Assembly (NCBI GenBank): GCA_039819545.1
Contig: JBCBRS010000014.1
Coordinates: forward strand, 5,043-69,042
Length of the DNA: 64,000 nt
Direction: 5' to 3'
Origin: Pseudomonadota bacterium
GTDB lineage: Bacteria; Pseudomonadota; Alphaproteobacteria; Caulobacterales; Parvularculaceae
Shown here: piece by piece, positions 1-64,000 of the stretch
How positions within the stretch are numbered: the first letter of the stretch is position 1
Layout of the letters: each line of letters begins with the position of its first letter
Position numbers and translations under genes: made by a program
The notes under the pieces: generated by a model
Told to the model about the DNA's origin: nothing
The model's database searches: none
Seen by the model: the letters and a program-made list of their open reading frames with translations, nothing else

Positions 1-1259
1 CCATCAGGCAGGCGGGCATCGAAAACAGCGCGAGCCTGCGGCTTATCGATTTTGTAGGTCTCCATGCACCACGGCCCAAAATCCTCAAATTCCTCTGCAT
101 CGAGAAGCGTCGTGATGATCGCGTCCTGATCGTCTCGCGAAAGGTCGAACCAGACCTGCCCCCACAATTCATCCCTCATCATCATTGCGGCGGTTAAATC
201 GCCCACAAGGTGTGCACGTTTCGGTGACTCCAGATTGAATCGCTGTGAGTCTGGAATATTCAATTGTTTACGAATTGCCCTGAAAGTTCGCTGGGCGGAC
301 TTCGACGATGGCTTGCGCAAAAAGTCGATCAGTTTCCTTTGCTCATCTTGCGTCAGGAACCGGCTTTTCTCCCCAATCGCACTGGTTTGCAGATTATTTA
401 CTTCCTGCAGTATACGGAAATAATGCGTTGTTGGCATTGCTTTCGCGGCGCGAGGTTCTCTTTCAAGAAATGTACATTTGCCAGCCTGTTGCGCTTTCAG
501 GGGGCGTTGATCCTCGATGACGTGGCGCACTGTGTCGCGCGCGGCGTCTGTCATCAAGTCTGGATGATAGGCGGCCTGCGCTGTCCAGATTTCGTCAAAC
601 TCATCGAGAATAAGAGCGCGCGAGGGATAATAGTCATAGGCCATCTTTGTACCCACCATTTGGGCACGCACGCGAGCCCCAGGAAGCGCTTTGCGTTGAC
701 CGGGGGGTGAGGCGTTGTTTTCTTCCAACACGGTCAGACGTTGCTTGCCGAACAGCTCACCCAGGGTGCGCGCGCCTGATGATGTCATCTTTTCGCGCGC
801 TTTTTTGATTGCGTCGAACATTGCGCCGTCTTCGGCCTTGTCCGTTTTGCGGTTTGATTTGAAGCCCCGACGTTCCTGCAGATGAAAAAGCGCGCGCCCC
901 ACGTCGAATGGATCAAGCCGTTCATCCAGCGCGCGCGCGCGCAATATCCACGGGTCAAGAGCTTGCAGTTGTTTTCGCTCTCGGTCATCCGCGGGAAACA
1001 GGCGGGTTTCTGTCAGGACACGGAGCATAGAGCGCCCGCGCATCAAGCGTCGATCCCGATTGCGTCGGGCCGAGCGCGGCCCTCGGCGTTGCGCCGCATT
1101 AGATGATTTATCTTTTGGATTGCGCGCATCTGAAAAAATACGGACACCAAGGTCAATCAATGGGCCTGTCGATAGCGCACCGTTACCTCCATCCCGCATT
1201 TGAACAGCAGCCCAACCTAATGAATTGGTGCCAAGGTCAATTCCCAATCGGTATTTCAT
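1..1259 (-). CDS. cas9: Cas9 endonuclease, N-terminal ~419 aa of a type II-C-like protein. The ORF continues past the left window edge, so it is absent from the supplied ORF track.
   Basis: Hand translation of the minus strand from ATG (1259-1257) gives MKYRLGIDLGTNSLGWAAVQM (RuvC-I motif with catalytic Asp). It continues with the Arg-rich bridge helix AAQRRGPRSARRNRDRRLMRGRSMLRVL, then FHLQERRGFKSNRK and GKCTFLEREPRAAKAMPTTHYFRILQEVNNLQ. Order and spacing match type II-C Cas9 N-termini as I remember them. There is no stop codon down to position 1. Confidence 0.85.
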   Translation of the reverse strand, partial: MKYRLGIDLGTNSLGWAAVQMRDGGNGALSTGPLIDLGVRIFSDARNPKDKSSNAAQRRGPRSARRNRDRRLMRGRSMLRVLTETRLFPADDRERKQLQALDPWILRARALDERLDPFDVGRALFHLQERRGFKSNRKTDKAEDGAMFDAIKKAREKMTSSGARTLGELFGKQRLTVLEENNASPPGQRKALPGARVRAQMVGTKMAYDYYPSRALILDEFDEIWTAQAAYHPDLMTDAARDTVRHVIEDQRPLKAQQAGKCTFLEREPRAAKAMPTTHYFRILQEVNNLQTSAIGEKSRFLTQDEQRKLIDFLRKPSSKSAQRTFRAIRKQLNIPDSQRFNLESPKRAHLVGDLTAAMMMRDELWGQVWFDLSRDDQDAIITTLLDAEEFEDFGPWCMETYKIDKPQARAVFDARLPD

Positions 1260-1385
1260 ATTTCCCCATCGATTTCAGTATCCCGTTGTGTTCTGAGAAA
1301 GTATGGGGTATTCCTTCAACACATTTCAAGCACTCTGGATAAGTCGGACTTTCCGTTAACAAGAACGAAAGTTCACGAAATGTAA

Positions 1386-1409
1386 GGGCGAGCCACGGCT
1401 CGCCCTTTT
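1386..1409 (+). terminator. Rho-independent terminator-like hairpin upstream of and antisense to cas9
   Basis: GGGCGAGC-CACG-GCTCGCCC (8-bp GC stem, 4-nt loop) followed by TTTT at 1406-1409. The T-run exists only on the plus strand. Confidence 0.5.
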
Positions 1410-1509
1410 CCGTTATCGCGGCAATCTATCAATCGGCGCAATCTCGACGCTTCGGCTAATCGTGCGAAGCTATATTTCCGTGGCGACAGCACAAAAGGTC
1501 TGAATAGGT

Positions 1510-2016
1510 TCACGCTATTTTGTGATTGCTTATTGGTAGCTTGCTGAGAATTATTTGAAAAATTTGCAATTCAAAATCTGTATAACGGATCGAAATCATT
1601 GGCGTCCCCGACAGGATTCGAACCTGTGGCCTCCAGATTAGGAATAAGACGCTCTGTTTTACACGGCTCTGGTTGTCATCGATCGGCGCCGTTCGCGTGT
1701 CGATTGTTCCGATCGGAGCCAGCCCCAAAACAATGGCCGCCGCCATGCCGGTGAGTAATTTCAAAATAGACTTGTAGTGATCGCCAGCTCGCGAGGATCC
1801 AGCGCGCCAAATATTGAGACGTAAAAGTGCAACCTGTTCGTCTTCGCCAGCCAGTTTTGCTATCGCAATCATTGTCTCGTCTTTTGGCATAGTCCGGCCG
1901 CTTCGAAGCTGGTTTATCGGGCCGCACGTTATGCCGAGGTTCCGGGCAAGCTCTCGATCCGACTTAAAATTGCGTGCTGATTTTGCTGCATCCATGTAAT
2001 CTTGAACGGACTTCAT
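1510..2016 (-). CDS. XRE/Cro-CI-type HTH repressor of the element with a C-terminal hydrophobic helix. The ORF end is an integration artefact, because reading runs through the att core into chromosomal DNA.
   Basis: The N-terminus SDRELARNLGITCGPINQLRSGRTMPKDETMIAIAKLAG fits the HTH_XRE pattern. A hydrophobic LLTGMAAAIVLGLAPIG segment follows. AAGAGG lies upstream of the ATG at 2016. The gene is divergent from the early operon. Confidence 0.7.
   Translation of the reverse strand: MKSVQDYMDAAKSARNFKSDRELARNLGITCGPINQLRSGRTMPKDETMIAIAKLAGEDEQVALLRLNIWRAGSSRAGDHYKSILKLLTGMAAAIVLGLAPIGTIDTRTAPIDDNQSRVKQSVLFLIWRPQVRILSGTPMISIRYTDFELQIFQIILSKLPISNHKIA
1600..1645 (-). other. Displaced 3' half of tRNA-Arg(CCT): the chromosomal arm of the att site, not a complete tRNA
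   Basis: The reverse complement reads ATTCCTAATCTGGAGGCCACAGGTTCGAATCCTGTCGGGGACGCCA. That is anticodon loop, variable region, T-arm ACAGG/CCTGT, acceptor 3' strand CGGGGAC, then G and CCA. No D-arm or 5' acceptor strand follows. Confidence 0.8.
1630..1645. repeat. att core copy 1 (CCTCCAGATTAGGAAT)
   Basis: 16-bp exact direct repeat of 15073-15088. Sequence identity stops on both sides of the core. Confidence 0.85.
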
Positions 2017-2121
2017 ATTAACCTCTTGTTAACCATTCGAGCCAGATGGTGCTTGAAACGCCTCGCAAATCACTTTGGTGGTTCACGAGGCGGATCGAAA
2101 ACCGGAGGCTCTTACGTGACG

Positions 2122-2391
2122 TTATCCAACCCAATATACCAAAAACGTACCCACCAGGCCCGCCAGCCCGATAAGGCCAGTGTGCGTGTTTGCCCATTGG
2201 CTGATCATCGGTATGCAGCGCGATTGCGTCGGCGCCGGGCGCCACGGGGCCACAAGTTTCGTTTCATGCGGCCGCCAGTCCTGCGGGCCTGCGGTCACGG
2301 GTTCGGTGGGAATAGTAATGACTTTGGGCGCGCCTGGCCTGTCGTCCGGGCACGCGTCGATGACGGCCCGCTTTACGCTTACATTGTGCAT
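2122..2391 (-). CDS. Possible small tail-anchored membrane protein upstream of the repressor (the start could be 2514 instead)
   Basis: The ORF has fairly GC-rich third positions and a C-terminal LIGLAGLVGTFLVYWVG helix. The long version would abut the plus-strand early gene start, so the internal ATG is preferred. No recognisable family. Confidence 0.25.
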   Translation of the reverse strand: MHNVSVKRAVIDACPDDRPGAPKVITIPTEPVTAGPQDWRPHETKLVAPWRPAPTQSRCIPMISQWANTHTGLIGLAGLVGTFLVYWVG

Positions 2392-2516
2392 AGGTTTTTG
2401 TGCATGTCCTTTGCCGGTGTTGGCGTCGCCGGTGGTGGGGTGCGACCCGCCACCGGCACTCAATTTCGAAACGATAGGCCGGACTCGGCAAAAAATGCAA
2501 GCCGGAGGGCTCATTG

Positions 2517-2894
2517 ATGACCCCCGTTGTCTTGCTCTTCGCGGCCGCCGTCCTGTTTCTGATCCTAATCGCGCGCCGCAATGCGCGCCTTAAATTCCGC
2601 TCGCTGCGCTTGACCAGTTCGCTCTCCGGCGTTCGTGATGTGCGGGCGGAACGCACCGGTGGCGATGTAAGAGCCGCCGCCGGTGCACCCTTTATCCCCC
2701 CCGCCGCTGGCGCTGATGGTCGGGCGGCCTATCCAGGCCCCCCGGCCGTCATGCTGGTGGAAGTTGAGTGCATATCGTGCGGCAAGCCGACCCGGTTTCC
2801 TCACACCTTCCCCGTTTCAGCTGCTGCGCAAATAGTCTGTCCCCATTGCGGCGCGCGCGGCTTTGAAGTTGTCGTCCGGGAAATGGCCGCATGA
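2517..2894 (+). CDS. Early protein with N-terminal TM helix and C-terminal CxxC...CxxC zinc ribbon
   Basis: GGAGGG lies 7 nt upstream of the ATG at 2517. Hydrophobic segment VVLLFAAAVLFLILIA, then ECISCGK...VCPHCG. Confidence 0.5.
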   Translation: MTPVVLLFAAAVLFLILIARRNARLKFRSLRLTSSLSGVRDVRAERTGGDVRAAAGAPFIPPAAGADGRAAYPGPPAVMLVEVECISCGKPTRFPHTFPVSAAAQIVCPHCGARGFEVVVREMAA

Positions 2895-3097
2895 CCATAT
2901 CGATCTTGATGCTGACCTTTCACGCCATTGTTGCTCTCGCGTTTTCATGGGTCATGCTGAACGCCATTTTTCGGAAACGATGGTGGGGCATGGTGCTGAT
3001 ATCGGCTTGGGCCGTGTGTGTCCTGTCCACGCTAAATTGGGTCGAGGTCGTTTTTGGCTTTGGAATGTTTCAGCAAGTGATCTGCGGTGCTTCATGA
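2891..3097 (+). CDS. Small early membrane protein (2 predicted TM helices)
   Basis: ATGA overlap with the preceding ORF. Hydrophobic segments ILMLTFHAIVALAFSWVML and MVLISAWAVCVLSTL. Confidence 0.45.
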   Translation: MTISILMLTFHAIVALAFSWVMLNAIFRKRWWGMVLISAWAVCVLSTLNWVEVVFGFGMFQQVICGAS

Positions 3098-3594
3098 TTG
3101 ATTTGTTTCAAGAATTGGCTACGTGCCGGTTTGGTCAGCCTGATGTTGTTGATATCTCAAGACCAGTAGGTGAGGCGCTTTGGTTTATCCAAGATCATCC
3201 GCATTCAGAAATATACGCTGAAGCAACCGGGCGGCCTGACAAAATCTATCGTGTGCTTTCACGCTATCGCCACAAATTGGACAATCGCTCTTATGGGCGT
3301 TGGGTTGAGGCGAACGGGTTGCTTGATCTGGCAAGAATGATTGCTGTCACTGAACAATCTGGGCCGGGTGGTGAGGGCGGATTGCGCCTAGAGGATGTGT
3401 CGGTTTTTGTGGTCGGCGTCTATGAGGCGCCGCGCCGCAAGCCAGTCGTTCTTTCGGAAGAGGAGGCGCTAGCGCAGTCGCAACAAGAGCGTGAGCGCTG
3501 GTGGAAAGAATACGGCGTAAGCGGATTAACGGACCAGCAAAAGCAAGAGCGCTTTGATACGTGGGCGGAAAGACAGGTGAGAAATGATGCCTAG
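3095..3594 (+). CDS. Hypothetical early protein (166 aa from the internal ATG of ORF 2863..3594)
   Basis: The ATG at 3095 overlaps the stop of the preceding ORF. No recognisable motif. Confidence 0.45.
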
Positions 3595-3802
3595 TTGCGA
3601 TAAATGCCAGTTTTTTACTGCGGCGCACTTTGATGAATTTACAGAAAAGTGCGTTGCTGGTTTTTGCCGCGCAAGGCCACCAATTTCCTCCGGCCACGGT
3701 GAGTTAATTAAGCTGGACAACGGACAATACGGCTTTGAGGGCGTGTTTCCGATTGTAATGTCAAATAATCACTGCGGCTACTTTAGAAAAAAGGTAATAT
3801 GA
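3584..3802 (+). CDS. Small Cys-rich early protein (72 aa)
   Basis: Overlaps its neighbours at both ends. Contains CDKC...C...C...HC; unknown family. Confidence 0.45.
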   Translation: MMPSCDKCQFFTAAHFDEFTEKCVAGFCRARPPISSGHGELIKLDNGQYGFEGVFPIVMSNNHCGYFRKKVI

Positions 3803-4026
3803 TGAACTTTGACAAAGCCACTGTAAGTCATGATGTGAATGGTATTGAGTTATTATACACAAAAGATGGAAGTGTTTTTGGTATTCAGGCTTTGGGGGCT
3901 GATGATCTTCGCCATGTGCTTTGTACCAAGCTTTGGGCGTCGGCACTCATTGAGATGGTCTGCGGCGCTGCCAATTACCTTCGCCAGTCCGGGCAACCTG
4001 GCATCATTACGTTGATGATCGATTGA
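3799..4026 (+). CDS. Small hypothetical early protein (75 aa)
   Basis: ATGATGA overlap with the upstream ORF. No motif recognised. Confidence 0.4.
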   Translation: MMNFDKATVSHDVNGIELLYTKDGSVFGIQALGADDLRHVLCTKLWASALIEMVCGAANYLRQSGQPGIITLMID

Positions 4027-4238
4027 CCGCCCGCGTTGGACATATAGACCCTGAAAAGCACCCGTGTTTTCAAACGCTGATCGCAATCCAGCTGCTGAAT
4101 AAGGCTGGTGTTGAATGTCTTTTTCAATCGCATTTAGTGCGCATTTCTCGGGATCTGGGGCTCATAGAGCGTTCCGATACGCTTCCGTGTGGCTGGAAAA
4201 TTACTGCCACCGGCATCGACGTTCTGACGTCGTATTAG
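4023..4238 (+). CDS. Small winged-helix-like DNA-binding protein (71 aa)
   Basis: LVRISRDLGLIERSDTLPCGWKITATGIDVL resembles the recognition helix plus wing of MarR/PadR-type wHTH proteins. TTG start overlaps the upstream stop. Confidence 0.45.
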   Translation: MTARVGHIDPEKHPCFQTLIAIQLLNKAGVECLFQSHLVRISRDLGLIERSDTLPCGWKITATGIDVLTSY

Positions 4239-4255
4239 AGGTTGGAGCCGGTCAC

Positions 4256-5623
4256 TTGATAGAAACGCAAATAGAGTTACCCCCCCTACCCGAAACGAAC
4301 CCGCAAACGTGGGAGAGGATATCATCCCGCGACACGTCTGATGCCGAGGCGCACCAGGCCCGTGATGCTCGCGTGAAGCGCCGCGACAGTCGCAATGATC
4401 GATATCGCCTTCGAAAGACCGCCGGGCGGCTCATGGGAGGGCGAGTGGCGCAATGCGGCTGTACCAGGCACCATTCGCACGTCGAAATCTGGCGCTCGAA
4501 AACGGGAGGCGGCAAAGCTGAATTTCGTGGGCTGACCACATGCGGCTCGATTTGGTCTTGTCCTGTCTGTGCGGGAAAAATAGCCGCAAAGCGCGCTGGG
4601 GAGGTCGCCAGCCTCGTGCGGGCCCACGAGAAGGCGGTCTACGCTGCTCATGAAAGCCGGGAGGCCTGTACCTTCATGGCGACCCTTACGCTGAAACATC
4701 ACGTCCGAATGGGAGCCAAGAACACGCGGGACACCGTGGCGGTTGCGTGGCGAAACATGCAAGCCGGGGCACCCTGGGTGCGGCTGAAAGGCCGGTATGG
4801 GATCATCGGCATGGTACGCGCCCTGGAAGTCACCCACGGGGGCAATGGCTGGCACCCGCACCTTCACGTCTTGATCATGACCGATCAACCGCTGACTGAT
4901 GGCGAGCGCGAAGCCATGGCGGATGAAATCTATGCCCGCTGGGAGACCAAAGTCGAAAAGCTTGGCCATAGCTGCACGCGTGACGGTTTTGATCTGCGCA
5001 CCTGCCGGGGCCGCACTGGTGCCGCCGAATACGTCGCGAAATGGGGAGCCGGTGCTGAAATTGCCAAAGGCGCGTCGAAGGAGGCAAAGTCGGGCTCCCG
5101 CTCCCCCTGGCAATTTCTGCGGGCCTATCAACGCGGCAACCGCAAGGCTGGTGCGCTGTTTGCCGAGTATGCGAAGGCTTTCAAAGGCGCGCGGCACCTG
5201 ACGTACACGTCTCAAATTCGCGAGCGCTACGGCCTGCGCGAGACGGCCGATGCTGACCTAGCCGCGCAGTCTGAAATCGAAGTCGGCGAGACCCCGGAGT
5301 TGTGCATCGCGCTGTCCCCTGGGGCGTGGTTCGAAGTGTGCGCCCGCGAGGGGCAGAACGGCATGACCCTGCAGGCCGAAATCCTCTACGCGGCTGAAAT
5401 CGGTGGAAAGGATGCGGTTCTTGCCATTCTGATCCGTGAAGGCATTGACCCCGATCTGCCCCGGTCCTGGAAACCGCCCGGCACCAAAGGGTGGCGACCC
5501 TACACCGTTCCGAAATCGCAGCGCGATGAAGCCCGCGAAGCCGGTTTCCGAAAAACCTATCCACAATTTTGGGAGCGGTTCACCGCCACCACCACCGATC
5601 ACGCGTCGACCCATTGGAAATGA
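4256..5623 (+). CDS. HUH rolling-circle replication initiator (pC194/pUB110-pIJ101-like motif set) with an N-terminal zinc finger. The ORF-track start at 4115 is an alternative.
   Basis: Zinc-finger CGSIWSCPVCAGK; motif 1 FMATLTLKH; motif 2 HPHLHVLI (HUH); motif 3 AEYVAKWG (catalytic Tyr plus Lys). The TTG at 4256 has GGAG 8 nt upstream and avoids a 124-nt overlap with the preceding gene. Confidence 0.8.
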   Translation: MIETQIELPPLPETNPQTWERISSRDTSDAEAHQARDARVKRRDSRNDRYRLRKTAGRLMGGRVAQCGCTRHHSHVEIWRSKTGGGKAEFRGLTTCGSIWSCPVCAGKIAAKRAGEVASLVRAHEKAVYAAHESREACTFMATLTLKHHVRMGAKNTRDTVAVAWRNMQAGAPWVRLKGRYGIIGMVRALEVTHGGNGWHPHLHVLIMTDQPLTDGEREAMADEIYARWETKVEKLGHSCTRDGFDLRTCRGRTGAAEYVAKWGAGAEIAKGASKEAKSGSRSPWQFLRAYQRGNRKAGALFAEYAKAFKGARHLTYTSQIRERYGLRETADADLAAQSEIEVGETPELCIALSPGAWFEVCAREGQNGMTLQAEILYAAEIGGKDAVLAILIREGIDPDLPRSWKPPGTKGWRPYTVPKSQRDEAREAGFRKTYPQFWERFTATTTDHASTHWK

Positions 5624-5624
5624 T

Positions 5625-6044
5625 ATGAAGCCCCCTAGCGGAACCCATCTTTTGTACACCGAATGCCCCGAATGCAGCGCGCGCGTGAGTGTGCGGCGTA
5701 CAAAGACAAACCGGCTCTTGTGGTCCTGCAATGGCGTTGCCGATCCCCACGGCCGCCGGTGCGGCGCGCTCCACACCTACGGAAACATCCTTACCGCTCA
5801 AATTATCAAAGAGGTCGAAAATGACGGACACGGACAAGATCAAGAACATGCTGCAACAAGGAGCGTCCCCGCAAGCCGTGACGGCAGCGCAAGTGGACAA
5901 GGTGAAGGCAAAAGTGACATCCACCCAGGAAGCGAACCAGCAACCACAACCGAGCCCGTCGCCACAGCCGCAACCCCAGCCGACACCCCAATCGACACCA
6001 AGCCCGGAAGTAAACCAAAACCCGGAATTCTCGAACCCTGGTGA
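5625..6044 (+). CDS. Small zinc-ribbon protein. The 3' part overlaps the next gene and may be a spurious extension.
   Basis: MKPPSGTHLLYTECPECSARVSVRRTKTNRLLWSCNG...RRCG. After about 5820 the other reading frame has the more GC-rich third positions. Confidence 0.4.
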   Translation: MKPPSGTHLLYTECPECSARVSVRRTKTNRLLWSCNGVADPHGRRCGALHTYGNILTAQIIKEVENDGHGQDQEHAATRSVPASRDGSASGQGEGKSDIHPGSEPATTTEPVATAATPADTPIDTKPGSKPKPGILEPW

Positions 6045-6507
6045 TGACGATTTGATAATTGGGCTGGACGGCTTTGCCCAAGAGCCTGGCGCCGATCCGC
6101 TGGATGCTGGCCCTAAGTTCGTTTCAACCGCTGAGTTTTACCAGTCGTTCTGCGGGCTCTTTCAAATGATGCATATGGGCATCGCTTCGCAGACTGGCAT
6201 CACGCTTGATGCGTTGGCGGTCGAAAACAACCCGGGCACGCGCGGCGCGTCTGATGCGCTGTATCGTATCTGCGAGCGTGTCCATTTTCTCCGGCCTATT
6301 ATTAGTGAGGAAACAGGCCTTGCTCGCGATGCGTTCACGGTGCTGATGTTTGGCGGCACTATTGCCTATGCGGCGTCGGCTGAATTCCAGGCAAAGCGGC
6401 CGTCATTGCCACCGGTGCTCAATGCTGAGACCGACGCCACGCCAAGCCCGCCACCTGGTCCCGATGCTTCACCGGCAGCACCGACAAGCCCGCAATTCAG
6501 CCTGTGA
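5821..6507 (+). CDS. Hypothetical protein with a Pro/Gln-rich linker (228 aa)
   Basis: AAAGAGG lies upstream of the ATG at 5821. Contains QQPQPSPSPQPQPQPTPQSTPSPE, followed by a globular C-terminal half. The stop overlaps the ATPase start. Confidence 0.55.
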   Translation: MTDTDKIKNMLQQGASPQAVTAAQVDKVKAKVTSTQEANQQPQPSPSPQPQPQPTPQSTPSPEVNQNPEFSNPGDDDLIIGLDGFAQEPGADPLDAGPKFVSTAEFYQSFCGLFQMMHMGIASQTGITLDALAVENNPGTRGASDALYRICERVHFLRPIISEETGLARDAFTVLMFGGTIAYAASAEFQAKRPSLPPVLNAETDATPSPPPGPDASPAAPTSPQFSL

Positions 6508-7172
6508 GTGCCGGCACTGCCATTGTCCGTTGTGTCTACGGTGTGCGCGGCGGCGGTAAGTCAACGCTCGCGCGCCACCTGGTCGCCAATGACGCGCGCG
6601 TTATCGCCTTTGATCCCCAGCGCGATTATCAGGGGGAGGCCTGGCGCGTTGCCACCACCCGGTCTGAAATCATCGCTGCGCTGAAATCGGAGGGCCTTTC
6701 CCGGTTTCGAATATCGTATTGCTTTGATACCGGAACCACTGATCCCGTTTCCGAAATGGTATGGCTTGCCGATGTCATCGCCCACCTCCAAAAAAAATAT
6801 AGATCGGACGGTATCGGTCTGTCCCTAGTCGTTGATGAGGCGCATGAGGCTTTTCCAAACCGCCCGCTCTCAAAAGACGAAGGCCCGCTCCGGCGTCTCG
6901 TGATGCAAGGCCGTCACCTGGGCGTGGGGCTCACTGTAGTGACACAACGGCCTGCCAACATCTCCACCATGATTAGATCGCAGGCAACCGAGGTTTACGC
7001 GCTGGCCTTGTCGCGGCGTGATGATCGCGTCGCCGCGGCGGATTTGCGCGAGGGCGCGGCCCCAGCTGTTGCATCTCTTTCCGGCTATGACTTTGTAAAA
7101 ATCACGCCGCAAGGGCATTCTGTGTGCCGATTGTCCCTGGAAACCGGGGAAATCCGCGCAATTACCCAATAA
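6504..7172 (+). CDS. FtsK/HerA-type P-loop ATPase, likely genome-packaging ATPase (222 aa)
   Basis: Walker A GVRGGGKST, Walker B LSLVVDEAHE, and VTQRPANIS (an FtsK-like motif). The small size and lack of a TM helix fit the PRD1/PM2 P9 class rather than the inovirus Zot class. Confidence 0.7.
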   Translation: MSAGTAIVRCVYGVRGGGKSTLARHLVANDARVIAFDPQRDYQGEAWRVATTRSEIIAALKSEGLSRFRISYCFDTGTTDPVSEMVWLADVIAHLQKKYRSDGIGLSLVVDEAHEAFPNRPLSKDEGPLRRLVMQGRHLGVGLTVVTQRPANISTMIRSQATEVYALALSRRDDRVAAADLREGAAPAVASLSGYDFVKITPQGHSVCRLSLETGEIRAITQ

Positions 7173-7242
7173 AATACCCTTACCAAATACCCCTACCCAG
7201 AATTTCTTGCGTTCTCGCGCGGCGTGCGCGCCATATCCCGCC

Positions 7243-7368
7243 ATGAACAACGCTTCAAAAATTGTCCAATTCCTCGCGATTGTCATCGCTGGGCATCTGG
7301 CCGTCGAGTTCATCGCCAAGCCGTTGGTGATGAGTATTCGCAATAATTCTGAGGACCAACCATCATGA
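7243..7368 (+). CDS. 41-aa single-TM protein (below the ORF-track size cutoff)
   Basis: MNNASKIVQFLAIVIAGHLAVEFIAKPLVMSIRNNSEDQPS. ATGA coupling to the next ORF. Confidence 0.45.
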   Translation: MNNASKIVQFLAIVIAGHLAVEFIAKPLVMSIRNNSEDQPS

Positions 7369-7496
7369 AATCATCCATCAAAATGATCGCCTACGCCGCC
7401 ATAGGTACCTATCTCGCGGGCTTTATCCTCGCGGCCACATACCGAATGCCTGGCCTGAAAACCGCCAGCGATGGTTTTAACGGTCGCGGCATCTAA
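7365..7496 (+). CDS. 43-aa single-TM protein (below the ORF-track size cutoff)
   Basis: MKSSIKMIAYAAIGTYLAGFILAATYRMPGLKTASDGFNGRGI. Confidence 0.45.
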   Translation: MKSSIKMIAYAAIGTYLAGFILAATYRMPGLKTASDGFNGRGI

Positions 7497-7532
7497 ACCG
7501 CACCTGTCAGTACACAGACAAGGAACAAAAAC

Positions 7533-8450
7533 ATGAGTGAAACGGTAGCTGCGGTCACCCCGTTAACCCAGGCGTCGTACCGGGACCATATCTTTCCCGA
7601 CTTTGAAAACGTCGCGCCTGGCGATACGGCCACCATGCGAGAGCAACGCGGGTACATGTACCATTACGTTGACCTCAAATTGTCAGGCGGCTTGCTACCG
7701 TCTCACCTGTCAAACATCCGCGTGAAGGTTTCCGATACGGAAATTTATACAAGCCTTCGCGGCGCTGATCTTGATGTCGTCAACTTCTTTCACGGCTTTG
7801 ATGACGCCGAAACGGTCGCTACAGTGCGCATCCCGTTCGCCGCGCCTGGGCTTAAAAACCCGCTTGATGAAATCGAAACCTCGCTCAATATCCAGGTTCC
7901 CGATCCCGTGACCGGCGTTGTCTTTACGCACTTCGACGTCGAGGTCGATATCGCCGACAATGCACCGGCAACCGCGCGTCTCAAAGCCGTTGGTGCCCGT
8001 CAAGCGGCCGCTCTTAACATCGGCCCTGGTATCGTTCGCCAAATGCGCGCCTATCGCCAGCTCATTCCGGCGGAAGGTGAATTTACAATGCGCGATATCG
8101 TGACGCCTGGCCTGCCCATCGCATCGCGACAGTTCCTCAATGGGCTCTATATGAACATCGACCCCCGCAATGTTCGTGAAATCATCCTTACCCGGAGCGG
8201 GCGGCAAGAATTCCGTCTTGATCCCATTCAGAACGAAATCAACCAGCGCGCGCTTGGTAAAAAGCCGGTCGCAAACTGGACAATCATTGATTTTCGAAAA
8301 GAAGGCCTGGGTTATTCTGGCGTCGATTTGCGCCAGCAAACCAACGACTTTGACTTGCGAGTGCAAGTGCAAAACCGGCCCGATGGTACGGTTCCGCCTA
8401 ATAGCTTCCGCTATCTCACTGACATGACGGGCGTTCCTGTAATCAACTAA
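7533..8450 (+). CDS. Major capsid protein candidate (305 aa, beta-rich; suspected double jelly-roll, PM2 P2-like)
   Basis: AAGGAA lies upstream of the ATG. There is no TM segment. YVDLKLSGGLLPSHLSNIRVKVSD and the C-terminal IIDFRKEGLGYSGVDL...DLRVQV resemble my recollection of PM2 P2. The gene sits after the ATPase and before the membrane-protein genes. Confidence 0.55.
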   Translation: MSETVAAVTPLTQASYRDHIFPDFENVAPGDTATMREQRGYMYHYVDLKLSGGLLPSHLSNIRVKVSDTEIYTSLRGADLDVVNFFHGFDDAETVATVRIPFAAPGLKNPLDEIETSLNIQVPDPVTGVVFTHFDVEVDIADNAPATARLKAVGARQAAALNIGPGIVRQMRAYRQLIPAEGEFTMRDIVTPGLPIASRQFLNGLYMNIDPRNVREIILTRSGRQEFRLDPIQNEINQRALGKKPVANWTIIDFRKEGLGYSGVDLRQQTNDFDLRVQVQNRPDGTVPPNSFRYLTDMTGVPVIN

Positions 8451-8482
8451 GCGCTTTTGGGCGCATACTGAGGGTTTCTCTC

Positions 8483-8803
8483 ATGGATGAAATGAGCCGG
8501 GTTTCTGTGAAAAATGCTGTGGGAGACTTCTTCTCTGGCATTTTCACCCTGGGCGGCGGGCTGTTAACAAACGCGGCCGCCGCTGCCGGTCAACGCCTCA
8601 ATGAGGAAATCCTCGGCCGGGGCCGCGTGGGCGCTGCGCCCGATGCTAGCCAAAACCTTGATGCAACACTGTTGCAAGGTCGGCAGGGTGCCGAGCAAGG
8701 CGCACCGCTGCAACGGGGCGTCACTCTGTCCACCAATCAAATTTTAATCGGCGGCTCGCTTGCCGCTGGTCTGGTTCTAACCGTCATTATCGCGTCAAGG
8801 TAG
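8483..8803 (+). CDS. Membrane protein with C-terminal TM anchor (106 aa)
   Basis: C-terminal ILIGGSLAAGLVLTVIIASR. Confidence 0.55.
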   Translation: MDEMSRVSVKNAVGDFFSGIFTLGGGLLTNAAAAAGQRLNEEILGRGRVGAAPDASQNLDATLLQGRQGAEQGAPLQRGVTLSTNQILIGGSLAAGLVLTVIIASR

Positions 8804-8807
8804 TCTC

Positions 8808-8987
8808 ATGTTGCCATTGCCCTCTCTCGGTTTTTCTACCACGCGCATTCTTGAAGGAATGAGCGGGGAGGTAGCTTTTGGCTCTAACGTGTTCGCGCCG
8901 TTTTCCCGGTCTGGTCCATCGCCGCTAATTGTCGGCATTGTTGCGGTAGCCGCTGTTGCTGCCACGGCGCTCGTGGTGAGGTCGTAA
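8808..8987 (+). CDS. 59-aa protein with C-terminal TM anchor (below the ORF-track cutoff)
   Basis: MLPLPSLGFSTTRILEGMSGEVAFGSNVFAPFSRSGPSPLIVGIVAVAAVAATALVVRS. The stop abuts the next ATG. Confidence 0.45.
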   Translation: MLPLPSLGFSTTRILEGMSGEVAFGSNVFAPFSRSGPSPLIVGIVAVAAVAATALVVRS

Positions 8988-9734
8988 ATGCTACCGACCA
9001 TTGTAACCGGAAAAAAATCAAACAATCCCATCACGCTTGCTGAAGAACGCAATCTTAACAATGCCGTTGCGGAAGATGCCATCGGGTTGACCGTAAGCGG
9101 AATGAACGTCATTTCCATTGGTGATGAGGGCTTAATCACGCGCGCGGCCGATCTTGCCGATGATGTTTCGCGGCGCGGTTTGTCCGTTGCCGAAAACGTC
9201 GCTGACCAGGCTTTTGATCTCGGCCGTGACTTTGTGGATGCGGGCGCATCCGCCGTACGCGATGCGGGCCGCATCGGCCTAGAAGGTGTGCAGTCCTCGG
9301 CTGATCTTGCCTTCATGGGGCTTTCGGAGGCCACCGGTCTAAGTGCTCGCTCTTTGCGCGAGGCAAGCGAAATCGCCCGCGATGCCGTTGATCGCAGCGC
9401 GGAAATTTCCTTTGCTGGTCTGCGTGAGGCGCAAGCCCTGGGCCGTGAGGGGCTGGGCGTCGCCGGTGATGCATTCCGCACCACCACCGAGAATAACCGC
9501 ACCGCTTTCGAGTTTGGGGCTCTGGCGCTACAGACAACCGCCGACGTCGCCCGCGATGCGGTCGAAGCAAGCGAACAATCGTCATCTGGTGCGTTCAACC
9601 TGGGCAATATCCGCTCGCAAGTGCCCGCCGAGACAATTAGCGCGCAAAGTGCAAACACTGGCACCGTCGTTGTTATCGGTGCGGTCGTTGCCGTTGTTGC
9701 CGTCACTTTCATGCTGACGCGGGGGCGCTCGTGA
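8988..9734 (+). CDS. Ala/Asp/Arg-rich helical repeat protein with C-terminal TM anchor (248 aa)
   Basis: Recurrent A-x-D-x-A/G-R periodicity. C-terminal VVVIGAVVAVVAVTFML. Confidence 0.6.
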   Translation: MLPTIVTGKKSNNPITLAEERNLNNAVAEDAIGLTVSGMNVISIGDEGLITRAADLADDVSRRGLSVAENVADQAFDLGRDFVDAGASAVRDAGRIGLEGVQSSADLAFMGLSEATGLSARSLREASEIARDAVDRSAEISFAGLREAQALGREGLGVAGDAFRTTTENNRTAFEFGALALQTTADVARDAVEASEQSSSGAFNLGNIRSQVPAETISAQSANTGTVVVIGAVVAVVAVTFMLTRGRS

Positions 9735-10192
9735 GAATTCCCCAGGCAACAACGCTTGCCGAAATTGCTGCGCGTGGCCGTCGATCAACGGCCGCCGTCG
9801 AAGGTCGTATGCTGACAGATGGCGCAGAGCGCATGGCGTCAAATGCTGTGCGCGAAACCGTGGCTGCTGAGGCCAGGCAAGGTGCGGCGCAGATGCCGTT
9901 TCAGAACGTCGCGTCACAGCGCGGCGGGTCTGTGTTTTCCGCCGTTGCACAGCGTAGTCTTGTGCTTGCGTCAGGTCAGTCGCGCGTTGTTCGTGTTAAC
10001 TCAAGTTCGGTTCAGTATTTAGACAGTACAGTTCCCGCCGCGTTCTTGTTTGTTCGTGTCGAACAAAACGAAGAAATCCGTATGCGGCTCGGTGATGTCC
10101 TCACCTTTGGCCAGCCTTTTAAGACCATAGAAGTTCGCGCTGGGCAGGATATGGAAGTCATCATGCAGTTTGGTTTCAACGCAGAAAGGTAA
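9731..10192 (+). CDS. 153-aa protein with a beta-rich C-terminal half (possible vertex/penton protein)
   Basis: GTG start overlaps the upstream stop. The C-terminal segment RVVRVNSSSVQYLDSTVPAAFLFVRVEQNEEIRMRLGDVLTFGQPFKTIEVRAGQDMEVIMQFGF looks like a single jelly-roll-sized beta domain. The function is inference only. Confidence 0.5.
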   Translation: MRIPQATTLAEIAARGRRSTAAVEGRMLTDGAERMASNAVRETVAAEARQGAAQMPFQNVASQRGGSVFSAVAQRSLVLASGQSRVVRVNSSSVQYLDSTVPAAFLFVRVEQNEEIRMRLGDVLTFGQPFKTIEVRAGQDMEVIMQFGFNAER

Positions 10193-10196
10193 CCCC

Positions 10197-10349
10197 ATGC
10201 CCACACCGTCAACCGCCCCAGAAGAAAACGCCAAGCGTGAAAACGCAAAAGCGCAAAATCCGTCAACGCCTTCGCCGCTAATGAATGACGCGCCTGCGCC
10301 TCAATCAGGTGAGCATGGCGTTCTGAATTCCAATCCGCAAACCGACTAA
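10197..10349 (+). CDS. 50-aa Pro/Asn-rich peptide (below the ORF-track cutoff)
   Basis: MPTPSTAPEENAKRENAKAQNPSTPSPLMNDAPAPQSGEHGVLNSNPQTD. Fills the gap between flanking genes. Confidence 0.3.
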   Translation: MPTPSTAPEENAKRENAKAQNPSTPSPLMNDAPAPQSGEHGVLNSNPQTD

Positions 10350-10355
10350 AGGTCT

Positions 10356-11006
10356 TTGTTCGTGGAAATCATCATCGCCTTTTTGGTTCTGTCGTTTGCC
10401 GGTATCTTTGCGGTGCTGGAAGCGCGCGCGGCAAATGCTGCGCCGGTGCCGCGCCGTGAACCAACTCTACGGCCCGCGCCTGTTCGCGACGCGCAAGGTG
10501 ATGATGATCCACAAGCGGGCAATGGCGGTGACAGTCCTGGCACCAATATTGGGCCAGCACTTGTGTCGGCCGCCACGCGCGCTCGCGAAATTGATGTCAC
10601 CGCACGGACGTTGTGGGGTGAGGCGCGCGGTGAAGGTTCTGGCGGCATGATTGCAGTCGCGCGTGTTATTCGAAACCGTGTCTTGTCAAGTCGTTATCCG
10701 AACACGTTTGAAGCCGTCTGTATGCAGCGCTTTCAGTTTTCGGTCTGGAATGATGGCGGCGCAGCGTTGCTCGCAGTTGGTCTGTCTGATCGTGCTTTTG
10801 TTGATGCGATACGCATTGCCAGTGAGGCGGTTGACGGCACCTTGCCGCCCGATGATCGTTTCAGCCCCAACGATAATGGAGAGGTTCTCCACTATCTTAA
10901 TCCTGATCCTGCGCTTTATCCGTCGGGCCGACTTCCGTCCTGGGCCTTTGCGGCAAGCGAGGCGCATGACATTGGCCGTCACCGATTTTTAAGAGGCGTA
11001 GCATGA
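10356..11006 (+). CDS. SleB-type cell-wall hydrolase (Hydrolase_2 family) with an N-terminal membrane anchor
   Basis: ARTLWGEARGEGSGGMIAVARVIRNRV...FEAVCMQRFQFSVWND is the SleB/CwlJ-type signature. N-terminal IIIAFLVLSFAGIFAVL. Confidence 0.75.
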   Translation: MFVEIIIAFLVLSFAGIFAVLEARAANAAPVPRREPTLRPAPVRDAQGDDDPQAGNGGDSPGTNIGPALVSAATRAREIDVTARTLWGEARGEGSGGMIAVARVIRNRVLSSRYPNTFEAVCMQRFQFSVWNDGGAALLAVGLSDRAFVDAIRIASEAVDGTLPPDDRFSPNDNGEVLHYLNPDPALYPSGRLPSWAFAASEAHDIGRHRFLRGVA

Positions 11007-11332
11007 ACGAAATTGACAATATCCGCCGGGCCACAGTCACGACGATTGCGGCACCCTTTCAGTTTCTAAACGGGCTCGCAATCAATGGCGGCCGGATCCT
11101 CGGGCAAGGGCTCGATTTTAACGGCGATGGCAAAATCAATTTTAGCGATGTTGGTGCCGGTGTATCTGCCGCTGGGCGCGCAGTGACTGGCGCTGCCCGC
11201 ACGGCCGTTGAACCCGTCGCAAGGGCCGCGCGCGGTCTTGATCCTTCGCCTTCGTCGTCTCCGGTGGTGCCGCTGGCGGCCGTCGTTGCTGCCGGTGCGG
11301 CTGGTTACTTCATTTTCAAAAGGCTCAAGTAA
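11003..11332 (+). CDS. Membrane protein with C-terminal TM anchor (109 aa)
   Basis: C-terminal VVPLAAVVAAGAAGYFIF. Confidence 0.55.
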   Translation: MNEIDNIRRATVTTIAAPFQFLNGLAINGGRILGQGLDFNGDGKINFSDVGAGVSAAGRAVTGAARTAVEPVARAARGLDPSPSSSPVVPLAAVVAAGAAGYFIFKRLK

Positions 11333-11481
11333 TGGTTCTTTTAATTCGTGGACTGACCATCGTAGGCGGTACTATCCTGGGTTTTCTCGGTATTGGTGCA
11401 ATCTCCCAAACCGAACAACTTTTGCGCGCCGCTGTGCCTGTCATGTTGATTGGCGGAACGCTCTACCTGATCTCGCGTTAA
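11332..11481 (+). CDS. 49-aa two-TM protein (below the ORF-track cutoff)
   Basis: MVLLIRGLTIVGGTILGFLGIGAISQTEQLLRAAVPVMLIGGTLYLISR. TAATG overlap with the upstream ORF. Confidence 0.45.
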   Translation: MVLLIRGLTIVGGTILGFLGIGAISQTEQLLRAAVPVMLIGGTLYLISR

Positions 11482-11498
11482 TCTGAGGAGTACCGGCA

Positions 11499-13241
11499 AT
11501 GCCACAACCAAGTCCCCTTTTCGGCGGCGGCTCCACAGGCGGCGGCGCGCCAACTGGCGGCGGCGGAAACCCGCCCGCTGGTATGCTATCCGCGTCCGGC
11601 TTGCGCGAAATCTCGCGCGCCGCTGGTCTGCCCACAATCTTTGGCGACACCATCGCTGGCGATGCAACGCCCGATCTGCGCGCCGCGCTTGTTGATCACA
11701 TAACGGCCGGGGGCGGTGATTTTCTGATTGCTGGAAAGTATGACTTTCAAACGCCGCTGATCATTGATGACATTGATACCGACATGAAGATCCGCGGCGA
11801 TGATCGCACCGCGCTTACGGTCTCGATGGTAGATGACTTTTTGCAGCTATCAACGCTATTTACCGGTGGTCCGTCCCCAGAAGAAATCGACGTTATCAAA
11901 CTGCATGATTTGCGCTTTGTTGCTGGGGTGCCTGGCGCGGGTCGCGCTTTTGATCTGCGCTTTCCTGATTATGGAAACGTGCTCAGCCGCTCCACGTCAA
12001 TTAAGAATATCACCGGCAACATCAAGCAAACGTCGGGCGAATTCCCTACAGGGGAGTACTGGGCAAACTTCTGTAGACTGACAAATCCATGGCGTGGACA
12101 GTATTCGAACATCTACTGCATGGGGCCATACGGGCCAAATCCTGCGGGCGGTACGCTTGATCTAATCCCCGGCGGCACAGGCCTGGAAATCGCGGGCCGC
12201 GCCTTTGTGTCGATCTTTGATGATTGCGCCTTTTGGACGTTTACGGAAGGCATGGTTCTTGGTCGCGGCCGCGATGGTAGCGCGGGCGCAAGCAATATTC
12301 TTGATGACTTTGAGGAGTTCGTCTTTCGCGAATGCCGCGCGGTACAGTGTACCAATGGTATTGTGGTTCATCCAAACGGCTTGCAACCTGGTGGCCGCGT
12401 CCAGGGTGGTCATTTCAATTGCACCGAAAACAATATCATGATGACGGGCATCCGGTCGGCATCGGTTGCTGATGTGCTTCTCTATGATGATGTAAAGGAC
12501 CGCGCTAATCCTTTTCTCGGGCAGCATGTGGACCTTCGGTTTGTCAACTGCAAAGAGATGAACGTTAAGGGAAACACCACGCGCGGTATGTCATCTGATG
12601 CCGGTCAACGGGCTTTTGTCCGTGCGGAAAGTGGTTCTGAGAACCTAATTTCGGAAGGCAACACAATCGGACAACGTGACTTCCGCTACATTGTCGCCAA
12701 CGCCGCCGCAAACGGTACCCTCGGGCCTGATAAGCTTATCGCGCCAGAAAACGCCAAAATCACGGGCGCTCCGCAATCGGTCGTCGGTCACTATTTTATC
12801 AAGCCAAAAGCGACTGTCGTTCAAAACGTATCGGCACAGACAATCGCAACCGGCGGTGCTGGTGCGGCCGCCCTCGAGTTGCAGACGGCCGCGCAACAAC
12901 TTGTTGGTGATTGGTGGAATGCGGCCAACCCAACCAGGTTAACCGTACCAGCTGAGCGCGCGGTGCGGTTTGTCAAAATCAACGCCACGGTGCGCTTCGC
13001 CCCCAATGCTGTTGGAACGCGCCGTGTCCGTGTGCTGAAAAACGGCGCTGTGGCCGCTGGCTTGCCCGATGAAATCGTCATGGCCGCTGGTGCTGGTCCA
13101 ACCCATGTGACGCTTTCCGCCGATAGTATCCCGGTGGCTGATGGAGACTACTTCGAGGTCTTTGTCGAGCAATCCTCCGGCGGGGATCTGCAGACGGTTC
13201 CAGGTCTTGGAACCTTTGTCACTATTCAATCCGAGACATGA
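11499..13241 (+). CDS. Spike / receptor-binding protein candidate (580 aa, Gly-rich N-terminus, beta-helix-like body)
   Basis: GAGGAG lies upstream of the ATG. N-terminal GGGSTGGGAPTGGGGNPPAG. It is the largest structural ORF and has no TM segment. The repetitive beta-strand-like sequence is reminiscent of pectate-lyase-fold phage spikes. Confidence 0.55.
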   Translation: MPQPSPLFGGGSTGGGAPTGGGGNPPAGMLSASGLREISRAAGLPTIFGDTIAGDATPDLRAALVDHITAGGGDFLIAGKYDFQTPLIIDDIDTDMKIRGDDRTALTVSMVDDFLQLSTLFTGGPSPEEIDVIKLHDLRFVAGVPGAGRAFDLRFPDYGNVLSRSTSIKNITGNIKQTSGEFPTGEYWANFCRLTNPWRGQYSNIYCMGPYGPNPAGGTLDLIPGGTGLEIAGRAFVSIFDDCAFWTFTEGMVLGRGRDGSAGASNILDDFEEFVFRECRAVQCTNGIVVHPNGLQPGGRVQGGHFNCTENNIMMTGIRSASVADVLLYDDVKDRANPFLGQHVDLRFVNCKEMNVKGNTTRGMSSDAGQRAFVRAESGSENLISEGNTIGQRDFRYIVANAAANGTLGPDKLIAPENAKITGAPQSVVGHYFIKPKATVVQNVSAQTIATGGAGAAALELQTAAQQLVGDWWNAANPTRLTVPAERAVRFVKINATVRFAPNAVGTRRVRVLKNGAVAAGLPDEIVMAAGAGPTHVTLSADSIPVADGDYFEVFVEQSSGGDLQTVPGLGTFVTIQSET

Positions 13242-13244
13242 TCC

Positions 13245-13541
13245 GTGCCCGTCGAAACGCTTCCCCGCTCCACGTTCCGTCCCGATTTTATTGCGGTCAT
13301 CGTCGCAATGGGCGCGCACCTGGCCGCATCTGCCTTTTGGGCTGGTCAAATTGGGGCCCAAGTAAGCGCGGTTCAGGACCGCATAGATAATGCCGTATCG
13401 CCAATGGCGCAGCGCGTAGCGGCTACGGAAGCCGAGTTGATCCGCCGCGATGGATGGATGGGTCAAATGGAAACCCGTGCCGCAAAAATGGAAACCAGGA
13501 TCGAGGTGATCCAATCAAAACTAGAAAGGGACGTACCATGA
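13245..13541 (+). CDS. N-terminal TM plus coiled-coil protein (98 aa)
   Basis: FIAVIVAMGAHLAASAFWAG, followed by heptad-like METRAAKMETRIEVIQSKLE. Confidence 0.5.
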   Translation: MPVETLPRSTFRPDFIAVIVAMGAHLAASAFWAGQIGAQVSAVQDRIDNAVSPMAQRVAATEAELIRRDGWMGQMETRAAKMETRIEVIQSKLERDVP

Positions 13542-13807
13542 CGTTTTTTAAGAACAGACTACAAGAGGCTTCTACCTGGGCAGGCCTGCCGATGATTATG
13601 GTTGGCATTACGTCGCTACTCGGTATGGGGCAGCGCAAGGCCGAAATCGCCACCCAGGTGGGCGAACAAATTGGCGGCGCGGTTGCGTCGGGCTTGCCCT
13701 GGTGGCAAGGCGCGCTTATCGCGGGCACCGGCCTGGTCATGTCGGTTGGCCGCGAGGCCGGATCGCCTGACAAGCCCTTGCCGCCAACTGTAGGGGGTGG
13801 CCAATGA
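13538..13807 (+). CDS. Two-TM small membrane protein (89 aa, holin-like topology)
   Basis: The ATGA-coupled ATG at 13538 has AAAGGGA upstream. Hydrophobic segments WAGLPMIMVGITSLLG and WWQGALIAGTGLVMSV. Confidence 0.5.
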   Translation: MTFFKNRLQEASTWAGLPMIMVGITSLLGMGQRKAEIATQVGEQIGGAVASGLPWWQGALIAGTGLVMSVGREAGSPDKPLPPTVGGGQ

Positions 13808-13914
13808 AGGGGCGTAAGGCCAACGGCCAATTAAAAAAGGGATATCGCCTCACAAAATCTGGGGTGCGCAAAGTCACGAAAAAGCGAACCACGAAGCGCC
13901 GCCGTCGGCGATAA
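13804..13914 (+). CDS. 36-aa extremely basic peptide (below the ORF-track cutoff)
   Basis: MKGRKANGQLKKGYRLTKSGVRKVTKKRTTKRRRRR. ATGA coupling to the upstream ORF. Confidence 0.35.
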   Translation: MKGRKANGQLKKGYRLTKSGVRKVTKKRTTKRRRRR

Positions 13915-13928
13915 GAAAGGAAGATAAA

Positions 13929-14120
13929 ATGTCTGATCCACTAAGAAAAGAACACCGTGAGCTGACAGAAAAAGAAAAAAATGACATAAGCTTTATTAAG
14001 CAGCTTGCTGAAGATTTGCTCAATGCGATTGAAGAAACAGGCTCTGGGCGCGAGCAATCAATTGCAAAAACCAACATCGAACAAGCCGTCATGTGGGCGG
14101 TAAAGGGCGCTACAGCGTGA
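13929..14120 (+). CDS. 63-aa acidic helical protein between the structural/lysis genes and int (moron position)
   Basis: AAGGAAG lies upstream of the ATG. MSDPLRKEHRELTEKEKNDISFIKQLAEDLLNAIEETGSGREQSIAKTNIEQAVMWAVKGATA. The 3' end overlaps the int stop region by 11 nt (convergent genes). Confidence 0.55.
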   Translation: MSDPLRKEHRELTEKEKNDISFIKQLAEDLLNAIEETGSGREQSIAKTNIEQAVMWAVKGATA

Positions 14121-14964
14121 CAAGACTTTCCACATGACTTGACCACAAAGAGAGCGCCTCGCGGCGCTCTTTTTCGTATGAGTACTGATTATAAACCGCG
14201 TCTATTGGATCTGTGCCGGTTTTGTGATTGACCACCCGGTGCGCGATGTCGCGTGAGACGCCCAGCCGCGCAAGCCCGGTATAAAACGTCCGTCGAAGGT
14301 CGTGAAACACCCAGGGCGGCCCCTCCCAATAGGTCATAAGGCGCGCATGGGCCCGCGAAAAACCGCTCTTAGGCTGCGCGCAGCGTGGCGCGCAGGGGTA
14401 GGGGGCCGACACGTCGATCTGAGCGCGGGTGAAGTGAGTGAGGTGCACTGTGTGAGGCCGTCCGTTCTTTGTTTGGCCCGCCGATACCGTCCAGGTCTCG
14501 CGCTCGATGTCGCCGCGCTGGATCCTGGCGCACTCACCACGTCGTTGCCCAGTGAGAAGCGCAAGCCGATAAACAGGCGTAAAAGATCGCCCGTGCGCAT
14601 CCAGAAGCCGCCATACGCGCACTACCTCACAGTCTGACAAAACGCGCGTACGGGCCGCCAGTGGTCGCGGGCCGCGCATTCCGGCCATGGGGTTCTGATC
14701 GACGTATCCATAATTGTGAAGCCACCCCATCATCGCCCGGCTAACTCGAAACGCATTGCCCTTGGTGCCGGGTCGGTCTCGATGCGCCACTAGGACTTGA
14801 GCAAAGTCGGCCCTCGTGAGGTCCTGTGCGGCCGTTTTTGGTAGGTGTGGCAGAATGTCGCGTTTCACCACCATTTTAGTCTTCTGCGCCGACTTCATAA
14901 ATGCAACGTGCTCGGACAAATAGACCTCCGCAAGTGCGTGCAATGTGTGTCGATACTGACCCAT
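14110..14964 (-). CDS. Tyrosine recombinase (phage integrase family)
   Basis: LLTGQRRGE (catalytic Arg box), HDLRRTF (H-x-x-R), HRVVNH and the C-terminal YNQYSY (catalytic Tyr region). Lies directly adjacent to the tRNA 3' end. Confidence 0.85.
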   Translation of the reverse strand: MGQYRHTLHALAEVYLSEHVAFMKSAQKTKMVVKRDILPHLPKTAAQDLTRADFAQVLVAHRDRPGTKGNAFRVSRAMMGWLHNYGYVDQNPMAGMRGPRPLAARTRVLSDCEVVRVWRLLDAHGRSFTPVYRLALLTGQRRGECARIQRGDIERETWTVSAGQTKNGRPHTVHLTHFTRAQIDVSAPYPCAPRCAQPKSGFSRAHARLMTYWEGPPWVFHDLRRTFYTGLARLGVSRDIAHRVVNHKTGTDPIDAVYNQYSYEKERREALSLWSSHVESLVTL

Positions 14965-15042
14965 ATAAGCCCCCCAAAACTATATTATGGAAGCCCGCCA
15001 TCGGGTGAGTATAGATCTGATCAATTTGACACAAAATTGAAA

Positions 15043-15119
15043 TGGCATCCCCGCCTGGATTTGAACCAGGGACCTCCAGATTAGGAATCTGATGCTCTAT
15101 CCTGCTGAGCTACGGGGAC
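15043..15119 (-). tRNA. tRNA-Arg (anticodon CCT), chimeric: 5' part chromosomal, 3' part supplied by the integrated element
   Basis: GTCCCCG-TA-GCTC-AGCAGGATA-GAGC-A-TCAGA-TTCCTAA-TCTGG-AGGTC-CCTGG-TTCAAAT-CCAGG-CGGGGAT-G-CCA folds as a cloverleaf. Pair 1:72 is G-U. Confidence 0.85.
15073..15088. repeat. att core copy 2 (CCTCCAGATTAGGAAT)
   Basis: Exact repeat of 1630-1645. Lies in the anticodon-loop to variable-region part of the tRNA. Confidence 0.85.
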
Positions 15120-15196
15120 CCTTCCTTTCCAATACCAGTTTTTCTGTTGGATGAGAATTCCCCGGGGGCCTGGTAGCTTTTCAGGTGCCTTCCCTA

Positions 15197-15232
15197 AACG
15201 TGAAACGGCTGCGTCTTGGGGAAACGCAGCCG
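15197..15232 (-). terminator. Hairpin that may be the original terminator of the RND operon, now separated from it by the IS
   Basis: CGGCTGCGT-N9-ACGCAGCCG (9-bp stem). On the minus strand it is followed by TTTCACGTTT. Confidence 0.35.
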
Positions 15233-15344
15233 CTACTCACTGTGGGGTATGGTGGGGTATCTTCTTGGGAGAAGATGAGAGGATAATCAGTCCCACACCT
15301 TAACAATTGGTTAACATGCTGAATCCTCTGAATTTTTTTGCCTA

Positions 15345-16385
15345 GAGCGTCGGATGATCGTTTTGAATCATTGATTTGCTTTTGTATCGAACTGTGATTC
15401 ACCTTGTTCGGAGGTGGATCATGCAAGCTCTTTCGATAGATTTACGTGAACGTGTTGTTGCGTTTGTTGACGCTGGCGGCTCTCGTCGGGAGGCGGCTCG
15501 TGTGTTTTCGATCAGTCCTTCGAGCGCGGTCCGGTTTGTCGCTCAGTGGAAGCGGGAGCGGTCATTAAGACTCAAGCCACAGGGTGGTGATCAGCGTCGC
15601 AAGCTGGCGTCATTCCGTTATGAGATCATTGCTGCGGTCGAGGCAAAACCGGACATTACCATGCCGGAACTTGCGGCGATGATGGCGCAGGATCATGGGC
15701 TTCAGGTGGCCCCTGCCTCGCTGTCGCGCTTTCTTTGCCGCCATGGTTTCAGCTATAAAAAAAACACTACTGGCCACGGAACAAGGTCGCGCTGATGTAG
15801 CCAAGGCACGCGCTGATTGGCGGCATTATCGCCAGCCGGCGATGCGAGAAGCTCTCCATCGGCTTATCTTCATTGATGAAACTTCAATCAAAACAAACAT
15901 GTGCCGCGCCCGGGGGCGCTGCCCGAAGGGAGAGAGGCTGAAAGCCGATGCCCCGTTCGGGAAATGGTCTACACAGACGTTTATTGCCGGCCTGCGGTGT
16001 CATGATCTTGTCGCCCCATGGATCATTGAGGGTGCGATGAACCGCGATGCCTTTGAAACTTATGTGGAGACACAACTCGCACCGACCCTGCAACCCGGTG
16101 ACGTTGTCATACTGGACAATCTGGCGGCACACCGAAGTCCGTTAGCTGATCAACTGTTGGCAGAACGCGGAGCCTGGTTTTTGTTCCTGCCCGCCTATTC
16201 GCCCGATCTGAACCTGATCGAAATGGCGTTCTCAAAGCTGAAGGCACACCTGCGAGCTGGCGCACACCGTACTATCGATGCGTTATGGAAGGCGGTCGGT
16301 GATATCTGTGATCTTTTCACCGCCAACGAATGCCAAAACTTCTTCAGCGCAGCTGGTTATGGGCCAATGTGATGATCCGACGCTC
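15345..16385 (+). mobile_element. IS630-family insertion sequence with a TA target-site duplication
   Basis: Terminal inverted repeats GAGCGTCGGATGATC (left) and GATGATCCGACGCTC (right) give 14 of 15 positions complementary. Flanked by TA at 15343-15344 and 16386-16387. Carries a DDE transposase split into two frames. Confidence 0.85.
15421..16372 (+). CDS. IS630-family DDE transposase in two frames (15421-15795 and 15695-16372) joined at an A8 tract. Needs a +1 shift or transcriptional slippage; otherwise it is a pseudogene.
   Basis: N-terminal HTH RREAARVFSISPSSAVRF. The junction reads ...RHGFSYKK / KTLLATEQGRADV across AAAAAAAA at 15757-15764. Catalytic-region motifs are LIFIDETS, VVILDNLAAH and LPAYSPDLNLIE. 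Confidence 0.8.
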
Positions 16386-16433
16386 TAGCCTCGTTGCGCA
16401 TGCCCGTCGGCGTTGGCTTTTTTCAAGGTCCGC

Positions 16434-19400
16434 CTATTCGGCCGGGTCGGCGAGAGGGTTGCGGCGCGGACCTATGGTCGGGGCGCTTGCCTCCCCAAAC
16501 GCCGAGCCGGAGGCTGGTTGAGGAACCGAGGTGAGCGTCTGTGCAGGGTCATCCTGATAGCCATGGTCCAGAGAGGCCCCTTCTCCGACTTTGGGTTGGG
16601 CCTCGCCGGTCCAGACGCCTTTCATAAACCGGCTCATATCCGCGCCAAGCAGATACATTGATGGCACGAAGAGAAGGGTCACGAACGCGGCAAAGAAAAT
16701 CCCGAAAGCCATGGAAACAACGGTTGGTTTGAGGAATTGGGCGTCAACCGATTGTTCGAGCATGATCGGGATCAGGCCGATAAAAGTCGTCACTGAGGTG
16801 AGCACAATTGGCCGGAACCGACCCGCGCCGGCTCGGATGAGTGCTTCCATGGCGCCAGCGCCTTCGCGGCGGAGGCGGTTCACATAATCAATGAGGACAA
16901 GATTGTCGTTGATCACAACGCCGGCGGCCGCACCGATTCCGAAAATTGAAAACAGGCCGAGCTCCACATCCAAGAGAAAGTGGCCAAAAAGGGCGCCCAT
17001 CAAGCCAAACGGGATCGCCGACATGATGAGGATGGGTTGCGCATAGGACGCAAACGCGATGGCGAGCAGCATATAAATGGCGAACAGCGCAATGTTATAG
17101 AGCGTGCCCAGTTCACGGTTGAACTCGTCTTGTTCTTGTGCCTCTCCGCGTTGCACCAATTCCACGTCGGGATGGCGCGCCTGCCATTCGCCCTGAAATT
17201 CCGTGCGGAAACGTTGCATGGTCGTGCGGCGTTCATACCCTTCGGCAAGATCAGCATTGATATTTGCCGAGCGCGAGCGGTTAAAGCGCCGTATACGCTT
17301 GAAGCTCGGTGCATATTCGATATCTGCAACGGCAGAAAAGGGCACCTCCCGCCCGTCGGGTGTGCGGATGAACAGGCGCGACAGCGTACCGAGATTTTCG
17401 CGGTCACTGCGCGGTAGGCGGACGATGACCCGGACATCATCGCCGCCGCGGGGAAGACGCTGGACCTCCTCACCAAAAAAGGCCTGGCGCAGTTGGGAGG
17501 AAACCTGCGCAAGCGTCAGGCCAAAGCGTTCGGCGCCTGGTTTCAGGACAATGCGCAGTTCATCCGTTGCCGATTGGAGATTATTCTGCACGTTGAAAAC
17601 GCCGGGGAGCGAGCGCAGGTAATTCTGCAAATCAATCACCGCCAACCGTATGCTTTCGAGATTGTCACTCTCCAAACCAAAGGAGAGGTCCGCCCCATTG
17701 TCATTGAAGGTAAAGGCGATATTGACTTCCTCCGCATCGGGAATTTCGCCGATATAATCGCGGAAGCGATCTGCAATTTCCTCAGTGGGGATATTGCCAC
17801 GTTCCTTGGTATCAAGAAGCTGAATAAAGCCCCCAGCGTAGCCATCTGCCGCGCGCATATAAATTGAGTTGACGATTAACTCATCACCCTCACCCTTGCC
17901 ATAATCGGCTTGCGTCTTTTCGGCGGCATCAAGCAGTTTTTCATAAACCTGCAGCGTCCGGGTAAAGGAGGTGCCCTCAACCATATTCACATTAATATCG
18001 AGAACCGGAGCCTCAATACTGGGGAGAAACCCAGTCTTTATATAGCCGAGAGATAACAGGCTGATCGAAATGGCGAAGGCACTAAGGAAAAAGACAACCG
18101 TTCGCCCGCGCGCCTTCAACAGCGCCGTGAGCAACGGCACATAGACCTTTTCGGCAAAGGTGACGATCCCGTCGGAAAAAACGCGTTGCACCTGATAGTA
18201 CCAGCCTTCCCGATTTTGCGGCTTCATATGGGCCAGGTGCGCGGGCAAGATCAGGAAAGACTCAATCAGCGAAAAGGTCAGAGCAAAGATGATTGTCCAA
18301 CTGATATGCTTGGTAAACTCCGACGCTCCGCCGGATATGAAAAGCCACGGTGCAAAGGCAATCATGGTGGTCAGGACCGCAAAAAATACCGGCTTGATGA
18401 CAAGCTGTGTGCCCGCGAGCGCTGCATCGAGATTGCGTTTACCCCCCTCAACCTGATTGTGAATGCTCTCGCCCACAATGATGGCATCATCAACCACAAC
18501 CCCGATCACCAGCAAGAATGCAAAGAGCGATAGGATATTCAGCGATACCCCAACGGCGGGCAGAAAGATAAAAGCACCCATAAAGGAAACGCCAATCCCA
18601 ATAGCAACCCAGAAGGCAACCGTTGGCCGCAGGAAGAGCATCAGAACAATCAAGACAAGGAATAACCCAACAATAGCGTTGGAGGAGACAGTCTTCATCC
18701 GCGCGAAATAGATATCTGACCGGTCATCAATGATCGTCAGACTGACTTCGGGGTTTAGGTCGGCATTTTTCTTTTCCAACCAGTCCTCAAGGCTATCGGA
18801 AAGCTTTACGATGTTGAGATTGGTGGGGGCAATCACATTGATAAGGATTGCTTCTTTCCCGTCTAATTGACGACGCGAATTGCTATCTTCAAACCCGTCA
18901 ACGACGGTTGCGACATCTCCCACACGCACGATCCCGCCATTGGGCGTCTGACGGATGATGATATTTTCAAATTCGGCTTGCGTATCAGCAAGGCCGCGCG
19001 CGGCGATTTGGACATCGCCCGTTTCGGTTTGAACGGTTCCGCTTGACTGGTTGATTGATCGGCCCCGAATGGCCTGTGCCACATCGCTGAATGTCAGGCC
19101 AAATCCGCGCAAGGCTGCCTCGGACACCTCAATAGAGACTTCTTCATTGCGGCCACCAAACAGAATAGCGCGTGAGGGGCCGTTGGGTATTTGCGTGATT
19201 TCATCGCGCAACCGTCCGGCAAGCCGGTTAAGCTCGCGCTCGTCAATGTTACCATTGATGGCGATCAAATGGGTTCGTTCCTCGGCTTGGATCTGCTGAA
19301 TCGTGGGGCGAAACGCATCCTGCGGAAACGTTGAGATCCCGTCGATCCGATTTTTGAGCTCATTAAGCAGGGTGGTGATGTCCGCGTCCGAAGTCGCCTC

Positions 19401-19682
19401 CACTGTCACATTGGCCCGGCCTTCTCGCGCGGTGCTGGATATATTTTTGACGCCATCAAGGTTGTCGATGGCTTCTTCGATCCGCAAAACAATTTGTTCT
19501 TCAACTTGCTGTGGGTCGGCACCAAGCCAGACAACCGAGATATCAACAAAGGGTACTTTCGCGGACGGAAAAACCTCGCGGTTCATATCGCGAAAGGCGA
19601 ACGCACCGATTATCACGCACGCAATCATCAACAGGTTCGCGGCAACGCTATTGCGAGCCCACCAGCCAATTAGTCCCTGCAT
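16434..19682 (-). CDS. RND efflux transporter permease (AcrB/HAE-type), 1082 aa, with an ~60-aa low-complexity C-terminal tail
   Basis: Twelve-TM architecture with two large periplasmic loops. The N-terminus ARNSVAANLLMIACVIIGAFAF and motifs such as VGVVVDDAIIVGESI are typical of the family. Confidence 0.9.
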   Translation of the reverse strand: MQGLIGWWARNSVAANLLMIACVIIGAFAFRDMNREVFPSAKVPFVDISVVWLGADPQQVEEQIVLRIEEAIDNLDGVKNISSTAREGRANVTVEATSDADITTLLNELKNRIDGISTFPQDAFRPTIQQIQAEERTHLIAINGNIDERELNRLAGRLRDEITQIPNGPSRAILFGGRNEEVSIEVSEAALRGFGLTFSDVAQAIRGRSINQSSGTVQTETGDVQIAARGLADTQAEFENIIIRQTPNGGIVRVGDVATVVDGFEDSNSRRQLDGKEAILINVIAPTNLNIVKLSDSLEDWLEKKNADLNPEVSLTIIDDRSDIYFARMKTVSSNAIVGLFLVLIVLMLFLRPTVAFWVAIGIGVSFMGAFIFLPAVGVSLNILSLFAFLLVIGVVVDDAIIVGESIHNQVEGGKRNLDAALAGTQLVIKPVFFAVLTTMIAFAPWLFISGGASEFTKHISWTIIFALTFSLIESFLILPAHLAHMKPQNREGWYYQVQRVFSDGIVTFAEKVYVPLLTALLKARGRTVVFFLSAFAISISLLSLGYIKTGFLPSIEAPVLDINVNMVEGTSFTRTLQVYEKLLDAAEKTQADYGKGEGDELIVNSIYMRAADGYAGGFIQLLDTKERGNIPTEEIADRFRDYIGEIPDAEEVNIAFTFNDNGADLSFGLESDNLESIRLAVIDLQNYLRSLPGVFNVQNNLQSATDELRIVLKPGAERFGLTLAQVSSQLRQAFFGEEVQRLPRGGDDVRVIVRLPRSDRENLGTLSRLFIRTPDGREVPFSAVADIEYAPSFKRIRRFNRSRSANINADLAEGYERRTTMQRFRTEFQGEWQARHPDVELVQRGEAQEQDEFNRELGTLYNIALFAIYMLLAIAFASYAQPILIMSAIPFGLMGALFGHFLLDVELGLFSIFGIGAAAGVVINDNLVLIDYVNRLRREGAGAMEALIRAGAGRFRPIVLTSVTTFIGLIPIMLEQSVDAQFLKPTVVSMAFGIFFAAFVTLLFVPSMYLLGADMSRFMKGVWTGEAQPKVGEGASLDHGYQDDPAQTLTSVPQPASGSAFGEASAPTIGPRRNPLADPAE

Positions 19683-19702
19683 CGTCAGAAATCCTTTTGG
19701 TG

Positions 19703-20944
19703 CTAGTTCTGGGCCGCGCCTGCGCCACGATCGGTGGCGGCGGCGGTGCCACTGCCAGGTGTGTCGCGGCGTTGATTATCGTCACTGATAACCGGGGTAA
19801 CCTCATCGCCTTCGCCATTGCCACGCAAAGGCGAAACCACAACTTTGTCGCCGGGCGCAAGGCCCGAAACAACCACAACGGATTTGGAAGAGACCGAGGC
19901 AACGCGAACGGTGCGCCGTTCAAGCCGGTTCTGGTTATTGACCACGTAAACAGCATCGCGGCCATAAAGCGCCGTAGACGGAATAATATAGACATTGTCG
20001 AGCGCACGACCTTTGATTGTGGCGTCAACAAATAGACCCATGGCAAGTGGCACACCGTCGTCAGCAGCGGCTCCGTAGGGATCGTTGACAACGGCAATTG
20101 CTCCGATCTGGCGGGTCGCCGTATCAATAGCGCCCTCTGTCCGCATGATTTTTCCGCGCCATTCACGCACACTGGAACCCACGACCGAACTGAGAATGAC
20201 GTCCGGGCCCGGTTCATTTTCAGTGGCCGTAAACGCGATTGGTAGACGCAAGGTGGCAAAATCGGTATCGCTAAGAGGCAGGCGGATTTCAGCCACATCG
20301 GTTGAGAAGATGCCACCAAGCTGTGCGCCCGGCGTGATAAACTGACCCAACCCCACATTGATCGTCCGTACACGCCCATCAAAAGGCGCTCGGATCATGG
20401 TGCGGTCGAGATTGAGCCGGGCCTCGCGTTCATCGGCGCGGGCGGACTGAAAATTTGCTTCTGCCTGCCGCAGTTGTGGCAAACGCAAGGTCAAGTCTGA
20501 GGGACGCGAGCCATCGCCAAGCTCTTCCCAGTCGCGCCGGGCAAGGTCTGCTTCTGCCTGTTCCTGGTTCAAGGCTTGCTGGGCTTGCGCAACCCGCGCC
20601 TCGGCCCGCGTCAAGGCAAGACGATAATCGGTATCTTCTATGCGCACGAGAACGTCATTCTTTTTGAAAGCGCCGCCATTCACGAAAGAACGATCCGTAC
20701 TAATGATGCGCCCACCCACCTGCGCGGTCAGATTGATATCCGTGCGCGGACGCACTTCGCCTTGCGTGACAACATCAACAGTCGTGGAGGTTGGTGTTGC
20801 CACCTCAATAAAGACACTGGGCGCCGCGAGCGTTTCATCGCGCTCTTCAGGTCGTGGTCGCATGTCAAAAAGCAGCGCTAAAATCGCAGCTGCGACGCCT
20901 ATGATCAGGACAAAGCCAATGACAACGCCAAATTTACGGAGCAT
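19703..20944 (-). CDS. RND periplasmic adaptor (membrane fusion protein, HlyD family)
   Basis: N-terminal TM anchor, a coiled-coil hairpin region (ARVAQAQQALNQEQAEADLARRDWE), then beta-barrel domains. Lies between the OMF and RND genes. Confidence 0.85.
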   Translation of the reverse strand: MLRKFGVVIGFVLIIGVAAAILALLFDMRPRPEERDETLAAPSVFIEVATPTSTTVDVVTQGEVRPRTDINLTAQVGGRIISTDRSFVNGGAFKKNDVLVRIEDTDYRLALTRAEARVAQAQQALNQEQAEADLARRDWEELGDGSRPSDLTLRLPQLRQAEANFQSARADEREARLNLDRTMIRAPFDGRVRTINVGLGQFITPGAQLGGIFSTDVAEIRLPLSDTDFATLRLPIAFTATENEPGPDVILSSVVGSSVREWRGKIMRTEGAIDTATRQIGAIAVVNDPYGAAADDGVPLAMGLFVDATIKGRALDNVYIIPSTALYGRDAVYVVNNQNRLERRTVRVASVSSKSVVVVSGLAPGDKVVVSPLRGNGEGDEVTPVISDDNQRRDTPGSGTAAATDRGAGAAQN

Positions 20945-22640
20945 CCGGTATCCCCCTGGTCCGATCCGACGGGCTCAATTGCGAAACCGTTTGTGGCTCC
21001 GCAAATAGGCCGGGATCGGTAATAAAGTTACCCCCAATGGCGAGGTATAGCTGCACGCGATTTCGCACGCGCTGACTCTGTGCGTTTATATACTGGCTTT
21101 CCGCCGCTATCCGTCTCGTTTGGGCATCAAGTAAATTAAAAATGCTGGCGGCCCCGCTGTTATAGCGCCGTTCGGTCAGGGCCTCACCGGCGGCCGCTTC
21201 TTCATAGGCAAGCTTCAGGGCCGCTTCTCTGCCGGCCAGAAAAACCTCCGCGGCAAGGGCGTTTTCAGCTTCTTCATAGGCAGCGAGCGCGGTTTGTGTG
21301 TAGGTGAAGATCGCGGCTTCGGCCTGTGCCTTGGCGCGTTTCGCATTGGCGCGCAGGCGACCCCCTTGGAAAATTGGCTGAGCAATGCTCGAGAATAGGT
21401 TCCCCGCAAGGCGTTCCGGGTCAATCACGTCAGCGAGCACGGGGCCGGAGGTGTTCACATTGGCGCTGATCGACAATTGTGGAAGCAGCTGCTTGCGTGC
21501 CGCCCGTGCCCGCAGGCCAGCGGCCTCCATCCGGGCTTCGGCAGCGAGGATATCAGGGCGGCGAGCAAGGACGTCGCCGGGCGCCCCAGCCCCTTCAAGC
21601 GAGGGCAATTCCGGAAGACGCGACGCCGCTTCGATTTCCGCACCGGGATAGCGGCCGAGAAGGACTTCCAGACGGCGGGAGGCCTCGGCTTCTTGCTGAC
21701 GGCGGAGTAAAAGGTTGGACTGATCCGAGGCAACTTGCGAGCGGGAAAGGCGCACATCAAGGCTAGAGGCAACGCCGCGCTCATAGCGCCGCTCGGTAAT
21801 CCGGAGGTTGCTTTGGCGCGCCTCAAACGTTCGGTCGGCAAGTTCGCGTTGCAGGCGCGCTTCAATCAGATTGAACCAGGCTTGCGCAACGCTCGACGCG
21901 ACGGAAAGGCGCGCACCATCAAGGTCAGCGAGCGTTGCCGTGGCATCGCCATACGCGGCCTTGGTCTCATCGCGGATGCGACCCCAGACATCAAGCTCCC
22001 AGTTGATCCGGGCCTGAAGCTGGTAGCTGTTAATGTAAATACGCCGGTCTGGCAGCTGTGCTTCGGCAAAGCCATCACCATCAAAATCAAGCCCGTCAAG
22101 GCGGCCATCGCCATCGCGATCAACGCCGAATTGGTCTTCAAGGTCACTGGCATCCAGTCCAGCCAGGTCACCGTTGCCGCCACCAGCCTGGGCCGCAATG
22201 AGCGGGTTGCCAACCGCTGCAATCCGCCCTGCACTCCCATCTGCATTAAGGGTCGGAAATAGTGCTGACCTCGTAACTTTCACATTCGATCGGGCGGCGG
22301 CAAGGTTCCGAACGGCAGCCTGTAGATTGTTGTTATGCACCATTGCCTCGGCAATCAGCCCGTGGAGGGCATCATCGCCGAAGGAGCCAACCCAGTCGCC
22401 GGTGGGAATGTCATTGATCTCGTCGATGGTGGCGTTGAGGCCCGCGCGGTCCTCCACGGCAGCCATATCGGCGCCATCGGTGTCGATTTTCTCGGCGCCG
22501 GCCCAGCGTTCCGGGATCTCCGGCAGGCTTTGCTCCGTCAGATCCACATCCATACTCGCGCACCCGGCCAGGACAAATACCATTGGGACCAGAACGCAGC
22601 CCTGGGCGGTTACTTTGGTGCCGGCAAAAATTCGACGCAT
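20934..22640 (-). CDS. Outer-membrane efflux factor lipoprotein (NodT/OprM family) with an Asp-rich loop insertion
   Basis: Start taken at MRRIFAGTK... with lipobox LAGC. Duplicated TolC-type repeats are visible (WELDVWGRIR, LLPQLSISANV). The ORF-track start at 22811 adds 57 unlikely residues. Confidence 0.8.
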   Translation of the reverse strand: MRRIFAGTKVTAQGCVLVPMVFVLAGCASMDVDLTEQSLPEIPERWAGAEKIDTDGADMAAVEDRAGLNATIDEINDIPTGDWVGSFGDDALHGLIAEAMVHNNNLQAAVRNLAAARSNVKVTRSALFPTLNADGSAGRIAAVGNPLIAAQAGGGNGDLAGLDASDLEDQFGVDRDGDGRLDGLDFDGDGFAEAQLPDRRIYINSYQLQARINWELDVWGRIRDETKAAYGDATATLADLDGARLSVASSVAQAWFNLIEARLQRELADRTFEARQSNLRITERRYERGVASSLDVRLSRSQVASDQSNLLLRRQQEAEASRRLEVLLGRYPGAEIEAASRLPELPSLEGAGAPGDVLARRPDILAAEARMEAAGLRARAARKQLLPQLSISANVNTSGPVLADVIDPERLAGNLFSSIAQPIFQGGRLRANAKRAKAQAEAAIFTYTQTALAAYEEAENALAAEVFLAGREAALKLAYEEAAAGEALTERRYNSGAASIFNLLDAQTRRIAAESQYINAQSQRVRNRVQLYLAIGGNFITDPGLFAEPQTVSQLSPSDRTRGIPDAP

Positions 22641-22958
22641 CACTCTCTCCAAACCCGGCAAACCGGGCGTCATTGGCGGGATTGTCATGCTAGTCGCGGA
22701 CGCGCCGAAGGGACCCAACCCCGTTTCCCCTTCACCTGCAAATGACCCCAGAGCGCCGGTCCGGGCAAGGGGGTTGCGATGAATGGTGCGTCTCACGCGA
22801 TCAGCAAACAACTGCCAATGCGGCGGAAGTTAACCATAAGGCGTTAATATTGTTTTCAAAACCTACGACACCACGCCTCTTGCGGTTCGCTGTGGCGCGT
22901 TTTTGATAGGACGCTGCCAACACCTTAGAGCGATCGGTCAAAAGTTCGAGGTATCCAA

Positions 22959-22988
22959 GCCGGAATCGATCCCACCACACGCGAAGGC
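22959..22988. repeat. 30-bp repeat, copy 1 (GCCGGAATCGATCCCACCACACGCGAAGGC)
   Basis: Matches 23991-24020 in 28 of 30 positions. GCCGGAATCGA is also the T-arm 3' segment of tRNA-Cys. Confidence 0.7.
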
Positions 22989-23325
22989 ATACTCTCCAAA
23001 TAATCGCCCGACGCGCCTTACGATGTTGGTCATTCTGGAAACAGGTATATTGGGTTTGACCTTGGCCAGCGGGCAAATGCTGCCCCCGCATGGGTCAATC
23101 GCCATCAATGTGGTGGTTATCGCGCAGATACCCCCTACCGGCGGGGCAGGACTAAACCGACTGGCCGGCTTACTTGCAGATGGCACACGCTTGTCGCCGG
23201 GTGAACGCTTAGGCCGAATATTGGGCTGACATTTCGGTACGCCGCATTGCTATCAAACCAGTTTGGTTGCATTTTAATCTCCCGGGGTTTTACGGATCAT
23301 TAGTATCCGGTTGGGAAGGTAAATC

Positions 23326-23628
23326 ATGCAAACGCCGAGCTATACCAAAGTTTTTCAGATAGAGGTCACGCACTACGCGGCTGAAGGTGATGAGCCTGCG
23401 GCCTATGTGGCTTTCTGTGAAGAATTAGGGTTGTCCCTTGAAGCCGATACGCTTGACGCCTTGGTTCAAAAAATTCGGCCGGCGGCCATTGAGTTGTTTG
23501 AACTGAACGTTCTTCCGCACTTTGAGCGGGAAGAAAGCGTACCACGTCCGGCATTCAACCTTAATCATTTGCTAGGGATTTCCGACGATGGGAGCGACTT
23601 ACTATCAGGCGCTCACTGCGTTGCTTAA
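23326..23628 (+). CDS. hicB: DUF1902/HicB-like antitoxin
   Basis: YVAFCEELGLSLEADTLDALVQKIRPAAIELFELN matches the DUF1902 pattern (YVATSxxLPGLxxEAxTLEEL...). It lies directly upstream of, and overlapping, hicA. Confidence 0.65.
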   Translation: MQTPSYTKVFQIEVTHYAAEGDEPAAYVAFCEELGLSLEADTLDALVQKIRPAAIELFELNVLPHFEREESVPRPAFNLNHLLGISDDGSDLLSGAHCVA

Positions 23629-23785
23629 AAACAATGGGTGCGTTTTTGTGCGCCAAGGAAAGGGTGACCATGAAATCTGGTATAGCCCACACACAAAACG
23701 CAACATCATCGTTGATAAGGGCGGCAAGGTTCGTCACACCGCCAACAACACACTTAAAACTGCTGGGCTTCCCAAAGCGTTCTAG
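23588..23785 (+). CDS. hicA: HicA-family mRNA interferase toxin
   Basis: LLKNNGCVFVRQGKGDHEIWYSPHTKRNIIVDKGGKVRHTANNTLKTAGL is a near-canonical HicA sequence pattern (65 aa). Confidence 0.8.
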   Translation: MGATYYQALTALLKNNGCVFVRQGKGDHEIWYSPHTKRNIIVDKGGKVRHTANNTLKTAGLPKAF

Positions 23786-23980
23786 CGCAAACGACCCTTG
23801 CCCAGCAGACGCAGCCATGCGTTGACCGGCGTTGCGATACGCTTTCCACCGGCGGCAACGCATAATTTTGCGCCCCCTCGCCGCCAATGACCCGGACGAG
23901 GTTGTTTAGAAACAACGAAACATCGCCAAAATAATTGGGAAACGCCTCCCATCCATAATTTCGAAAGCAACTTGATTTTC

Positions 23981-24020
23981 TGGAGGCCACGGCCGGAATC
24001 GACCCCCCACACGCGAAGGC
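23981..24020. repeat. tRNA-Cys 3'-end duplicate (22 nt) fused to copy 2 of the 30-bp repeat
   Basis: TGGAGGCCACGGCCGGAATCGA is identical to 24088-24109. It continues as CCCCCCACACGCGAAGGC, matching 22971-22988. Confidence 0.7.
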
Positions 24021-24087
24021 GTGCATGAATATGAATCGCCGACGATAAAGTGCGATTGATCACCATTTTCAATCGGTATTGAAACGC

Positions 24088-24161
24088 TGGAGGCCACGGC
24101 CGGAATCGAACCGGCGTACACGGCTTTGCAGGCCGCTGCGTCACCACTCCGCCACGTGGCC
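24088..24161 (-). tRNA. tRNA-Cys (anticodon GCA)
   Basis: GGCCACG-TG-GCGG-AGTGGTGA-CGCA-G-CGGCC-TGCAAAG-CCGTG-TAC-GCCGG-TTCGATT-CCGGC-CGTGGCC-T-CCA. Confidence 0.85.
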
Positions 24162-24258
24162 ATGCCTTTAGACTGGTGCGATATCGTCCTTACGCACAAA
24201 GCGCGGGGAGGTCAAAGGCTGAAACACTGGGGTGAAGCAAAAATCGTGGCGGTTAGCG

Positions 24259-25344
24259 TCAGGCGGGGTATGCCCGATGGGGGGCAAAGGCAGCTGGGAT
24301 TGGGCCCGGCTCTGTGGCGCATAGCTGATCTGTGATGATGGCCGCGGTTTGCGGGGCCAGCAGGATGCCGTTGCGGTAATGACCGACGGCAAACAGGATT
24401 GATCGCGGGACGTGACCACTGTGTCCCAGATGGGGGTTGTGATCGGGCGTACCAGGACGCACACCGGCCCAACGATGATGCTCCGGCGCGTCGGCAAGCG
24501 CGGGTAGGATTGCAGTCGCCCGCCGCCGTAAATCATCAATCGTTCTGCGATCTATCGTTAGGCTTTCCTGCCCCCGCTCCTCGCTGGCGCCGATGATTAA
24601 CCGTCCATCTGTACGCGGACAGATATAGATTTCTCCGCACCGCACCACAGGAAATCGCGGTGGTAGAGCGTGTTCCAGCGCAAGCGCCACGCCTTTAACG
24701 GGTACGATTGGGGGAAAAGAAAAAGGTGTCTTGATCCGCGTGAGGCCAGCGCCGCTGGCAAGGATGACAGCACCAGCCTCATAGCGCTCACCGGTTTCGA
24801 TTTGTACGATAGCACTGGTATCGGTGGCGGCGGCAATATCGGTCACCCTTGCCATCGTCCAGTGACACGTCTCGAATTTTTTGAGAAGCCTTCGCAAAGC
24901 GCGTAATGTCAGTATGGGATCAATCTGCGCTTCGTGGCCCAGAAGCGCCGTATCAAAACCGTCGAGGTTGAGGGCAGGATAGGCGCCCGTTTGTTCGCTT
25001 GCCTCGCTGGCGCCAACCTTCCGATTGCCGCTCGGCGAAAGACTAAGCGTGCCATAGGGTCTGAAGTCGGGGTCGATCCCCGTTTGATCGTGAAGCCGTT
25101 CGGCGACGTGGGGCCAGGCACTGAGGCTTGCCATGCCCATCGTGCTTATAGCGGTTGGCGCGGTATCGGCGTTGTCAAACTCTGCCGATGGCGCCAGCAT
25201 TCCCGCAGCGCTGTGCGTTGCCGCTGGTAGACCATCACCGGCATCAATAATCCGCACACGCAAGGACTGCTTGCAAAGGGCGTCGGCGATGGCACAACCA
25301 ATAATGCCACCGCCGACAATGATAACGTCAGCGCGGGTATCCAT
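24259..25344 (-). CDS. FAD-dependent oxidoreductase (DAO family; glycine oxidase ThiO-like)
   Basis: N-terminal dinucleotide fold DVIIVGGGIIGCAIADAL. Length and C-terminal GHYRNGILLAP are typical of the DAO family. Confidence 0.7.
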   Translation of the reverse strand: MDTRADVIIVGGGIIGCAIADALCKQSLRVRIIDAGDGLPAATHSAAGMLAPSAEFDNADTAPTAISTMGMASLSAWPHVAERLHDQTGIDPDFRPYGTLSLSPSGNRKVGASEASEQTGAYPALNLDGFDTALLGHEAQIDPILTLRALRRLLKKFETCHWTMARVTDIAAATDTSAIVQIETGERYEAGAVILASGAGLTRIKTPFSFPPIVPVKGVALALEHALPPRFPVVRCGEIYICPRTDGRLIIGASEERGQESLTIDRRTIDDLRRRATAILPALADAPEHHRWAGVRPGTPDHNPHLGHSGHVPRSILFAVGHYRNGILLAPQTAAIITDQLCATEPGPIPAAFAPHRAYPA

Positions 25345-25406
25345 GGCGGGCGGTATAGATCACCGCCACGCGGACGCAACCCGGGCCCAGCGGCTCTGGC
25401 TATCCT

Positions 25407-26015
25407 TCACGAAGCACGCGGCTCGTCGGGGTCTTTTGGGCCCATAAGCGACATGAGTTTGGTCTTTTCTTTAGAGCCCGCTGACGAGCCAAAAAAGTAG
25501 TTGACCACTGCCGCTGTCATGGTCGCCAGGGCCCCCAGCATGATCGAAAATTCTGTCTCTGCCCCTTGTGGCAACTGGCGCGCCACCATGGCGCCCAGGA
25601 CCACAAAAAATCCGAAGATAACAAGCGCACCAATGACTGACGGGGTCCAGTCCTCCATCTCCCGCTGGTGTAGCCTGGCATTGGCGCGGTCTGCGGCGGC
25701 GATCCGCACGTGCTCCAGCGTTGTTTCTTGCAGCAGGCGTTGAAAATCGAGGTCAGCCTGGCGCAGCGCGATAATCTGCTCTGGTGTGGCGGTGGTCAGG
25801 GCAACAGCGATGTCATCTTCGCTGGCGCTTGCACTCCCAAAAAGAGCGCGGGAAATGCGTTCGACCGCTGCGCCGGCCAGTGGCCCGCCAAGGGCGTGGG
25901 CCAACTGCGGGGCGATACCGGTGAGGATGGCTTTGATCCGGCGCTTACGACGGCTTTTTTTGGGGATTGCCGCTGGATGGGCGGCATCATTTGTGGCGTT
26001 AGAATCAGTGGACAT
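25407..26015 (-). CDS. 3TM-type holin-like protein (GTA/phage holin family), orphan
   Basis: Start taken at MSTDSNAT. ALGGPLAGAAVERISRALFG...ATPEQIIALRQADLDFQRLLQE...AAADRANAR, followed by hydrophobic helices, matches my recollection of the holin-of-3TMs family. Confidence 0.55.
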   Translation of the reverse strand: MSTDSNATNDAAHPAAIPKKSRRKRRIKAILTGIAPQLAHALGGPLAGAAVERISRALFGSASASEDDIAVALTTATPEQIIALRQADLDFQRLLQETTLEHVRIAAADRANARLHQREMEDWTPSVIGALVIFGFFVVLGAMVARQLPQGAETEFSIMLGALATMTAAVVNYFFGSSAGSKEKTKLMSLMGPKDPDEPRAS

Positions 26016-26390
26016 GGATGGGTGTGCCTTCGGGTGGGGAAAACGAGATTTGACCACGCCCCCAACTGGACAAGGTCGGGATGGCGCGCCGGTGACCACC
26101 ATGACCCGGCGCAGACGGGACGGGGACAGTTATCCCCGTCTTTTTTTGGTGATTGGCTTGGTATTGGGGCAGGGTTCGCTCAGCACAGTGTTGCCCACAC
26201 CGCACGGCGGCGTACAAACAGTCTGACCCGACTTGCAAAAAATAAATTTGCATCGTTTGGCGGATCACCACATGATTCGACCATCGTTAAAGTTGATTGA
26301 TGCCGCGCGCCTCGCCCTTGATGCGTTATTTTGTAACGTGATGCGGGCTTTTGTTTTGAGCGTGCCGGTTGTGGTGAAGGGTCATAGTCT

Positions 26391-27548
26391 GTGTTGCGGT
26401 CACTTACACGCGCACCGTTGCTGCTCAGCGTGGTCGGGCTCCTTTTGCATTATGGACTGGCGGGGCTTAATTCCCTACCGGGGCTTGGGCTCGCCCTCTC
26501 GGCCCCCGCCGTCTGGGCATTCCTTGCTACCCTTGCCTTATCCGCACTCGTTTTTTCGGCGTCGATTCAGTTTCGGGTTAGCCGCCTTGGGATTCAATGC
26601 CCCGTCTCCTTTCGCCTGTGCTTTGGCGGCGCGCCGATTTTTCTTATCGCGTGCGGGTTATGCGCTTTTATTTTGATGCCGCAGTTGTCGTTGAGCGCGG
26701 CCTTTCTGCTTGGCGGGATTCTCATGCTGAATGGCTCCGCCTTTGACAGGCGGGCCATCGTCAACACACCAGCACCGGCACTGGTAAAAGCCGGCGTTCA
26801 ATTTGAAAGCGCAGTGGTGCTTTCCCTGGGGCTGCCCATTGCCGTTCTGTTGGCCGGCGGTGCCACGAACGCGGTTGCGGGGGAAGGGGCGCTGGCGCCG
26901 CTTCTGCGGGCAAGCCTGTCCGTGCTCGCTGCGTTTGCCATTGGCGGCACTTTCGGCCTGGTGGCGGCTCTCATCGGGAACCGGTTCCGACGCGGGCACG
27001 GCTTTGCCGTGTCGATCGTTGCCGTGCTGATCGCAGTTCCCGCCACGTGGCTGCTCGGCGGTCACCCGATTGTTGCGGCGGGCGCCACAGGCCTGATTTG
27101 GGCGGAACAGGCGCGGACCCCGCATCAACCGCGGCTGCGTCATCGCTTGCGGACGGAACGCCTCGTGATGCCACTGACATATTTTCTCGTCGGATTTGTG
27201 CTCGGCCCGCGCCTGTTCAATGCGGATCTCTTGATGATCACTTTTGCCCTAGCCATGGTGACCATCATGCGGGTGTTGCCACGCCTCGCCGCCTTACAAA
27301 GTGCAACCCTGCCCCGTCAGGCTCAGTTCTTCTTGTCCTGGTTCGGTGGCACGCCCGGCGTCGCCTCAGCGCTCTTTCTTGTCACTTTGCTCGATCAAAG
27401 CAATCTAATGGATCAGGAATTGATTCTGACCCTAGGCACTGTGTGTGTGGTAACGGGCATTTTCACCGCGCGCCTAACCGCCCAGCCGTTGGCTCACCAT
27501 TATCTGCGGGGTATGGGTGTCGTGCGCGAACGCGAATTCATGGCCTAA
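26391..27548 (+). CDS. Polytopic membrane protein, cation/proton antiporter-like
   Basis: About 10-11 hydrophobic helices across 385 aa. Only a general resemblance to Na+/H+ exchanger family proteins; no sharp motif seen. Confidence 0.45.
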   Translation: MLRSLTRAPLLLSVVGLLLHYGLAGLNSLPGLGLALSAPAVWAFLATLALSALVFSASIQFRVSRLGIQCPVSFRLCFGGAPIFLIACGLCAFILMPQLSLSAAFLLGGILMLNGSAFDRRAIVNTPAPALVKAGVQFESAVVLSLGLPIAVLLAGGATNAVAGEGALAPLLRASLSVLAAFAIGGTFGLVAALIGNRFRRGHGFAVSIVAVLIAVPATWLLGGHPIVAAGATGLIWAEQARTPHQPRLRHRLRTERLVMPLTYFLVGFVLGPRLFNADLLMITFALAMVTIMRVLPRLAALQSATLPRQAQFFLSWFGGTPGVASALFLVTLLDQSNLMDQELILTLGTVCVVTGIFTARLTAQPLAHHYLRGMGVVREREFMA

Positions 27549-27744
27549 TTGCGCGATTACGGCATCGGGCGAACGCCACCCACTCCCTTTCGCGCTCGAC
27601 ATTTTTGTGAAGAAATTCTTTTTTCCGCGCGGGGATTAAGGTATCTCCTGTCGCTTGCGGGACAGCCAGCCACCATCATGGCTCGGCGCTCGCCATGAAA
27701 AGGGGTGACGAGCCCCGTTGAAACCCGATTGACAGGATGCGTTC

Positions 27745-30162
27745 GTGACATCGCGTGCAGCCCCCCAAACGCCTTCTGGCGATCCGCAAGCGGAGCAAGA
27801 CAGTGCTGACGAGGCCGCCCACGATGCTATTATGAATGGTGAGTTGAGCGACGAAGATGCATTAGCGCTGAGCGCTGATCCCTCTACGGACGATGACCGC
27901 CATGTTGCGGCAGTGCGCGGTCCCTCCGGTCCCGAGGCCAATCACCAGGAATGGCTGGCAACCTCGCGAGCGCGTTTTGCCTTATCGGGCCGGTTTGAAG
28001 GCGGCGAGCGCGACTGGCACGGCATGTCGCGACAGGTCTGGCAGCTTGCACGCCTGTGCGCTGGATTTTTGTTTTTTGCCATGCTGGTGGGTTGGCCGCT
28101 CGGTAGCTATCTTGCGCATCGCGATTTGACCGGCTCCGGTGCTGGTTGGTCATTGTTGGGCGCTTATCCTGCTGGGCTAATTTTGTTTGCGGTTGTGGTG
28201 CCCATGTTGGTGCTTTTTGCCGGCTATGTGCTTTCGCGGGCCATGACGACGGCCCAGGCCGGTGAAGCCATCGCCGATGCAGCGCGCTATTATGTGGAGC
28301 CTGATACGGCCGCCCTGCGCGAGGTGGAAACCGTAGGCACAGCCGTCCGTGCCCAGATGGATGTGCTCAACACTGGTCTCAATACCGCTCTGATGCGTCT
28401 TGCCGAAGTGGAAGCGATGATCCGCACCCATGTGGACGCCATCGAAAAAGCGGGCAGCGTTATGGAGACGAAAGCGAGCAATGCCGTTGACAAGGTTGCA
28501 ACCGAACGCTCGCGGCTGATGGATTTGACCGAAACACTTAATCTGCGTGCCGATGACTTTGCGCAAGCGATTGCCGTGCGGACCGAGGCAAATATTGCGG
28601 CGCTGGAAAAAGCTGACAGCACGGCCAGCCAGAGCGAAGCGCAGTTTGCCGAGCGCCTTGATGGGCTTGAGCAGGCCGCTGGCAGTGCGCTGTCTAGTTT
28701 CCAGACCCTTGTGGATGCTCTCGGCGGGGCTGATAATCAAATCAAATCGGGTACGGCGGCGTTGCACTCTTCAACCGAGCGCGCCAAAGCCCTCGGCGAA
28801 GAAGCCAAGGCTAACACCCGCGCAGCCATCGACCAGACGGTGATTGACGAGGCCGCCCGCGCGAACCTCGATACGGTCAAACAGGCCGTCAGCATCGCGA
28901 CACAGGCCAGTAGCGATGAAGCCATTGCCCTTGCCCAGGCCGAAGCCACGCGCATTGCCGAGGCCGCCGTTAAGTCAGCCGAGGCACAGATTGAAAAAAT
29001 CGCGCAGCAGGCTGGCGACACAATTGAGACCACCGCAGCGCAAGCAACTGAAGCGGCGCGCACCCGCAGACTGGCGCTGACCGAGGCGCATGCGGAACTT
29101 GAAGAAGAAAATGCCCGGCTGGAAAAGCTCATTGATGAACAGCAAAAGCGCGCTGAACGGCTCGCGCAGACAATCGCCTTGCAAACTGAAAGACTAACGG
29201 CCGCCGCAAAAGCCATACCGGATATTGAGGCCGTCACCGCTGCACGATCGGCCGTTGAAGCGCCCAACACTGTCCTGCGGAATGAAGGAAACCGCACAGC
29301 CGCCAATGGTGCAGGTGCGCAAGGGATTGAACACGGTTCCCAATCCTCAAAGACGTCTGGCAGTGAAGAAAAACCGCGCCCCTTACGGTGGCGTTTCGGC
29401 GATAAGGAACCGCGTGAGGGTGAACCCGCGCCCGAGGTGCAAGCCGATGACCTTCAGGCCGCCGCGGCAAGCGAACCGGCCCCGGTTCTGTTGGAAGCTG
29501 AACAGCCGGTTCAAACGCCGCGTGAAGATTTGGAGCGGTTGGGTGAACTGGCGCGCGATCTTGCTGAACGACGCGATACGCGGCGCGCCAATGGCGGTGA
29601 CACACCCCCATCAGGGTCAAGGCAACGCGCCAACAAGGGCTTTGGCTCCAAAAGCTGGAAGGATATTCTTGCTGCCGCCGATGGCGCACAACCGCTCGAT
29701 TTACGCGACCAGAAGGTCGATGATCAGCACACAGAAAATACGCAAGTGGAAACGGACCCGGCATCCGAAAAACCTGCTGTGCAACCGGCCATGTCAGACG
29801 CTGAAGTGCGGGCAATCACGGTGATTGAGCGCCTCCAGCATTTTACCAGAGTGCTTGATTCGCGGCTCTATGGCGCATCGCCCCCGGGCCTGATTGCCCG
29901 ATTTGAAAAGGGTGATCGCAATGTGTTTGCCAATCGTCTGTTAAGGCTGAACGAAGGTGATGTGAAAAAACGCATTCGTCTGGAGTGCGCCAAAGACCGC
30001 CAGTTTGAGCGCGACATCCGCCGTTTTCTCAGTGACTTTGACGGTCTTCTTGAAGAAGCAGCACAGTCAGACTTTGTAGATGACGAGCTTCGCGAATATC
30101 TTGGTTCGCCGCTTGGGCGCATGTATCTGCTCATTGGCGAAATTGTTGGTTATTTTGCCTGA
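27745..30162 (+). CDS. Membrane-anchored long coiled-coil protein (805 aa) with a conserved-looking C-terminal domain
   Basis: Two N-terminal TM helices (LCAGFLFFAMLVGWPLG, LILFAVVVPMLVLFAGYVL), about 400 aa of Ala/Glu/Gln-rich heptad sequence, an acidic/Pro linker and a globular C-terminus (RLYGASPPGLIARFEKGDRNVFANRLL). Confidence 0.6.
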   Translation: MTSRAAPQTPSGDPQAEQDSADEAAHDAIMNGELSDEDALALSADPSTDDDRHVAAVRGPSGPEANHQEWLATSRARFALSGRFEGGERDWHGMSRQVWQLARLCAGFLFFAMLVGWPLGSYLAHRDLTGSGAGWSLLGAYPAGLILFAVVVPMLVLFAGYVLSRAMTTAQAGEAIADAARYYVEPDTAALREVETVGTAVRAQMDVLNTGLNTALMRLAEVEAMIRTHVDAIEKAGSVMETKASNAVDKVATERSRLMDLTETLNLRADDFAQAIAVRTEANIAALEKADSTASQSEAQFAERLDGLEQAAGSALSSFQTLVDALGGADNQIKSGTAALHSSTERAKALGEEAKANTRAAIDQTVIDEAARANLDTVKQAVSIATQASSDEAIALAQAEATRIAEAAVKSAEAQIEKIAQQAGDTIETTAAQATEAARTRRLALTEAHAELEEENARLEKLIDEQQKRAERLAQTIALQTERLTAAAKAIPDIEAVTAARSAVEAPNTVLRNEGNRTAANGAGAQGIEHGSQSSKTSGSEEKPRPLRWRFGDKEPREGEPAPEVQADDLQAAAASEPAPVLLEAEQPVQTPREDLERLGELARDLAERRDTRRANGGDTPPSGSRQRANKGFGSKSWKDILAAADGAQPLDLRDQKVDDQHTENTQVETDPASEKPAVQPAMSDAEVRAITVIERLQHFTRVLDSRLYGASPPGLIARFEKGDRNVFANRLLRLNEGDVKKRIRLECAKDRQFERDIRRFLSDFDGLLEEAAQSDFVDDELREYLGSPLGRMYLLIGEIVGYFA

Positions 30163-30201
30163 TGCCTCAGGGCATTGGGCGTTCATCCGGACCCGGACAT
30201 C

Positions 30202-30732
30202 ATGACTGATCTCAAAGACCTTATCCGCACTATTCCTGATTATCCAAAACCGGGGATCATGTTTCGCGACATCACGACCTTATTGAGTGATGCGCGCGGG
30301 TTCCGCCGTCTCGTGGATGAAATGGTCCAACCGCTTGCGGGTGAAAAAATCGATAAGGTTGCTGGGATAGAGGCGCGCGGCTTTATTCTCGGCGGGGCGA
30401 TTGCCCACCAACTGAGTGTCGGGTTTATCCCGGTACGGAAAAAAGGTAAATTGCCGTTCGAGACCTTCAGTCAGGCCTATGAGCTTGAATATGGCACGGA
30501 TGCGGTTGAGATTCACACTGATGCGATTGAAGCTGGCGAGCGGGTGTTGTTGGTAGATGATCTCATTGCTACGGGCGGGACCGCTATTGCGGCGATACAG
30601 CTGTTAGAACGCGCGGGCGCGCAAGTTGAGCTGTGCTCATTTGTGGTTGACCTGCCCGATCTTGGCGGTGCGCAAAAGCTGCGCCAGCTTGGTCATGCGA
30701 TTAGTACGCTGATTGACTTTGAGGGGCATTAG
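30202..30732 (+). CDS. apt: Adenine phosphoribosyltransferase
   Basis: [18 protein letters not shown] and the PRPP-binding loop [14 protein letters not shown]. Confidence 0.9.
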
Positions 30733-31840
30733 GATCCTGCGCGGACCGCGATGCTAGAAGGCGTCTCGACCACGCGATCAACGGTTTTTCCACATAGAGA
30801 TGGGTGACGGCTGTTGCGGCAAAGGTTGCCACACAAAAGGCGACGATCAACACGCCATTATCCAGAAGACCTGGCCCGGTAAAGCGGCCAATCAGTTTGC
30901 CCACCACCAGAAAAACCGGAATATGGACAAGATAAAGCGCATAGGATGCATCGCCTAGTGCACCGGCCCACCGAGGAACCTGCCAGTCTAACCGCCATTC
31001 AAGCCCCACGGCTGCGTAGACAAGAAGCGCAAACGGCATGGCAAAAATCAGCGTACGGATACCGTGGTTCGTCACCGCATCGGGGAAGAGCGCGCCGCCC
31101 AAGGGCCCCAACAGGCAGACGAGCCAGCATAGAGCGATCACCAGCACCGGCCCGGCATGGTGCGTAATGCCCTTGAGGGTCAAGAACGCAACCGCCGCAC
31201 CCAGAAGAAACTCGTAGGTCAGGGGACTGACGATCACCATTGTCCACGCGTTTGTCGTATGCAAACCGGCGCCGTAGGCAATTCCAATTCCCGCACCCCA
31301 TAAAAGCAGAACGCCTGGTAACACCCGTAAGGGCAAAAGAAGAGCCAGCGCCATAACGAGGTAGAAATACATCTCGTGGATCAGTGTCCAGCCCACGGGC
31401 ACGATGGGCAGTGCATCGGCGGGGAACAACAAAAAGGCGCGCACGGGCGCATGCAGCGGCGTCGCTTCGCCAAAGAGCACGTATTTACCGCCATAAAGCA
31501 GCAGCAAGAGCGCGGTCACGAACCAGTAAAACGGATAAATACGGCTGATACGCCGCGTTAAAAACTTCAACGCCATCTGCCGCCTGAGTGCGGAGGAGGT
31601 TTTGCCAGAATTTGAAAACTGAGAAGCAGGCCAGGTCACATAGACCATCACAAAGCCAGAAATCACAAAAAAAAGATCAACCCCAGTGACGCCAATCTCC
31701 AGAAAGGACGGCAGGAGGGTTTGAGGCCCGCCGCCATAATCACGCTCGCTGCCCACCAGATGGGCCACAAAGACAAGCAGAGCCGCCAGACCACGCAGAC
31801 CCTGAATATTCGTGATTTTGCCGGGCGCGGATTGTGTCAT
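30701..31840 (-). CDS. Acyltransferase family 3 membrane protein (OafA-like)
   Basis: [18 protein letters not shown] at the N-terminus and about 10 TM helices. Confidence 0.75.
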
Positions 31841-31885
31841 AGGCTGACGGGACTTGTCTGGCGATGATGGAGAGAGGGGATCGCG

Positions 31886-33385
31886 ATGGATTTTCTAATG
31901 ACTGCAACCATACCGGTGCTCAACGCTCTGGCCACATTTTTTATCGTGGTCGTGGGGCTGGGAGTTCTGACTTTCTTGTTTCTTTTCATCTCGGACCGAA
32001 CCCAATCGCGGGATGCAATCCGCCACAACTATCCGGTTATTGGCCGTTTCCGGGACCTGTTTACCCATCTAGGGGAGTTTTTCCGGCAGTATTTCTTTGC
32101 CCTTGATCGCGAGGAAATGCCCTTTAATCGGGCGGAGCGGGATTGGATTTATAAGTCCGCCAAGGGCCGCAATAATACGGTGCCATTTGGGTCAACGCGT
32201 AACCTTTCCCTTGCGGGCACGCCCATCTTCGTGAATTGCGCCTTTCCGAAACTTGATGACGAGGCGCTTAATCCGCCCGCTGTCCGGTTTGGTCCGTATA
32301 CGCCAAACCCCTATGATGCGGCGTCAATCATCAACATTTCGGGCATGAGTTATGGGGCGCTGTCAAAGCCGGCCGTTAAGGCGCTGTCGCATGGGGCAGC
32401 GAAAGCCGGTTGCTGGATGAATACGGGCGAGGGCGGCCTGTCGCCCTACCACTTATCCGGCGGAGCAGATATTGTGTTTCAGATTGGCACGGCAAAATAT
32501 GGTGTGCGCCACGAGGATGGCCGCCTTTCCGATCAAAAACTGGCTGAGCTGGCGAATCGGCCAGAGGTCAAAATGATCGAGATTAAAATGGCCCAGGGCG
32601 CCAAACCCGGAAAAGGTGGTATTCTGCCTGCGGAAAAAGTGAATGCTGAAGTGGCGAAGATTCGCGGGATTAAAAAGAACGCACCCTCGATCTCGCCGAA
32701 CCGCCACCCAGAAGTGGATTCCATTGGCGATCTTCTGGATTTTATTGACCATGTCCGCACCGTATCGCGGTTGCCTGTCGGGATTAAGACGGTCATCGGC
32801 GCCTATGGTTGGCTTTATGAGCTCTGTGATGAAATCGAAAAGCGCGGCGTTGAGTTTGCGCCCGACTTTATCACGGTTGACGGTGGCGACGGCGGTACAG
32901 GGGCGGCCCCCATGTCGCTTATGGATAATGTGGGTCTACCTCTGAAGCAGGCTTTGCCCATGGTGGTGGATATCCTCAACCGGCGGGGGATGAAGGATCG
33001 AATCAAAGTTGTCGCGTCGGGTAAGCTTGTTACACCGGCAGAGGTCGCATGGGCGTATTGCGCTGGCGCGGATATCGCACTCACGGCGCGCGGTTTCATG
33101 TTCTCGCTTGGCTGTATTCAGGCCATGAGATGCCACACCAACAATTGCCCCACCGGTGTGACCACCCATAAAAAACACCTTCAAGGCGGGCTCGATCCGA
33201 AGGTAAAAGCTGAAAACGTGGCTCGGTATGTGGAAAAAATGCGGAAGGACGTGGCAATGATTGCCCATTCCTGTGGGGCCGATCACGCCCGCAACCTGCA
33301 GCGCCACCATGTGCGGATCGTCCAGTCTGACGGGCAATCCATCCCGCTCGATGAACTGCTGATGCGCAACGAGCCGATTATGTGA
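31886..33385 (+). CDS. FMN-binding glutamate synthase family protein (GltB domain-2-like) with an N-terminal TM helix
   Basis: ISGMSYGALS, MAQGAKPGKGGILP and TVDGGDGGTGAAP are signature segments of the family. Confidence 0.8.
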   Translation: MDFLMTATIPVLNALATFFIVVVGLGVLTFLFLFISDRTQSRDAIRHNYPVIGRFRDLFTHLGEFFRQYFFALDREEMPFNRAERDWIYKSAKGRNNTVPFGSTRNLSLAGTPIFVNCAFPKLDDEALNPPAVRFGPYTPNPYDAASIINISGMSYGALSKPAVKALSHGAAKAGCWMNTGEGGLSPYHLSGGADIVFQIGTAKYGVRHEDGRLSDQKLAELANRPEVKMIEIKMAQGAKPGKGGILPAEKVNAEVAKIRGIKKNAPSISPNRHPEVDSIGDLLDFIDHVRTVSRLPVGIKTVIGAYGWLYELCDEIEKRGVEFAPDFITVDGGDGGTGAAPMSLMDNVGLPLKQALPMVVDILNRRGMKDRIKVVASGKLVTPAEVAWAYCAGADIALTARGFMFSLGCIQAMRCHTNNCPTGVTTHKKHLQGGLDPKVKAENVARYVEKMRKDVAMIAHSCGADHARNLQRHHVRIVQSDGQSIPLDELLMRNEPIM

Positions 33386-33468
33386 GGGCAGTGCAGTACC
33401 CGCTCAGACATAACGAAAGAGTGCAAAAGCCTCGGTAAAAAGTGGCAAAGATGATAAGGCCCTGAGAC

Positions 33469-34026
33469 TTAGTTCATCCGCTTGCGCAGATCCGCAATCG
33501 ATTTCTCAATCAGGGCGTTCTGGGCACCGCTATCCATACGCTCATCGATGATGGTGCGCGCAGCGGCGATGGCAACGTCCGTCGTCTGATTACGCACATC
33601 TGCAATTGCCTGAGCTTCCGCGCGGGCGATTTTTTCTTCCGCAGACTTTGCGCGGCGCTCAAGCTGATCGTTGATTTTCTGGCGTGCTTCGCGGCCCATG
33701 CGGTCAGCATCACGTTTGGCTTGCTCAATAATGCCTTTGGCCTCGTCTTCGGCCTCGCGCTGGCGGCGCTGATATTGGGCGAGCAACTCCTGTGCTTCCT
33801 CGCGCAGACGGCGGGCCTCATCAAGCTCATCGGAGATTTTCTCCTTACGCTGATCAAGCATCCCGGCTACCGTTTTGTGGACACCAAGGCGCCAGAAGAT
33901 CCCGATGACGGCAAGAAAACCGATACTGACCCAGAAGGTTGTATCCTGCAGCAAGCCAGTGGAATGGCCAGCTTCACCGGCGGCCTCGTCGGCAGCAATC
34001 ACCAGAAAGCTCACAGGGCTCCACAT
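33469..34026 (-). CDS. atpF: F0F1 ATP synthase subunit b
   Basis: N-terminal TM helix, then a long charged helix (DEARRLREEAQELLAQYQRRQREAEDEAK). Last gene of the F0 operon. Confidence 0.85.
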   Translation of the reverse strand: MWSPVSFLVIAADEAAGEAGHSTGLLQDTTFWVSIGFLAVIGIFWRLGVHKTVAGMLDQRKEKISDELDEARRLREEAQELLAQYQRRQREAEDEAKGIIEQAKRDADRMGREARQKINDQLERRAKSAEEKIARAEAQAIADVRNQTTDVAIAAARTIIDERMDSGAQNALIEKSIADLRKRMN

Positions 34027-34083
34027 AAAATCGCCTTTAAGGTTGGTCGTTTCTGGGCGTGCGGTGGTGCCGCGGGCCCCGGC

Positions 34084-34611
34084 TTAGGTCTGCAATGCGC
34101 CCGCCACCGCGCCTTCAATGGCATCGTTGGAGGGCACTTCTTCGATCAGGGTTTCAACCACGCTGCGCGTTGTTTGCGTTGCGGCTTCCCGCACTTTTTC
34201 CGCCGCGCTGCCACGCATGTCGGCGATGCGTTTCTCCGCATTTGCGACCTTGGTGGCTAATTCCGCCTCCATGGACGATTGCAGGTCCGCGATCTCGTCA
34301 TTGATGGCATTGCGGGTTTCCCCTGCGATGGTCTGGGCCTTGGCCCGCGCCTCGCTCAGGGCTTCTTCGTAACCCGCTTGCGCCTCTTCAGCTTCAAGGC
34401 GAAACTCCGCCGCCCGATCAAGGTCGTCCGCAATTCGGTCTTTGCGTTCTTCAATAATCCCGCCGAGCCGCGGCAGAATATTGCTGCTCATTTGCCAGAA
34501 TAGGATCGCAAAGGTCACGGCAAGCCAGAAAAGCTGGCTTGAATAGGTCGATACGTCCATTTGCGGAAGACCGCCGCTGGAGGCATCTTTTACCTCGTCG
34601 GCAATGATCAT
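34084..34611 (-). CDS. F0F1 ATP synthase subunit b'
   Basis: GGLPQMDVSTYSSQLFWLAVTFAILF is the typical b' N-terminus. Start taken at MIIADE; the ORF-track start at 34680 is an alternative. Confidence 0.8.
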   Translation of the reverse strand: MIIADEVKDASSGGLPQMDVSTYSSQLFWLAVTFAILFWQMSSNILPRLGGIIEERKDRIADDLDRAAEFRLEAEEAQAGYEEALSEARAKAQTIAGETRNAINDEIADLQSSMEAELATKVANAEKRIADMRGSAAEKVREAATQTTRSVVETLIEEVPSNDAIEGAVAGALQT

Positions 34612-34689
34612 CAAGGTTGGAATAATCTGACCGGACAAACCTGGCTCCTGTGGCGGAAAAGTAGCGCGCGCGGTGGGCAAGCGGTGGTT

Positions 34690-34917
34690 CTAAAAGACCA
34701 CCAGAATGAGGATTGAAATCACGAAGCCGAGGAGGCCTGTAAATTCGGTCAGGGCAAAGGCCAGCAGCAGTGTTTGTTGGTTTGCCGCTGCCGCCGACGG
34801 ATTGCGGAAGGCGCCGGAAAGAAAGTTACCAAAGATAATGCCAAGGCCAATGGCGGCACCGGCGAGGGGGAGGGAGGCAATACCCGCGCCGATATATTTT
34901 GCTGCATCTGCTTCCAT
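34690..34917 (-). CDS. atpE: F0F1 ATP synthase subunit c (75 aa)
   Basis: MEADAAKYIGAGIA...GNFLSGAFRNPSAA...LAFALTEFTGLLGFVI, with the conserved carboxylate in the second helix. Confidence 0.9.
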   Translation of the reverse strand: MEADAAKYIGAGIASLPLAGAAIGLGIIFGNFLSGAFRNPSAAAANQQTLLLAFALTEFTGLLGFVISILILVVF

Positions 34918-35069
34918 TTTTATAACTCCTGCGTTTTTTGGAAAGGGCGGAAAAAACCCGCGCGCTCTTGTTTGGCGGTTCGAGTGCAATGGGCCTTGTG
35001 AAATGTCAATAGGGGCTTGTGGTGTGGTCCTGATCAATGGTCTCGCGCTCTGTTAAGGACACGCGGGTT

Positions 35070-35852
35070 TTAGTGGGCATCGGCATGTTCCGCATCATTG
35101 AGATACATGCAGGTCAGGATCGCAAAGACGTAGGCCTGTAGAAACGCAACCAGGAATTCCAGCATCATGACGGCCACGATTCCCAGCATCGGAATCACCG
35201 ATAGTGCTTTCAAAAACGCCCCGGCGCCCAAAAGGGAGACCACAAAGCCAGCGAATACTTTCAGGATGATGTGTCCCGCAAACATGTTGGCGAAAAGCCG
35301 AATGCCAAGGCTCAACGGCCGCGAAAGAAACGAGATAAATTCAATCAAGACGATCAAGGGCAATAGCCATACCGGTACGCCAGATGGCACGAACAGTTTG
35401 AAAAACCCAAAACCGTTTTTGAAAAGCCCGTAAATGATCACAATGCTGATGGTCAGCATGGCCATGGCAAGGGTCACAACAATATGGCTGGTGGGGGTGA
35501 AGGTATGGAAACTGTGAGGCAGGCCCGGAATGGAGGGCAGGAGCCCAAAGAAATTGTTCAGCAGAATGAAGATGAAGAGCGTGAAAACGTAGGGAAAAAA
35601 CTTCATGCCTTCGGGGCCAATGGCATCGCGCACCATATTCGCCACGAATTCATAGAGAACCTCGGCCACCGATTGCGCCCGCCCGGGGATCAGCGCGCGT
35701 CCGCGCGTCGCCAAAAAGAAAAAGACCAGCGCCGCGCCCATGGAAATCACCATCCAGAGCGATGAGTTGGTGAACGAGATATCAAATCCGAAAAGCTCCA
35801 GGGTTGAAATCGGGATGATTTTGAACTGTTCCATGGGATCAGCGGCAGCCAT
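35070..35852 (-). CDS. atpB: F0F1 ATP synthase subunit a
   Basis: DPMEQFKIIPI at the N-terminus and LSLGIRLFANMFAGH with the essential Arg. The ORF-track start at 35930 is an alternative. Confidence 0.9.
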   Translation of the reverse strand: MAAADPMEQFKIIPISTLELFGFDISFTNSSLWMVISMGAALVFFFLATRGRALIPGRAQSVAEVLYEFVANMVRDAIGPEGMKFFPYVFTLFIFILLNNFFGLLPSIPGLPHSFHTFTPTSHIVVTLAMAMLTISIVIIYGLFKNGFGFFKLFVPSGVPVWLLPLIVLIEFISFLSRPLSLGIRLFANMFAGHIILKVFAGFVVSLLGAGAFLKALSVIPMLGIVAVMMLEFLVAFLQAYVFAILTCMYLNDAEHADAH

Positions 35853-36073
35853 TATGGTGCCCGGTTGTGAAAACCAGCCTGTGATGACCGATAAGAGAGC
35901 CGTCAGGGCGTCGGTATGATCAAACGACATGTGTCAATCCGTCCAGAGTGCCGAGGGCCCGGTGTCCGCATCGTCGCAAGAAAAAGATCGAACCCCAATT
36001 CACCGTGATCAACGAAAGATCGGTTTCGGGGGCCGCCGCGGCGATAACGTGTGTAAACCCTGTGAGCGCGTGT

Positions 36074-36451
36074 TTAGTCTTCTGTTTCATGCGTTGGTGC
36101 TCTTGCCGAAGAGGGTGCTTGCGGCGGCGCCGACTCAGCAGACATCTTCTTCATGAGCCGCAGCACATTCATGAATGCCGCTGCCATACCCAGCGCCAAG
36201 CCAATTAGCAAGAACAACGGCGTGCGGCTCGTCAACAAATCGACACCATAGCCGAGCGCCCCGCCCACGAGGAGCGCGGCAATCAATTCCGATGCCAGCT
36301 TGATGCCGAGCCCCATGGCCTGGCCGCGGGCCTTCTGGGCTGCCGCTGCGTCGGCGCCGTCGCGATCCGCGCGGGCCTCGTCCAGCCGTTTGGCAAAGTC
36401 GTTAAAGGCTGCGTCGCCCTGATCTGACGCTTTGTCATTGTCTGGTGTCAT
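36074..36451 (-). CDS. atpI: ATP synthase protein I (AtpI/AtpZ-like)
   Basis: Small 2-TM protein (ELIAALLVGGALGYGVD, LFLLIGLALGMAAAFMNV) immediately upstream of atpB. Confidence 0.7.
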   Translation of the reverse strand: MTPDNDKASDQGDAAFNDFAKRLDEARADRDGADAAAAQKARGQAMGLGIKLASELIAALLVGGALGYGVDLLTSRTPLFLLIGLALGMAAAFMNVLRLMKKMSAESAPPQAPSSARAPTHETED

Positions 36452-36500
36452 GACGGGTCTCCGGGCGCGGTGATTCGCCTTTTTTCGGGTCAGTGCGAAG

Positions 36501-37064
36501 TTAATCGGCGCGTTTTACAAATTCGAGGGTTTCGGTGTGCACGACAATTTTGTCGCCAACGCTCACATAAGGCGGCACCATGACGCGCAGGCCATTATCA
36601 ACGGTTGACGGCTTGTAGGACGAAGAGGCTGTCTGACCCTTTACCGTCGGCTCAGTTTCGGCAATTTCCACGGTCACATGCTCGGGCAGCGTAACACCGA
36701 TGGCGCGGCCCTCGTGCATTTCCACCACAACCTGCATGCCATCCTGCAAAAAGGCACGGCGTTCACCGATCATGTCGGTGGGGATATTTGTCTGCTCAAA
36801 GGTTTCCGCGTCCATGAAGACAAGCATGTCGCCTTCGTTGTAGAGAAAGGTGAAGTCTTTTTGCTCAAGACGCACGCGCTCCACGGTCTCGGATGCGCGG
36901 AAGCGCTCATTGAGTTTTCGCCCGTCCAGCAGATTTTTGAGCTCAACCTGCGCATAGGCTGGCCCTTTTCCGGGTTTGACGGCACCGGTCTTGACCGCAA
37001 CCCAAAGGCTGTCCTGATGCTGAATAACGTTGCCCACGCGGATTTCATTACCGTTGATTTTCAT
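36501..37064 (-). CDS. efp: Elongation factor P (187 aa; PGKGP-loop type)
   Basis: [14 protein letters not shown]...[17 protein letters not shown]. The 52-aa N-terminal extension in the ORF track was rejected. Confidence 0.9.
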
Positions 37065-37167
37065 GGCCCGCTTGTCCTTTTTTGTATGCGCTGCGGTGTG
37101 CGGCGCGAGGGGTAGCAGGCTGCAGGCAAACTCGCAATGTCCGCTTGGAGGGCCGGGCACTGTTCTC

Positions 37168-38127
37168 TTAGCTGTCAGCGAGGCGTTTGCGGAAATAGGC
37201 GATCGTTTCTTTGAGCCCATCCTCCAGCGTTACCGTGGGCGACCAGTCGAGGGCTGATTTTGCAAGGCTGATATCGGGCTGGCGCTGGCGCGGGTCATCC
37301 TGGGGCAGGGGCTTGAAGGTAATTTTCGACGTTGTTTCCGTCAGGGTAATGACTTTTTCTGCAAGCTCCAGCATGGTAAACTCTGATGGATTGCCAAGGT
37401 TAATCGGGCCCGTGACGCTGGCATCTGACGCCATCAAACGGATAAAGCCCTCAACCAGATCGTCCACGTAACAAAAAGATCGGGTCTGCTCGCCGGAGCC
37501 ATAAATCGTAATGTCTTTGCCAGTGAGCGCCTGTACGATGAAATTCGAAACAACGCGGCCGTCATTGGGGTGCATATGCGGGCCATAAGTGTTGAAGATG
37601 CGCGCAACTTTTACCTCCAAACCATGCTGGCGATGATAGTCAAAGAACAGGGTCTCGGCACAGCGTTTGCCCTCGTCATAGCATGACCGGGGTCCGATCG
37701 GGTTGACCCTGCCCCAATAATCCTCTGTTTGCGGATGAACTTCCGGATCACCATAGACTTCGGATGTGGAGGCCTGAAAAATGCGCGCGCCAGTGCGCTT
37801 GGCAAGGCCCAGCATATTGATCGCACCATGAACACTGGTCTTGGTAGTTTGCACCGGATCATATTGATAATGAATTGGCGACGCCGGACAAGCAAGATTG
37901 TAAATCTGATCAACCTCAATATAAAGCGGAAAAGTCACATCATGACGGATGGCTTCAAAGTTGCGGTGGCCCACAAGGCTCGCAATATTCGATTTTGTTC
38001 CGGTAAAATAATTATCCGCACAGATCACAGTTTTCCCAGCATCGAGGAGCCGGGCACATAAATGCGAGCCAATAAAGCCGGCCCCACCGGATACGAGAAT
38101 TTGCTCATCTTCCATGGCGTGTGTCAT
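37168..38127 (-). CDS. UDP-glucuronate decarboxylase (UDP-xylose synthase), extended SDR family
   Basis: [38 protein letters not shown] and GRVVSNFI follow the UXS pattern. Confidence 0.8.
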
Positions 38128-38151
38128 CCTTTTATCTTTCGCGTGTTTGTC

Positions 38152-39207
38152 TCAATCCGCCAGAGCGGCGGCGAGTTTTGCGGCATAGTCCGGCGCGATC
38201 GTCCATTCAAATGCGTGAGGCAAGGCGGGCGCCGGAGTTTCAAACACATGCATTTCATAAGCGTGGTTCGCGCTTCGCGCGATATCCAAAAAGCACGGAT
38301 TCAGATGGGCGGCCGGCGCCAGTTCGATAATCCGTGTGCCGGGAGCGGCAAAAATGATATTTGCAAGACCTGCGCCGTGGGGAGCGACAATCGTTTCTGC
38401 GCCTCGAAACAAGGCAATTTGTGTTTCAAGCGCTGTGCCCTCAAGCGTCAGGCTTTCAAAACCGGCCGCCTCGAAAGCGGCTTCGATTTCCGCTTCATTA
38501 GCAAGACGCCGCCGGGCCGTATCGCGCCGGGAGATGTAGAGCTTTCGCGGTGTAGGCGCAGGGGCGCGAGGAACTTGCGCTGACAGATGCTGTGCGTAAG
38601 CGCGCAACAGTGGACCAGAACGCGTGGCAAGACGCGTGTAGGCCGTCTCCAACAGGATCGCCTGGTTGACGGCAAACGTTGTCTCAGCGGGTAGCGTTAG
38701 CGGGACGGGGACCCCGATGAGTGCCAGCAGGCGTTGATAATTTGATGGCAAAGGCGGCATTACGAGGTGCGCCAGCCAGTCGGGCCGCTCGCGCGCGAGT
38801 AGCCAGAGGGATACCCCGGTCTGGATCAAGAAATGGTAGTAATTTGCCCATTTCACATTGTGGACAATCGCGGCGGTGTTCCCCACAGACCGATGAGCAG
38901 TCAGCGTGCCCGTGGGTATCGGGTTTGCGTCGCGGTGGAATGCACGGTTCAGATAGAGCGTCTCGTTTACCGGCCGATTGTTGGTGTTGGTAACCAGCCC
39001 GGTACCAAGATGAACATTGGCATCATCGATCAAGATCGCATCTAGGGTACGCGCCGGATAATGCGACTTGATCTTTAGCCGGGACCGATCAATCGATCCC
39101 ACTTCCATAATAGTCGGCGGCGAAAAGGTCTGTGCCGGGAGGGAATACAGGGGATGCCGGTTCATAATCGGGGCCCCTGAAGGGCCAGACGCGTGGCGCC
39201 CATCCAC
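38152..39207 (-). CDS. Glycosyltransferase family 61 / DUF563 protein
   Basis: The C-terminal LFRGAETIVAPHGAGLANIIFAAPGTRIIEL is the characteristic GT61/DUF563 segment. An internal start at 39165 is possible. Confidence 0.65.
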   Translation of the reverse strand: MDGRHASGPSGAPIMNRHPLYSLPAQTFSPPTIMEVGSIDRSRLKIKSHYPARTLDAILIDDANVHLGTGLVTNTNNRPVNETLYLNRAFHRDANPIPTGTLTAHRSVGNTAAIVHNVKWANYYHFLIQTGVSLWLLARERPDWLAHLVMPPLPSNYQRLLALIGVPVPLTLPAETTFAVNQAILLETAYTRLATRSGPLLRAYAQHLSAQVPRAPAPTPRKLYISRRDTARRRLANEAEIEAAFEAAGFESLTLEGTALETQIALFRGAETIVAPHGAGLANIIFAAPGTRIIELAPAAHLNPCFLDIARSANHAYEMHVFETPAPALPHAFEWTIAPDYAAKLAAALAD

Positions 39208-40565
39208 TATTGTGCGCTCTTATATAAAACGCCGTCTTTCATCACGAAACTCACGGTCTCCAACAGAGAAACATCCGAAAGTGGATCACCCATGACACCA
39301 ATAATGTCGGCGCGAAAGCCCGGCGCCAACTGGCCCAATTCCTTTTCCCGGCCCAAAGCCTCCGCCGCCAAAGAGGTGGCAGCCCGAAGCGCCTGCGCCG
39401 GCGTCATGCCAAATCGCACCATTCGCGAGAGTTGCATGGCGTTATCCCCGTGGGGAAAGATCGCCGCGTCCGTACCCAGAATAACTTTTGCGCCCGCCTT
39501 TACCGCCTTGGTGAAGCTTTGCCGCTGGATGGTGCCGACTTCGCGCTCTTTATTAAGGGATTCCTCGGAGACGCCGTTTTCTTCCCCTTTGCTCAAGGTA
39601 TATTCGGTATTGAAGATATCCATCGAAAGGAAAGCACCGTTCTTTTTAGCCATGCGGATCGCTTCATCGTCGAGGAAGCTCGCATGTTCAATCGTGTCGA
39701 TACCTGCTTTGAGGGCGTTTTTGATCCCCACAGTCCCGTGGGCATGGGCGGCAACTTTGAGGCCGCGCATATGGGCTTCGTCAGCAATTGCTTTGAGTTC
39801 CTCAACGGTGCCCTGTGGCGCACCCAGCAGGGTCCCGCGGGAGAAGACACCGCCCGTGGAACAAGTTTTGATCAGGTCCACGCCATATTTGATATTCTTG
39901 CGCACCTGCGCGCGCATTTCCCATGGACCGGTGGCAACATTTTCACCCGTGCTTTGCGCTTCCGGCGGCGAGTAGGTATCATCCGAACAATGCCCGCCAA
40001 TGATACCCACGGGGGGCCCCGACACATACATGCGTGGCCCGTCGATCAAGCCATCATTGATTGCATCGCGTAAGGCCACATCGGTATACCGCGACGAACC
40101 CACATTTCTGACTGTCGTAAAGCCGGCCATCAGGGTCCTTCGTGCGTTGACGACACCATGAATGACCTCAAACTGTTCTGGCTGCGAATAATCACCGCGT
40201 TTAGGATTGCTGGTAAGGTGCACATGCATGTCGATAAGACCCGGCATCAGCGTCATACCAGGCGCCAGCGTGATCTCACGTGCGTCTGGCGGTGCTGGCA
40301 GGGTTGTGGTTGTTCCAATCGCCGCAATCCGTTCACCGCGGACGATGATCGCTGCATCGGGGACACGCACCCCATTGCGCACATCCACATAATGATCCGC
40401 AGTCAGATAAAGGGTAGGCGATGTATTGGCTTGGGAGGTATCTCCGTTCGATGCGTTTGACTGTGCGTGCACTGCCGGGCTGAAGGCAAAACCCGGCGTC
40501 GCTATCAGCACCGTGATGATCAAGGAAAAGGCCCCCAGGAGCCCGGGCAAGCATTTATTCACCAT
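39207..40565 (-). CDS. Secreted metal-dependent amidohydrolase
   Basis: Signal peptide [31 protein letters not shown] (HxH metal site), KVAAHAHG and VILGTDA. Confidence 0.8.
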
Positions 40566-40764
40566 CGTTAAAATCCCCTATCTGATTTGTCTTTGCACGC
40601 TAGGACTTTGCGGCGGGAAATGCCAGCCAAACCACGCCGTGACTGGCCGTGGGCAGGGCCTTGGGGAGCGAAAATGGGCTTTCGCAAACCGGCCCAAAAA
40701 CACTTCCTTAACGCCGTTATCGTATCCCTCGGCAGGGGGGCAGGAAGAGGCGGGTTGCACGCGC

Positions 40765-43035
40765 ATGGTGATGGCAAAAGACAGAACAGCATCGGTCATT
40801 TCCGCTGCGGGCAATAATCAGTTTGCCCGGTACATTCTGATCACCATCTGGGCCGCAGGACTGGCGACCGTAGCCGGCCTTCAATTGACCCTTGTATGGT
40901 ACGCAGTTGCAGTGGGCATTGCGCTTTTCCGTACCCATTATGAACAACGCGCACAGGTCGCCCAATCCTACCCTGAATATCAGCTATTGATGGTCCGCCA
41001 GTTTCGCTCCCTGAGCTTTCTCTTCAAGCGCACCTATTTAATGATCGCTCTTATGACCACAATCGTGTGGTCAGTACCAATCTATATGAGCTACTTTTCC
41101 GGACATCCGGCAGGCTTCGCCTTGAGCCTGTGTTATATCGCCAGTGGCAGTGTGCTTGTTATTGCGCAATTCAAGGGTTTGCCGAAACACACATACTTGA
41201 TCCTGACGCCTTATGCTGGCGCACTCGCCTTTATGACGCTGAAAATGACCCGCGAGAGTGGCTCGCTCACCTATGTGGCAATCCTGATTGTCCTGAGTGT
41301 TGCGGCCTACCATGCGATCAATTTTAGCCGCCAGCTAGAAATCATGTTGCGTCAACAAGGCGAGGAACGTGAAAAGCTGATAGCGGAGTTGCGCCGGGCT
41401 CGGGAAAAGGCGATTCATGCTTCAGAAGCAAAATCCATGTTTTTAGCGAATATGAGTCATGAAATCCGTACCCCAATGAATGGTGTTTTGGGTATGGCTG
41501 AATTGATGCAACAGACCCGCCTCGACAATCGCCAGCGTATTTTCGCCGACACGATACACTCATCCGGCCTGTCACTCCTAACGATTATCAACGACATACT
41601 CGATTTTTCCAAGATTGAAGCTGGCAAGCTTGATCTGGAACGCGAGGCCTTTGACCTGCAAGAGGCAGTGGATAATGTAGGGACACTGATGGTTAGCCGT
41701 GCCCAAGAAAAGAAGCTCGAACTGATCGTGCGTGTTCAGCCCGGCTTGCCCACCCATGTGATTGGGGATGCGGGGCGGATCCGCCAGGTGATTATCAACC
41801 TGGTCTCAAACGCTATTAAATTCACCGACGAAGGTCATATTGTAATCAATGTATCGGGTGCGGAAAAATCGGAGACAGAACTCGCCCTGCGTATCGATGT
41901 CGCCGATACAGGTATTGGCATTAACGAAGATAAACTCGAAACGATTTTTGATGCCTTTAATCAAGCCGATGCTTCGACCACGCGCGAATATGGTGGGACG
42001 GGTCTGGGGCTTTCCATTTCTCAAAGCCTGATCCAAGCCATGGACGGGCAGATCGGCGTGACGTCCCAGCCTGGTGCTGGCGCGAATTTCTGGTTTGAAC
42101 TGACATTGCCCCGCGCTGCTGCGCCGGTATCCCAATCCCCGATTTCATTTGATGCAGCCGGTCGCCGGATTCTCGTTATTGACGACAATCCGGTCAATCG
42201 GCAGATCCTGGAGGAGCAATTGGCGTCCTGGGGTTTTGACCCACACTTAGCAATGAATGGGCCACAGGGAATTCGTTTCCTCGCCGATGCGCTGGCAAAA
42301 GATGCGCCTATCGATCTCGTTATCCTTGATTATCATATGCCTCAGATGGATGGGGAAGACGTTGCCCACGAAATCCGCAAAGATTATCGGTACAAAGACT
42401 TGCATATTCTCGCGCTGACATCCGTGGACAAGCCGGGGAACGCGCGTAAATTCCTTAATCTTGGCGTTCAGGGCTATCTGGTTAAACCCGTACGGGCGCA
42501 ATGCTTGTACGAAACCATGGTTGATATCTTCCGAAAAGCGGAAAATCCAATGACTGATCACCGTGAAAGTGAACAGGTAGAAGAAGATGCTGCGTTAACT
42601 GACGAAGCAATGTGTGCCAACCAGAAGGTCCAAATTCTGCTTGCAGAGGATAACGCGGTTAATCAACTGGTGGTCAAACATATGCTTGATCCCAATAGGT
42701 ATCAGTTGACCGTTGCCGCCAACGGTGTTGAAGCGACGGAAATTTTTCAGGCACGCCACCGTGACATCCACATGATCCTGATGGATGTTTCCATGCCGGA
42801 AATGGACGGGTACGCCGCAACGAAGGCAATTCGGGCCTATGAGGCGGAGACGAATCTAGCACCAACACCGATTATCTGTTTGTCTGCGCACGTGATGCAG
42901 AGCGATATCGATAAGAGCCTTGAGGCCGGGATGGATGATTATCTTGCCAAGCCTGTTAACAAAGAAAAACTCGTCAGTACCCTGTCACGCTGGCAGGACA
43001 GGATTTTCCAGGCACAGACCCGCAAGTCTGCCTAG
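40765..43035 (+). CDS. Hybrid sensor histidine kinase with an N-terminal multi-TM sensor and two receiver domains
   Basis: H-box [16 protein letters not shown]; N/G boxes [16 protein letters not shown] and GGTGLGLSI; receiver segments [12 protein letters not shown]...DYHMPQMDG and [11 protein letters not shown]...DVSMPEMDG. Start taken at the internal ATG at 40765. Confidence 0.85.
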
Positions 43036-43778
43036 GCGCCAAGGCGCTCCATATCCTCATCTGAGATATCAAAATTCGCATAGACATTTTGAACATCATC
43101 AAGATCGTCCAACGCCTCCATGAGGTTCATGATGCTCTCGGCTTTATCGCCCTCGACCGCAATCTGATTTTGCGGACGCCAGATCAGCTGCGCGGACTGA
43201 GCCGTGCCGTACGCTTCCTCCAGTTTATTGGCGACGTCCGACAGCTCGTCGGCGGCGCAGTAAATGATGTGCAATTCTTCAGAGGACTCCACATCATCTG
43301 CCCCCGCCTCTATCGCCGCGTCCAGAACGGCTTCTTCATCGTCAATCTCTGCGGGATATTCGATCGCGCCCATCTGGTCGAACATGAACGAGACCGAGCC
43401 GGTTTCCCCCAGATTTCCGCCGCGTTTTGAAAAGGTTGATCGTACCTCGCTGGCGGCCCGGTTCCGATTGTCCGTCAAAGTCTCCACAATGATACCGATC
43501 CCGCCGGGACCAAAACCTTCGTACCTGATCTCTTCAAGGATCGCCGCATCGGCGGCCGTGGATTTTTTCACCGCCCGATCAATATTGTCTTTGGGCATGG
43601 ACTGTGCCTTGGCGGCCTGAATGGCAAGGCGCAGTCGCGGGTTAAACTCTGGGTCCGGCGCACCCATTTTCGCGGCAACCGTGATTTCTTTGGAGAGCTT
43701 TGAAAATAGCTTAGAGCGTTTTGCATCCTGGCGCCCCTTACGGTGCTGGATATTTGCCCATTTGGAGTGGCCTGCCAT
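43032..43778 (-). CDS. YebC/PmpR-family DNA-binding regulator
   Basis: [37 protein letters not shown] is the canonical N-terminus. The upstream ORF-track extension was rejected. Confidence 0.9.
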
Positions 43779-43957
43779 TGAAATTCCTACGCGTTTTGGT
43801 CTGTTGAAAGCCGTGAGCGATTGCTCTAGCGCAGACAGGGCCGAAGATTCAAGATAGCGTGGGGCAAGATCGTATGGGCTTGCCGCTTGTGATGTTTCAG
43901 GCAGGGCGGCTTGCAAAAGTCCTGAAGGAGCCCCTGAAGGAACCCCTGGAGGAACCA

Positions 43958-44734
43958 TTGTCAGCCAGCACTCAAACGATCCTCATCACTGGTGCCTCGC
44001 GGGGCATAGGTGCAGCCATCGCCCGGGCTTGTGCGGCGGACGGCTACCGGTTGATTCTCCATGCCAGTGCTGAAAGCGCGCAAGCCACAGCGCTGATGGA
44101 TGCCCTTGACGGGGCACGGGCCGATTTTGTTTTCGAAGACCTTGCCACCGATGATGCGGGTACGCGTCTGGTAGAGCAGGCAAGCGCGCTCGCAGACGGA
44201 ACCCTCACCGCTATCGTGAATAATGCCGGGATTTACGAAGCCACACCGCTCACTGGCCCGGTCGATGATTGGCAACAGGGCTGGGCCCGAACCCTCGCGG
44301 TCAATGTACAGGCACCTGCTGATATTATCAGGGCCGGTGTTTCCATGCACCGGGGCCAATCTAGGGAACAGGGCGGGGATCAAACGCCGTTGCGGATCGT
44401 CAATATTGCGAGCCGGGCCGGCCATCGCGGCGACGGTATCGACCATGCGGGTTACGCCGCTTCAAAAGGCGCTGTGCTTGCCATGACCAAAAGCTGGGCC
44501 CGGGCGCTCGCTGGCGAGGGGATTGAGCTTTATGCCATCGCGCCTGGTTGGGTCGAAACACGGATGGCCCCGGCAGATATTGCGGCGCGCGAGAAAGCGG
44601 TGGCGGAAATTCCGTTGGGCCGCGTTGCGGCTCCCGAGGAGGTTGCCCGTGTCGCCCTATTCTTGTTGTCGGGCCATTGCCCCTCGGCGGTGGGGTCAAC
44701 GATTGATATCAATGGTGCCAGCTACGTTCGATAA
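43958..44734 (+). CDS. Short-chain dehydrogenase/reductase
   Basis: [15 protein letters not shown] (TGxxxGxG), NNAG and YAASKGAV (YxxxK). The TTG at 43958 has GGAGG 5 nt upstream. The ORF-track start at 43859 is an alternative. Confidence 0.8.
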
Positions 44735-44742
44735 CGGCCCAG

Positions 44743-47700
44743 TCATGCCGCAGACTGTTTGTACAGGATACGGATCGCTGGAATTTCCTTATGGGTCATT
44801 TTGAAGGTCTGCCGCAGTGGCGCCTTCAATTGATCAAACACGGCTTGCTCGGCACCCTCATGGGCCTTCGTCTCGATCAGTGAACAGATCCCGGCGAGTT
44901 CACAAGCGCCAATATTCAAGCTCATGGATTTAAGGGCATGGGCGGCCTTTTTGAGTTCTGTGTGATCGTCGGCTTCGAGCGTTTTAACGAGATGCAACAT
45001 CGCTTCGGTTGAGTGGGTCTCAAACAGGTCCAACATCCGATCAATCAGATTGCCGCTACCGGACTGCATTTCAGCGATCTGATCGAGCACGGTACGATCA
45101 AAAAGGTCTCGCGAGGCAATGCTGGTTGAGGGCGATGCGGCGGGTTCCTGTTTGGGCGTTTCCGGTGCTGGTGCTGGTTCATCGACCTTATTTCTTTCTG
45201 GTCCGGTGCTCTTTTTTGTATCGGTTTGTGCTTGCGCGTAGCCGGCCGGTCCGGTCGCAACGATCGGTGGGTCTTCTGTGAGAAGGTCAAAGCTATCATC
45301 ATCAAAATCATCTGAAGAAAAATCCTCTTCATGACTTTCTTGATCACCCTTTTCGTCGGATGCCGAGGCCGTGTGAGGCTGTGTGCCTGATGGTATGATC
45401 GCTTCGTCTTCAGCGGAATCCGCAGCACGTGTTTCGTTGATTTCTGGCGCCGCTTTTTCTAGCTTTGGCTCCAGTTTGGGTTTACGGGTTTTTGACGGCT
45501 GAATATGGTCAAGGAGCGCCTTGACCAAGCTGTCCATGGTAAAGGGCTTGGACAGAAAACTGTTCATGCCGGCTTTCAACCACTCGTCCCCATCGCCAGC
45601 CACATGGGCTGTAAGTGCAATGATCGGCATCTGGGCGCGCAGATTTTCCTTTTCCCATTTGCGGATTTCCCGGGTTGCTTCGTACCCGTCCATATTGGGC
45701 ATGGAGCAATCCATCAGGATCAGATCAAAATACTCATTAGCCACCTTGTCATAGGCTTCGTGTCCATCACAAGCGGTGACAACGTCGATTTCCAGTTTGG
45801 TCAGCGCCTCTTTTACGACCTCGCGGTTGACTGCGCTATCGTCCGCGGCAAGAACACGTTTGCCATAAAATGACAGGGTAGCATCGGCTTTGGCATTCTT
45901 GGTTTCTTTGTAAGCGGTTGCCCCGCGCAATTCGCCTTGCAGAATGCGTTCGACTTGTGTCGCAATAAACCTGCGTGAAAGTGGTTTGATCAACAAGTCT
46001 TCGGCAACGCCCTCTTCAAGAAGGCGGTCAGGCTCGCTATCGCCAAGTTCACTAACGCAAATGCGCGAGGGTACCCATTGATCAACATTGGCGTCGAGGG
46101 ACTGGTGGAACGCGTCGAGGAAAGACGGTGTTGCAAAAATATAATCGGCATACGCCATGTAAGAGGCAATTGGCTCATCGAGGGAGACAATTTGGGGCGT
46201 AATGCCAGCTTCCTGCAGATAACGGGCGAGCATTTTAGGCGTGGCAGAACCTTCAACCGCGAGAATAGCCCGTTTATCGGTTTCGGCGCGGGCAATAGGC
46301 TTGGCTTTGCGCACCACATCCACCGGGATGGCAAAGAAGAATTTCGAGCCTTTCCCTTCAACACTTTGAACCGCGATTTCGCCGCCCATGCGTTGCACCA
46401 GCTTGCTGCAAATCGCCAGACCGAGCCCGGTACCGCCAAACTTGCGGGTCGTGGTTTGGTCTGATTGAGAGAATGCCTCAAAAATCAGCCGTTGCTTATC
46501 GCGGGGAATACCAACGCCAGTATCCGTGACCGAAAATTCCAGAACGCAATCATGTTCGTCTGATGCCACGCGCTTCGCCGCAACAACCACATGGCCTTTT
46601 TTGGTAAATTTCAGCGCATTATTTACAAGGTTCGACAGGATCTGGTTGAGCCGGACCTGATCGCCTTCGACAATTTCCGGAACGTTCGGTGCCACATAGG
46701 CCGTCAGATCAATATCCGATGTTGTTGCTCGCTCCCAGAACAGACCCACCACATCGTCTATAATCTCGCTTGGGTCGATACCAATTTTCTCTAGCTCGAG
46801 GCGTCCGGCCTCAATTTTACTAAAATCCAAAATGTCGTTGATAATCGCGATCAGGGATTGACCAGATTTCACGATCACTTCGGCATAGCGTTTCTGCCGG
46901 GCGTCAAGGTCGCCCTTGCTGAGGAGCTCGGCCATCACCAGCATACCATTCATCGGTGTACGAATTTCATGGCTCATGGTGGCGAGGAAATCGGACTTTG
47001 ACGAGTTGGCCTGTTCGGCATGTTCCTTGGCGAGTTCCAGTTCCTGCGTACGATCGGATACGATTTTGCGAAGATTTTCCTGGTGAGATTTCAACCGAGC
47101 ATCGCGTTCCTGGATCTGATCGAGCATGTCATTGAATGCCTCCACAAGAACGCCGGTTTCGTCATCGCTTGATTTCACCGCGCGTTTTTCGATATCGCCG
47201 GTTTCGCGCACAGAATTCATAATATTCGCCAGATTGCGAATGGGTAAGGCAATCGTCTGCACCATATTCAGGGCAATGATCAATCCGATAAATCCGGCAA
47301 AGAAAGCTGAAACGGTTGCATCGTAGAGAAGCGCTCCAATCCGGTCGAGAAGAGAGCGGGTATCGGTTTGAATAATCAATCGTCCCACGTCGCGATCCCC
47401 AAAGACAATAGGGGCGGCGGAAAAGGCGGTCCGTTTGGTCAGCATGGTCAGTGTATTGACTTCGGTCACTTGACCTTCAGAAAAATTAATACCGTCGTTT
47501 CCAGTTGGGCGAGCCTCACCAGACTGGACGAGGACTTCGCCGGCTGCATCCTCCACCCGCACATAATTGATCGATGGGTATTGACGAATGGCTTTGACAG
47601 ACTGGGTCGTACCGGCGATGTTATCGCTTTCAACATTCATGGCCATAGATGATGCAAAGACGCTGGAGATGGCATCAAGCTCAGCGGTCTTGGCACTGCT

Positions 47701-47832
47701 ATACTGCGAAATTTCGCGCCAGACCGACGTCGTGGTTATAATTGCCACTGCGCAGAAAATTGAAATCACCACAAGCGTTGTCAGCTTGGCGCGCATGCTG
47801 CGCTGATTTTTCAAAATAGAAGTTCGGATCAC
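44743..47832 (-). CDS. Hybrid sensor histidine kinase (TM-sensor-HAMP-HisKA-HATPase-pseudoreceiver/receiver-HPt), 1029 aa
   Basis: [47 protein letters not shown]...DCSMPNMDG and the C-terminal HPt [14 protein letters not shown]. Confidence 0.85.
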
Positions 47833-48021
47833 GCCGGCTCACCCACAATTTCGCAGTCGATCCTCCCACCGATCCATCGACCCAGATGTGCCGATTGGGG
47901 AAACTGATCGAGGGTTAAGATGGCGCAAAACCCTTTCGAAACCCTTGATGTGCCGATTTGGAAATACCTTTTTAATGATATCCCCTCATAACGTAATGGT
48001 TAAATTATTTGGGTTAACTCT

Positions 48022-49221
48022 GTGCACGTCACCGACCAACCGCCGCGCCCCGAAGCGCACATTCTGCTCGTTGATGATGATCCCATCATGTGCGAGTTGG
48101 CGGAAAACCGCTTAACCGAAGCTGGCTACCAGGTTCGCGTGGCCCACCACGGCGAAGACGCTATTCGCCTAATGGAAGACCAGGCACCCGATCTCGTCAT
48201 TTCCGACATTGATATGCCGGTTATGGATGGCTTTGCTTTGACCCGGTTTATCCGTGCCTCCAATGCGTTTCATGAAATCCCCGTCATCGTGATTACGGCC
48301 AGTGACCGGGCCGATGTGGCGGGCGATGCCTTCGAGGCGGGGGCCACGTCTTTTCTTGATAAACCGATCAACTGGACACTTTTCTCTCACGCCGTACGGT
48401 TTGTGTTACGCGCCAGCTGGGATCGCAAGGCCCTGCAAGCGGCTAAGGATCAGGCCGAGGCCGGCGCCCGGTTCAAGGATAGCTTGATGTCAGTGATGAG
48501 CCATGAGTTGCGCACCCCGCTCAACGCCATCATTGGTTTCGGTCAATTGCTACGCGAAAAGTTTGACGCAGAGAAAGATCATCTCAACCGGGAATATGCT
48601 GACTACGTGATTGATGGCGGCCGGCGCCTTTTAAACTCTGTATCGGATATGTTGCTGGCCTCTGACGCGCGCTCGGGGCCGATTGCGCTCAATGAAGTTG
48701 ATGTGACCCTTGAAGACATTGTCGACTTAGCGGTCAGCTATGCGCAAAAAGAGATTGAGCTTTCGCACGCGGAGTTGAAAATCAATGTGCAGGATGCGGC
48801 CCTTGAGTTGCGCTGTGATCGCTTGCTGGTCGCGCGAGCGCTTTCCAAGCTGATCGACAATGCAATCAAATTCTCTTCCCACGGCGTGCATATTATGGTC
48901 GCTGCACTGCGCACAAAGGATGGCCGCCTTGCGCTCATCGTTCGGGATAATGGCCCCGGTATCGCAACGGAAAAACTGGCAACAATTTCTGCGCCCTTTA
49001 CGCAATCGGATATGTCGCTGCGCCGCTCGAAAGAGGGTCTTGGTCTTGGCCTACCGCTGGTGAAAGCGATCACGCTCTCCCATGGTGGTAAATTCCACTT
49101 GACGTCACCGCAAGACTATGGGGCGCAAGCGATTATGCTTTTTCCTGAAGACCGGATTGTCTCCGGTGGCTCTCCAATCAATCAGGTGAGTACGGACGAT
49201 ATTCTGCAGGCTACTGGCTAG
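48022..49221 (+). CDS. Receiver-histidine kinase fusion (N-terminal REC, HisKA, HATPase)
   Basis: ILLVDDDPIM...DIDMPVMDG, then LMSVMSHELRTPLNAI, IDNAIKFS and GLGLGLPLV. Confidence 0.85.
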   Translation: MHVTDQPPRPEAHILLVDDDPIMCELAENRLTEAGYQVRVAHHGEDAIRLMEDQAPDLVISDIDMPVMDGFALTRFIRASNAFHEIPVIVITASDRADVAGDAFEAGATSFLDKPINWTLFSHAVRFVLRASWDRKALQAAKDQAEAGARFKDSLMSVMSHELRTPLNAIIGFGQLLREKFDAEKDHLNREYADYVIDGGRRLLNSVSDMLLASDARSGPIALNEVDVTLEDIVDLAVSYAQKEIELSHAELKINVQDAALELRCDRLLVARALSKLIDNAIKFSSHGVHIMVAALRTKDGRLALIVRDNGPGIATEKLATISAPFTQSDMSLRRSKEGLGLGLPLVKAITLSHGGKFHLTSPQDYGAQAIMLFPEDRIVSGGSPINQVSTDDILQATG

Positions 49222-49268
49222 ACTGCGTTTATTTTGTGTTGTCACAAAAACGCAGTCTAGATTTTTTA
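49218..49268 (+). terminator. Strong rho-independent terminator after the REC-HK gene
   Basis: CTAGACTGCGTTT...AAACGCAGTCTAG (13-bp perfect stem, extendable inside) followed by ATTTTTT. Confidence 0.75.
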
Positions 49269-49598
49269 GGGTTCGCGCGTTCAAACCCAAGTCGATGGAT
49301 GGGAACCATCGACGATCACCCTTTTTGTGAACGCGCTCAAAAGGGTTGTGCCGGAACTGCCAATCTCAATGATAAAATATAATCAGTATACAACCCTAAT
49401 AGATTAACCAATCGATACAATTGCGGGCTGCTAATCTTCGCCAGCCTAGGGCGTTTGCCGGTTTGAGACGCCGTTGGCCTAACGCTCACGTCATTTGCCG
49501 GATTTGGCAAAAATTGTCGAAAATGGCTTGATTTCCTCTTTTTCTAATTTACACTACCCAGTGTAGTTTACCCGATAATCTCACTCAGGAGCCAGCCC

Positions 49599-49931
49599 AT
49601 GTCCATCCAAAAATCCACCTTTATGGCGTCGTTGAAAAAATCTGCCATGACCGCAACTGCCGCCGCTTTCGTTTGCTGCGCGGGCGGTCTTTCTGCCATC
49701 CCGTCGGCACAGGCAGCCAGCACCGATGACATGGTCGATATGTGCGTTGACGAAATGGATGCGCGCGCCATCGCGAAAAAGGATGCCTACCGTGCCAAGC
49801 TCAAGAAAATCCGCGGCGGTGGCCTGAAGCGTTTGACCCTTGAGGTCGTGCCCCTGACCAAAGACGGCGCGAAAATGATTGTTGAGTGTCAGGTCCGCGG
49901 CGGCGCGGTTGTTGATCTCATCGTCAAGTAA
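49599..49931 (+). CDS. Small secreted protein of unknown function (110 aa)
   Basis: GGAG lies upstream of the ATG. Signal peptide TATAAAFVCCAGGLSAIPSAQA. Confidence 0.55.
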   Translation: MSIQKSTFMASLKKSAMTATAAAFVCCAGGLSAIPSAQAASTDDMVDMCVDEMDARAIAKKDAYRAKLKKIRGGGLKRLTLEVVPLTKDGAKMIVECQVRGGAVVDLIVK

Positions 49932-49963
49932 AGACACATTCTGTGGGCACACTTTCTGACAGA

Positions 49964-50296
49964 TCAAAGTTTTTCCGAAAGAGCCCTAACCCGGGTGGCC
50001 GCCGCTTCCAGTGTTTCGATGGCGGCGGTCTCGCGGGCAATCTGTGCGGCCATGGTCGCGCCTGTCTGCGCGTTGGCGCTCGCAGCATCACCATCTTTCA
50101 AATCGAAAAGCTCATCACAAACCATCAGTAGGGTGAGCAATAACAGTCTCGTGTCGCCGATTTGGCCCACCTCACCGGCGATCATCTGTAACCGCTCATC
50201 AGCCCAAAAAGCGAGGGTTTGCAAGCGCTCCTCCTGACCAGCGTCACAGGTAACTTTAAAGATCCGTCCATTGATGGTGATGTCGACGGTAGCCAT
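49964..50296 (-). CDS. zapA: Cell division protein ZapA
   Basis: VDITINGRIFKVTCDAGQEERLQTLA...RLLLLTLLMVCDELFDLK fits the ZapA pattern. Confidence 0.8.
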   Translation of the reverse strand: MATVDITINGRIFKVTCDAGQEERLQTLAFWADERLQMIAGEVGQIGDTRLLLLTLLMVCDELFDLKDGDAASANAQTGATMAAQIARETAAIETLEAAATRVRALSEKL

Positions 50297-50339
50297 GGAA
50301 ATCCTCTCACCGGCTCGCGCCGGTTTTTGTTCTGGAGAC

Positions 50340-50564
50340 TTAGTGACCGTTGATCGTGGCCTTTTGACGTAAGGCTTTCACGGCGGCAATGGCTTCGTCC
50401 AGCGATCCAAGCGCAGCGTGCGCCCCGGTGAGTGCTGTCTTGGCCTCGGCTTCAAGGACGATTCGCTCAGCATTATTGCGTGCTACCGGGGCCCGTTCCA
50501 GTTTCGCAGCCAAGTCATCAACGTCGTTGGCAAGCTGTTTTGCGGCGCGTTCTAAAGCTGACAT
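50340..50564 (-). CDS. Small coiled-coil protein upstream of zapA (74 aa)
   Basis: All-helical Ala/Glu/Leu-rich sequence. This position upstream of zapA is commonly occupied in Alphaproteobacteria by a DUF4164-like protein. Confidence 0.55.
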   Translation of the reverse strand: MSALERAAKQLANDVDDLAAKLERAPVARNNAERIVLEAEAKTALTGAHAALGSLDEAIAAVKALRQKATINGH

Positions 50565-50812
50565 TTTCTTTCCTCGCCAAATTTGCGTGCAACGACTACC
50601 TACGCCGTGCGATCGAGCCTTGGACAGCTGTTGAAAATACGCGTTTTGCGTTAAGCCCCAAGCGCTTTTGATTCTCCCTATTCAATGTATCAAGCCGCGC
50701 TCTGACCGCAAGGGCGGCCCGCCCACTTGACCGGCTCTGGCGCGCGGGGCAAGAGACCGTCATATCCCGCGCGCACTTTTTTGCAAAAGGCTCTGGCCTT
50801 GAAAGAAAATCA

Positions 50813-52813
50813 ATGTCGAATGCTTCGCCCGCCGCCACCCTCTCCATGATGAGCCAGGAACGCCAGATGGCAAATGCCATAAGAGCGCTCGCCATGGATG
50901 CGGTGGAAAAAGCCAAATCCGGCCATCCGGGAATGCCAATGGGCATGGCTGATGTGGCAACGGTTCTTTTTACAAAATTCATGAAGGTTGATGCCGCTGA
51001 CCCAGGCTGGGCCGATCGTGATCGCTTTGTGCTGTCTGCCGGTCATGGTTCCATGCTGCTCTATGCGCTGCACTATTTGCTCGGTTATCCGGGCATGCCG
51101 CTCGATGCGATCAAATCTTTCCGTCAACTGGGTGCGGCCACGGCAGGTCATCCGGAATATGGTCACGCGCCGGGGATCGAAACCACCACCGGGCCATTGG
51201 GTCAGGGGCTGGCCAACGCGGTGGGCATGGCCATGGCGGAGGCGCATCTGTCGGCCCGGTATGGTGATGATCTCGTCGATCATCGCACCTATGTCATCGC
51301 GGGCGATGGCTGCCTCATGGAAGGCATTTCGCAGGAGGCGATTGCGCTTGCGGGACACTTGAAGCTTCGTAAGCTGATCGTTCTGTGGGATGACAACAAC
51401 ATTTCCATTGATGGGCCGGTGAGCCTGTCTGACAGTACCGATCAACTGCAACGGTTTGAGGCCTCCGGTTGGGTAACGTCGCGCATTGACGGCCATGACC
51501 CTGTTGCGATTGAAGAGGCACTGACGCGCGCGCAGGATGCGGATCGGCCTGTCCTTATTGCTTGTCGCACGACCATCGGTTTCGGAGCCCCCACCAAGGC
51601 CGGAACGTCTTCCAGCCACGGCTCCCCCTTAGGCGCCGAGGAGGTTGCCGGTGCGCGCGCGGCACTGGGCTGGTCCCACGGCCCCTTTGAAGTGCCGGAC
51701 GAGATTTTAACGCCTTGGCGGGCTGCCGGGAAAAAGGCCGGGGCCGCCCACAAAGCGTGGCGCGCCCGTCTTGATGGCTCTACCATGAAGCAGGCCTTCG
51801 AGGAGGCGCATACGGATGATGTGGGCGCGCTTCTCGACGATGCGCTTGCTGGTTTCAAGGCGGATATTGTAAAAGATCACCCCAAAGTTGCCACGCGCAA
51901 AGCGTCCGAAATGGTACTGGAGGTGATCAATGAAACGCTGAGCATGACCCTCGGGGGCTCGGCTGATCTGACAGGCTCTAACAATACAAAGACAAAGGCA
52001 CTGACGCCGTTTAGTGCCGATGATTATGCTGGCCGCTATGTCTATTACGGTATTCGCGAACACGGCATGGCGGCGGCCATGAATGGCATGGCGCTCCATG
52101 GTGGTATCATTCCCTATGGCGGCACATTTATGGTGTTTACGGATTATTGCCGTCCTGCCATTCGCCTGTCAGCTTTGATGGGTGTCCGCACCATTTATGT
52201 GATGACGCACGATTCTATTGGTCTTGGTGAAGACGGACCCACACACCAACCGGTTGAGCAGCTGGCAGCGTTACGCGCGATCCCCAATTGCCATGTTTAT
52301 CGTCCCGCCGACGTGATTGAGACGGCAGAATGCTGGCAACTGGCGCTGACGAGCCCAAACACGCCATCAATCCTTGCGCTCACCCGGCAGGGTTTGGCGC
52401 CCGCCCGCCTTGACGCGACGCCCGGTAATCTGTGTGCACGCGGCGCCTATGTGATTGCGGATGCACCGGACCATCAACTCACTGTGTTTGCCAGCGGCTC
52501 TGAACTTGAGTTGGCCCTGAAGGCCCAGGCAAGCCTTGCCTGCGATGCCATACGCGCCCGCGTTGTATCAGTGCCTTGCATGGAGCGCTTCGTCGATCAG
52601 CCTGCGGCGTACCGCGAGACAATACTCGATGATTGCCCCCGTATCGCGGTGGAGGCAGGCTTGCGGCAAGGGTGGGACGCAATTTTGCGGCCCGATGACG
52701 GTTTTGTGGGCATGACTGGATTTGGCGCGTCCGGTCCGGCACCTGATTTATTCGACCATTATGGAATTACCGCTGACGCCGTCGTGGCGATGGCGAAAGC
52801 ACGCCTCGCGTAG
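50813..52813 (+). CDS. tkt: Transketolase
   Basis: [34 protein letters not shown], and the [16 protein letters not shown] motif. Confidence 0.95.
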
Positions 52814-52823
52814 GGAGACAATC

Positions 52824-53834
52824 ATGACACTGAAAATTGGCATCAACGGCTTTGGCCGCATCGGGCGCCTGGCCCTGCGTTCCATGATCGAGCATCAGCG
52901 CGATGGTATCGAAGTTGTGGCCATCAACGATTTGGGGCCGGTGGAAACCAATGCTCATTTGATGCGCTATGATTCAGTGCACGGCCGGTTTGGTCACGAT
53001 GTTAATGTCAATGGCGATGAAATTGATGTGGGTAAAGGGCCCATCAAGGTGCTTGCCGAGCGTGACCCCAGCAAGCTGCCCTGGGGTGACATGGGCGTCG
53101 ATATCGTTTTTGAATGTACGGGCATTTTTGCAGACAAAGAAAAAGCGTCTGCGCACCTTGCGGGCGGTGCAAAACGCGTGCTGGTTTCTGCGCCTGCGAA
53201 AAACGCAGATAAAACCATCGTCTATGGTGTCAATCATGACACTCTTGGCGCGGATGATGTTGTGGTCTCAAACGCATCCTGCACAACCAATTGTCTCGCG
53301 CCGATTGCGAAGGTTTTGCACGACACGGTGGGTATTGAGCGCGGTTATATGACGACCATCCATGCCTATACCGGGGATCAGCCGACCCTTGATACGATGC
53401 ACAAGGACTTGTACCGAGCCCGCGCGGCGGCGTCTTCCATGATCCCGACGTCAACCGGGGCGGCCAAGGCTGTGGGGCTTGTTTTACCTGCGCTCAACGG
53501 AAAGCTTGATGGGTCATCAATCCGTGTACCAACGCCTAACGTCTCCGTCGTGGATCTGGTCTTCACACCGACACGGGATACAACCGTCGAAGAGATCAAT
53601 GGTGCCATGATTGCGGCGGCCTCGAAGGGCCCGCTCAAAGGTGTGCTCGGCGTGACCGACGCGCCGCTTGTCTCGCTCGATTTCAACCATGATCCGCATT
53701 CTTCGACTTTCGCGTTACCGCAAACGCAGATCCTCGAGGGGAAACTGGTGCGTGTCCTGTCCTGGTATGACAATGAGTGGGGCTTTTCCACCCGCATGAC
53801 CGATACCGCGTTTGAAATGGCAAAATATCTGTAA
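52824..53834 (+). CDS. gap: Glyceraldehyde-3-phosphate dehydrogenase
   Basis: [24 protein letters not shown] (catalytic Cys) and WYDNEWGFS. Confidence 0.95.
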
Positions 53835-53854
53835 GCTGATGAAAGAGGATTTTA

Positions 53855-55054
53855 GTGGCCAGCTATAGAACGCTCGATGACTTAGGCGATTGCGCCGGAA
53901 AACGTGTTCTTGTGCGTGTGGACTTTAACGTCCCCATGGATGAGATCGGGCGGGTAAGTGACGGTACCCGTATCGAGCGCGCTGCACCAACTATTCGTAC
54001 CCTGAGCGAAAAGGGGGCCAAAGTAATTCTGCTTTCGCATTTTGGTCGACCAAAAGGCGACCCGCGCCCGGATATGTCTTTGCAACTTGTTAGCGTGGCG
54101 GCGGCCCGCGTGCTTGACGCCAGGGTGGCGTTTGCGCCCGACTGCGTGGGCGACATTGCAGCGGAGGCGATTGCCCGCCTCGGCGACGGCGACATTATCT
54201 TGATGGAGAATACCCGTTTCCATGCGGCCGAGGAAAGTAATGATGCGGATTTTGCCGCTGCTCTCGCCGCGACCGGCGATCTCTTCGTCAATGATGCCTT
54301 TTCGGCGGCGCACCGGGCCCATGCATCGACCGAAGGGGTGACGCGGTATCTGCCTGCATTTGCCGGGCGGGCCATGGAGCAAGAGCTGACGTATCTGGAG
54401 GCGGCTCTTGCCCATCCTAAACGCCCAATGATGGCGGTTGTGGGCGGGGCCAAGGTTTCCTCAAAGATCGAACTCCTCCTGAACCTGATTACCAAGGCTG
54501 ATATGCTGGTCGTTGGTGGCGGGATGGCCAATACGTTTCTTTTTGCCCAGGGCCATAGCGTTGGAAAATCCTTGTGCGAACCAACGCTTGCCGATACCGC
54601 CCGCGAAATCCTCGCGCAAGCAAGCGCCGCCAAGTGCGAGATCATCCTGCCCGTGGATGCGGTTGTCGGTGGCGCGTTCAAGGCTGACGCGCCAAGCCGC
54701 ACGGTGGCGATCGACGCCATTGAGGCTGACGATATGGTGCTTGATCTGGGCCCTGACAGTGTTGATCGCATCGCTGCGAAGATGGCGACTGCCCGGACGC
54801 TGGTCTGGAATGGGCCGTTGGGCGCATTTGAAATTCGGCCCTTTGACACTGCAACAGTGGAGGCGGCGCGCTTCGCCGCCGGTCTGGTGGGCAAGGGCAC
54901 ACTAACGGCTGTGGCTGGCGGCGGTGATACGGTTGCCGCACTCAATCATGCCAGGGTCGCCGATGATTTCACCTACCTGTCCACGGCGGGCGGGGCCTTT
55001 CTGGAATGGCTGGAGGGTAAGACCCTGCCCGGCGTCAAGGCATTGGAATACTGA
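53855..55054 (+). CDS. pgk: Phosphoglycerate kinase
   Basis: [20 protein letters not shown] and the hinge/ATP segments GGAKVSSKI and GGGDT. Confidence 0.95.
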
Positions 55055-55110
55055 TTGGGGTAAGGACTGTCCTGAAACCGTAAAAGAACAAAGCTCACTG
55101 GGAGGGCGCC

Positions 55111-56160
55111 ATGAATATTGACACACTAAACGATATCGCCGTGCGCATGGTCGCGCCGGGTAAGGGTATTCTGGCGGCGGATGAATCCACCGGCACCATC
55201 AAGAAACGGTTCGACACGATCAATGTGCCGTCAACGGATGAAACGCGTCGTGATTATCGCGAGATGTTGTTTCGCAGCGATGACGCCATGCGTGACCATA
55301 TTTCCGGGGTGATCCTGTTTGACGAAACCCTGCGCCAGAACGCCGCCGACGGCACACCGCTGGTCAAGCTGATCGAGGCGGCGGGTTCCATCCCCGGTAT
55401 CAAGGTTGATAAGGGCGCCAAGGCGATCACCGGGTTCCCGGGCGAGACGGTGACCGAAGGGCTCGACGGTTTGCGCGGGCGCCTTGCTGAGTATCACGAT
55501 CTCGGCGCGCGCTTTGCCAAATGGCGAGCCGTTATCGATATCGGGGCACAGCAGGGACCGTGCGGCGGCTATCAAATTCCAACCCGATATTGCATTGCCG
55601 CCAATGCGCAAGCGTTGGCGCGATATGCCGCCCTTTGCCAGGATGCGGGTATTGTGCCGATTGTGGAACCGGAAGTCCTGATGGACGGGGACCACGATAT
55701 TGACCGCTGTTTTGAAGTGACCCACGCAACGCTTAGCGCGCTTTACGCTGCCCTCTATGATGCGCGTGTTGTGCTGGAAGGCACCATCCTGAAACCAAAT
55801 ATGGTCATCGCGGGAAAAAAAGCCACGAAACAGGCGGGTACTGAGGAAATTGCAGAAAAAACCGTGCGGTGTTTCCGCCAAACCGTGCCTGCGGCGGTTC
55901 CGGGTATCGTCTTTTTGTCCGGTGGTCAGTCAGAGCACGAGGCAACCGAGAACCTCAACACCATCAATGCGAATTATCAGGGCCAGATGCCGTGGAAAAT
56001 CTCGTTTTCTTATGGCCGCGCGCTGCAAGCTGGGGCGCTGCAAGCTTGGAGCGGCAAAGCTGAGAACCGGGCGGCAGGGGCGGCGGCTTTTGCGCACAGG
56101 GCACGGATGAACGGGCTTGCTCAAAAGGGGGAATGGGGCGCATCCTTGGAAAATGGCTGA
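55111..56160 (+). CDS. fba: Class I fructose-bisphosphate aldolase
   Basis: GKGILAADESTGT, LLKPNMV-type Schiff-base lysine region (TILKPNMVIAG), FLSGGQSE and SFSYGRALQ. Confidence 0.9.
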   Translation: MNIDTLNDIAVRMVAPGKGILAADESTGTIKKRFDTINVPSTDETRRDYREMLFRSDDAMRDHISGVILFDETLRQNAADGTPLVKLIEAAGSIPGIKVDKGAKAITGFPGETVTEGLDGLRGRLAEYHDLGARFAKWRAVIDIGAQQGPCGGYQIPTRYCIAANAQALARYAALCQDAGIVPIVEPEVLMDGDHDIDRCFEVTHATLSALYAALYDARVVLEGTILKPNMVIAGKKATKQAGTEEIAEKTVRCFRQTVPAAVPGIVFLSGGQSEHEATENLNTINANYQGQMPWKISFSYGRALQAGALQAWSGKAENRAAGAAAFAHRARMNGLAQKGEWGASLENG

Positions 56161-57004
56161 AGAAACCAATACCGCTGATGACGATGCCGCCGCCAGGCCG
56201 CGACCTGACAAGGTGCAGGTCGTGGAAGGGTTTACCATCACAGTGGACCCACCCTTACAACCCATTAAGGCGCTACGCGCGGGCCTGCGCCTCCTTCGTA
56301 ACAAAGAAGATACCGCCCAGGTCTTCGAAATCACGCGCGCCCTCTCGGGGCGGTCGCTCACACGGACTTTCCGAGCGTTTGCGCAATCTGCCCATGGACG
56401 ACGGGTCCTTACCCAAGGCATCGACCTTGCAAATGAATTCGGTGATTTTGACCGCTTGCGATCAATGCCCGAGGGAAGTTTCGGGCGTGCTTATCTCGAC
56501 TTTATGGAAAGCGGTAATCTGGAGACTGATGGCATTACGGCGGTAGCCCGCCAAACCAATGCCGCATTTGACTTCGATGCTTACCCCGAACTGACGACTT
56601 ATTTTCGGTACGCAACCGCGTCCCATGATGTGTGGCACACCCTCACAGGCTATGAGCGTGATGCGTTGGGGGAGTTATGTGTTCTGGCCTTTACCCGCGC
56701 GCAAATCCGCAATGATTCGCTGCAACTGATTGTCCTTATGGGGATGATGGCCCTAAAGAAAGAAAACTGGCGCGTGCCAGCGATCAAGGCGATCCGGCAG
56801 GCGGCCCGCACCGGGCGCACCGCACGCTGGCTCTATGGCGAGGACCTTCTTGCCTTACTGCCGCGTCCATTGGCGGATGTGCGAGACCACCTTAACATTC
56901 CGTATCCGGAAACCTATCGGCAGATTGATCGCGACCTGCGTTTTGGCTTGCTCAAACCGATGGCAAAACGCCCGGCGTCGTCGGTTGCACCATCCGGAGC
57001 GTGA
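56153..57004 (+). CDS. Coq4-family protein (ubiquinone biosynthesis protein COQ4 homologue)
   Basis: HDVWHTLTGYERDALGE matches the COQ4 HDxxH-x11-E metal motif. The ATG overlaps the fba stop (ATGGCTGA). Confidence 0.65.
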   Translation: MAEETNTADDDAAARPRPDKVQVVEGFTITVDPPLQPIKALRAGLRLLRNKEDTAQVFEITRALSGRSLTRTFRAFAQSAHGRRVLTQGIDLANEFGDFDRLRSMPEGSFGRAYLDFMESGNLETDGITAVARQTNAAFDFDAYPELTTYFRYATASHDVWHTLTGYERDALGELCVLAFTRAQIRNDSLQLIVLMGMMALKKENWRVPAIKAIRQAARTGRTARWLYGEDLLALLPRPLADVRDHLNIPYPETYRQIDRDLRFGLLKPMAKRPASSVAPSGA

Positions 57005-57830
57005 AAGAAACGTTTACCGATTGCCCGGGTGCCAGCAGTGTTTCGCGCGTTACCGTGTCGATAGCACCGGGTAGATGCGAGATTGGTTCCACGCAAATAA
57101 AAGGCGCGTCTGGCGGATGATAAAGATGCAGATAGGTCGCCGTCGTTTCTAATATCAGTGTTGAGGCGGCGTCAGACAGGATGACCATGGTGGGGTCGGC
57201 TGCCGATGACGGCACACACACAAAACTATGGTCCAGCAACGCATCGGGCGCGCGCATTGGCAAAGAAAACAGGTCCTGCGCCAGCGGTTTCAGCGTCAAT
57301 CCCGGTGGCATGATTGAGCGTTCATACCGAAAGGCAATTTTTTTATCGGCGCGATAAGGCAGATAAGGGTGCAAGCCAGCCCCCATGGGCGCTGGAGTGT
57401 CATCGTCATTCGTAACCGTCAGGCTTATGGACAAGCCATCTTCTAGAAGAGCTATCGACTGCCGGGCCGACCATGCAAAGGGAAAATGCCCCGGCGTTTG
57501 GCCTGCTGACTTCGTCTCAAGCGTGAGCGCGTGAGTCATTTGTTCGTGTACGGACCAGCCCTGTACCCATCCTTCGCCGTGCAGCGCTATTTCTGGTGAG
57601 GCCTCCTGATGGGTCGGTTTCAGGGGGTGGGCAATGCCGCCGCGAACGATAGGGGCAAATACCCGTCCAAAATAAGGCGTACACGCAAAGCACCCCCCTT
57701 GGAGCGGATCGGTATCCTGATCAGGTGCAACACGCATGAGCGCATGCTTACCCAGAAAAGCGCTGCGAATGCATCCGCCATTCACCTCATCAATGGTGAC
57801 GCGTACGGCGCCGCGGGAAAGCGAATGCAT
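56952..57830 (-). CDS. Aldose 1-epimerase family protein
   Basis: Start taken at MHSLSRG. LHGEGW, GLHPYLPY and beta-sandwich-type sequence throughout. Overlaps the convergent coq4 3' end. Confidence 0.6.
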   Translation of the reverse strand: MHSLSRGAVRVTIDEVNGGCIRSAFLGKHALMRVAPDQDTDPLQGGCFACTPYFGRVFAPIVRGGIAHPLKPTHQEASPEIALHGEGWVQGWSVHEQMTHALTLETKSAGQTPGHFPFAWSARQSIALLEDGLSISLTVTNDDDTPAPMGAGLHPYLPYRADKKIAFRYERSIMPPGLTLKPLAQDLFSLPMRAPDALLDHSFVCVPSSAADPTMVILSDAASTLILETTATYLHLYHPPDAPFICVEPISHLPGAIDTVTRETLLAPGQSVNVSFTLRMVQPTTPGVLPSV

Positions 57831-57871
57831 TGATCGTCCAGAAAAAGAGGGTGCCGGTGTTGTGCGCGTGC

Positions 57872-58276
57872 CTACTTGGGTAGTGCGCTGCGGCCCGCTT
57901 CGAGCAAGGGAATGCCAGCCTCGGTCGGAATGTATATCACATCCTGCTGATTTTCGCCGAGCTTGTTGATCCATAGATATCGCAGATAGCCATCCGGCCC
58001 GCCAAGGCCTTCGGCAACAATACGATTAGCCTCGGCAACCCCTTTGGCGCGCTCTATCTCAGCTTCGGCGTAAAATTTTGCCGCTTCCAGCCGTGCCTTG
58101 GCTTCCTCGATCTGGACTTTGCGCTCATTTTCAGCCTGGGCAAGGGCAGCGCGCCCTTCCATGTCCGCGCGCCAAACGTTCCACTGGGGCAGGATAAACA
58201 TCGCCGCCCCCACAAGGACGAGGCCTACAAGACCCACAAAAATACTGCTGAAAAAACCCCTCATAAGACCCTCCAT
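57872..58276 (-). CDS. Single-TM protein with a prohibitin/SPFH C-terminal-like coiled coil (134 aa)
   Basis: IFVGLVGLVLVGAAMFIL, then AQAENERKVQIEEAKARLEAAKFYAEAEIERAKGVAEANRIV. Confidence 0.5.
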   Translation of the reverse strand: MEGLMRGFFSSIFVGLVGLVLVGAAMFILPQWNVWRADMEGRAALAQAENERKVQIEEAKARLEAAKFYAEAEIERAKGVAEANRIVAEGLGGPDGYLRYLWINKLGENQQDVIYIPTEAGIPLLEAGRSALPK

Positions 58277-58461
58277 TGCCCAAAAATAAGCGGCCTAAAT
58301 CTGTCATTCATTGAAACCACCAACGCTAAATCATAGCACTCCCGGATGAAAAAGACAGAAAAAGCACCCGGCGTCCAAGTGCCGGATGCGCCTGCCCGTT
58401 TTGCGTTCAGCATATTTCCGATAGACTGGCGCCTGTATTTCGGATCAAGGGCGAAAGACTT

Positions 58462-59337
58462 ATGGCGTCGCCAGACATGATTATCATCACGCCTAAGGAA
58501 AAGGATATCGGCGCCTTCGCCGTGCGCCGGGCGCTCCCCGATATCAAAAAGCGGGCAGTGGGTCCGTTTGTCTTTTTCGATCATTTCGGCCCCGTAACCC
58601 TGGGCGGCGAGGATGCAATGGATGTGCGCCCACACCCCCACATCAATCTGGCCACGGTGACCTATCTGTTTGAGGGGCAGATACAGCATCGCGATAGTTT
58701 GGCAACGCAGATAATTATCCATCCCGGTGCCATCAATTTGATGGTGGCCGGGCGGGGGATTGCTCATTCTGAACGCACCCCGGCGGATGTCAGACGCAAT
58801 GGTGGGACCTTACACGGGCTTCAGCTTTGGCTTGCCTTGCCCGAAGCGGATGAGCAAACCGACCCGGCGTTTTATCATTACCCAAAGGAAGATCTACCGT
58901 CGGGCTGCGCTGGCGATGCCGACGTCCGTGTCATGATGGGTGCTGCTTTTGGGCTGTCGTCGCCGGTGAAACTCTTTTCACCAACGCTCTATGTTGAGGC
59001 GACTTTCGCTGGTTCCGGCGCACTCTCCCTGCCGCAGGAATATCAGGAGCTCGCAATTTATGCCGTCGATGGCACGGTGTTCGTAAACAACACGACCATC
59101 GAAAAAGGCCAGATGGGGATAGTTGAGGGGGGAGGTGAGGGGCCCCTGACCATGCAAAGTAATGGCGCGGCCCATTGCGCCGTCATTGGCGGTAGCCCGC
59201 TTGGCCGTCGGCACCTCTGGTGGAATTTTGTTTCCAGTGACCCTGCCCGCATCGACCAGGCCAAACAGGACTGGCGCGAAGGCAGGTTTGGGTCTGTTCC
59301 CGGCGAAACGGACTTTATTCCGTTGCCGGATAAATAA
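58462..59337 (+). CDS. Pirin family protein
   Basis: PFVFFDHFGP...HPHINLATVTYLFEG...HRDS (cupin metal ligands), and a length of 291 aa. Confidence 0.85.
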   Translation: MASPDMIIITPKEKDIGAFAVRRALPDIKKRAVGPFVFFDHFGPVTLGGEDAMDVRPHPHINLATVTYLFEGQIQHRDSLATQIIIHPGAINLMVAGRGIAHSERTPADVRRNGGTLHGLQLWLALPEADEQTDPAFYHYPKEDLPSGCAGDADVRVMMGAAFGLSSPVKLFSPTLYVEATFAGSGALSLPQEYQELAIYAVDGTVFVNNTTIEKGQMGIVEGGGEGPLTMQSNGAAHCAVIGGSPLGRRHLWWNFVSSDPARIDQAKQDWREGRFGSVPGETDFIPLPDK

Positions 59338-59393
59338 GGGTTCGGGGGGCAGTGGTGCGAGATCGAAATTTGGGCAAAATTCCGCGGCAACGC

Positions 59394-61094
59394 ATGCGCC
59401 GGATCAGCGCTCCGAGCGCCGTCGTCCGCGCAGCAATAGCGAGCATTGGCCTTGCTTTGACGATTGTTCCCGCGCTTGCAGGTGAGTTTCCACCAGCTGT
59501 AAATACGGGTAGCGCATGGCGGATCGTGAAAATCCGTTGGTCCGAGGCGGATGAGGCTGGCTACAGCGCCTTTGTGCAACGCATAGGGCGCGCCGATTGT
59601 GTCTCGCTTGCCGATTGCCTGGCCAGTGAAGCCAATCCTTACCGTGACCCTGAAGAACGCACCTTTTATGGCGACTGCGCGGATATGGTGTATACGTTGC
59701 GCGCTTATTATGCGTGGAAAAACGGGTTACCCTTTTCTTATCAATCGGCGATGCGGGCCAAAGACGGGTCTGGCGACACGCGCTATTCGGCCACCGGCAA
59801 CACAATTGTCCGCCGCACCGACGCCACCGGGCCCTCACCGATCAACGGGCCATCCTATGTGGCGGCGATCCGCGGCATTGTTTCAACGGCGATGTTCCGT
59901 ACCCACCCTGATGGCGGCAAGGACAAAGGCGGTGGGCGTTACTTTGATGACTTTTATCCCGTTGTGGTTACACGAGAAGCGATAAGGCCCGGATCTGTTG
60001 CCTATGACATCTACGGTCATGTGGGTCTCGTTTATGACATCACCGAAGATGGACGTGTTCTGATCGTTGCGTCGCACCCTGACAATTCGGTCACCCGCAC
60101 TGCCTATGGCCATAATTTTCTGCGCGCTGATCCGGCACTTGGCGCAGGGTTGAAGGCATGGCGCCCGATCTACCTGGAGGGTGCCACCCGGAATGCAGAT
60201 GGAACCTATCGTGGTGGGCGTGTTCGTGCGCTTTCAAATGATCAGTTAAAAGATTATTCCATGGACCAGTATATCGGTACCCATCCGGACCCCTATGGTG
60301 ACTGGCGCAAAGGGGAATTTATGGTCGGCGAGCGAACGGTGAATTATTATGATTATGTTCGTCGCTCCCTCGCCAGTCCGGATTTTGCTTACAACCCGGT
60401 TGATGAGTTGCGCCAGGGCCTCGACGATTTGTGCCGCGCTGTAAAAGATCGCCGTGTTGCCGTGCGCCGGGCCATTGTCGCCGGGGTCCACAAACAGCCC
60501 CATCCGGCAAAACTACCACCTAACATTTACGGCACTTATGGCGCGTGGGAAAATTATTCGACGCCGTCACGAGATGCGCGGCTCAAGGTAGCCTTTATTG
60601 AATTGCGCCGCGCAATCGAGACCTATGTGCGCCAGGTGCGCGCTGGTCTGCCCACGGTGCGCTATGAAGGCGATAACCTTTCGGGTGATTTGTGGGCGGC
60701 CTACCAGGCCGAGGAAGCAAAGTGCACCCTTACCTATCGGCGGTCGGACAAGAGCCGTGTTCGGCTTAACATTTCCCATGTGGCTGACCGTTTGTTTGAT
60801 CTCTCGTTCGATCCCTATCACTGCCCGGAACTGCGCTGGGGCGGGCGCGGCGTCGAGCTCGACAGTTGCACCGATGGCCCGGTCAAACGCCGCTGGTACG
60901 ATGCCCAGCGATTTTTGCGCAATCAGGCCCGCCGAACCTATGATGTGCGCATGGACTTTTCACTGGATGAGTTAAAGCCGCCAACCATCGCGCCACCGGA
61001 AGAGGGAGGCCTTGGCGTTGAAAGCCCGGCCGACGCCGACTTGCGCGGCTACCTCCTGTCCTTGCAAGGCGCAGAGGGCGTGAATGCGCCTTAG
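59394..61094 (+). CDS. Secreted protein with an N-terminal NlpC/P60-like (papain-fold) signature and a large unknown C-terminal domain
   Basis: Signal peptide MRRISAPSAVVRAAIASIGLALTIVPALAGE. GDCADMVYTL (Cys) and YGHVGLVYDITEDGRVLIVASHPD resemble the DCSG...GHVGIY...IHAS pattern. Confidence 0.5.
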   Translation: MRRISAPSAVVRAAIASIGLALTIVPALAGEFPPAVNTGSAWRIVKIRWSEADEAGYSAFVQRIGRADCVSLADCLASEANPYRDPEERTFYGDCADMVYTLRAYYAWKNGLPFSYQSAMRAKDGSGDTRYSATGNTIVRRTDATGPSPINGPSYVAAIRGIVSTAMFRTHPDGGKDKGGGRYFDDFYPVVVTREAIRPGSVAYDIYGHVGLVYDITEDGRVLIVASHPDNSVTRTAYGHNFLRADPALGAGLKAWRPIYLEGATRNADGTYRGGRVRALSNDQLKDYSMDQYIGTHPDPYGDWRKGEFMVGERTVNYYDYVRRSLASPDFAYNPVDELRQGLDDLCRAVKDRRVAVRRAIVAGVHKQPHPAKLPPNIYGTYGAWENYSTPSRDARLKVAFIELRRAIETYVRQVRAGLPTVRYEGDNLSGDLWAAYQAEEAKCTLTYRRSDKSRVRLNISHVADRLFDLSFDPYHCPELRWGGRGVELDSCTDGPVKRRWYDAQRFLRNQARRTYDVRMDFSLDELKPPTIAPPEEGGLGVESPADADLRGYLLSLQGAEGVNAP

Positions 61095-61196
61095 AGGTCC
61101 GGGCCAGCAGCACCAAAGGTTAATTTGCCCCGGAGGGAACCCCTTTGGACCCGCCGTCGTAACCCTTATATGAACGTCTAGAAAGCGAGAACAATA

Positions 61197-61400
61197 ATGA
61201 GCGGTTTTGTCTTTTTTCTGATTCCCATTGCCCTGATGGCGACAGCGCTGATCCTGTTTGCCGGGATCTATTCCATGGCCAAGGGCGGGGCTTTTGCCCG
61301 TGAACAAGGCAACAAGCTGATGCGCCTGCGGGTGACAGCCCAGGCGATTGCCATTGGGATTATGATGCTGTTCCTCTTTCTTGCCGGTAAGGGCATGTAG
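61197..61400 (+). CDS. Twin-TM HIG1-domain small protein
   Basis: Two helices separated by NKLMRLRVTAQ (the HIG_1_N signature RxRVxAQ). Confidence 0.75.
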   Translation: MSGFVFFLIPIALMATALILFAGIYSMAKGGAFAREQGNKLMRLRVTAQAIAIGIMMLFLFLAGKGM

Positions 61401-61574
61401 CCAATCCGACCATTGCCCTCATTGTTACGCGAAATGCCCCAAGCGGCCGGGACTGATTAAGCCTTCCTTCATACTGTATTGACGCATTGATCCAGTGCGA
61501 CGGCGCGACTATGTTCCGCGTAGAAAATCATTAGGCGTCTTTTCGCTGCGCCCGCCCTCAGGAGAATCAGGTTC

Positions 61575-62324
61575 ATGAAGGTCCTAGTACCCGTCAAGCG
61601 TGTCGTGGATTACAATGTCAAAGTCCGCGTAAAACCCGACCACACTGGTGTCGATCTGGCGAACGTTAAAATGTCGATGAACCCGTTTTGTGAGATTGCT
61701 GTCGAAGAAGCGGTGCGCCTGAAAGAAGCCGGTACTGCGAGCGAAGTTGTTCTTGTTTCCATTGGGCCAGAGAAATCGCAGGATCAAATCCGGCAGGGAC
61801 TGGCCATGGGCGGTGATCGCGGCATTCTCGTGAAAACGGATGACCGGATGGAACCGCTCGCCGTTGCAAAAATCCTTCATGCAATTTGTACTGAAGAAAA
61901 TCCCGAACTCGTGATCCTTGGTAAGCAGGCGATCGATGGCGACAATAATCAAACCGGGCAAATGTTGGCCGCGCTTCTCGGATGGGCACAGGGTACTTTT
62001 GCGTCCAAGGTCGAGAAAGATGGCGATAAACTGCATGTGACCCGCGAGGTTGATGGCGGTCTACAGACGGTCGCTCTTTCCATGCCGGCAATTGTGACCA
62101 CGGACCTGCGGCTCAATGAGCCGCGTTATGCGTCTCTGCCCAATATTATGAAGGCGAAGAAAAAGCCGATAGATGCGAAGGCACCTGGCGATTTCGGCGT
62201 CGACACAACACCGCGTCTGACAGTGGTGAAAGTCACCGAACCGGCCGAGCGCGAAGCGGGGATCAAGGTTGAAACCGTAGCAGAGCTTGTGGACAAGCTG
62301 AAAAACGAAGCGGGAGTGCTTTAA
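61575..62324 (+). CDS. etfB: Electron transfer flavoprotein subunit beta
   Basis: [19 protein letters not shown], and [20 protein letters not shown]. Confidence 0.95.
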
Positions 62325-62326
62325 TC

Positions 62327-63256
62327 ATGGCCGTACTGATTGTTGCCGATCACACAAATTCTGATCTTTCCGATGCCGTCGCCAAAACGGTTACAGCTGC
62401 CCTTGAACTTGGTGGTGATGTGGATGTGCTGATTGCGGGCAATGGGGCTGGCGATGCGGCCGCTGAGGCTGGTAAGATCGAAGGTGTGCGCAAAGTGCTG
62501 CATGCTGAGGATCAGGTCTATGACAAGCTCCTCGCTGAACCGATTGCCAAACTCGTTGCGGGGCATGCGGACAATTACGACTATTTTCTCGCACCAGCTA
62601 CCGTCGCTGGGAAAAACATTATGCCTCGGGTAGCAGCGCTCCTGGATGTGATGCAGATTTCGGACATTATTGCCATCGAAGACAAAGATACATTCACACA
62701 CCCGATCTATGCGGGTAACGCCATTGAGACAGTAAAATCCGCTGATCCGAAAAAAGTGCTTACCGTGCGGGCTACGGCCTTCAAAGCCGCAGGAAATGGC
62801 GGTAGCGCGGCCGTAGAGACTATTGATGCCGGGGAAAAACCTGGAGTTTCAAGTTTTGTTAGCGAAGAGCTAACCGTTTCCGACCGCCCGGACCTCACCG
62901 CCGCAAAAGTGATTATTTCTGGAGGCCGGGCGCTCGCCTCCAATGAAAACTTTGAAAAATTGATTTATCCGGTTGCTGATAAACTAGGGGCAGCCGTCGG
63001 CGCCTCACGCGCGGCGGTTGATGCGGGTTACATGCCCAATGACTATCAGGTTGGTCAGACCGGCAAGGTCGTCGCCCCCGAGCTTTACATTGCCGTGGGT
63101 ATTTCTGGTGCAATTCAGCACCTTGCAGGGATGAAAGACTCCAAGGTAATCGTCGCAATCAACAAGGATGAAGAAGCGCCTATTTTCCAGGTGGCCGATT
63201 ATGGTCTTGTGGGCGATCTCTTCAAAGTCCTGCCGGAACTTGAAGCGGCCTTGTAA
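62327..63256 (+). CDS. etfA: Electron transfer flavoprotein subunit alpha
   Basis: VGQTGKVVAPELYIAVGISGAIQHLAGMKDSKVIVAINKDEEAPIF. Confidence 0.95.
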   Translation: MAVLIVADHTNSDLSDAVAKTVTAALELGGDVDVLIAGNGAGDAAAEAGKIEGVRKVLHAEDQVYDKLLAEPIAKLVAGHADNYDYFLAPATVAGKNIMPRVAALLDVMQISDIIAIEDKDTFTHPIYAGNAIETVKSADPKKVLTVRATAFKAAGNGGSAAVETIDAGEKPGVSSFVSEELTVSDRPDLTAAKVIISGGRALASNENFEKLIYPVADKLGAAVGASRAAVDAGYMPNDYQVGQTGKVVAPELYIAVGISGAIQHLAGMKDSKVIVAINKDEEAPIFQVADYGLVGDLFKVLPELEAAL

Positions 63257-63293
63257 GCGCGACTCTGAAACTCTCTGAGAGTGGGGACACGCC

Positions 63294-64000
63294 ATGACGG
63301 ACACCCCCGCCCAAGTAACCCTTGCCTCGGTTCTCAATCGTTCCTTTGAGGACCTTGTGGAAGAAGACTATGTGCCCCTGTTCGATGTGGCGCGCGAGAA
63401 AACTGCAGACGCAGGGGATCTCGAAAATTCCGACCTGCCGCGCCACATCTTTCAGTACTGGAATGCCAATCCCGACGCACAGGTAACGCGGCTTTTAGCA
63501 ACGACGCAGCATCTCGCCGAAGATAATGGCGTTTCCTATCAACTTTTCAGTGAAGAGACCGCTACGGAGTATCTGCGTGATGTTCTGGGTACCCGGTATG
63601 TTTCCGCGTTTCAAAAATGCGTTCATCAGGCGCAAAAGAGCGCATTTTTCCGTTACTGCTTCTTGCTGACCCACGGTGGCCTGTGGCTTGACGCTGATCT
63701 TGCCCTGCGCATCTCACCAGTTCCTCTTTTTGAGCAGCCGATGCCGTTTTTTCATCAGCGACGGCGAATTCACAGCCTACTGACGAATTGGTTGATGATT
63801 GCCCCGCCGGGCGATGCCGTTATTGAGGAAATCGTCGCTACCAGCTTGCGCAACATTGAAGACACAGCTTTTTTTGAGCACCATGCGGCAAGACGCAATA
63901 TACCGGCAATTTCCGGATTTCACGTTGTTCGCCGTGCCGCGGCACGGCGCCTGCACGCGGCATTTAATGCGGCGCCGAACGCTGAGACCCCTATTGGGGT
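63294..64000 (+). CDS. Glycosyltransferase with DXD motif (GT32 / capsule-synthesis-like), 5' part; runs off the right window edge and is not in the ORF track
   Basis: Hand translation from the ATG at 63294 is open to the window end. Contains IFQYWNANP and FFRYCFLLTHGGLWLDADL. Confidence 0.6.
   Translation, partial: MTDTPAQVTLASVLNRSFEDLVEEDYVPLFDVAREKTADAGDLENSDLPRHIFQYWNANPDAQVTRLLATTQHLAEDNGVSYQLFSEETATEYLRDVLGTRYVSAFQKCVHQAQKSAFFRYCFLLTHGGLWLDADLALRISPVPLFEQPMPFFHQRRRIHSLLTNWLMIAPPGDAVIEEIVATSLRNIEDTAFFEHHAARRNIPAISGFHVVRRAAARRLHAAFNAAPNAETPIG

Follow-up and report, generated by a model that had tools for sequence, protein, structure and literature searches.

The left end of the window (the whole 64,000-nucleotide stretch of DNA analysed here) carries the 5' part of a type II-C cas9 gene, a predicted tracrRNA gene divergent from it and a 13.4-kb element aimed at a tRNA-Arg gene, and we consider this reading very probable, with the closeness of the element to cas9 most likely incidental. 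Bases 1-1259 of the minus strand encode the N-terminal 419 residues of a type II-C Cas9, the gene running on past the left edge. A plus-strand tracrRNA would pair through a 40-nt anti-repeat with the CRISPR repeat of the pre-crRNA and continue into a hairpin, a linker and a terminator followed by a T-run. By analogy with relatives, cas1, cas2 and an array with repeats of 36 nt would be expected about 3.4-6 kb past the edge, the array being transcribed opposite to cas9 and its repeat reading on the plus strand roughly GTTGCGG..GGTCCGACTTATCCAGAGTGCTTGA. The tRNA-Arg(CCT) gene would once have stood 190 bp past the tracrRNA terminator, convergent with the tracrRNA gene. Here, a non-tailed temperate virus of 13.4 kb would have recombined within the anticodon-loop region of the tRNA via its tyrosine integrase, substituting a 3' half of its own for the original one, which stayed behind at 1600-1645.

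For the annotation of the window, this means a partial cas9 at 1-1259, a tracrRNA gene at 1322-1412 and, at 1600-1645 and 15043-15119, the attL and attR sites of the 13.4-kb element (Table 1). The cas9 fragment is that of an ordinary type II-C cas9. What the comparison gives is a set of tracrRNA, CRISPR repeat and Cas9 for a type II-C clade of marine Hyphomonadaceae/Parvularculaceae and, as this set has covariation support and is without an Rfam family, it could serve the mining of compact Cas9 orthologues.

Table 1. Features at the left end of the window, with strand and basis of each call
Feature	Positions	Strand	Basis and remarks
Partial cas9, 5' part	1..1259	-	codons 1-419 of an expected ~1060; cut by window edge
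Shine-Dalgarno-like GGGGA	1263..1267	-	putative; 4-8 nt upstream of cas9 ATG, as read off the sequence
Candidate sigma-70-like cas9 promoter, TTGAAA-18-CATACT	1300..1329	-	consensus scan 9/12; overlaps 5' end of tracrRNA gene
Predicted tracrRNA gene, 91 nt	1322..1412	+	divergent from cas9; repeat match, synteny, covariance model
Anti-repeat CATTTCAAGCACTCTGGATAAGTCGGACTTTCCGTTAACA, 40 nt	1322..1361	+	duplex with relative's repeat
Short hairpin GAAC-GAAA-GTTC	1363..1374	+	shortened form of relatives' first tracrRNA hairpin
Terminator hairpin: 10-bp stem, CACG loop, then TTTT	1384..1410	+	alignment pairing, T-run
HTH transcriptional regulator of element, 168 aa	1510..2016	-	phrog_638 E 2.6e-20; HTH_19 below Pfam cut-off
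Displaced original 3' half of tRNA-Arg(CCT), attL side	1600..1645	-	aligned to resident tRNA; core ATTCCTAATCTGGAGG at 1630-1645
Non-tailed virus-like element, 13.4 kb, PM2/autolykivirus type	1646..15072		bounded by 16-bp core repeats
Acb2/Tad1-hairpin-domain protein, 63 aa	13929..14120	+	PF24729 57.1 bits vs cut-off 27
Tyrosine integrase of element	14110..14964	-	Phage_integrase 35.8 bits; phrog_1 E 7e-40; adjoins resident tRNA
Resident chimeric tRNA-Arg(CCT), attR	15043..15119	-	ARAGORN, Rfam tRNA 66 bits; core at 15073-15088

The cas9 fragment and its relatives

A preliminary description of this DNA had pointed to an unbroken minus-strand frame from 1259 encoding the start of a Cas9, and the frame withstood closer inspection. 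From 1259 to base 1, the minus strand reads through 419 codons (1257 nt) with zero stops or frameshifts, beginning with MKYRLGIDLGTNSLGWAAV. With TIGR01865, the NCBIfam equivalog model 'type II CRISPR RNA-guided endonuclease Cas9', the translation scores 252.9 bits (E 7.8e-75), exceeding the curated cut-off of 100 from an alignment that spans model positions 1-399 of 1070 alone. Cas9_a (Pfam PF18470, REC lobe) reaches 48.5 bits, its cut-off being 26.9. The part of the gene in view, ~39% of the whole, comprises RuvC-I and the bridge helix together with most of the REC lobe, with about 61% lying beyond the left edge. All three motifs quoted in the preliminary description are present and aligned with solved Cas9 structures, namely the RuvC-I motif IDLGTNSLGW, whose catalytic Asp is residue 8 and aligns with residue 8 of PDB Cas9 chains, the Arg-rich bridge helix AAQRRGPRSARRNRDRRLMRGR and the FHLQERRGFKSNRK segment; moreover, the bridge helix of PDB 9ar4/21dz is matched by QRRGPRSARRNRDRRLMRGR in the alignment. 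Judged by its sequence, the stretch from 1 to 1259 is cas9. Its 'hidden' status is an artefact of the ORF listing and no biological feature: only short ORFs were listed over 1-1259 because the listing omits ORFs that leave the source end. Upstream of the ATG, the scan for sigma-70-like promoters returned no more matches than shuffles did, hence the promoter given in Table 1 is a weak candidate.

In a search of the PDB, Cas9 structures aligned to the fragment from residue 1, the best matches having E-values of 1e-29 to 1e-18; the very best, 1e-29 over about 340 residues, indicates a distant relationship. Among the best structure matches are 6JDV and 5X2G, which we take to be Nme1Cas9 and CjCas9, both of type II-C; 8UZA and 9AR4 are taken as Geobacillus-type II-C enzymes. 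PDB 5AXW and 6M0V, presumably SaCas9 and St1Cas9 (both II-A), gave about 1e-9, and 7VK9, which we assume to be SpCas9, gave 0.49. By these E-values, and with the PDB entries assigned as above, the fragment appears to group with the II-C Cas9s, not with those of types II-A or II-B. The loci of relatives also agree with the II-C kind that had been proposed at the outset, this type being defined by a minimal cas9, cas1, cas2 operon without csn2 or cas4 (PMC3737331). In L001 and L018, where each gene was examined, the locus consists of cas9-cas1-cas2-array only, with no fourth gene, and the remaining arrays found in relatives sit where this order predicts, downstream of cas2, with 36-nt repeats and 29-30-nt spacers.

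The relatives themselves comprise 14 orthologues that are 54-65% identical to the fragment over all 419 aa, the nearest being uncharacterised marine Hyphomonadaceae/Parvularculaceae proteins. Searching 5.8 billion proteins with the window's cas9 gave nothing above 56% identity among the matches listed. Degenerate-peptide scans of GTDB representative genomes returned no match, and an exact 44-mer search of IMG/VR returned zero. Seven distinct relatives have an intact cas9 of 1053-1074 aa, and HNH_4 and RuvC_III are present in L018, the one of them whose domains were tested. By analogy, the unseen part of the window's cas9 would be intact, and cas1, cas2 and an array would accompany it; the remaining 62 kb of the window contain no HNH, RuvC-II/III or PAM-interacting domain and no cas1 or cas2, and a CRISPR array is found nowhere in the 64 kb.

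Were cas9 a decaying or truncated remnant, disrupted further on or with cas1, cas2 or the array lost from its locus, the prophage would lie beside a dead system and the questions of self-targeting and anti-CRISPR activity raised by the preliminary description would fall away. Such decay has parallels among the relatives, where cas9 is interrupted in three of ten distinct cases, namely by a TGA in place of the invariant Cys of HNH (L001), by a stop at codon 779 (L016) and by a frame shift with Ns in a low-coverage assembly (L010). Besides, many database matches are short 'Cas9' proteins on long contigs, and the window keeps 93% of the clade-invariant residues, whereas a leave-one-out comparison finds 95-100% of them kept in every relative. 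Given the Ns and the low coverage, however, some of the interruptions are probably assembly artefacts. The window's gene runs for 1257 nt without a stop or frameshift. Of the 128 positions invariant across the relatives it retains 119, together with the catalytic Asp and the bridge helix; most of the substitutions at the others are conservative, which fits its place as the most divergent of the group. As the tracrRNA described below also retains all conserved features, with a compensatory change in its shortened hairpin, we regard a remnant as unlikely and favour an intact type II-C gene cut by the window edge.

A predicted tracrRNA gene upstream of cas9

Of all sites in the 64 kb, the one that best matches the CRISPR repeat of a relative is located 67 nt upstream of the cas9 ATG. 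A homologous element lies upstream of cas9 in 14 of the 16 loci fetched with a 20-base pattern, at a distance from cas9 of 72-292 nt in these 14 relatives as compared to the 67 nt in the window. When a covariance model was built from 13 relatives only, leaving the window out, it matched 1322-1412 over its full length with 100.3 bits (E 3.9e-22), the sole significant match in the 64 kb. Applied to genome and JGI metagenome contigs, a tracr pattern search retrieved relatives only. Pairing of the window's anti-repeat with a heterologous repeat of the Hyphococcus type amounts to -48.2 kcal/mol in RNAduplex, as opposed to -14.7 +/- 3.1 for shuffles, and in six relatives the anti-repeat and the organism's own repeat yield the same bulged duplex at -51 to -56 kcal/mol. 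The window's anti-repeat bears two private substitutions, A7 and T19.

The alignment of the tracrRNA shows an invariant anti-repeat and two helices in which 99% of the cells are paired. Compensatory changes affect 7 of the 14 stem pairs, which was matched by none of 500 shuffles, and slid controls were at most 57% paired. In the first hairpin (columns 42-45/65-68), pairing is 100% and two of the four pairs have undergone compensatory changes, the window contributing its own A-U for G-C. In the terminator hairpin (columns 78-87/95-104; fold z-score -5.0), pairing is 98.6%, with compensatory changes in half of the ten pairs, and the T-run follows in 14/14 loci. The linker between the two hairpins, ACGAAATG, is conserved; the -10-like box of the tracrRNA gene is poor in the window (TATTCC). 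From these data, 1322-1412 is a conserved structured RNA with complementarity to a relative's repeat, and we infer that it is expressed from the plus strand as a tracrRNA. The strand is called on the T-run, 8 G.U cells and precedent. Single-sequence folding gave equal results for both strands of the region, and is uninformative on this point because the stems are symmetric. When 1200-1700 was searched against Rfam with gathering and E-value thresholds, no family came near its threshold, the best score (32 bits vs a threshold of 59) belonging to an unrelated sRNA. The tracrRNA family of this clade is represented by no Rfam model and had not been noticed in the window before.

We also considered that 1322-1412 might be a degenerate orphan repeat combined with a 5'-UTR or promoter structure of cas9, or else a bidirectional terminator shared with the tRNA. 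Such a reading could draw on the proposal of Chylinski et al. 2013 that anti-repeats may stem from degenerate repeats (PMC3737331), on the equal folding of the two strands as single sequences and on the missing Rfam tracrRNA match. It is nevertheless highly improbable, given that anti-repeat, hairpin, terminator and T-run recur at fixed spacing in 14 loci. A UTR element is disfavoured because the tracrRNA keeps its architecture while standing anywhere between 67 and 292 nt from cas9. The covariation resides in plus-strand hairpins past the anti-repeat, where the G.U pairs would be A.C on the other strand, and a bulged repeat duplex of nearly full length is typical of pre-crRNA:tracrRNA pairs. 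Finally, type II systems need a tracrRNA, and a search of locus L001 for a second anti-repeat, covering 5.8 kb that begin upstream of cas9 and reach up to the array as well as 1.9 kb past it, found none.

Guide-like RNAs (viral sgRNA/scaRNA) have recently been reported for some phages (bioRxiv 10.64898/2026.06.01.729453) and, with the tracrRNA only about 220 bp from the end of the element, one may ask if the element brought in such an RNA to subvert Cas9. Position and synteny effectively rule this out: the RNA gene falls outside the 16-bp core repeats, with the displaced tRNA half between it and the element, and its location upstream of cas9 is shared by 14 loci in whose vicinity neither such an element nor a tRNA-Arg occurs. 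In addition, the covariance model has no match inside 1646-15072.

The integrated element and its tRNA attachment site

A displaced 3' half of tRNA-Arg at 1600-1645, about 340 bp from cas9, had been noted before, and the analysis bears out both the identity of this remnant and its spacing, with 340 bp separating 1600 from the cas9 ATG at 1259. A 16-bp core is identical at 1630-1645 and 15073-15088, and the T-arm of the displaced half gives a weak Rfam tRNA match at 1611-1632. The resident tRNA, beside which the integrase is encoded, unites a 5' half from the host with a 3' half brought by the element. When the resident 5' half is instead combined with the displaced 3' half, ARAGORN recognises a perfect 77-nt tRNA-Arg(CCT) with a fully paired acceptor stem, position pair 1-72 being G1-C72 in the rebuilt tRNA vs G1.U72 in the resident chimera. 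These observations establish the att architecture. The reasoning that linked the tRNA gene with the prophage therefore holds, although the tRNA cannot have been 'directly' upstream of cas9, as the tracrRNA gene lies between them. IMG/VR was searched with either tRNA 3' half, bearing on which of the two is element-borne, and gave 0 matches each. Among the genomes searched, no related one has this synteny of tRNA and cas9. One Logan contig (L006) stops 7 nt into the att core; we rejected this end as evidence of excision, since the break falls inside the core and not at its end, and could be due to a mixed sample in which the 5' half of the tRNA is conserved.

What had been called a temperate phage is indeed an integrated element, but its type is that of a non-tailed double-jelly-roll virus resembling PM2 and the autolykiviruses. 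Pfam identifies Rep_1, the N and C domains of the PM2 P2 coat protein, an HTH regulator and the integrase, and PHROGs recognises the integrase and the ATPase, the latter being of the Zot/FtsK-like packaging kind. The coat protein is 28% identical to the double-jelly-roll capsid protein of Vibrio phage 1.249.A, the nearest catalogued phage, and the translated integrase shows the R...HxxR...Y residues. The interior of the element is 100% identical to another Logan contig (L005). Look-ups with the coat protein and the AcrB pump led only to two Logan contigs of run SRR22824285, both fragmentary and matching the window at 100% identity, neither of which reaches cas9; an exact look-up of the 168-aa HTH regulator found no match. 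Outside the element, an ORF of 1082 aa occupies 16434-19682. It was considered as a second Cas9 and rejected, being an AcrB-family pump.

On the assumption that the type II system is active, the preliminary description had asked if a temperate phage next to it is self-targeted and if it encodes anti-CRISPR activity. Comparison of 87 distinct spacers from the relatives' arrays with the window yielded a longest exact stretch of 14 of 30 nt, which is at chance level, and neither the repeat search nor the covariance model detected tracr-like or repeat-like sequence within 1646-15072. PHROGs scans of 10 ORFs and Pfam scans of 13 ORFs, mainly accessory genes of the element and covering about half of the ORFs of its structural module, gave no anti-CRISPR homologue, a negative that is weak evidence because Acr families are very diverse. 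The sole anti-defence match in these scans is the Acb2/Tad1 hairpin domain of a 63-aa protein, which matches PDB 9ptq ('Acb2 homolog 43') at E 0.002 and is a candidate anti-CBASS/anti-Thoeris sponge.

The adjacency could be functional in two ways. Spacers against the element might be tolerated thanks to an unrecognised anti-CRISPR, perhaps encoded by one of its small orphan ORFs, or the element might damp the system by its position, with read-through of the regulator gene from 2016 to 1510 crossing attL and proceeding antisense into the tracrRNA gene, towards the cas9 promoter. The regulator frame does extend into host DNA, over attL and the remnant of the tRNA, in the direction of the tracrRNA terminator, its ORF ending 98 nt from that terminator with no clear terminator between, and the element possesses both the Acb2/Tad1-like anti-defence homologue and several small ORFs without a family match. 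Its small orphan ORFs include those at 2514-2894, 3584-3802, 3799-4026 and 13245-13807. Still, we consider a functional adjacency very unlikely. Integration at a tRNA gene fully accounts for the position, no relative has a tRNA-Arg or similar element beside cas9, and the symmetric hairpin of the tracrRNA terminator could stop minus-strand transcripts too. Against it also count the lack of anti-CRISPR homologues in the scanned ORFs, of tracr-like or repeat-like sequence in the element and of any match between the relatives' spacers and the element. Since no relative carries the tRNA-Arg beside cas9, this synteny appears specific to the present genome. Nothing seen in the window shows an interaction of the element with Cas9, and the data speak neither for nor against a lysogen that lives with a self-targeting Cas9 system. 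Most likely, the closeness of the two is incidental, the element being beside cas9 because of its tRNA targeting.

Comparison with known systems

Type II CRISPR-Cas systems depend on a tracrRNA, reportedly described by Deltcheva et al. in 2011. Like the known examples, the predicted RNA is encoded beside cas9, starts with a 5' anti-repeat that would form a long bulged duplex with the repeat, and ends in 3' hairpins with an intrinsic terminator. Unlike them, it is a prediction from sequence, and its gene points away from cas9, the putative promoter regions of the two overlapping. Its first hairpin also departs from that of the relatives, in which a 4-bp outer stem surrounds 15-23 nt, whereas the window has a minimal 4-bp hairpin with a GAAA loop. 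[quoted passage not shown]

With regard to Cas9, the relatives' proteins of 1053-1074 aa, the HNH_4 and RuvC_III domains of L018 and the minimal loci L001 and L018 all conform to the definition of type II-C (PMC3737331). The fragment shares with the II-C Cas9s (Nme1Cas9, CjCas9 and the Geobacillus-type enzymes) a RuvC-I from residue 1, an Arg-rich bridge helix, the RRGF(K/R)SNRK motif and Cas9_a; it is distant from them in sequence and known here from its first 419 residues alone.

The integration site follows the P4-type use of tRNA genes, in which the integrase gene stands beside the tRNA, the element supplies the 3' tRNA segment and the displaced original is found at the far end; different classes of tRNA sublocation for integration are said to have been set out by Williams in 2002. 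In contrast to P4-type integration, only a 16-bp core in the anticodon-loop region is identical here, and the 3' segment of the element differs from that of the host at 7 of 30 positions, giving the chimera its G1.U72 pair.

As for the element, PM2-like corticoviruses and the Autolykiviridae infect marine bacteria and are non-tailed dsDNA viruses of the double-jelly-roll type. Krupovic and Bamford are said to have described PM2-like corticoviral prophages in 2007, and the Autolykiviridae were reportedly introduced by Kauffman et al. in 2018. With both groups, the element has in common the PM2 P2 coat domains, the Zot/FtsK-like ATPase, Rep_1 and a size of about 10-13 kb. It differs from them in a coat protein that is 28% identical at the nearest, in carrying an Acb2/Tad1-like gene and in being integrated at a tRNA via a tyrosine integrase.

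The cas9 fragment at the left edge and its relatives

Read from position 1259 to base 1, the minus strand of the window translates into 419 stop-free codons with the N-terminus MKYRLGIDLGTNSLGWAAV. This stretch represents the 5' portion of a cas9 gene of type II-C, accompanied by a predicted tracrRNA gene and located beside a tRNA-integrated, non-tailed prophage. The fragment matched the NCBIfam Cas9 equivalog TIGR01865 at 252.9 bits (E 7.8e-75, cut-off 100 bits, model positions 1–399 of 1070) and exceeded the Pfam Cas9_a threshold, and in a search against PDB sequences, Cas9 chains of solved structure aligned with it from residue 1. These data bear out the preliminary description, which had placed a cas9 here and pointed to a RuvC-I motif, an Arg-rich bridge helix and the FHLQERRGFKSNRK segment, each of which matches the corresponding segment of PDB Cas9 chains. 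The ORF listing over 1–1259 contains short ORFs only; the gene appeared hidden because the listing omits ORFs running off the source, and there is no biological cause.

The proposed II-C affiliation is likewise supported. The best PDB matches ranged from E 1e-29 to 1e-18, the strongest including 6JDV and 5X2G, which we take to be the II-C enzymes Nme1Cas9 and CjCas9, respectively; chains that we take to be II-A scored about 1e-9, and the presumed SpCas9 chain E 0.49. Among the matches listed from a collection of 5.8 billion proteins, the nearest was just 56% identical and resides on Tara Oceans contigs in the gene order cas9-cas1-cas2-array. Running a 20-base tracrRNA pattern on genome and JGI metagenome contigs yielded 16 further loci, the majority from marine Hyphomonadaceae, Parvularculaceae and Litorimonas MAGs, and in 14 of these, the encoded Cas9 and ours are 54–65% identical over all 419 residues. 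In seven distinct relatives, cas9 is intact and comprises 1053–1074 codons, so the visible part makes up ~39% of a clade-typical gene. In one of these (L018), a domain scan revealed HNH_4 and RuvC_III, and cas1 and cas2 alone occupy the 1.4 kb separating cas9 from the array, the same minimal cas9-cas1-cas2 operon that defines type II-C (PMC3737331). The window Cas9 retains 119 of 128 positions invariant in 12 relatives, the nine changes being mostly conservative. Within the 64-kb window, we found no cas1, cas2, Cas9 C-terminal half or CRISPR array, and no contig extending it leftwards was found in GTDB representative genomes, JGI metagenome contigs or IMG/VR.

Judging from the sequences, cas9 decay does occur in this clade. 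In the closest relative, an in-frame TGA (11840–11842 of the Tara Oceans contig L001, also present in L002 and L004) replaces an HNH cysteine that is invariant in the seven intact orthologues (VV*MFSG vs VVCVFSG). The N-terminal product ending at this TGA has been recorded from 14 contigs, and in a further variant, L003, the C-terminal half is also rearranged. The TGA-bearing gene is probably a spreading pseudogene. Two other interruptions may reflect either true decay or faulty assembly: L016 (4442–6781) has two stops directly following codon 779 on a 1.2-Mb contig, presumably a long-read assembly, and L010 (531–1791) has a frame shift with Ns in a MAG of 3x coverage.

A predicted tracrRNA gene upstream of cas9

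When the 36-nt repeat of the Tara Oceans relative was aligned to the full 64 kb, its best match fell at 1326–1349, 67 nt ahead of the cas9 start codon. In that relative, the homologous element precedes cas9 by 72 nt, and the same element occurs upstream of cas9 in 14 further loci, invariably on the cas9-sense strand. On the complementary strand, the layout is common to all copies: a weak -10-like box, a near-invariant 40-nt anti-repeat complementary to the CRISPR repeat of the clade, a hairpin, a linker (conserved as ACGAAATG), and a second, GC-rich hairpin with a T-run behind it. In the two hairpins, 99% of cells are paired, with compensatory changes in 7 of 14 pairs; none of 500 shuffles attained these values, and slid partners paired at 57% or less. 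The first hairpin of the window copy is shortened (GAAC-GAAA-GTTC), its pairing being kept through a compensatory change. For the six relatives with both RNA and array, the anti-repeat and its own repeat form a near-full-length bulged duplex of -51 to -56 kcal/mol, compared to about -16 kcal/mol for shuffled repeats, and the window anti-repeat reached -48 kcal/mol with the closest available repeat, that of a relative. A covariance model built from 13 relatives alone, leaving out the window, had its sole significant match in the 64 kb at this element (100.3 bits, E 3.9e-22), which matched no Rfam family. We conclude that the element is the predicted tracrRNA gene of the system, divergent from cas9.

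The strand assignment is less secure than the other conclusions, and the two strands could not be told apart by folding single sequences. The plus strand is favoured because the T-run is present in 14/14 loci, because eight G.U cells would be mismatched on the other strand, and because there is precedent for the array direction: in N. meningitidis and C. jejuni, transcription of the array runs counter to that of the cas operon (PMC3737331).

Of the known repeats, the closest match to the window anti-repeat is GTTGCGGTTGGTCCGACTTTTCCAGAGTGCTACAAC, from a CRISPR array of Hyphococcus sp. ECK-19 (NZ_JBEHZE010000002.1, L012:419–850). No cas9 was found within the 8 kb examined near this array, and the cas genes are therefore presumably on its other side.

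Features at the left end of the window
Feature	Position	Strand	Remarks
Predicted tracrRNA gene	1322–1412	+	divergent from cas9; covariance model, anti-repeat duplex
HTH regulator of element	1510–2016	-	
Integrated element	1646–15072		13.4 kb, PM2/autolykivirus-like
Rep_1 rolling-circle protein	4115–5623		
Zot/FtsK-like ATPase	6504–7172		
PM2-type P2 coat protein	7533–8450		
Cell-wall hydrolase, Hydrolase_2	10362–11006		
63-aa Acb2/Tad1 hairpin-domain ORF	13929–14120	+	beside integrase; PF24729 57.1 bits (cut-off 27)
Tyrosine integrase of element	14110–14964		
Resident tRNA-Arg(CCT), complete	15043–15119	-	ARAGORN and Rfam

The tRNA-Arg junctions and the integrated element

A 16-bp core, ATTCCTAATCTGGAGG, occurs at 15073–15088 in the resident tRNA-Arg and again at 1630–1645. 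Past this core, the two tRNA 3' remainders show 7 mismatches over 30 positions, the T-stem changes being compensatory. When the resident 5' half is combined with the displaced 3' half, the resulting tRNA has an acceptor stem paired throughout (G1-C72), whereas the resident gene has a G1.U72 wobble atop the stem and a different T-stem. The copy at 1600–1645 is therefore the original host half, and the resident tRNA is a host/element chimera, adjoined, as expected, by the integrase gene. The preliminary reconstruction and its integration logic hold, but the placement of the tRNA directly upstream of cas9 needs amending, as the original tRNA gene faced the tracrRNA gene convergently and lay 190 bp past the terminator of the latter. 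In none of the relatives does a tRNA-Arg adjoin cas9; the arrangement is therefore particular to the present genome, and the adjacency of element and cas9 is most simply explained by tRNA targeting.

Exact protein look-ups yielded only two Logan contigs, both fragmentary and from run SRR22824285; they match 3796–14080 (L005) and 15082–24086 (L006) at 100% identity and stop short of cas9. L006 breaks at 15082, 7 nt into the att core, and L005 ends short of the integrase on one side and of the early genes on the other; these breaks may reflect strain mixture or alternative junctions in the sample.

By its sequence, the element is of the non-tailed, PM2/autolykivirus-like temperate type and no tailed phage. 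The nearest catalogued phage by coat protein is Vibrio autolykivirus 1.249.A, whose double-jelly-roll capsid shares only 28% identity with the P2 coat protein of the element. The frame of the HTH regulator crosses attL and the tRNA remnant into host DNA, ending 98 nt from the convergent tracrRNA terminator, and its C-terminus would thus differ between integrated and excised states. On the other flank, an IS630-family transposase (15376–16372, plus strand; HTH_Tnp_IS630 and DDE_3 in two overlapping frames) sits between the tRNA-Arg and an RND efflux operon (AcrB, 16434–19682).

Anti-defence genes and the Cas9 system

Comparing 87 distinct spacers from the relatives' arrays with the window gave chance-level matches only. 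Pfam and PHROGs scans, directed mainly at the accessory ORFs of the element and covering about half of those in the structural module, revealed no anti-CRISPR family, which is weak evidence given this coverage and the great diversity of anti-CRISPR proteins. Besides the Acb2/Tad1 hairpin domain, the 63-aa ORF matches PDB 9ptq, 'Acb2 homolog 43' (E 0.002). Its product, encoded here by a non-tailed virus, is thereby a candidate sponge for cyclic nucleotides that would counter CBASS/Thoeris rather than Cas9.

A viral origin of the tracr-like RNA was considered and rejected: the RNA is located beyond the att repeats, it keeps its synteny with cas9 in loci devoid of the element, and the covariance model had no match within the element. 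In contrast to the phage-encoded sgRNAs that have been reported (bioRxiv 10.64898/2026.06.01.729453), the tracr-like RNA of the window is non-viral.

Follow-up and report, generated by a model that had tools for sequence, protein, structure and literature searches.

A very probable, apparently intact temperate phage of the PM2 kind (order Vinavirales) integrated in tRNA-Arg(CCT) of an uncultured alphaproteobacterium

The window analysed here is a stretch of 64,000 nucleotides, to which all positions refer. It contains exactly two copies of the 16-bp core CCTCCAGATTAGGAAT, one at 1630-1645 and the other at 15073-15088, with a spacing of 13,443 bp; in 100 shuffles that preserved dinucleotides the core was never matched, and the expected number of matches is 0. 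The element of 13,443 bp which is bracketed by the two copies adjoins a tRNA-Arg(CCT). Because the similarity extends past the core (82% identity over 56 nt between 1600-1655 and 15043-15098), the left copy is read from this alignment as the diverged 3' half of a tRNA, beyond a mere 16-mer.

The tRNA-Arg(CCT) at the right end (15043..15119, minus strand; found by ARAGORN and Rfam, 66.1 bits) is a hybrid, composed of a host 5' part (15089-15119), the attR core (15073-15088) and a phage-borne 3' part (15043-15072). The native 3' half of the tRNA of the host, now displaced, was recognised by the repeat and by rebuilding of the tRNA; it lies at 1600..1645 (minus strand) and ends in attL (core 1630-1645). 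When it is joined to 15089-15119, ARAGORN accepts the product as tRNA-Arg(CCT), in which G1 pairs with C72; the hybrid forms G1.U72 instead, and its T-stem differs by compensatory changes. In tRNA numbering the core spans positions 31-46, from the anticodon loop through the 3' strand of the anticodon stem to the start of the variable loop. This arrangement shows that a tyrosine integrase recombined the 16-bp core with the tRNA-Arg(CCT); with the 3' tRNA half that the phage supplied, a working hybrid tRNA is kept at attR, and the native 3' half has stayed at attL. The rebuilt tRNA, which represents the empty attB, was not found by exact search of GTDB genomes or JGI metagenomes, and no excision junction was recovered.

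At the left end a candidate HTH repressor of the XRE/CI-like type (1510..2016, minus strand) is encoded divergently from the early operon. It matches phrog_638 (2.6e-20), its Pfam matches to HTH_19 and HTH_3 stay below the curated cut-off, and it is 31% identical to a 92-aa regulator at the equivalent place in L014, one of the three nearest relatives of the element (L011, L014 and L015). The ORF contains no stop codon before the att site and crosses attL into host DNA, and its C-terminus therefore differs between the prophage (168 aa) and the reconstructed circle (159 aa). The early ORFs (2517..4238, plus strand) start with a 125-aa protein with a TM helix and a zinc ribbon, followed by ORFs of 243, 72, 75 and 71 aa which overlap by 4 nt. 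They have no family matches in Pfam or PHROGs; a homolog of the 72-aa ORF is present in L014 (E 1.4e-10).

The rolling-circle initiator (4115..5623, plus strand; start at 4433 according to the NCBI annotation) belongs to the Rep_1 (pC194/pUB110) family of HUH proteins. It matches PF01446 with 42.5 bits (cut-off 33.2) and phrog_11698 at 4.3e-73, carries an HUH motif (HPHLHVL, residue 247) and a Tyr motif (EYVAKW, residue 305), and is 51% identical to the Rep of L014. A single CTTGATA, the nick motif of the pC194 type, is located at 4255, and one might guess that the replication origin lies there.

Downstream of the Rep gene a putative membrane-vesicle assembly factor is encoded (5821..6507, plus strand). 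It is homologous to ORF-h and Jorvik Gp6 (32% identity to Gp6 over 76 aa, E 1.6e-6), has the position of PM2 ORF h (PMC9502842), and is kept directly upstream of the ATPase gene in L011, L014 and L015. The 222-aa packaging ATPase (6504..7172, plus strand) is of the P9 type within the FtsK/HerA superfamily. It contains the motifs GVRGGGKST (residue 13), LVVDEAHE (residue 108) and VTQRP (residue 146), and aligns with PM2 P9 from Walker A through the sensor motif (28% over 163 aa, E 7e-8) as well as with the P9 proteins of YY (E 8e-16) and Jorvik (E 4e-13). The best sequence matches in the PDB are HerA chains (E about 2e-5), and STIV B204 follows with E 0.04. Its best PHROG is phrog_2666 (1.8e-17), which is labelled 'terminase large subunit'. 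The best Pfam match is Zot with 26.2 bits, and the NCBI name is Zot domain protein. Since this match spans just residues 98-165, a grouping with the Zot proteins of inoviruses, named beforehand as the outcome that would speak against the assignment, did not emerge. The protein has no TM segment.

The major capsid protein (7533..8450, plus strand) comprises 305 aa and is a double jelly-roll protein of the PM2 P2 type. Both Pfam models, P2_N (46.2 bits) and P2_C (31.4 bits), are matched above the 25-bit cut-off, and in the PDB the sequence matches PM2 P2 (2vvf, E 8.5e-5) and also 9t9v. An AF2 model (pLDDT 76.6, pTM 0.75) finds the crystal structure of PM2 P2 as its best Foldseek match (E 3.8e-19, TM 0.69/0.77), followed by the double jelly-roll capsids of PBCV-1, PRD1 and PR772. 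Identity to PM2 P2 is 25%. The segments which the preliminary description had named as similar to P2 do align to the matching PM2 segments, and the comparison with double jelly-roll capsids proposed there came out in its favour.

Between the ATPase and capsid genes lie a 53-aa TM ORF (7207-7368, plus strand) and a 43-aa membrane protein with one TM helix (7365..7496, plus strand) at the position of PM2 P7, for which homologs are found at the equivalent position in L011 (E 4e-5) and L015 (E 1e-4). The capsid gene is followed by three proteins of 106, 59 and 248 aa with C-terminal TM helices (8483..9734, plus strand). They occupy the positions of PM2 P3, P4/P8 and P10 and have homologs in L011 and L014; the similarity of the 248-aa protein to PM2 P10 is weak (E 0.056).

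Directly after the P10-like gene, in the place of PM2 P1, a beta-rich ORF of 153 aa and one of 59 aa are found (9731..10349, plus strand). The former is a candidate penton protein; it has no sequence match to PM2 P1, Jorvik P1 or a 194-aa protein of L011, and its single-sequence AF2 model is unusable (pLDDT 43). A penton, i.e. a single jelly-roll vertex protein, was not found, as PM2 P1 and the Pfam models Spike_JR1/JR2 are matched by neither this protein nor the 580-aa protein described below. Such an escape from sequence detection is expected, because no genes of the order vary more than those of the vertex proteins (PMC10589892, PMC5968719).

[quoted passage not shown] For the two small membrane proteins that follow (11003..11481, plus strand; 109 and 49 aa, with TM helices) there are no family matches in Pfam or PHROGs. 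A 580-aa protein (11499..13241, plus strand) is a candidate spike or receptor-binding protein due to matches of its C-terminal domain: residues 471-567 match PDB 9eul/9euf, a 'GP-PDE domain-containing protein / ORF58' (E 1.9e-11), and the region 434-567 is similar to phrog_13989 (virion structural protein) and to phrog_11660 (tail protein). The late operon ends with a pair of small hydrophobic proteins (13245..13807, plus strand; 98 and 89 aa), which are candidate lysis factors by their position, that of PM2 P17/P18 and Jorvik Gp20 (PMC9502842, PMC10589892). One TM helix is predicted in the 98-aa ORF, while the 89-aa ORF falls below the TM threshold and matches phrog_8494 at 1.9e-5.

A 63-aa protein with the Acb2/Tad1 hairpin (13929..14120, plus strand) is a candidate anti-defence moron that probably soaks up signalling nucleotides of CBASS or Thoeris. 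It matches PF24729 (57.1 bits, cut-off 27; E 2.1e-15), 9ptq ('Acb2 homolog 43', E 0.002) and, weakly, Tad1 in the PDB; GC3 of its gene is 0.41 versus about 0.6 in neighbouring genes. The tyrosine integrase (14110..14964, minus strand; 284 aa) starts 78 nt from the tRNA and matches PF00589 (35.8 bits) and phrog_1 (7e-40). It has no N-terminal arm-binding domain; the candidate catalytic residues R141, K166, H221-x-x-R224, H247 and the C-terminal Tyr in YNQYSY were picked by eye.

The gene inventory of the preliminary description was recovered throughout at the expected places, including the two cores, the integrase next to the tRNA, the divergent repressor (as a candidate), the HUH Rep, the FtsK/HerA-type ATPase and the membrane-anchored hydrolase. 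About ten ORFs with one or two hydrophobic helices were counted, where about nine had been reported. The 580-aa ORF exists as described, and its role as a spike is kept as a candidate function. Among the ORFs scanned against Pfam or PHROGs no match to a portal, tail, tape-measure or HK97 capsid protein occurred, in agreement with the absence of these genes claimed there; the label 'terminase large subunit' is carried by the best PHROG of the ATPase.

The host is an uncultured, marine-type alphaproteobacterium related to Parvularculaceae and Hyphococcus; its transketolase has its best named matches, with identities of about 70%, in Parvularculaceae, Hyphococcus and Amphiplicatus. A cas9 gene is located on the left flank of the prophage.

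Phages of the PM2 kind, order Vinavirales, are tailless and icosahedral; they contain an internal membrane, and their genome is circular dsDNA. The element at 1646-15088 is very probably an integrated, apparently intact temperate phage of this kind. It is improbable, though the less remote of the alternatives, that such a prophage is defective or domesticated and has lost excision or virion building, e.g. by a missing penton gene or an integrase crippled without its arm-binding domain. The undetected penton homolog, the short integrase close to the tRNA and the failure to recover an excision junction or empty site would fit that view; an undetected penton is, however, what the variability of vertex proteins predicts, and the recognisable genes are all full length in comparison to their homologs (capsid 305 aa versus 307 aa in L011, ATPase 222 versus 218-229 aa). 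Moreover, coding sequence makes up about 94% of the element, genes overlap tightly, in many places by 1-4 nt among early and late ORFs, the candidate catalytic residues of the integrase are present, and the att cores are still identical.

A filamentous, inovirus-like phage would likewise combine an integrase, a rolling-circle Rep, tiny membrane proteins and a Zot-type assembly ATPase, as the Zot name and Pfam match suggest. This reading is effectively refuted and has almost no probability left: the Zot match is partial, whereas the whole ATPase aligns with P9 proteins and HerA and lacks a TM segment, the double jelly-roll capsid is strongly supported by sequence and structure, and the gene order is that of PM2, unlike that of an inovirus. 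It is just as hard to believe in a non-viral integrative element, e.g. a genomic island or integrative plasmid that has a Rep_1 replicon and captured capsid-like genes. Small plasmids are the best-known carriers of the Rep_1 family, and DJR homologs exist in cells (PMC8812541). Against this, a full morphogenetic block from assembly factor to spike is syntenic with isolated phages and three independent relatives, and among the relatives the Rep genes are swapped while the structural block is kept, a pattern described for Vinavirales (PMC9502842).

For the PM2-like phage, homology and gene order suggest the following life cycle. The HTH repressor would silence the divergent early operon, and upon induction the phage would be excised as a 13,443-bp circle, which the Rep_1 HUH endonuclease would nick for rolling-circle replication. 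A lipid vesicle would be built by the ORF-h/Gp6-type factor and the about ten small membrane proteins, coated by trimers of the double jelly-roll capsid protein, and filled with DNA by the P9-type ATPase. The 580-aa spike with its tail-fibre-like C-terminal domain may bind the host, wall digestion and lysis would fall to the SleB-type hydrolase together with the small hydrophobic proteins encoded at the end of the late operon, and the Acb2/Tad1-type protein would probably act as a sponge for CBASS or Thoeris nucleotides. As the phage was seen in one sample only and all of its proteins are singleton clusters, activity and virion properties are deduced entirely from homology.

The gene order mirrors that of PM2 and Jorvik, with assembly factor, ATPase, small membrane protein, capsid, membrane proteins, SleB hydrolase and spike. 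The ORF-h, ATPase, P7-like and capsid genes are kept in order in the three nearest relatives, and L011 additionally contains SleB and P10-like membrane-protein genes at matching positions. The Corticovirus-like assignment of the preliminary description holds for a tailless prophage of the PM2 kind (capsid, ATPase, gene order), but not for strict membership in Corticoviridae. That family in its current sense was rejected, given the Rep_1 Rep in place of the Phage_GPA of PM2, the SleB hydrolase in place of the P5 lysin of corticoviruses, and the low capsid identity to PM2 P2. The element is placed at the order level, in Vinavirales. Since the closest capsid among 1.84 billion representatives is only 41% identical and all proteins are singletons, it may represent a family-level lineage. 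The lineage is less under-described than had been claimed: in 2022 Yutin et al. (PMC9502842) described Vinavirales prophages of Alphaproteobacteria which carry a SleB hydrolase and a Rep_1 Rep; their clade A has alphaproteobacterial hosts, the SleB hydrolase as hallmark and Rep_1 examples, and 849 PM2-like prophages have been counted (PMC10589892). The element fits these alphaproteobacterial prophages (PMC9502842) and is a clean, rather divergent new example of a sort of virus which is not new and whose PM2 kind is already known as common in such bacteria.

The 305-aa protein (7533-8450) contains both halves of the PM2 major capsid protein as they are defined in Pfam, P2_N with 46.2 bits and P2_C with 31.4 bits, each above the 25-bit cut-off. 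A phmmer search of the PDB returned PM2 P2 (2vvf, E 8.5e-5) as well as 9t9v, which is described as a 'double jelly roll capsid protein'. The AlphaFold2 model, which was built from an alignment of 14 sequences (pLDDT 76.6, pTM 0.75), is by Foldseek most similar to PM2 P2 (2vvf, E 3.8e-19, TM 0.69/0.77), followed by the double jelly-roll (DJR) capsids of PBCV-1, PRD1, PR772 and an iridovirus. The identity to PM2 P2 is 25%. Among isolated phages the best match is Vibrio autolykivirus 1.249.A (28%, E 1e-14 in tblastn and 2e-20 in the pairwise comparison), and no BLAST match was obtained to the capsids of Jorvik and YY. The protein already carries the label 'major capsid protein P2' from the NCBI pipeline, in a MAG labelled Pseudomonadota bacterium.

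The 222-aa ATPase is encoded at 6504-7172, just upstream of the capsid gene, an arrangement of a P9-type FtsK/HerA packaging ATPase that is a feature of the Vinavirales. Its top Pfam match is Zot, which covers residues 98-165 only and would by its label point to an inovirus. This assignment was rejected because the whole protein aligns with the ATPases of PM2 (P9, 28% over 163 aa, E 7e-8), Marinomonas phage YY (E 8e-16) and Jorvik (P9, E 4e-13; 29-31% identity for the latter two) and with HerA proteins, which are its best sequence matches in the PDB, because it comprises no TM segment, and because a DJR capsid gene is present. The packaging NTPase B204 of STIV was also among the PDB matches, and PM2 P9 itself gives only weak FtsK/HerA matches in Pfam. 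The 228-aa ORF upstream of the ATPase gene (5821-6507) matches Jorvik Gp6 (E 1.6e-6), a proposed membrane assembly factor and ORF-h homolog (PMC10589892). An assembly factor of the ORF-h/PRD1 P10 kind is thus present in the element; no direct match of the 228-aa ORF to PM2 ORF h was obtained. The preliminary description had likened the 305-aa protein to PM2 P2 and the 222-aa protein to FtsK/HerA-type ATPases; the jelly-roll fold of the former and the placement of the latter apart from the inovirus Zot proteins bear this out, and all the genes listed in it are present.

The element is about 94% coding, and most adjacent genes either share 1-4 nt or are separated by not more than 40 nt. In PM2 the order is Rep, regulators, ORF h, P9, P7, P2, P3/P4/P8, P10, P1, P5/P6 and lysis genes, and the late block of Jorvik is the same. 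The element encodes, in order, Rep, the 228-aa ORF and the ATPase, then a 43-aa TM protein and the capsid protein with three C-terminally anchored proteins after it, followed by a 153-aa ORF, a SleB hydrolase, two TM proteins, a candidate spike of 580 aa and two small hydrophobic proteins. About ten small ORFs comprise one or two hydrophobic helices. By position and TM topology these small membrane proteins fit P7, P3, P8 and P10; homologs were found only in close relatives, and the sole match to PM2 is a weak one to P10 (E 0.056). The hydrolase is of the SleB type, as shown by Hydrolase_2 (58.7 bits), and its N-terminus contains a TM helix.

PM2 P1 carries the domains Spike_JR1 and Spike_JR2. 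We looked for a penton in the 153-aa ORF (9731-10192), which sits where P1 begins in PM2, and in the 580-aa ORF (11499-13241). Neither matches Spike_JR1, Spike_JR2 or Phage_spike_P1 in Pfam, PM2 P1 in BLASTP, or a penton in the phmmer search of the PDB, and no match to the positional counterpart in the nearest relative (contig L011) was found. A single-sequence AlphaFold2 model of the 153-aa protein reached a pLDDT of 43 and was discarded. The C-terminal domain of the 580-aa protein is common to a solved 'ORF58 / GP-PDE domain' protein and to tail-protein PHROGs, which hints at the exchange of a receptor-binding module between this element and tailed phages.

The limits of the element are given by the 16-mer CCTCCAGATTAGGAAT, which occurs at 1630-1645 and 15073-15088, has no third copy in the window and had 0 matches in shuffled sequences. 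A gene for tRNA-Arg(CCT) was located by ARAGORN and Rfam at 15043-15119 (minus strand). The similarity of both junctions exceeds the 16-bp core, as 1600-1655 and 15043-15098 are 82% identical over 56 nt, and the left att copy is the 3' half of a tRNA. When 1601-1645 is joined to 15089-15119, a 76-nt tRNA-Arg(CCT) is obtained which is accepted by ARAGORN and has a Watson-Crick G1-C72 pair. The present tRNA gene has G1.U72 instead, and its T-stem differs from that of the rebuilt native tRNA by compensatory changes. The rebuilt tRNA together with this hybrid is the signature of integration into a tRNA gene, in which the element has brought a foreign replacement 3' half and displaced the native half to the far junction. 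From the att sites and tRNA junctions the element spans 1646-15088 and would form a circle of 13,443 bp; its GC content is 56.6%, that of the host part of the window 56.0%.

The integrase gene lies next to the intact tRNA (14110-14964, minus strand). The protein passes PF00589 and matches phrog_1 at 7e-40. Its candidate catalytic residues (R141, K166, H221-x-x-R224, H247 and a Tyr), which were assigned by inspection and not by structural alignment, make up the set R-K-H-R-H-Y. These residues, the adjoining integrase gene and the direct repeat duplicating the 3' part of the tRNA are features of tyrosine-recombinase elements that integrate into tRNA genes. An exact-protein look-up of the integrase gave no record. 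Genomic islands and prophages reportedly enter tRNA genes via tyrosine integrases, with the anticodon loop as one sublocation, an account that is said to go back to Williams (2002). The element resembles such anticodon-loop integrators in that its core corresponds to tRNA positions 31-46 (the anticodon loop, the 3' side of the anticodon stem and the beginning of the variable loop), in the replacement 3' half and in the adjoining integrase. It is unlike the P4-type integrases, because its integrase is short (284 aa) and does not have their typical N-terminal arm-binding domain.

The candidate repressor (1510-2016, minus strand) matches phrog_638 at 2.6e-20. No stop codon precedes the att core in its ORF, which in the prophage continues across attL as far as the displaced tRNA fragment and encodes 168 aa; in the rebuilt circle it would continue across attP and encode 159 aa. 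The C-terminus of the repressor is therefore altered by integration. Between the repressor start and the ATG at 2517, where for the first time an early ORF has a good Shine-Dalgarno sequence, lie approximately 500 bp that contain no convincing gene and whose GC content (about 0.60) is the highest in the element. This stretch (2017-2516) is presumably a regulatory region; no operator repeats were found in it. A scan for sigma-70 promoters and terminators yielded sites no more numerous than in shuffled sequence, and the tRNA was the sole Rfam match. Rep is encoded at 4115-5623, belongs to Rep_1 (PF01446, 42.5 bits) and contains the motifs HPHLHVL and EYVAKW. A location of the replication origin at the single CTTGATA (4255) is only a guess.

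To the left of the element a type II Cas9 is encoded on the minus strand, of which the N-terminal 419 aa (3-1259) are contained before the gene runs off the window start (TIGR01865, 252.9 bits, E 7.8e-75; RuvC-I motif MKYRLGIDLGTNSLGW). As this is the 5' end of the gene, the prophage is inserted directly beside host cas9, and a tracrRNA could be located in the 340 nt that separate cas9 from the tRNA fragment. Small plus-strand ORFs in the left flank were considered as a second mobile element and rejected, as they are shadows of cas9 on the other strand; for one of these apparent left-flank ORFs an exact-protein look-up gave no record. An IS630-family insertion sequence (15342-16388, 18-nt terminal inverted repeats, 94% complementary) lies just to the right of tRNA-Arg, about 220 bp from its 5' end. 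Two overlapping ORFs, 15376-15795 (HTH_Tnp_IS630) and 15695-16372 (NF033545, 136.8 bits), make up its split transposase. The insertion sequence adjoins a three-gene RND efflux operon (16434-22811, minus strand) for a NodT-type outer-membrane factor, a periplasmic adaptor and a 1082-aa permease. An ORF for a HicA toxin (PF07927) and an adjacent 100-aa ORF, which are probably a HicAB toxin-antitoxin pair, follow on the plus strand at about 23326-23785 (302-761 of a Logan contig, L003), just upstream of tRNA-Cys(GCA) at 24088-24161.

Two Logan contigs from an independent assembly of run SRR22824285 are 100% identical to the window, L002 over 3796-14080 and L003 over 15082-24086. A reading of their ends as traces of excision was considered and rejected for both contigs. 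Those of L003, at 15082 inside tRNA-Arg and at 24086 just beside tRNA-Cys, are in or next to tRNA genes and off the predicted junction, and those of L002 inside the prophage, at 3796 and 14080, may be due to strain variation or low coverage. No excision junction was found. The rebuilt 76-nt native tRNA, used as an exact pattern for an empty attB, had 0 matches in GTDB genomes and 0 in JGI metagenomes.

Every protein of the element is a singleton 90% cluster among 15 billion sequences. In a word-indexed search for homologs of the capsid protein, the only match was the protein itself, and scans with patterns from the capsid alignment gave 0 matches in IMG/VR, GTDB genomes and JGI metagenomes. 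When 1.84 billion cluster representatives were searched exhaustively with HMMER, 88 capsid relatives were obtained at E <= 1e-3. Four of the 88 have 29-41% identity and family-specific features, and for three of these the contigs were recovered (L011, L014 and L015). The element and all three contigs encode in shared order the ORF-h homolog (the 228-aa ORF), the ATPase (39-49% identity), a P7-like protein and the capsid protein. L011, which was obtained in the sequencing series to which the window belongs and has the 41% identical capsid, further shares the gene for a P10-like membrane protein and the SleB hydrolase. Rep_1 is encoded in the window and in L014 (6832-8142, 51% identical), while the Rep position of L011 (359-1549) and L015 (270-1448) is occupied by a protein of about 395 aa that is unrelated and resembles Rep_trans weakly. 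The replication gene has thus been swapped in this group of four relatives, which are syntenic in other respects.

A 63-aa ORF between the late genes and the integrase gene (13929-14120, plus strand) encodes an Acb2/Tad1 hairpin (PF24729, 57.1 bits, cut-off 27), the alignment of which spans positions 2-57 of the 58 model positions. This ORF is absent from the gene list of the preliminary description. Its nearest solved relative is Acb2 homolog 43 (9ptq, E 0.002; 63 aa versus 76 aa), for which binding of 3'cADPR and a block of type I Thoeris are described (bioRxiv 10.1101/2025.08.24.671296). The ORF has a good Shine-Dalgarno sequence and is identified as a moron by its low GC3 of 0.41. Its product is a candidate sponge for the signals of CBASS or Thoeris. 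In the literature that was searched no paper was found which names Acb2 together with Vinavirales families.

A wider reading is that the element together with L011, L014 and L015 represents a sixth, unnamed Vinavirales family, with a vertex unrelated to PM2 P1 that would consist of a separate penton and a tail-fibre-like spike, and possibly with the first Acb2/Tad1 sponge in a tailless membrane-containing phage. We put this joint claim forward tentatively and think it somewhat more probable that it fails than that it holds in full. It is based on the capsid, which is at most 28% identical to that of any isolate and at most 41% to any of the 1.84 billion cluster representatives, on this vertex and on the sponge, which is present in a host whose cas9 gene directly adjoins the integration site.

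Few tailless membrane-containing phages have been isolated, yet prophage surveys suggest that they are common in aquatic Proteobacteria. The current picture of PM2-like viruses is not changed by the element, which adds a divergent branch to the capsid and ATPase phylogenies and illustrates swaps of replication modules, Rep_1 versus Rep_trans-like, among otherwise syntenic relatives. It also suggests that anti-CBASS or anti-Thoeris sponges may circulate in non-tailed phages too. Because the att junctions are exact, the gene set is apparently complete and the host lineage is defined (Parvularculaceae-like), the genome could be synthesised and rebooted.

PM2-like prophages with integrases were already described by Krupovic and Bamford in 2007 (PMC1950889). 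Yutin et al. (2022) divided the Vinavirales capsids into the clades A-E, and Bardy et al. (2023) reported the isolation of Jorvik from Rhodobacter and a count of 849 PM2-like prophages (PMC10589892). Clade A is mostly alphaproteobacterial and keeps ORF-h and a P7-like gene, and its P5 lysin is replaced by a hydrolase of the SleB superfamily; some of its prophages have divergent Rep_1 endonucleases, replication genes are often displaced, and two prophages of Paremcibacter congregatus ZYLT are an example (PMC9502842). The preliminary description had regarded the element as an under-described lineage, and with clade A and the 849 prophages on record this claim of novelty has to be reduced.

The element agrees with the published description of clade A in its P2-type DJR capsid, P9 ATPase and SleB hydrolase instead of P5, in the ORF-h homolog upstream of the ATPase and the small membrane protein between ATPase and capsid gene, and in its Rep_1 (PF01446) Rep with replication genes swapped between close relatives. 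The alphaproteobacterial host is a further agreement, and this assignment holds given an identity of about 70% between the host transketolase and its counterparts in Parvularculaceae, Hyphococcus and Amphiplicatus. It differs from clade A in that its capsid has only four cluster representatives at 29-41% and all its proteins are singletons, and in that neither a GNAT acetyltransferase (no Pfam match in the element) nor a P1-type spike was detected.

With Jorvik and YY (Mestraviridae) the element shares the temperate, circular, membrane-containing type predicted from its genes, as well as an alphaproteobacterial host, the nearest ATPase, the assembly factor matching Gp6 and an HTH lysogeny regulator beside attP. 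In Jorvik the replicase is P1-phage-like, the lysins are of the M15 and Slt types, no integrase is listed, and the genome of 8.8 kb is located in the RuBisCO operon, whereas the element encodes a Rep_1 protein, a tyrosine integrase of its own and a SleB hydrolase and occupies 13.4 kb in a tRNA gene. Apart from the capsids, the element departs from the Mestraviridae in its replicase and lysins and in how the ATPase module is arranged on the strands. The autolykiviruses, for example 1.249.A, are linear, protein-primed and lytic with a type B DNA polymerase, in contrast to the rolling-circle replication (RCR) Rep and integrase found here.

PM2 itself, a Pseudoalteromonas phage (Corticoviridae, genus Merivirus), shares with the element the capsid fold and family, the P9-type ATPase, the late gene order and RCR of a circular genome. 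It is however lytic, has a Phage_GPA Rep (P12), no integrase and a gammaproteobacterial host, and its P5 lysin and P1 spike with JR1/JR2 penton domains were not detected in the element. The assignment as Corticovirus (PM2)-like can therefore be kept for the PM2-like prophage but not for the family, as Rep_1 instead of Phage_GPA, SleB instead of P5, the capsid identity of 25% and the alphaproteobacterial host set the element apart from the strict Corticoviridae (Merivirus: PM2 and Cr39582). Five Vinavirales families are listed by ICTV in 2025, namely Corticoviridae, Autolykiviridae, Mestraviridae, Asemoviridae and Parnassusviridae. Given these differences, the lack of a Jorvik capsid match and the singleton proteins, the element is best placed in the Vinavirales without a family, as a prophage of the alphaproteobacterial SleB/Rep_1 type, and it may be a branch at the family level.
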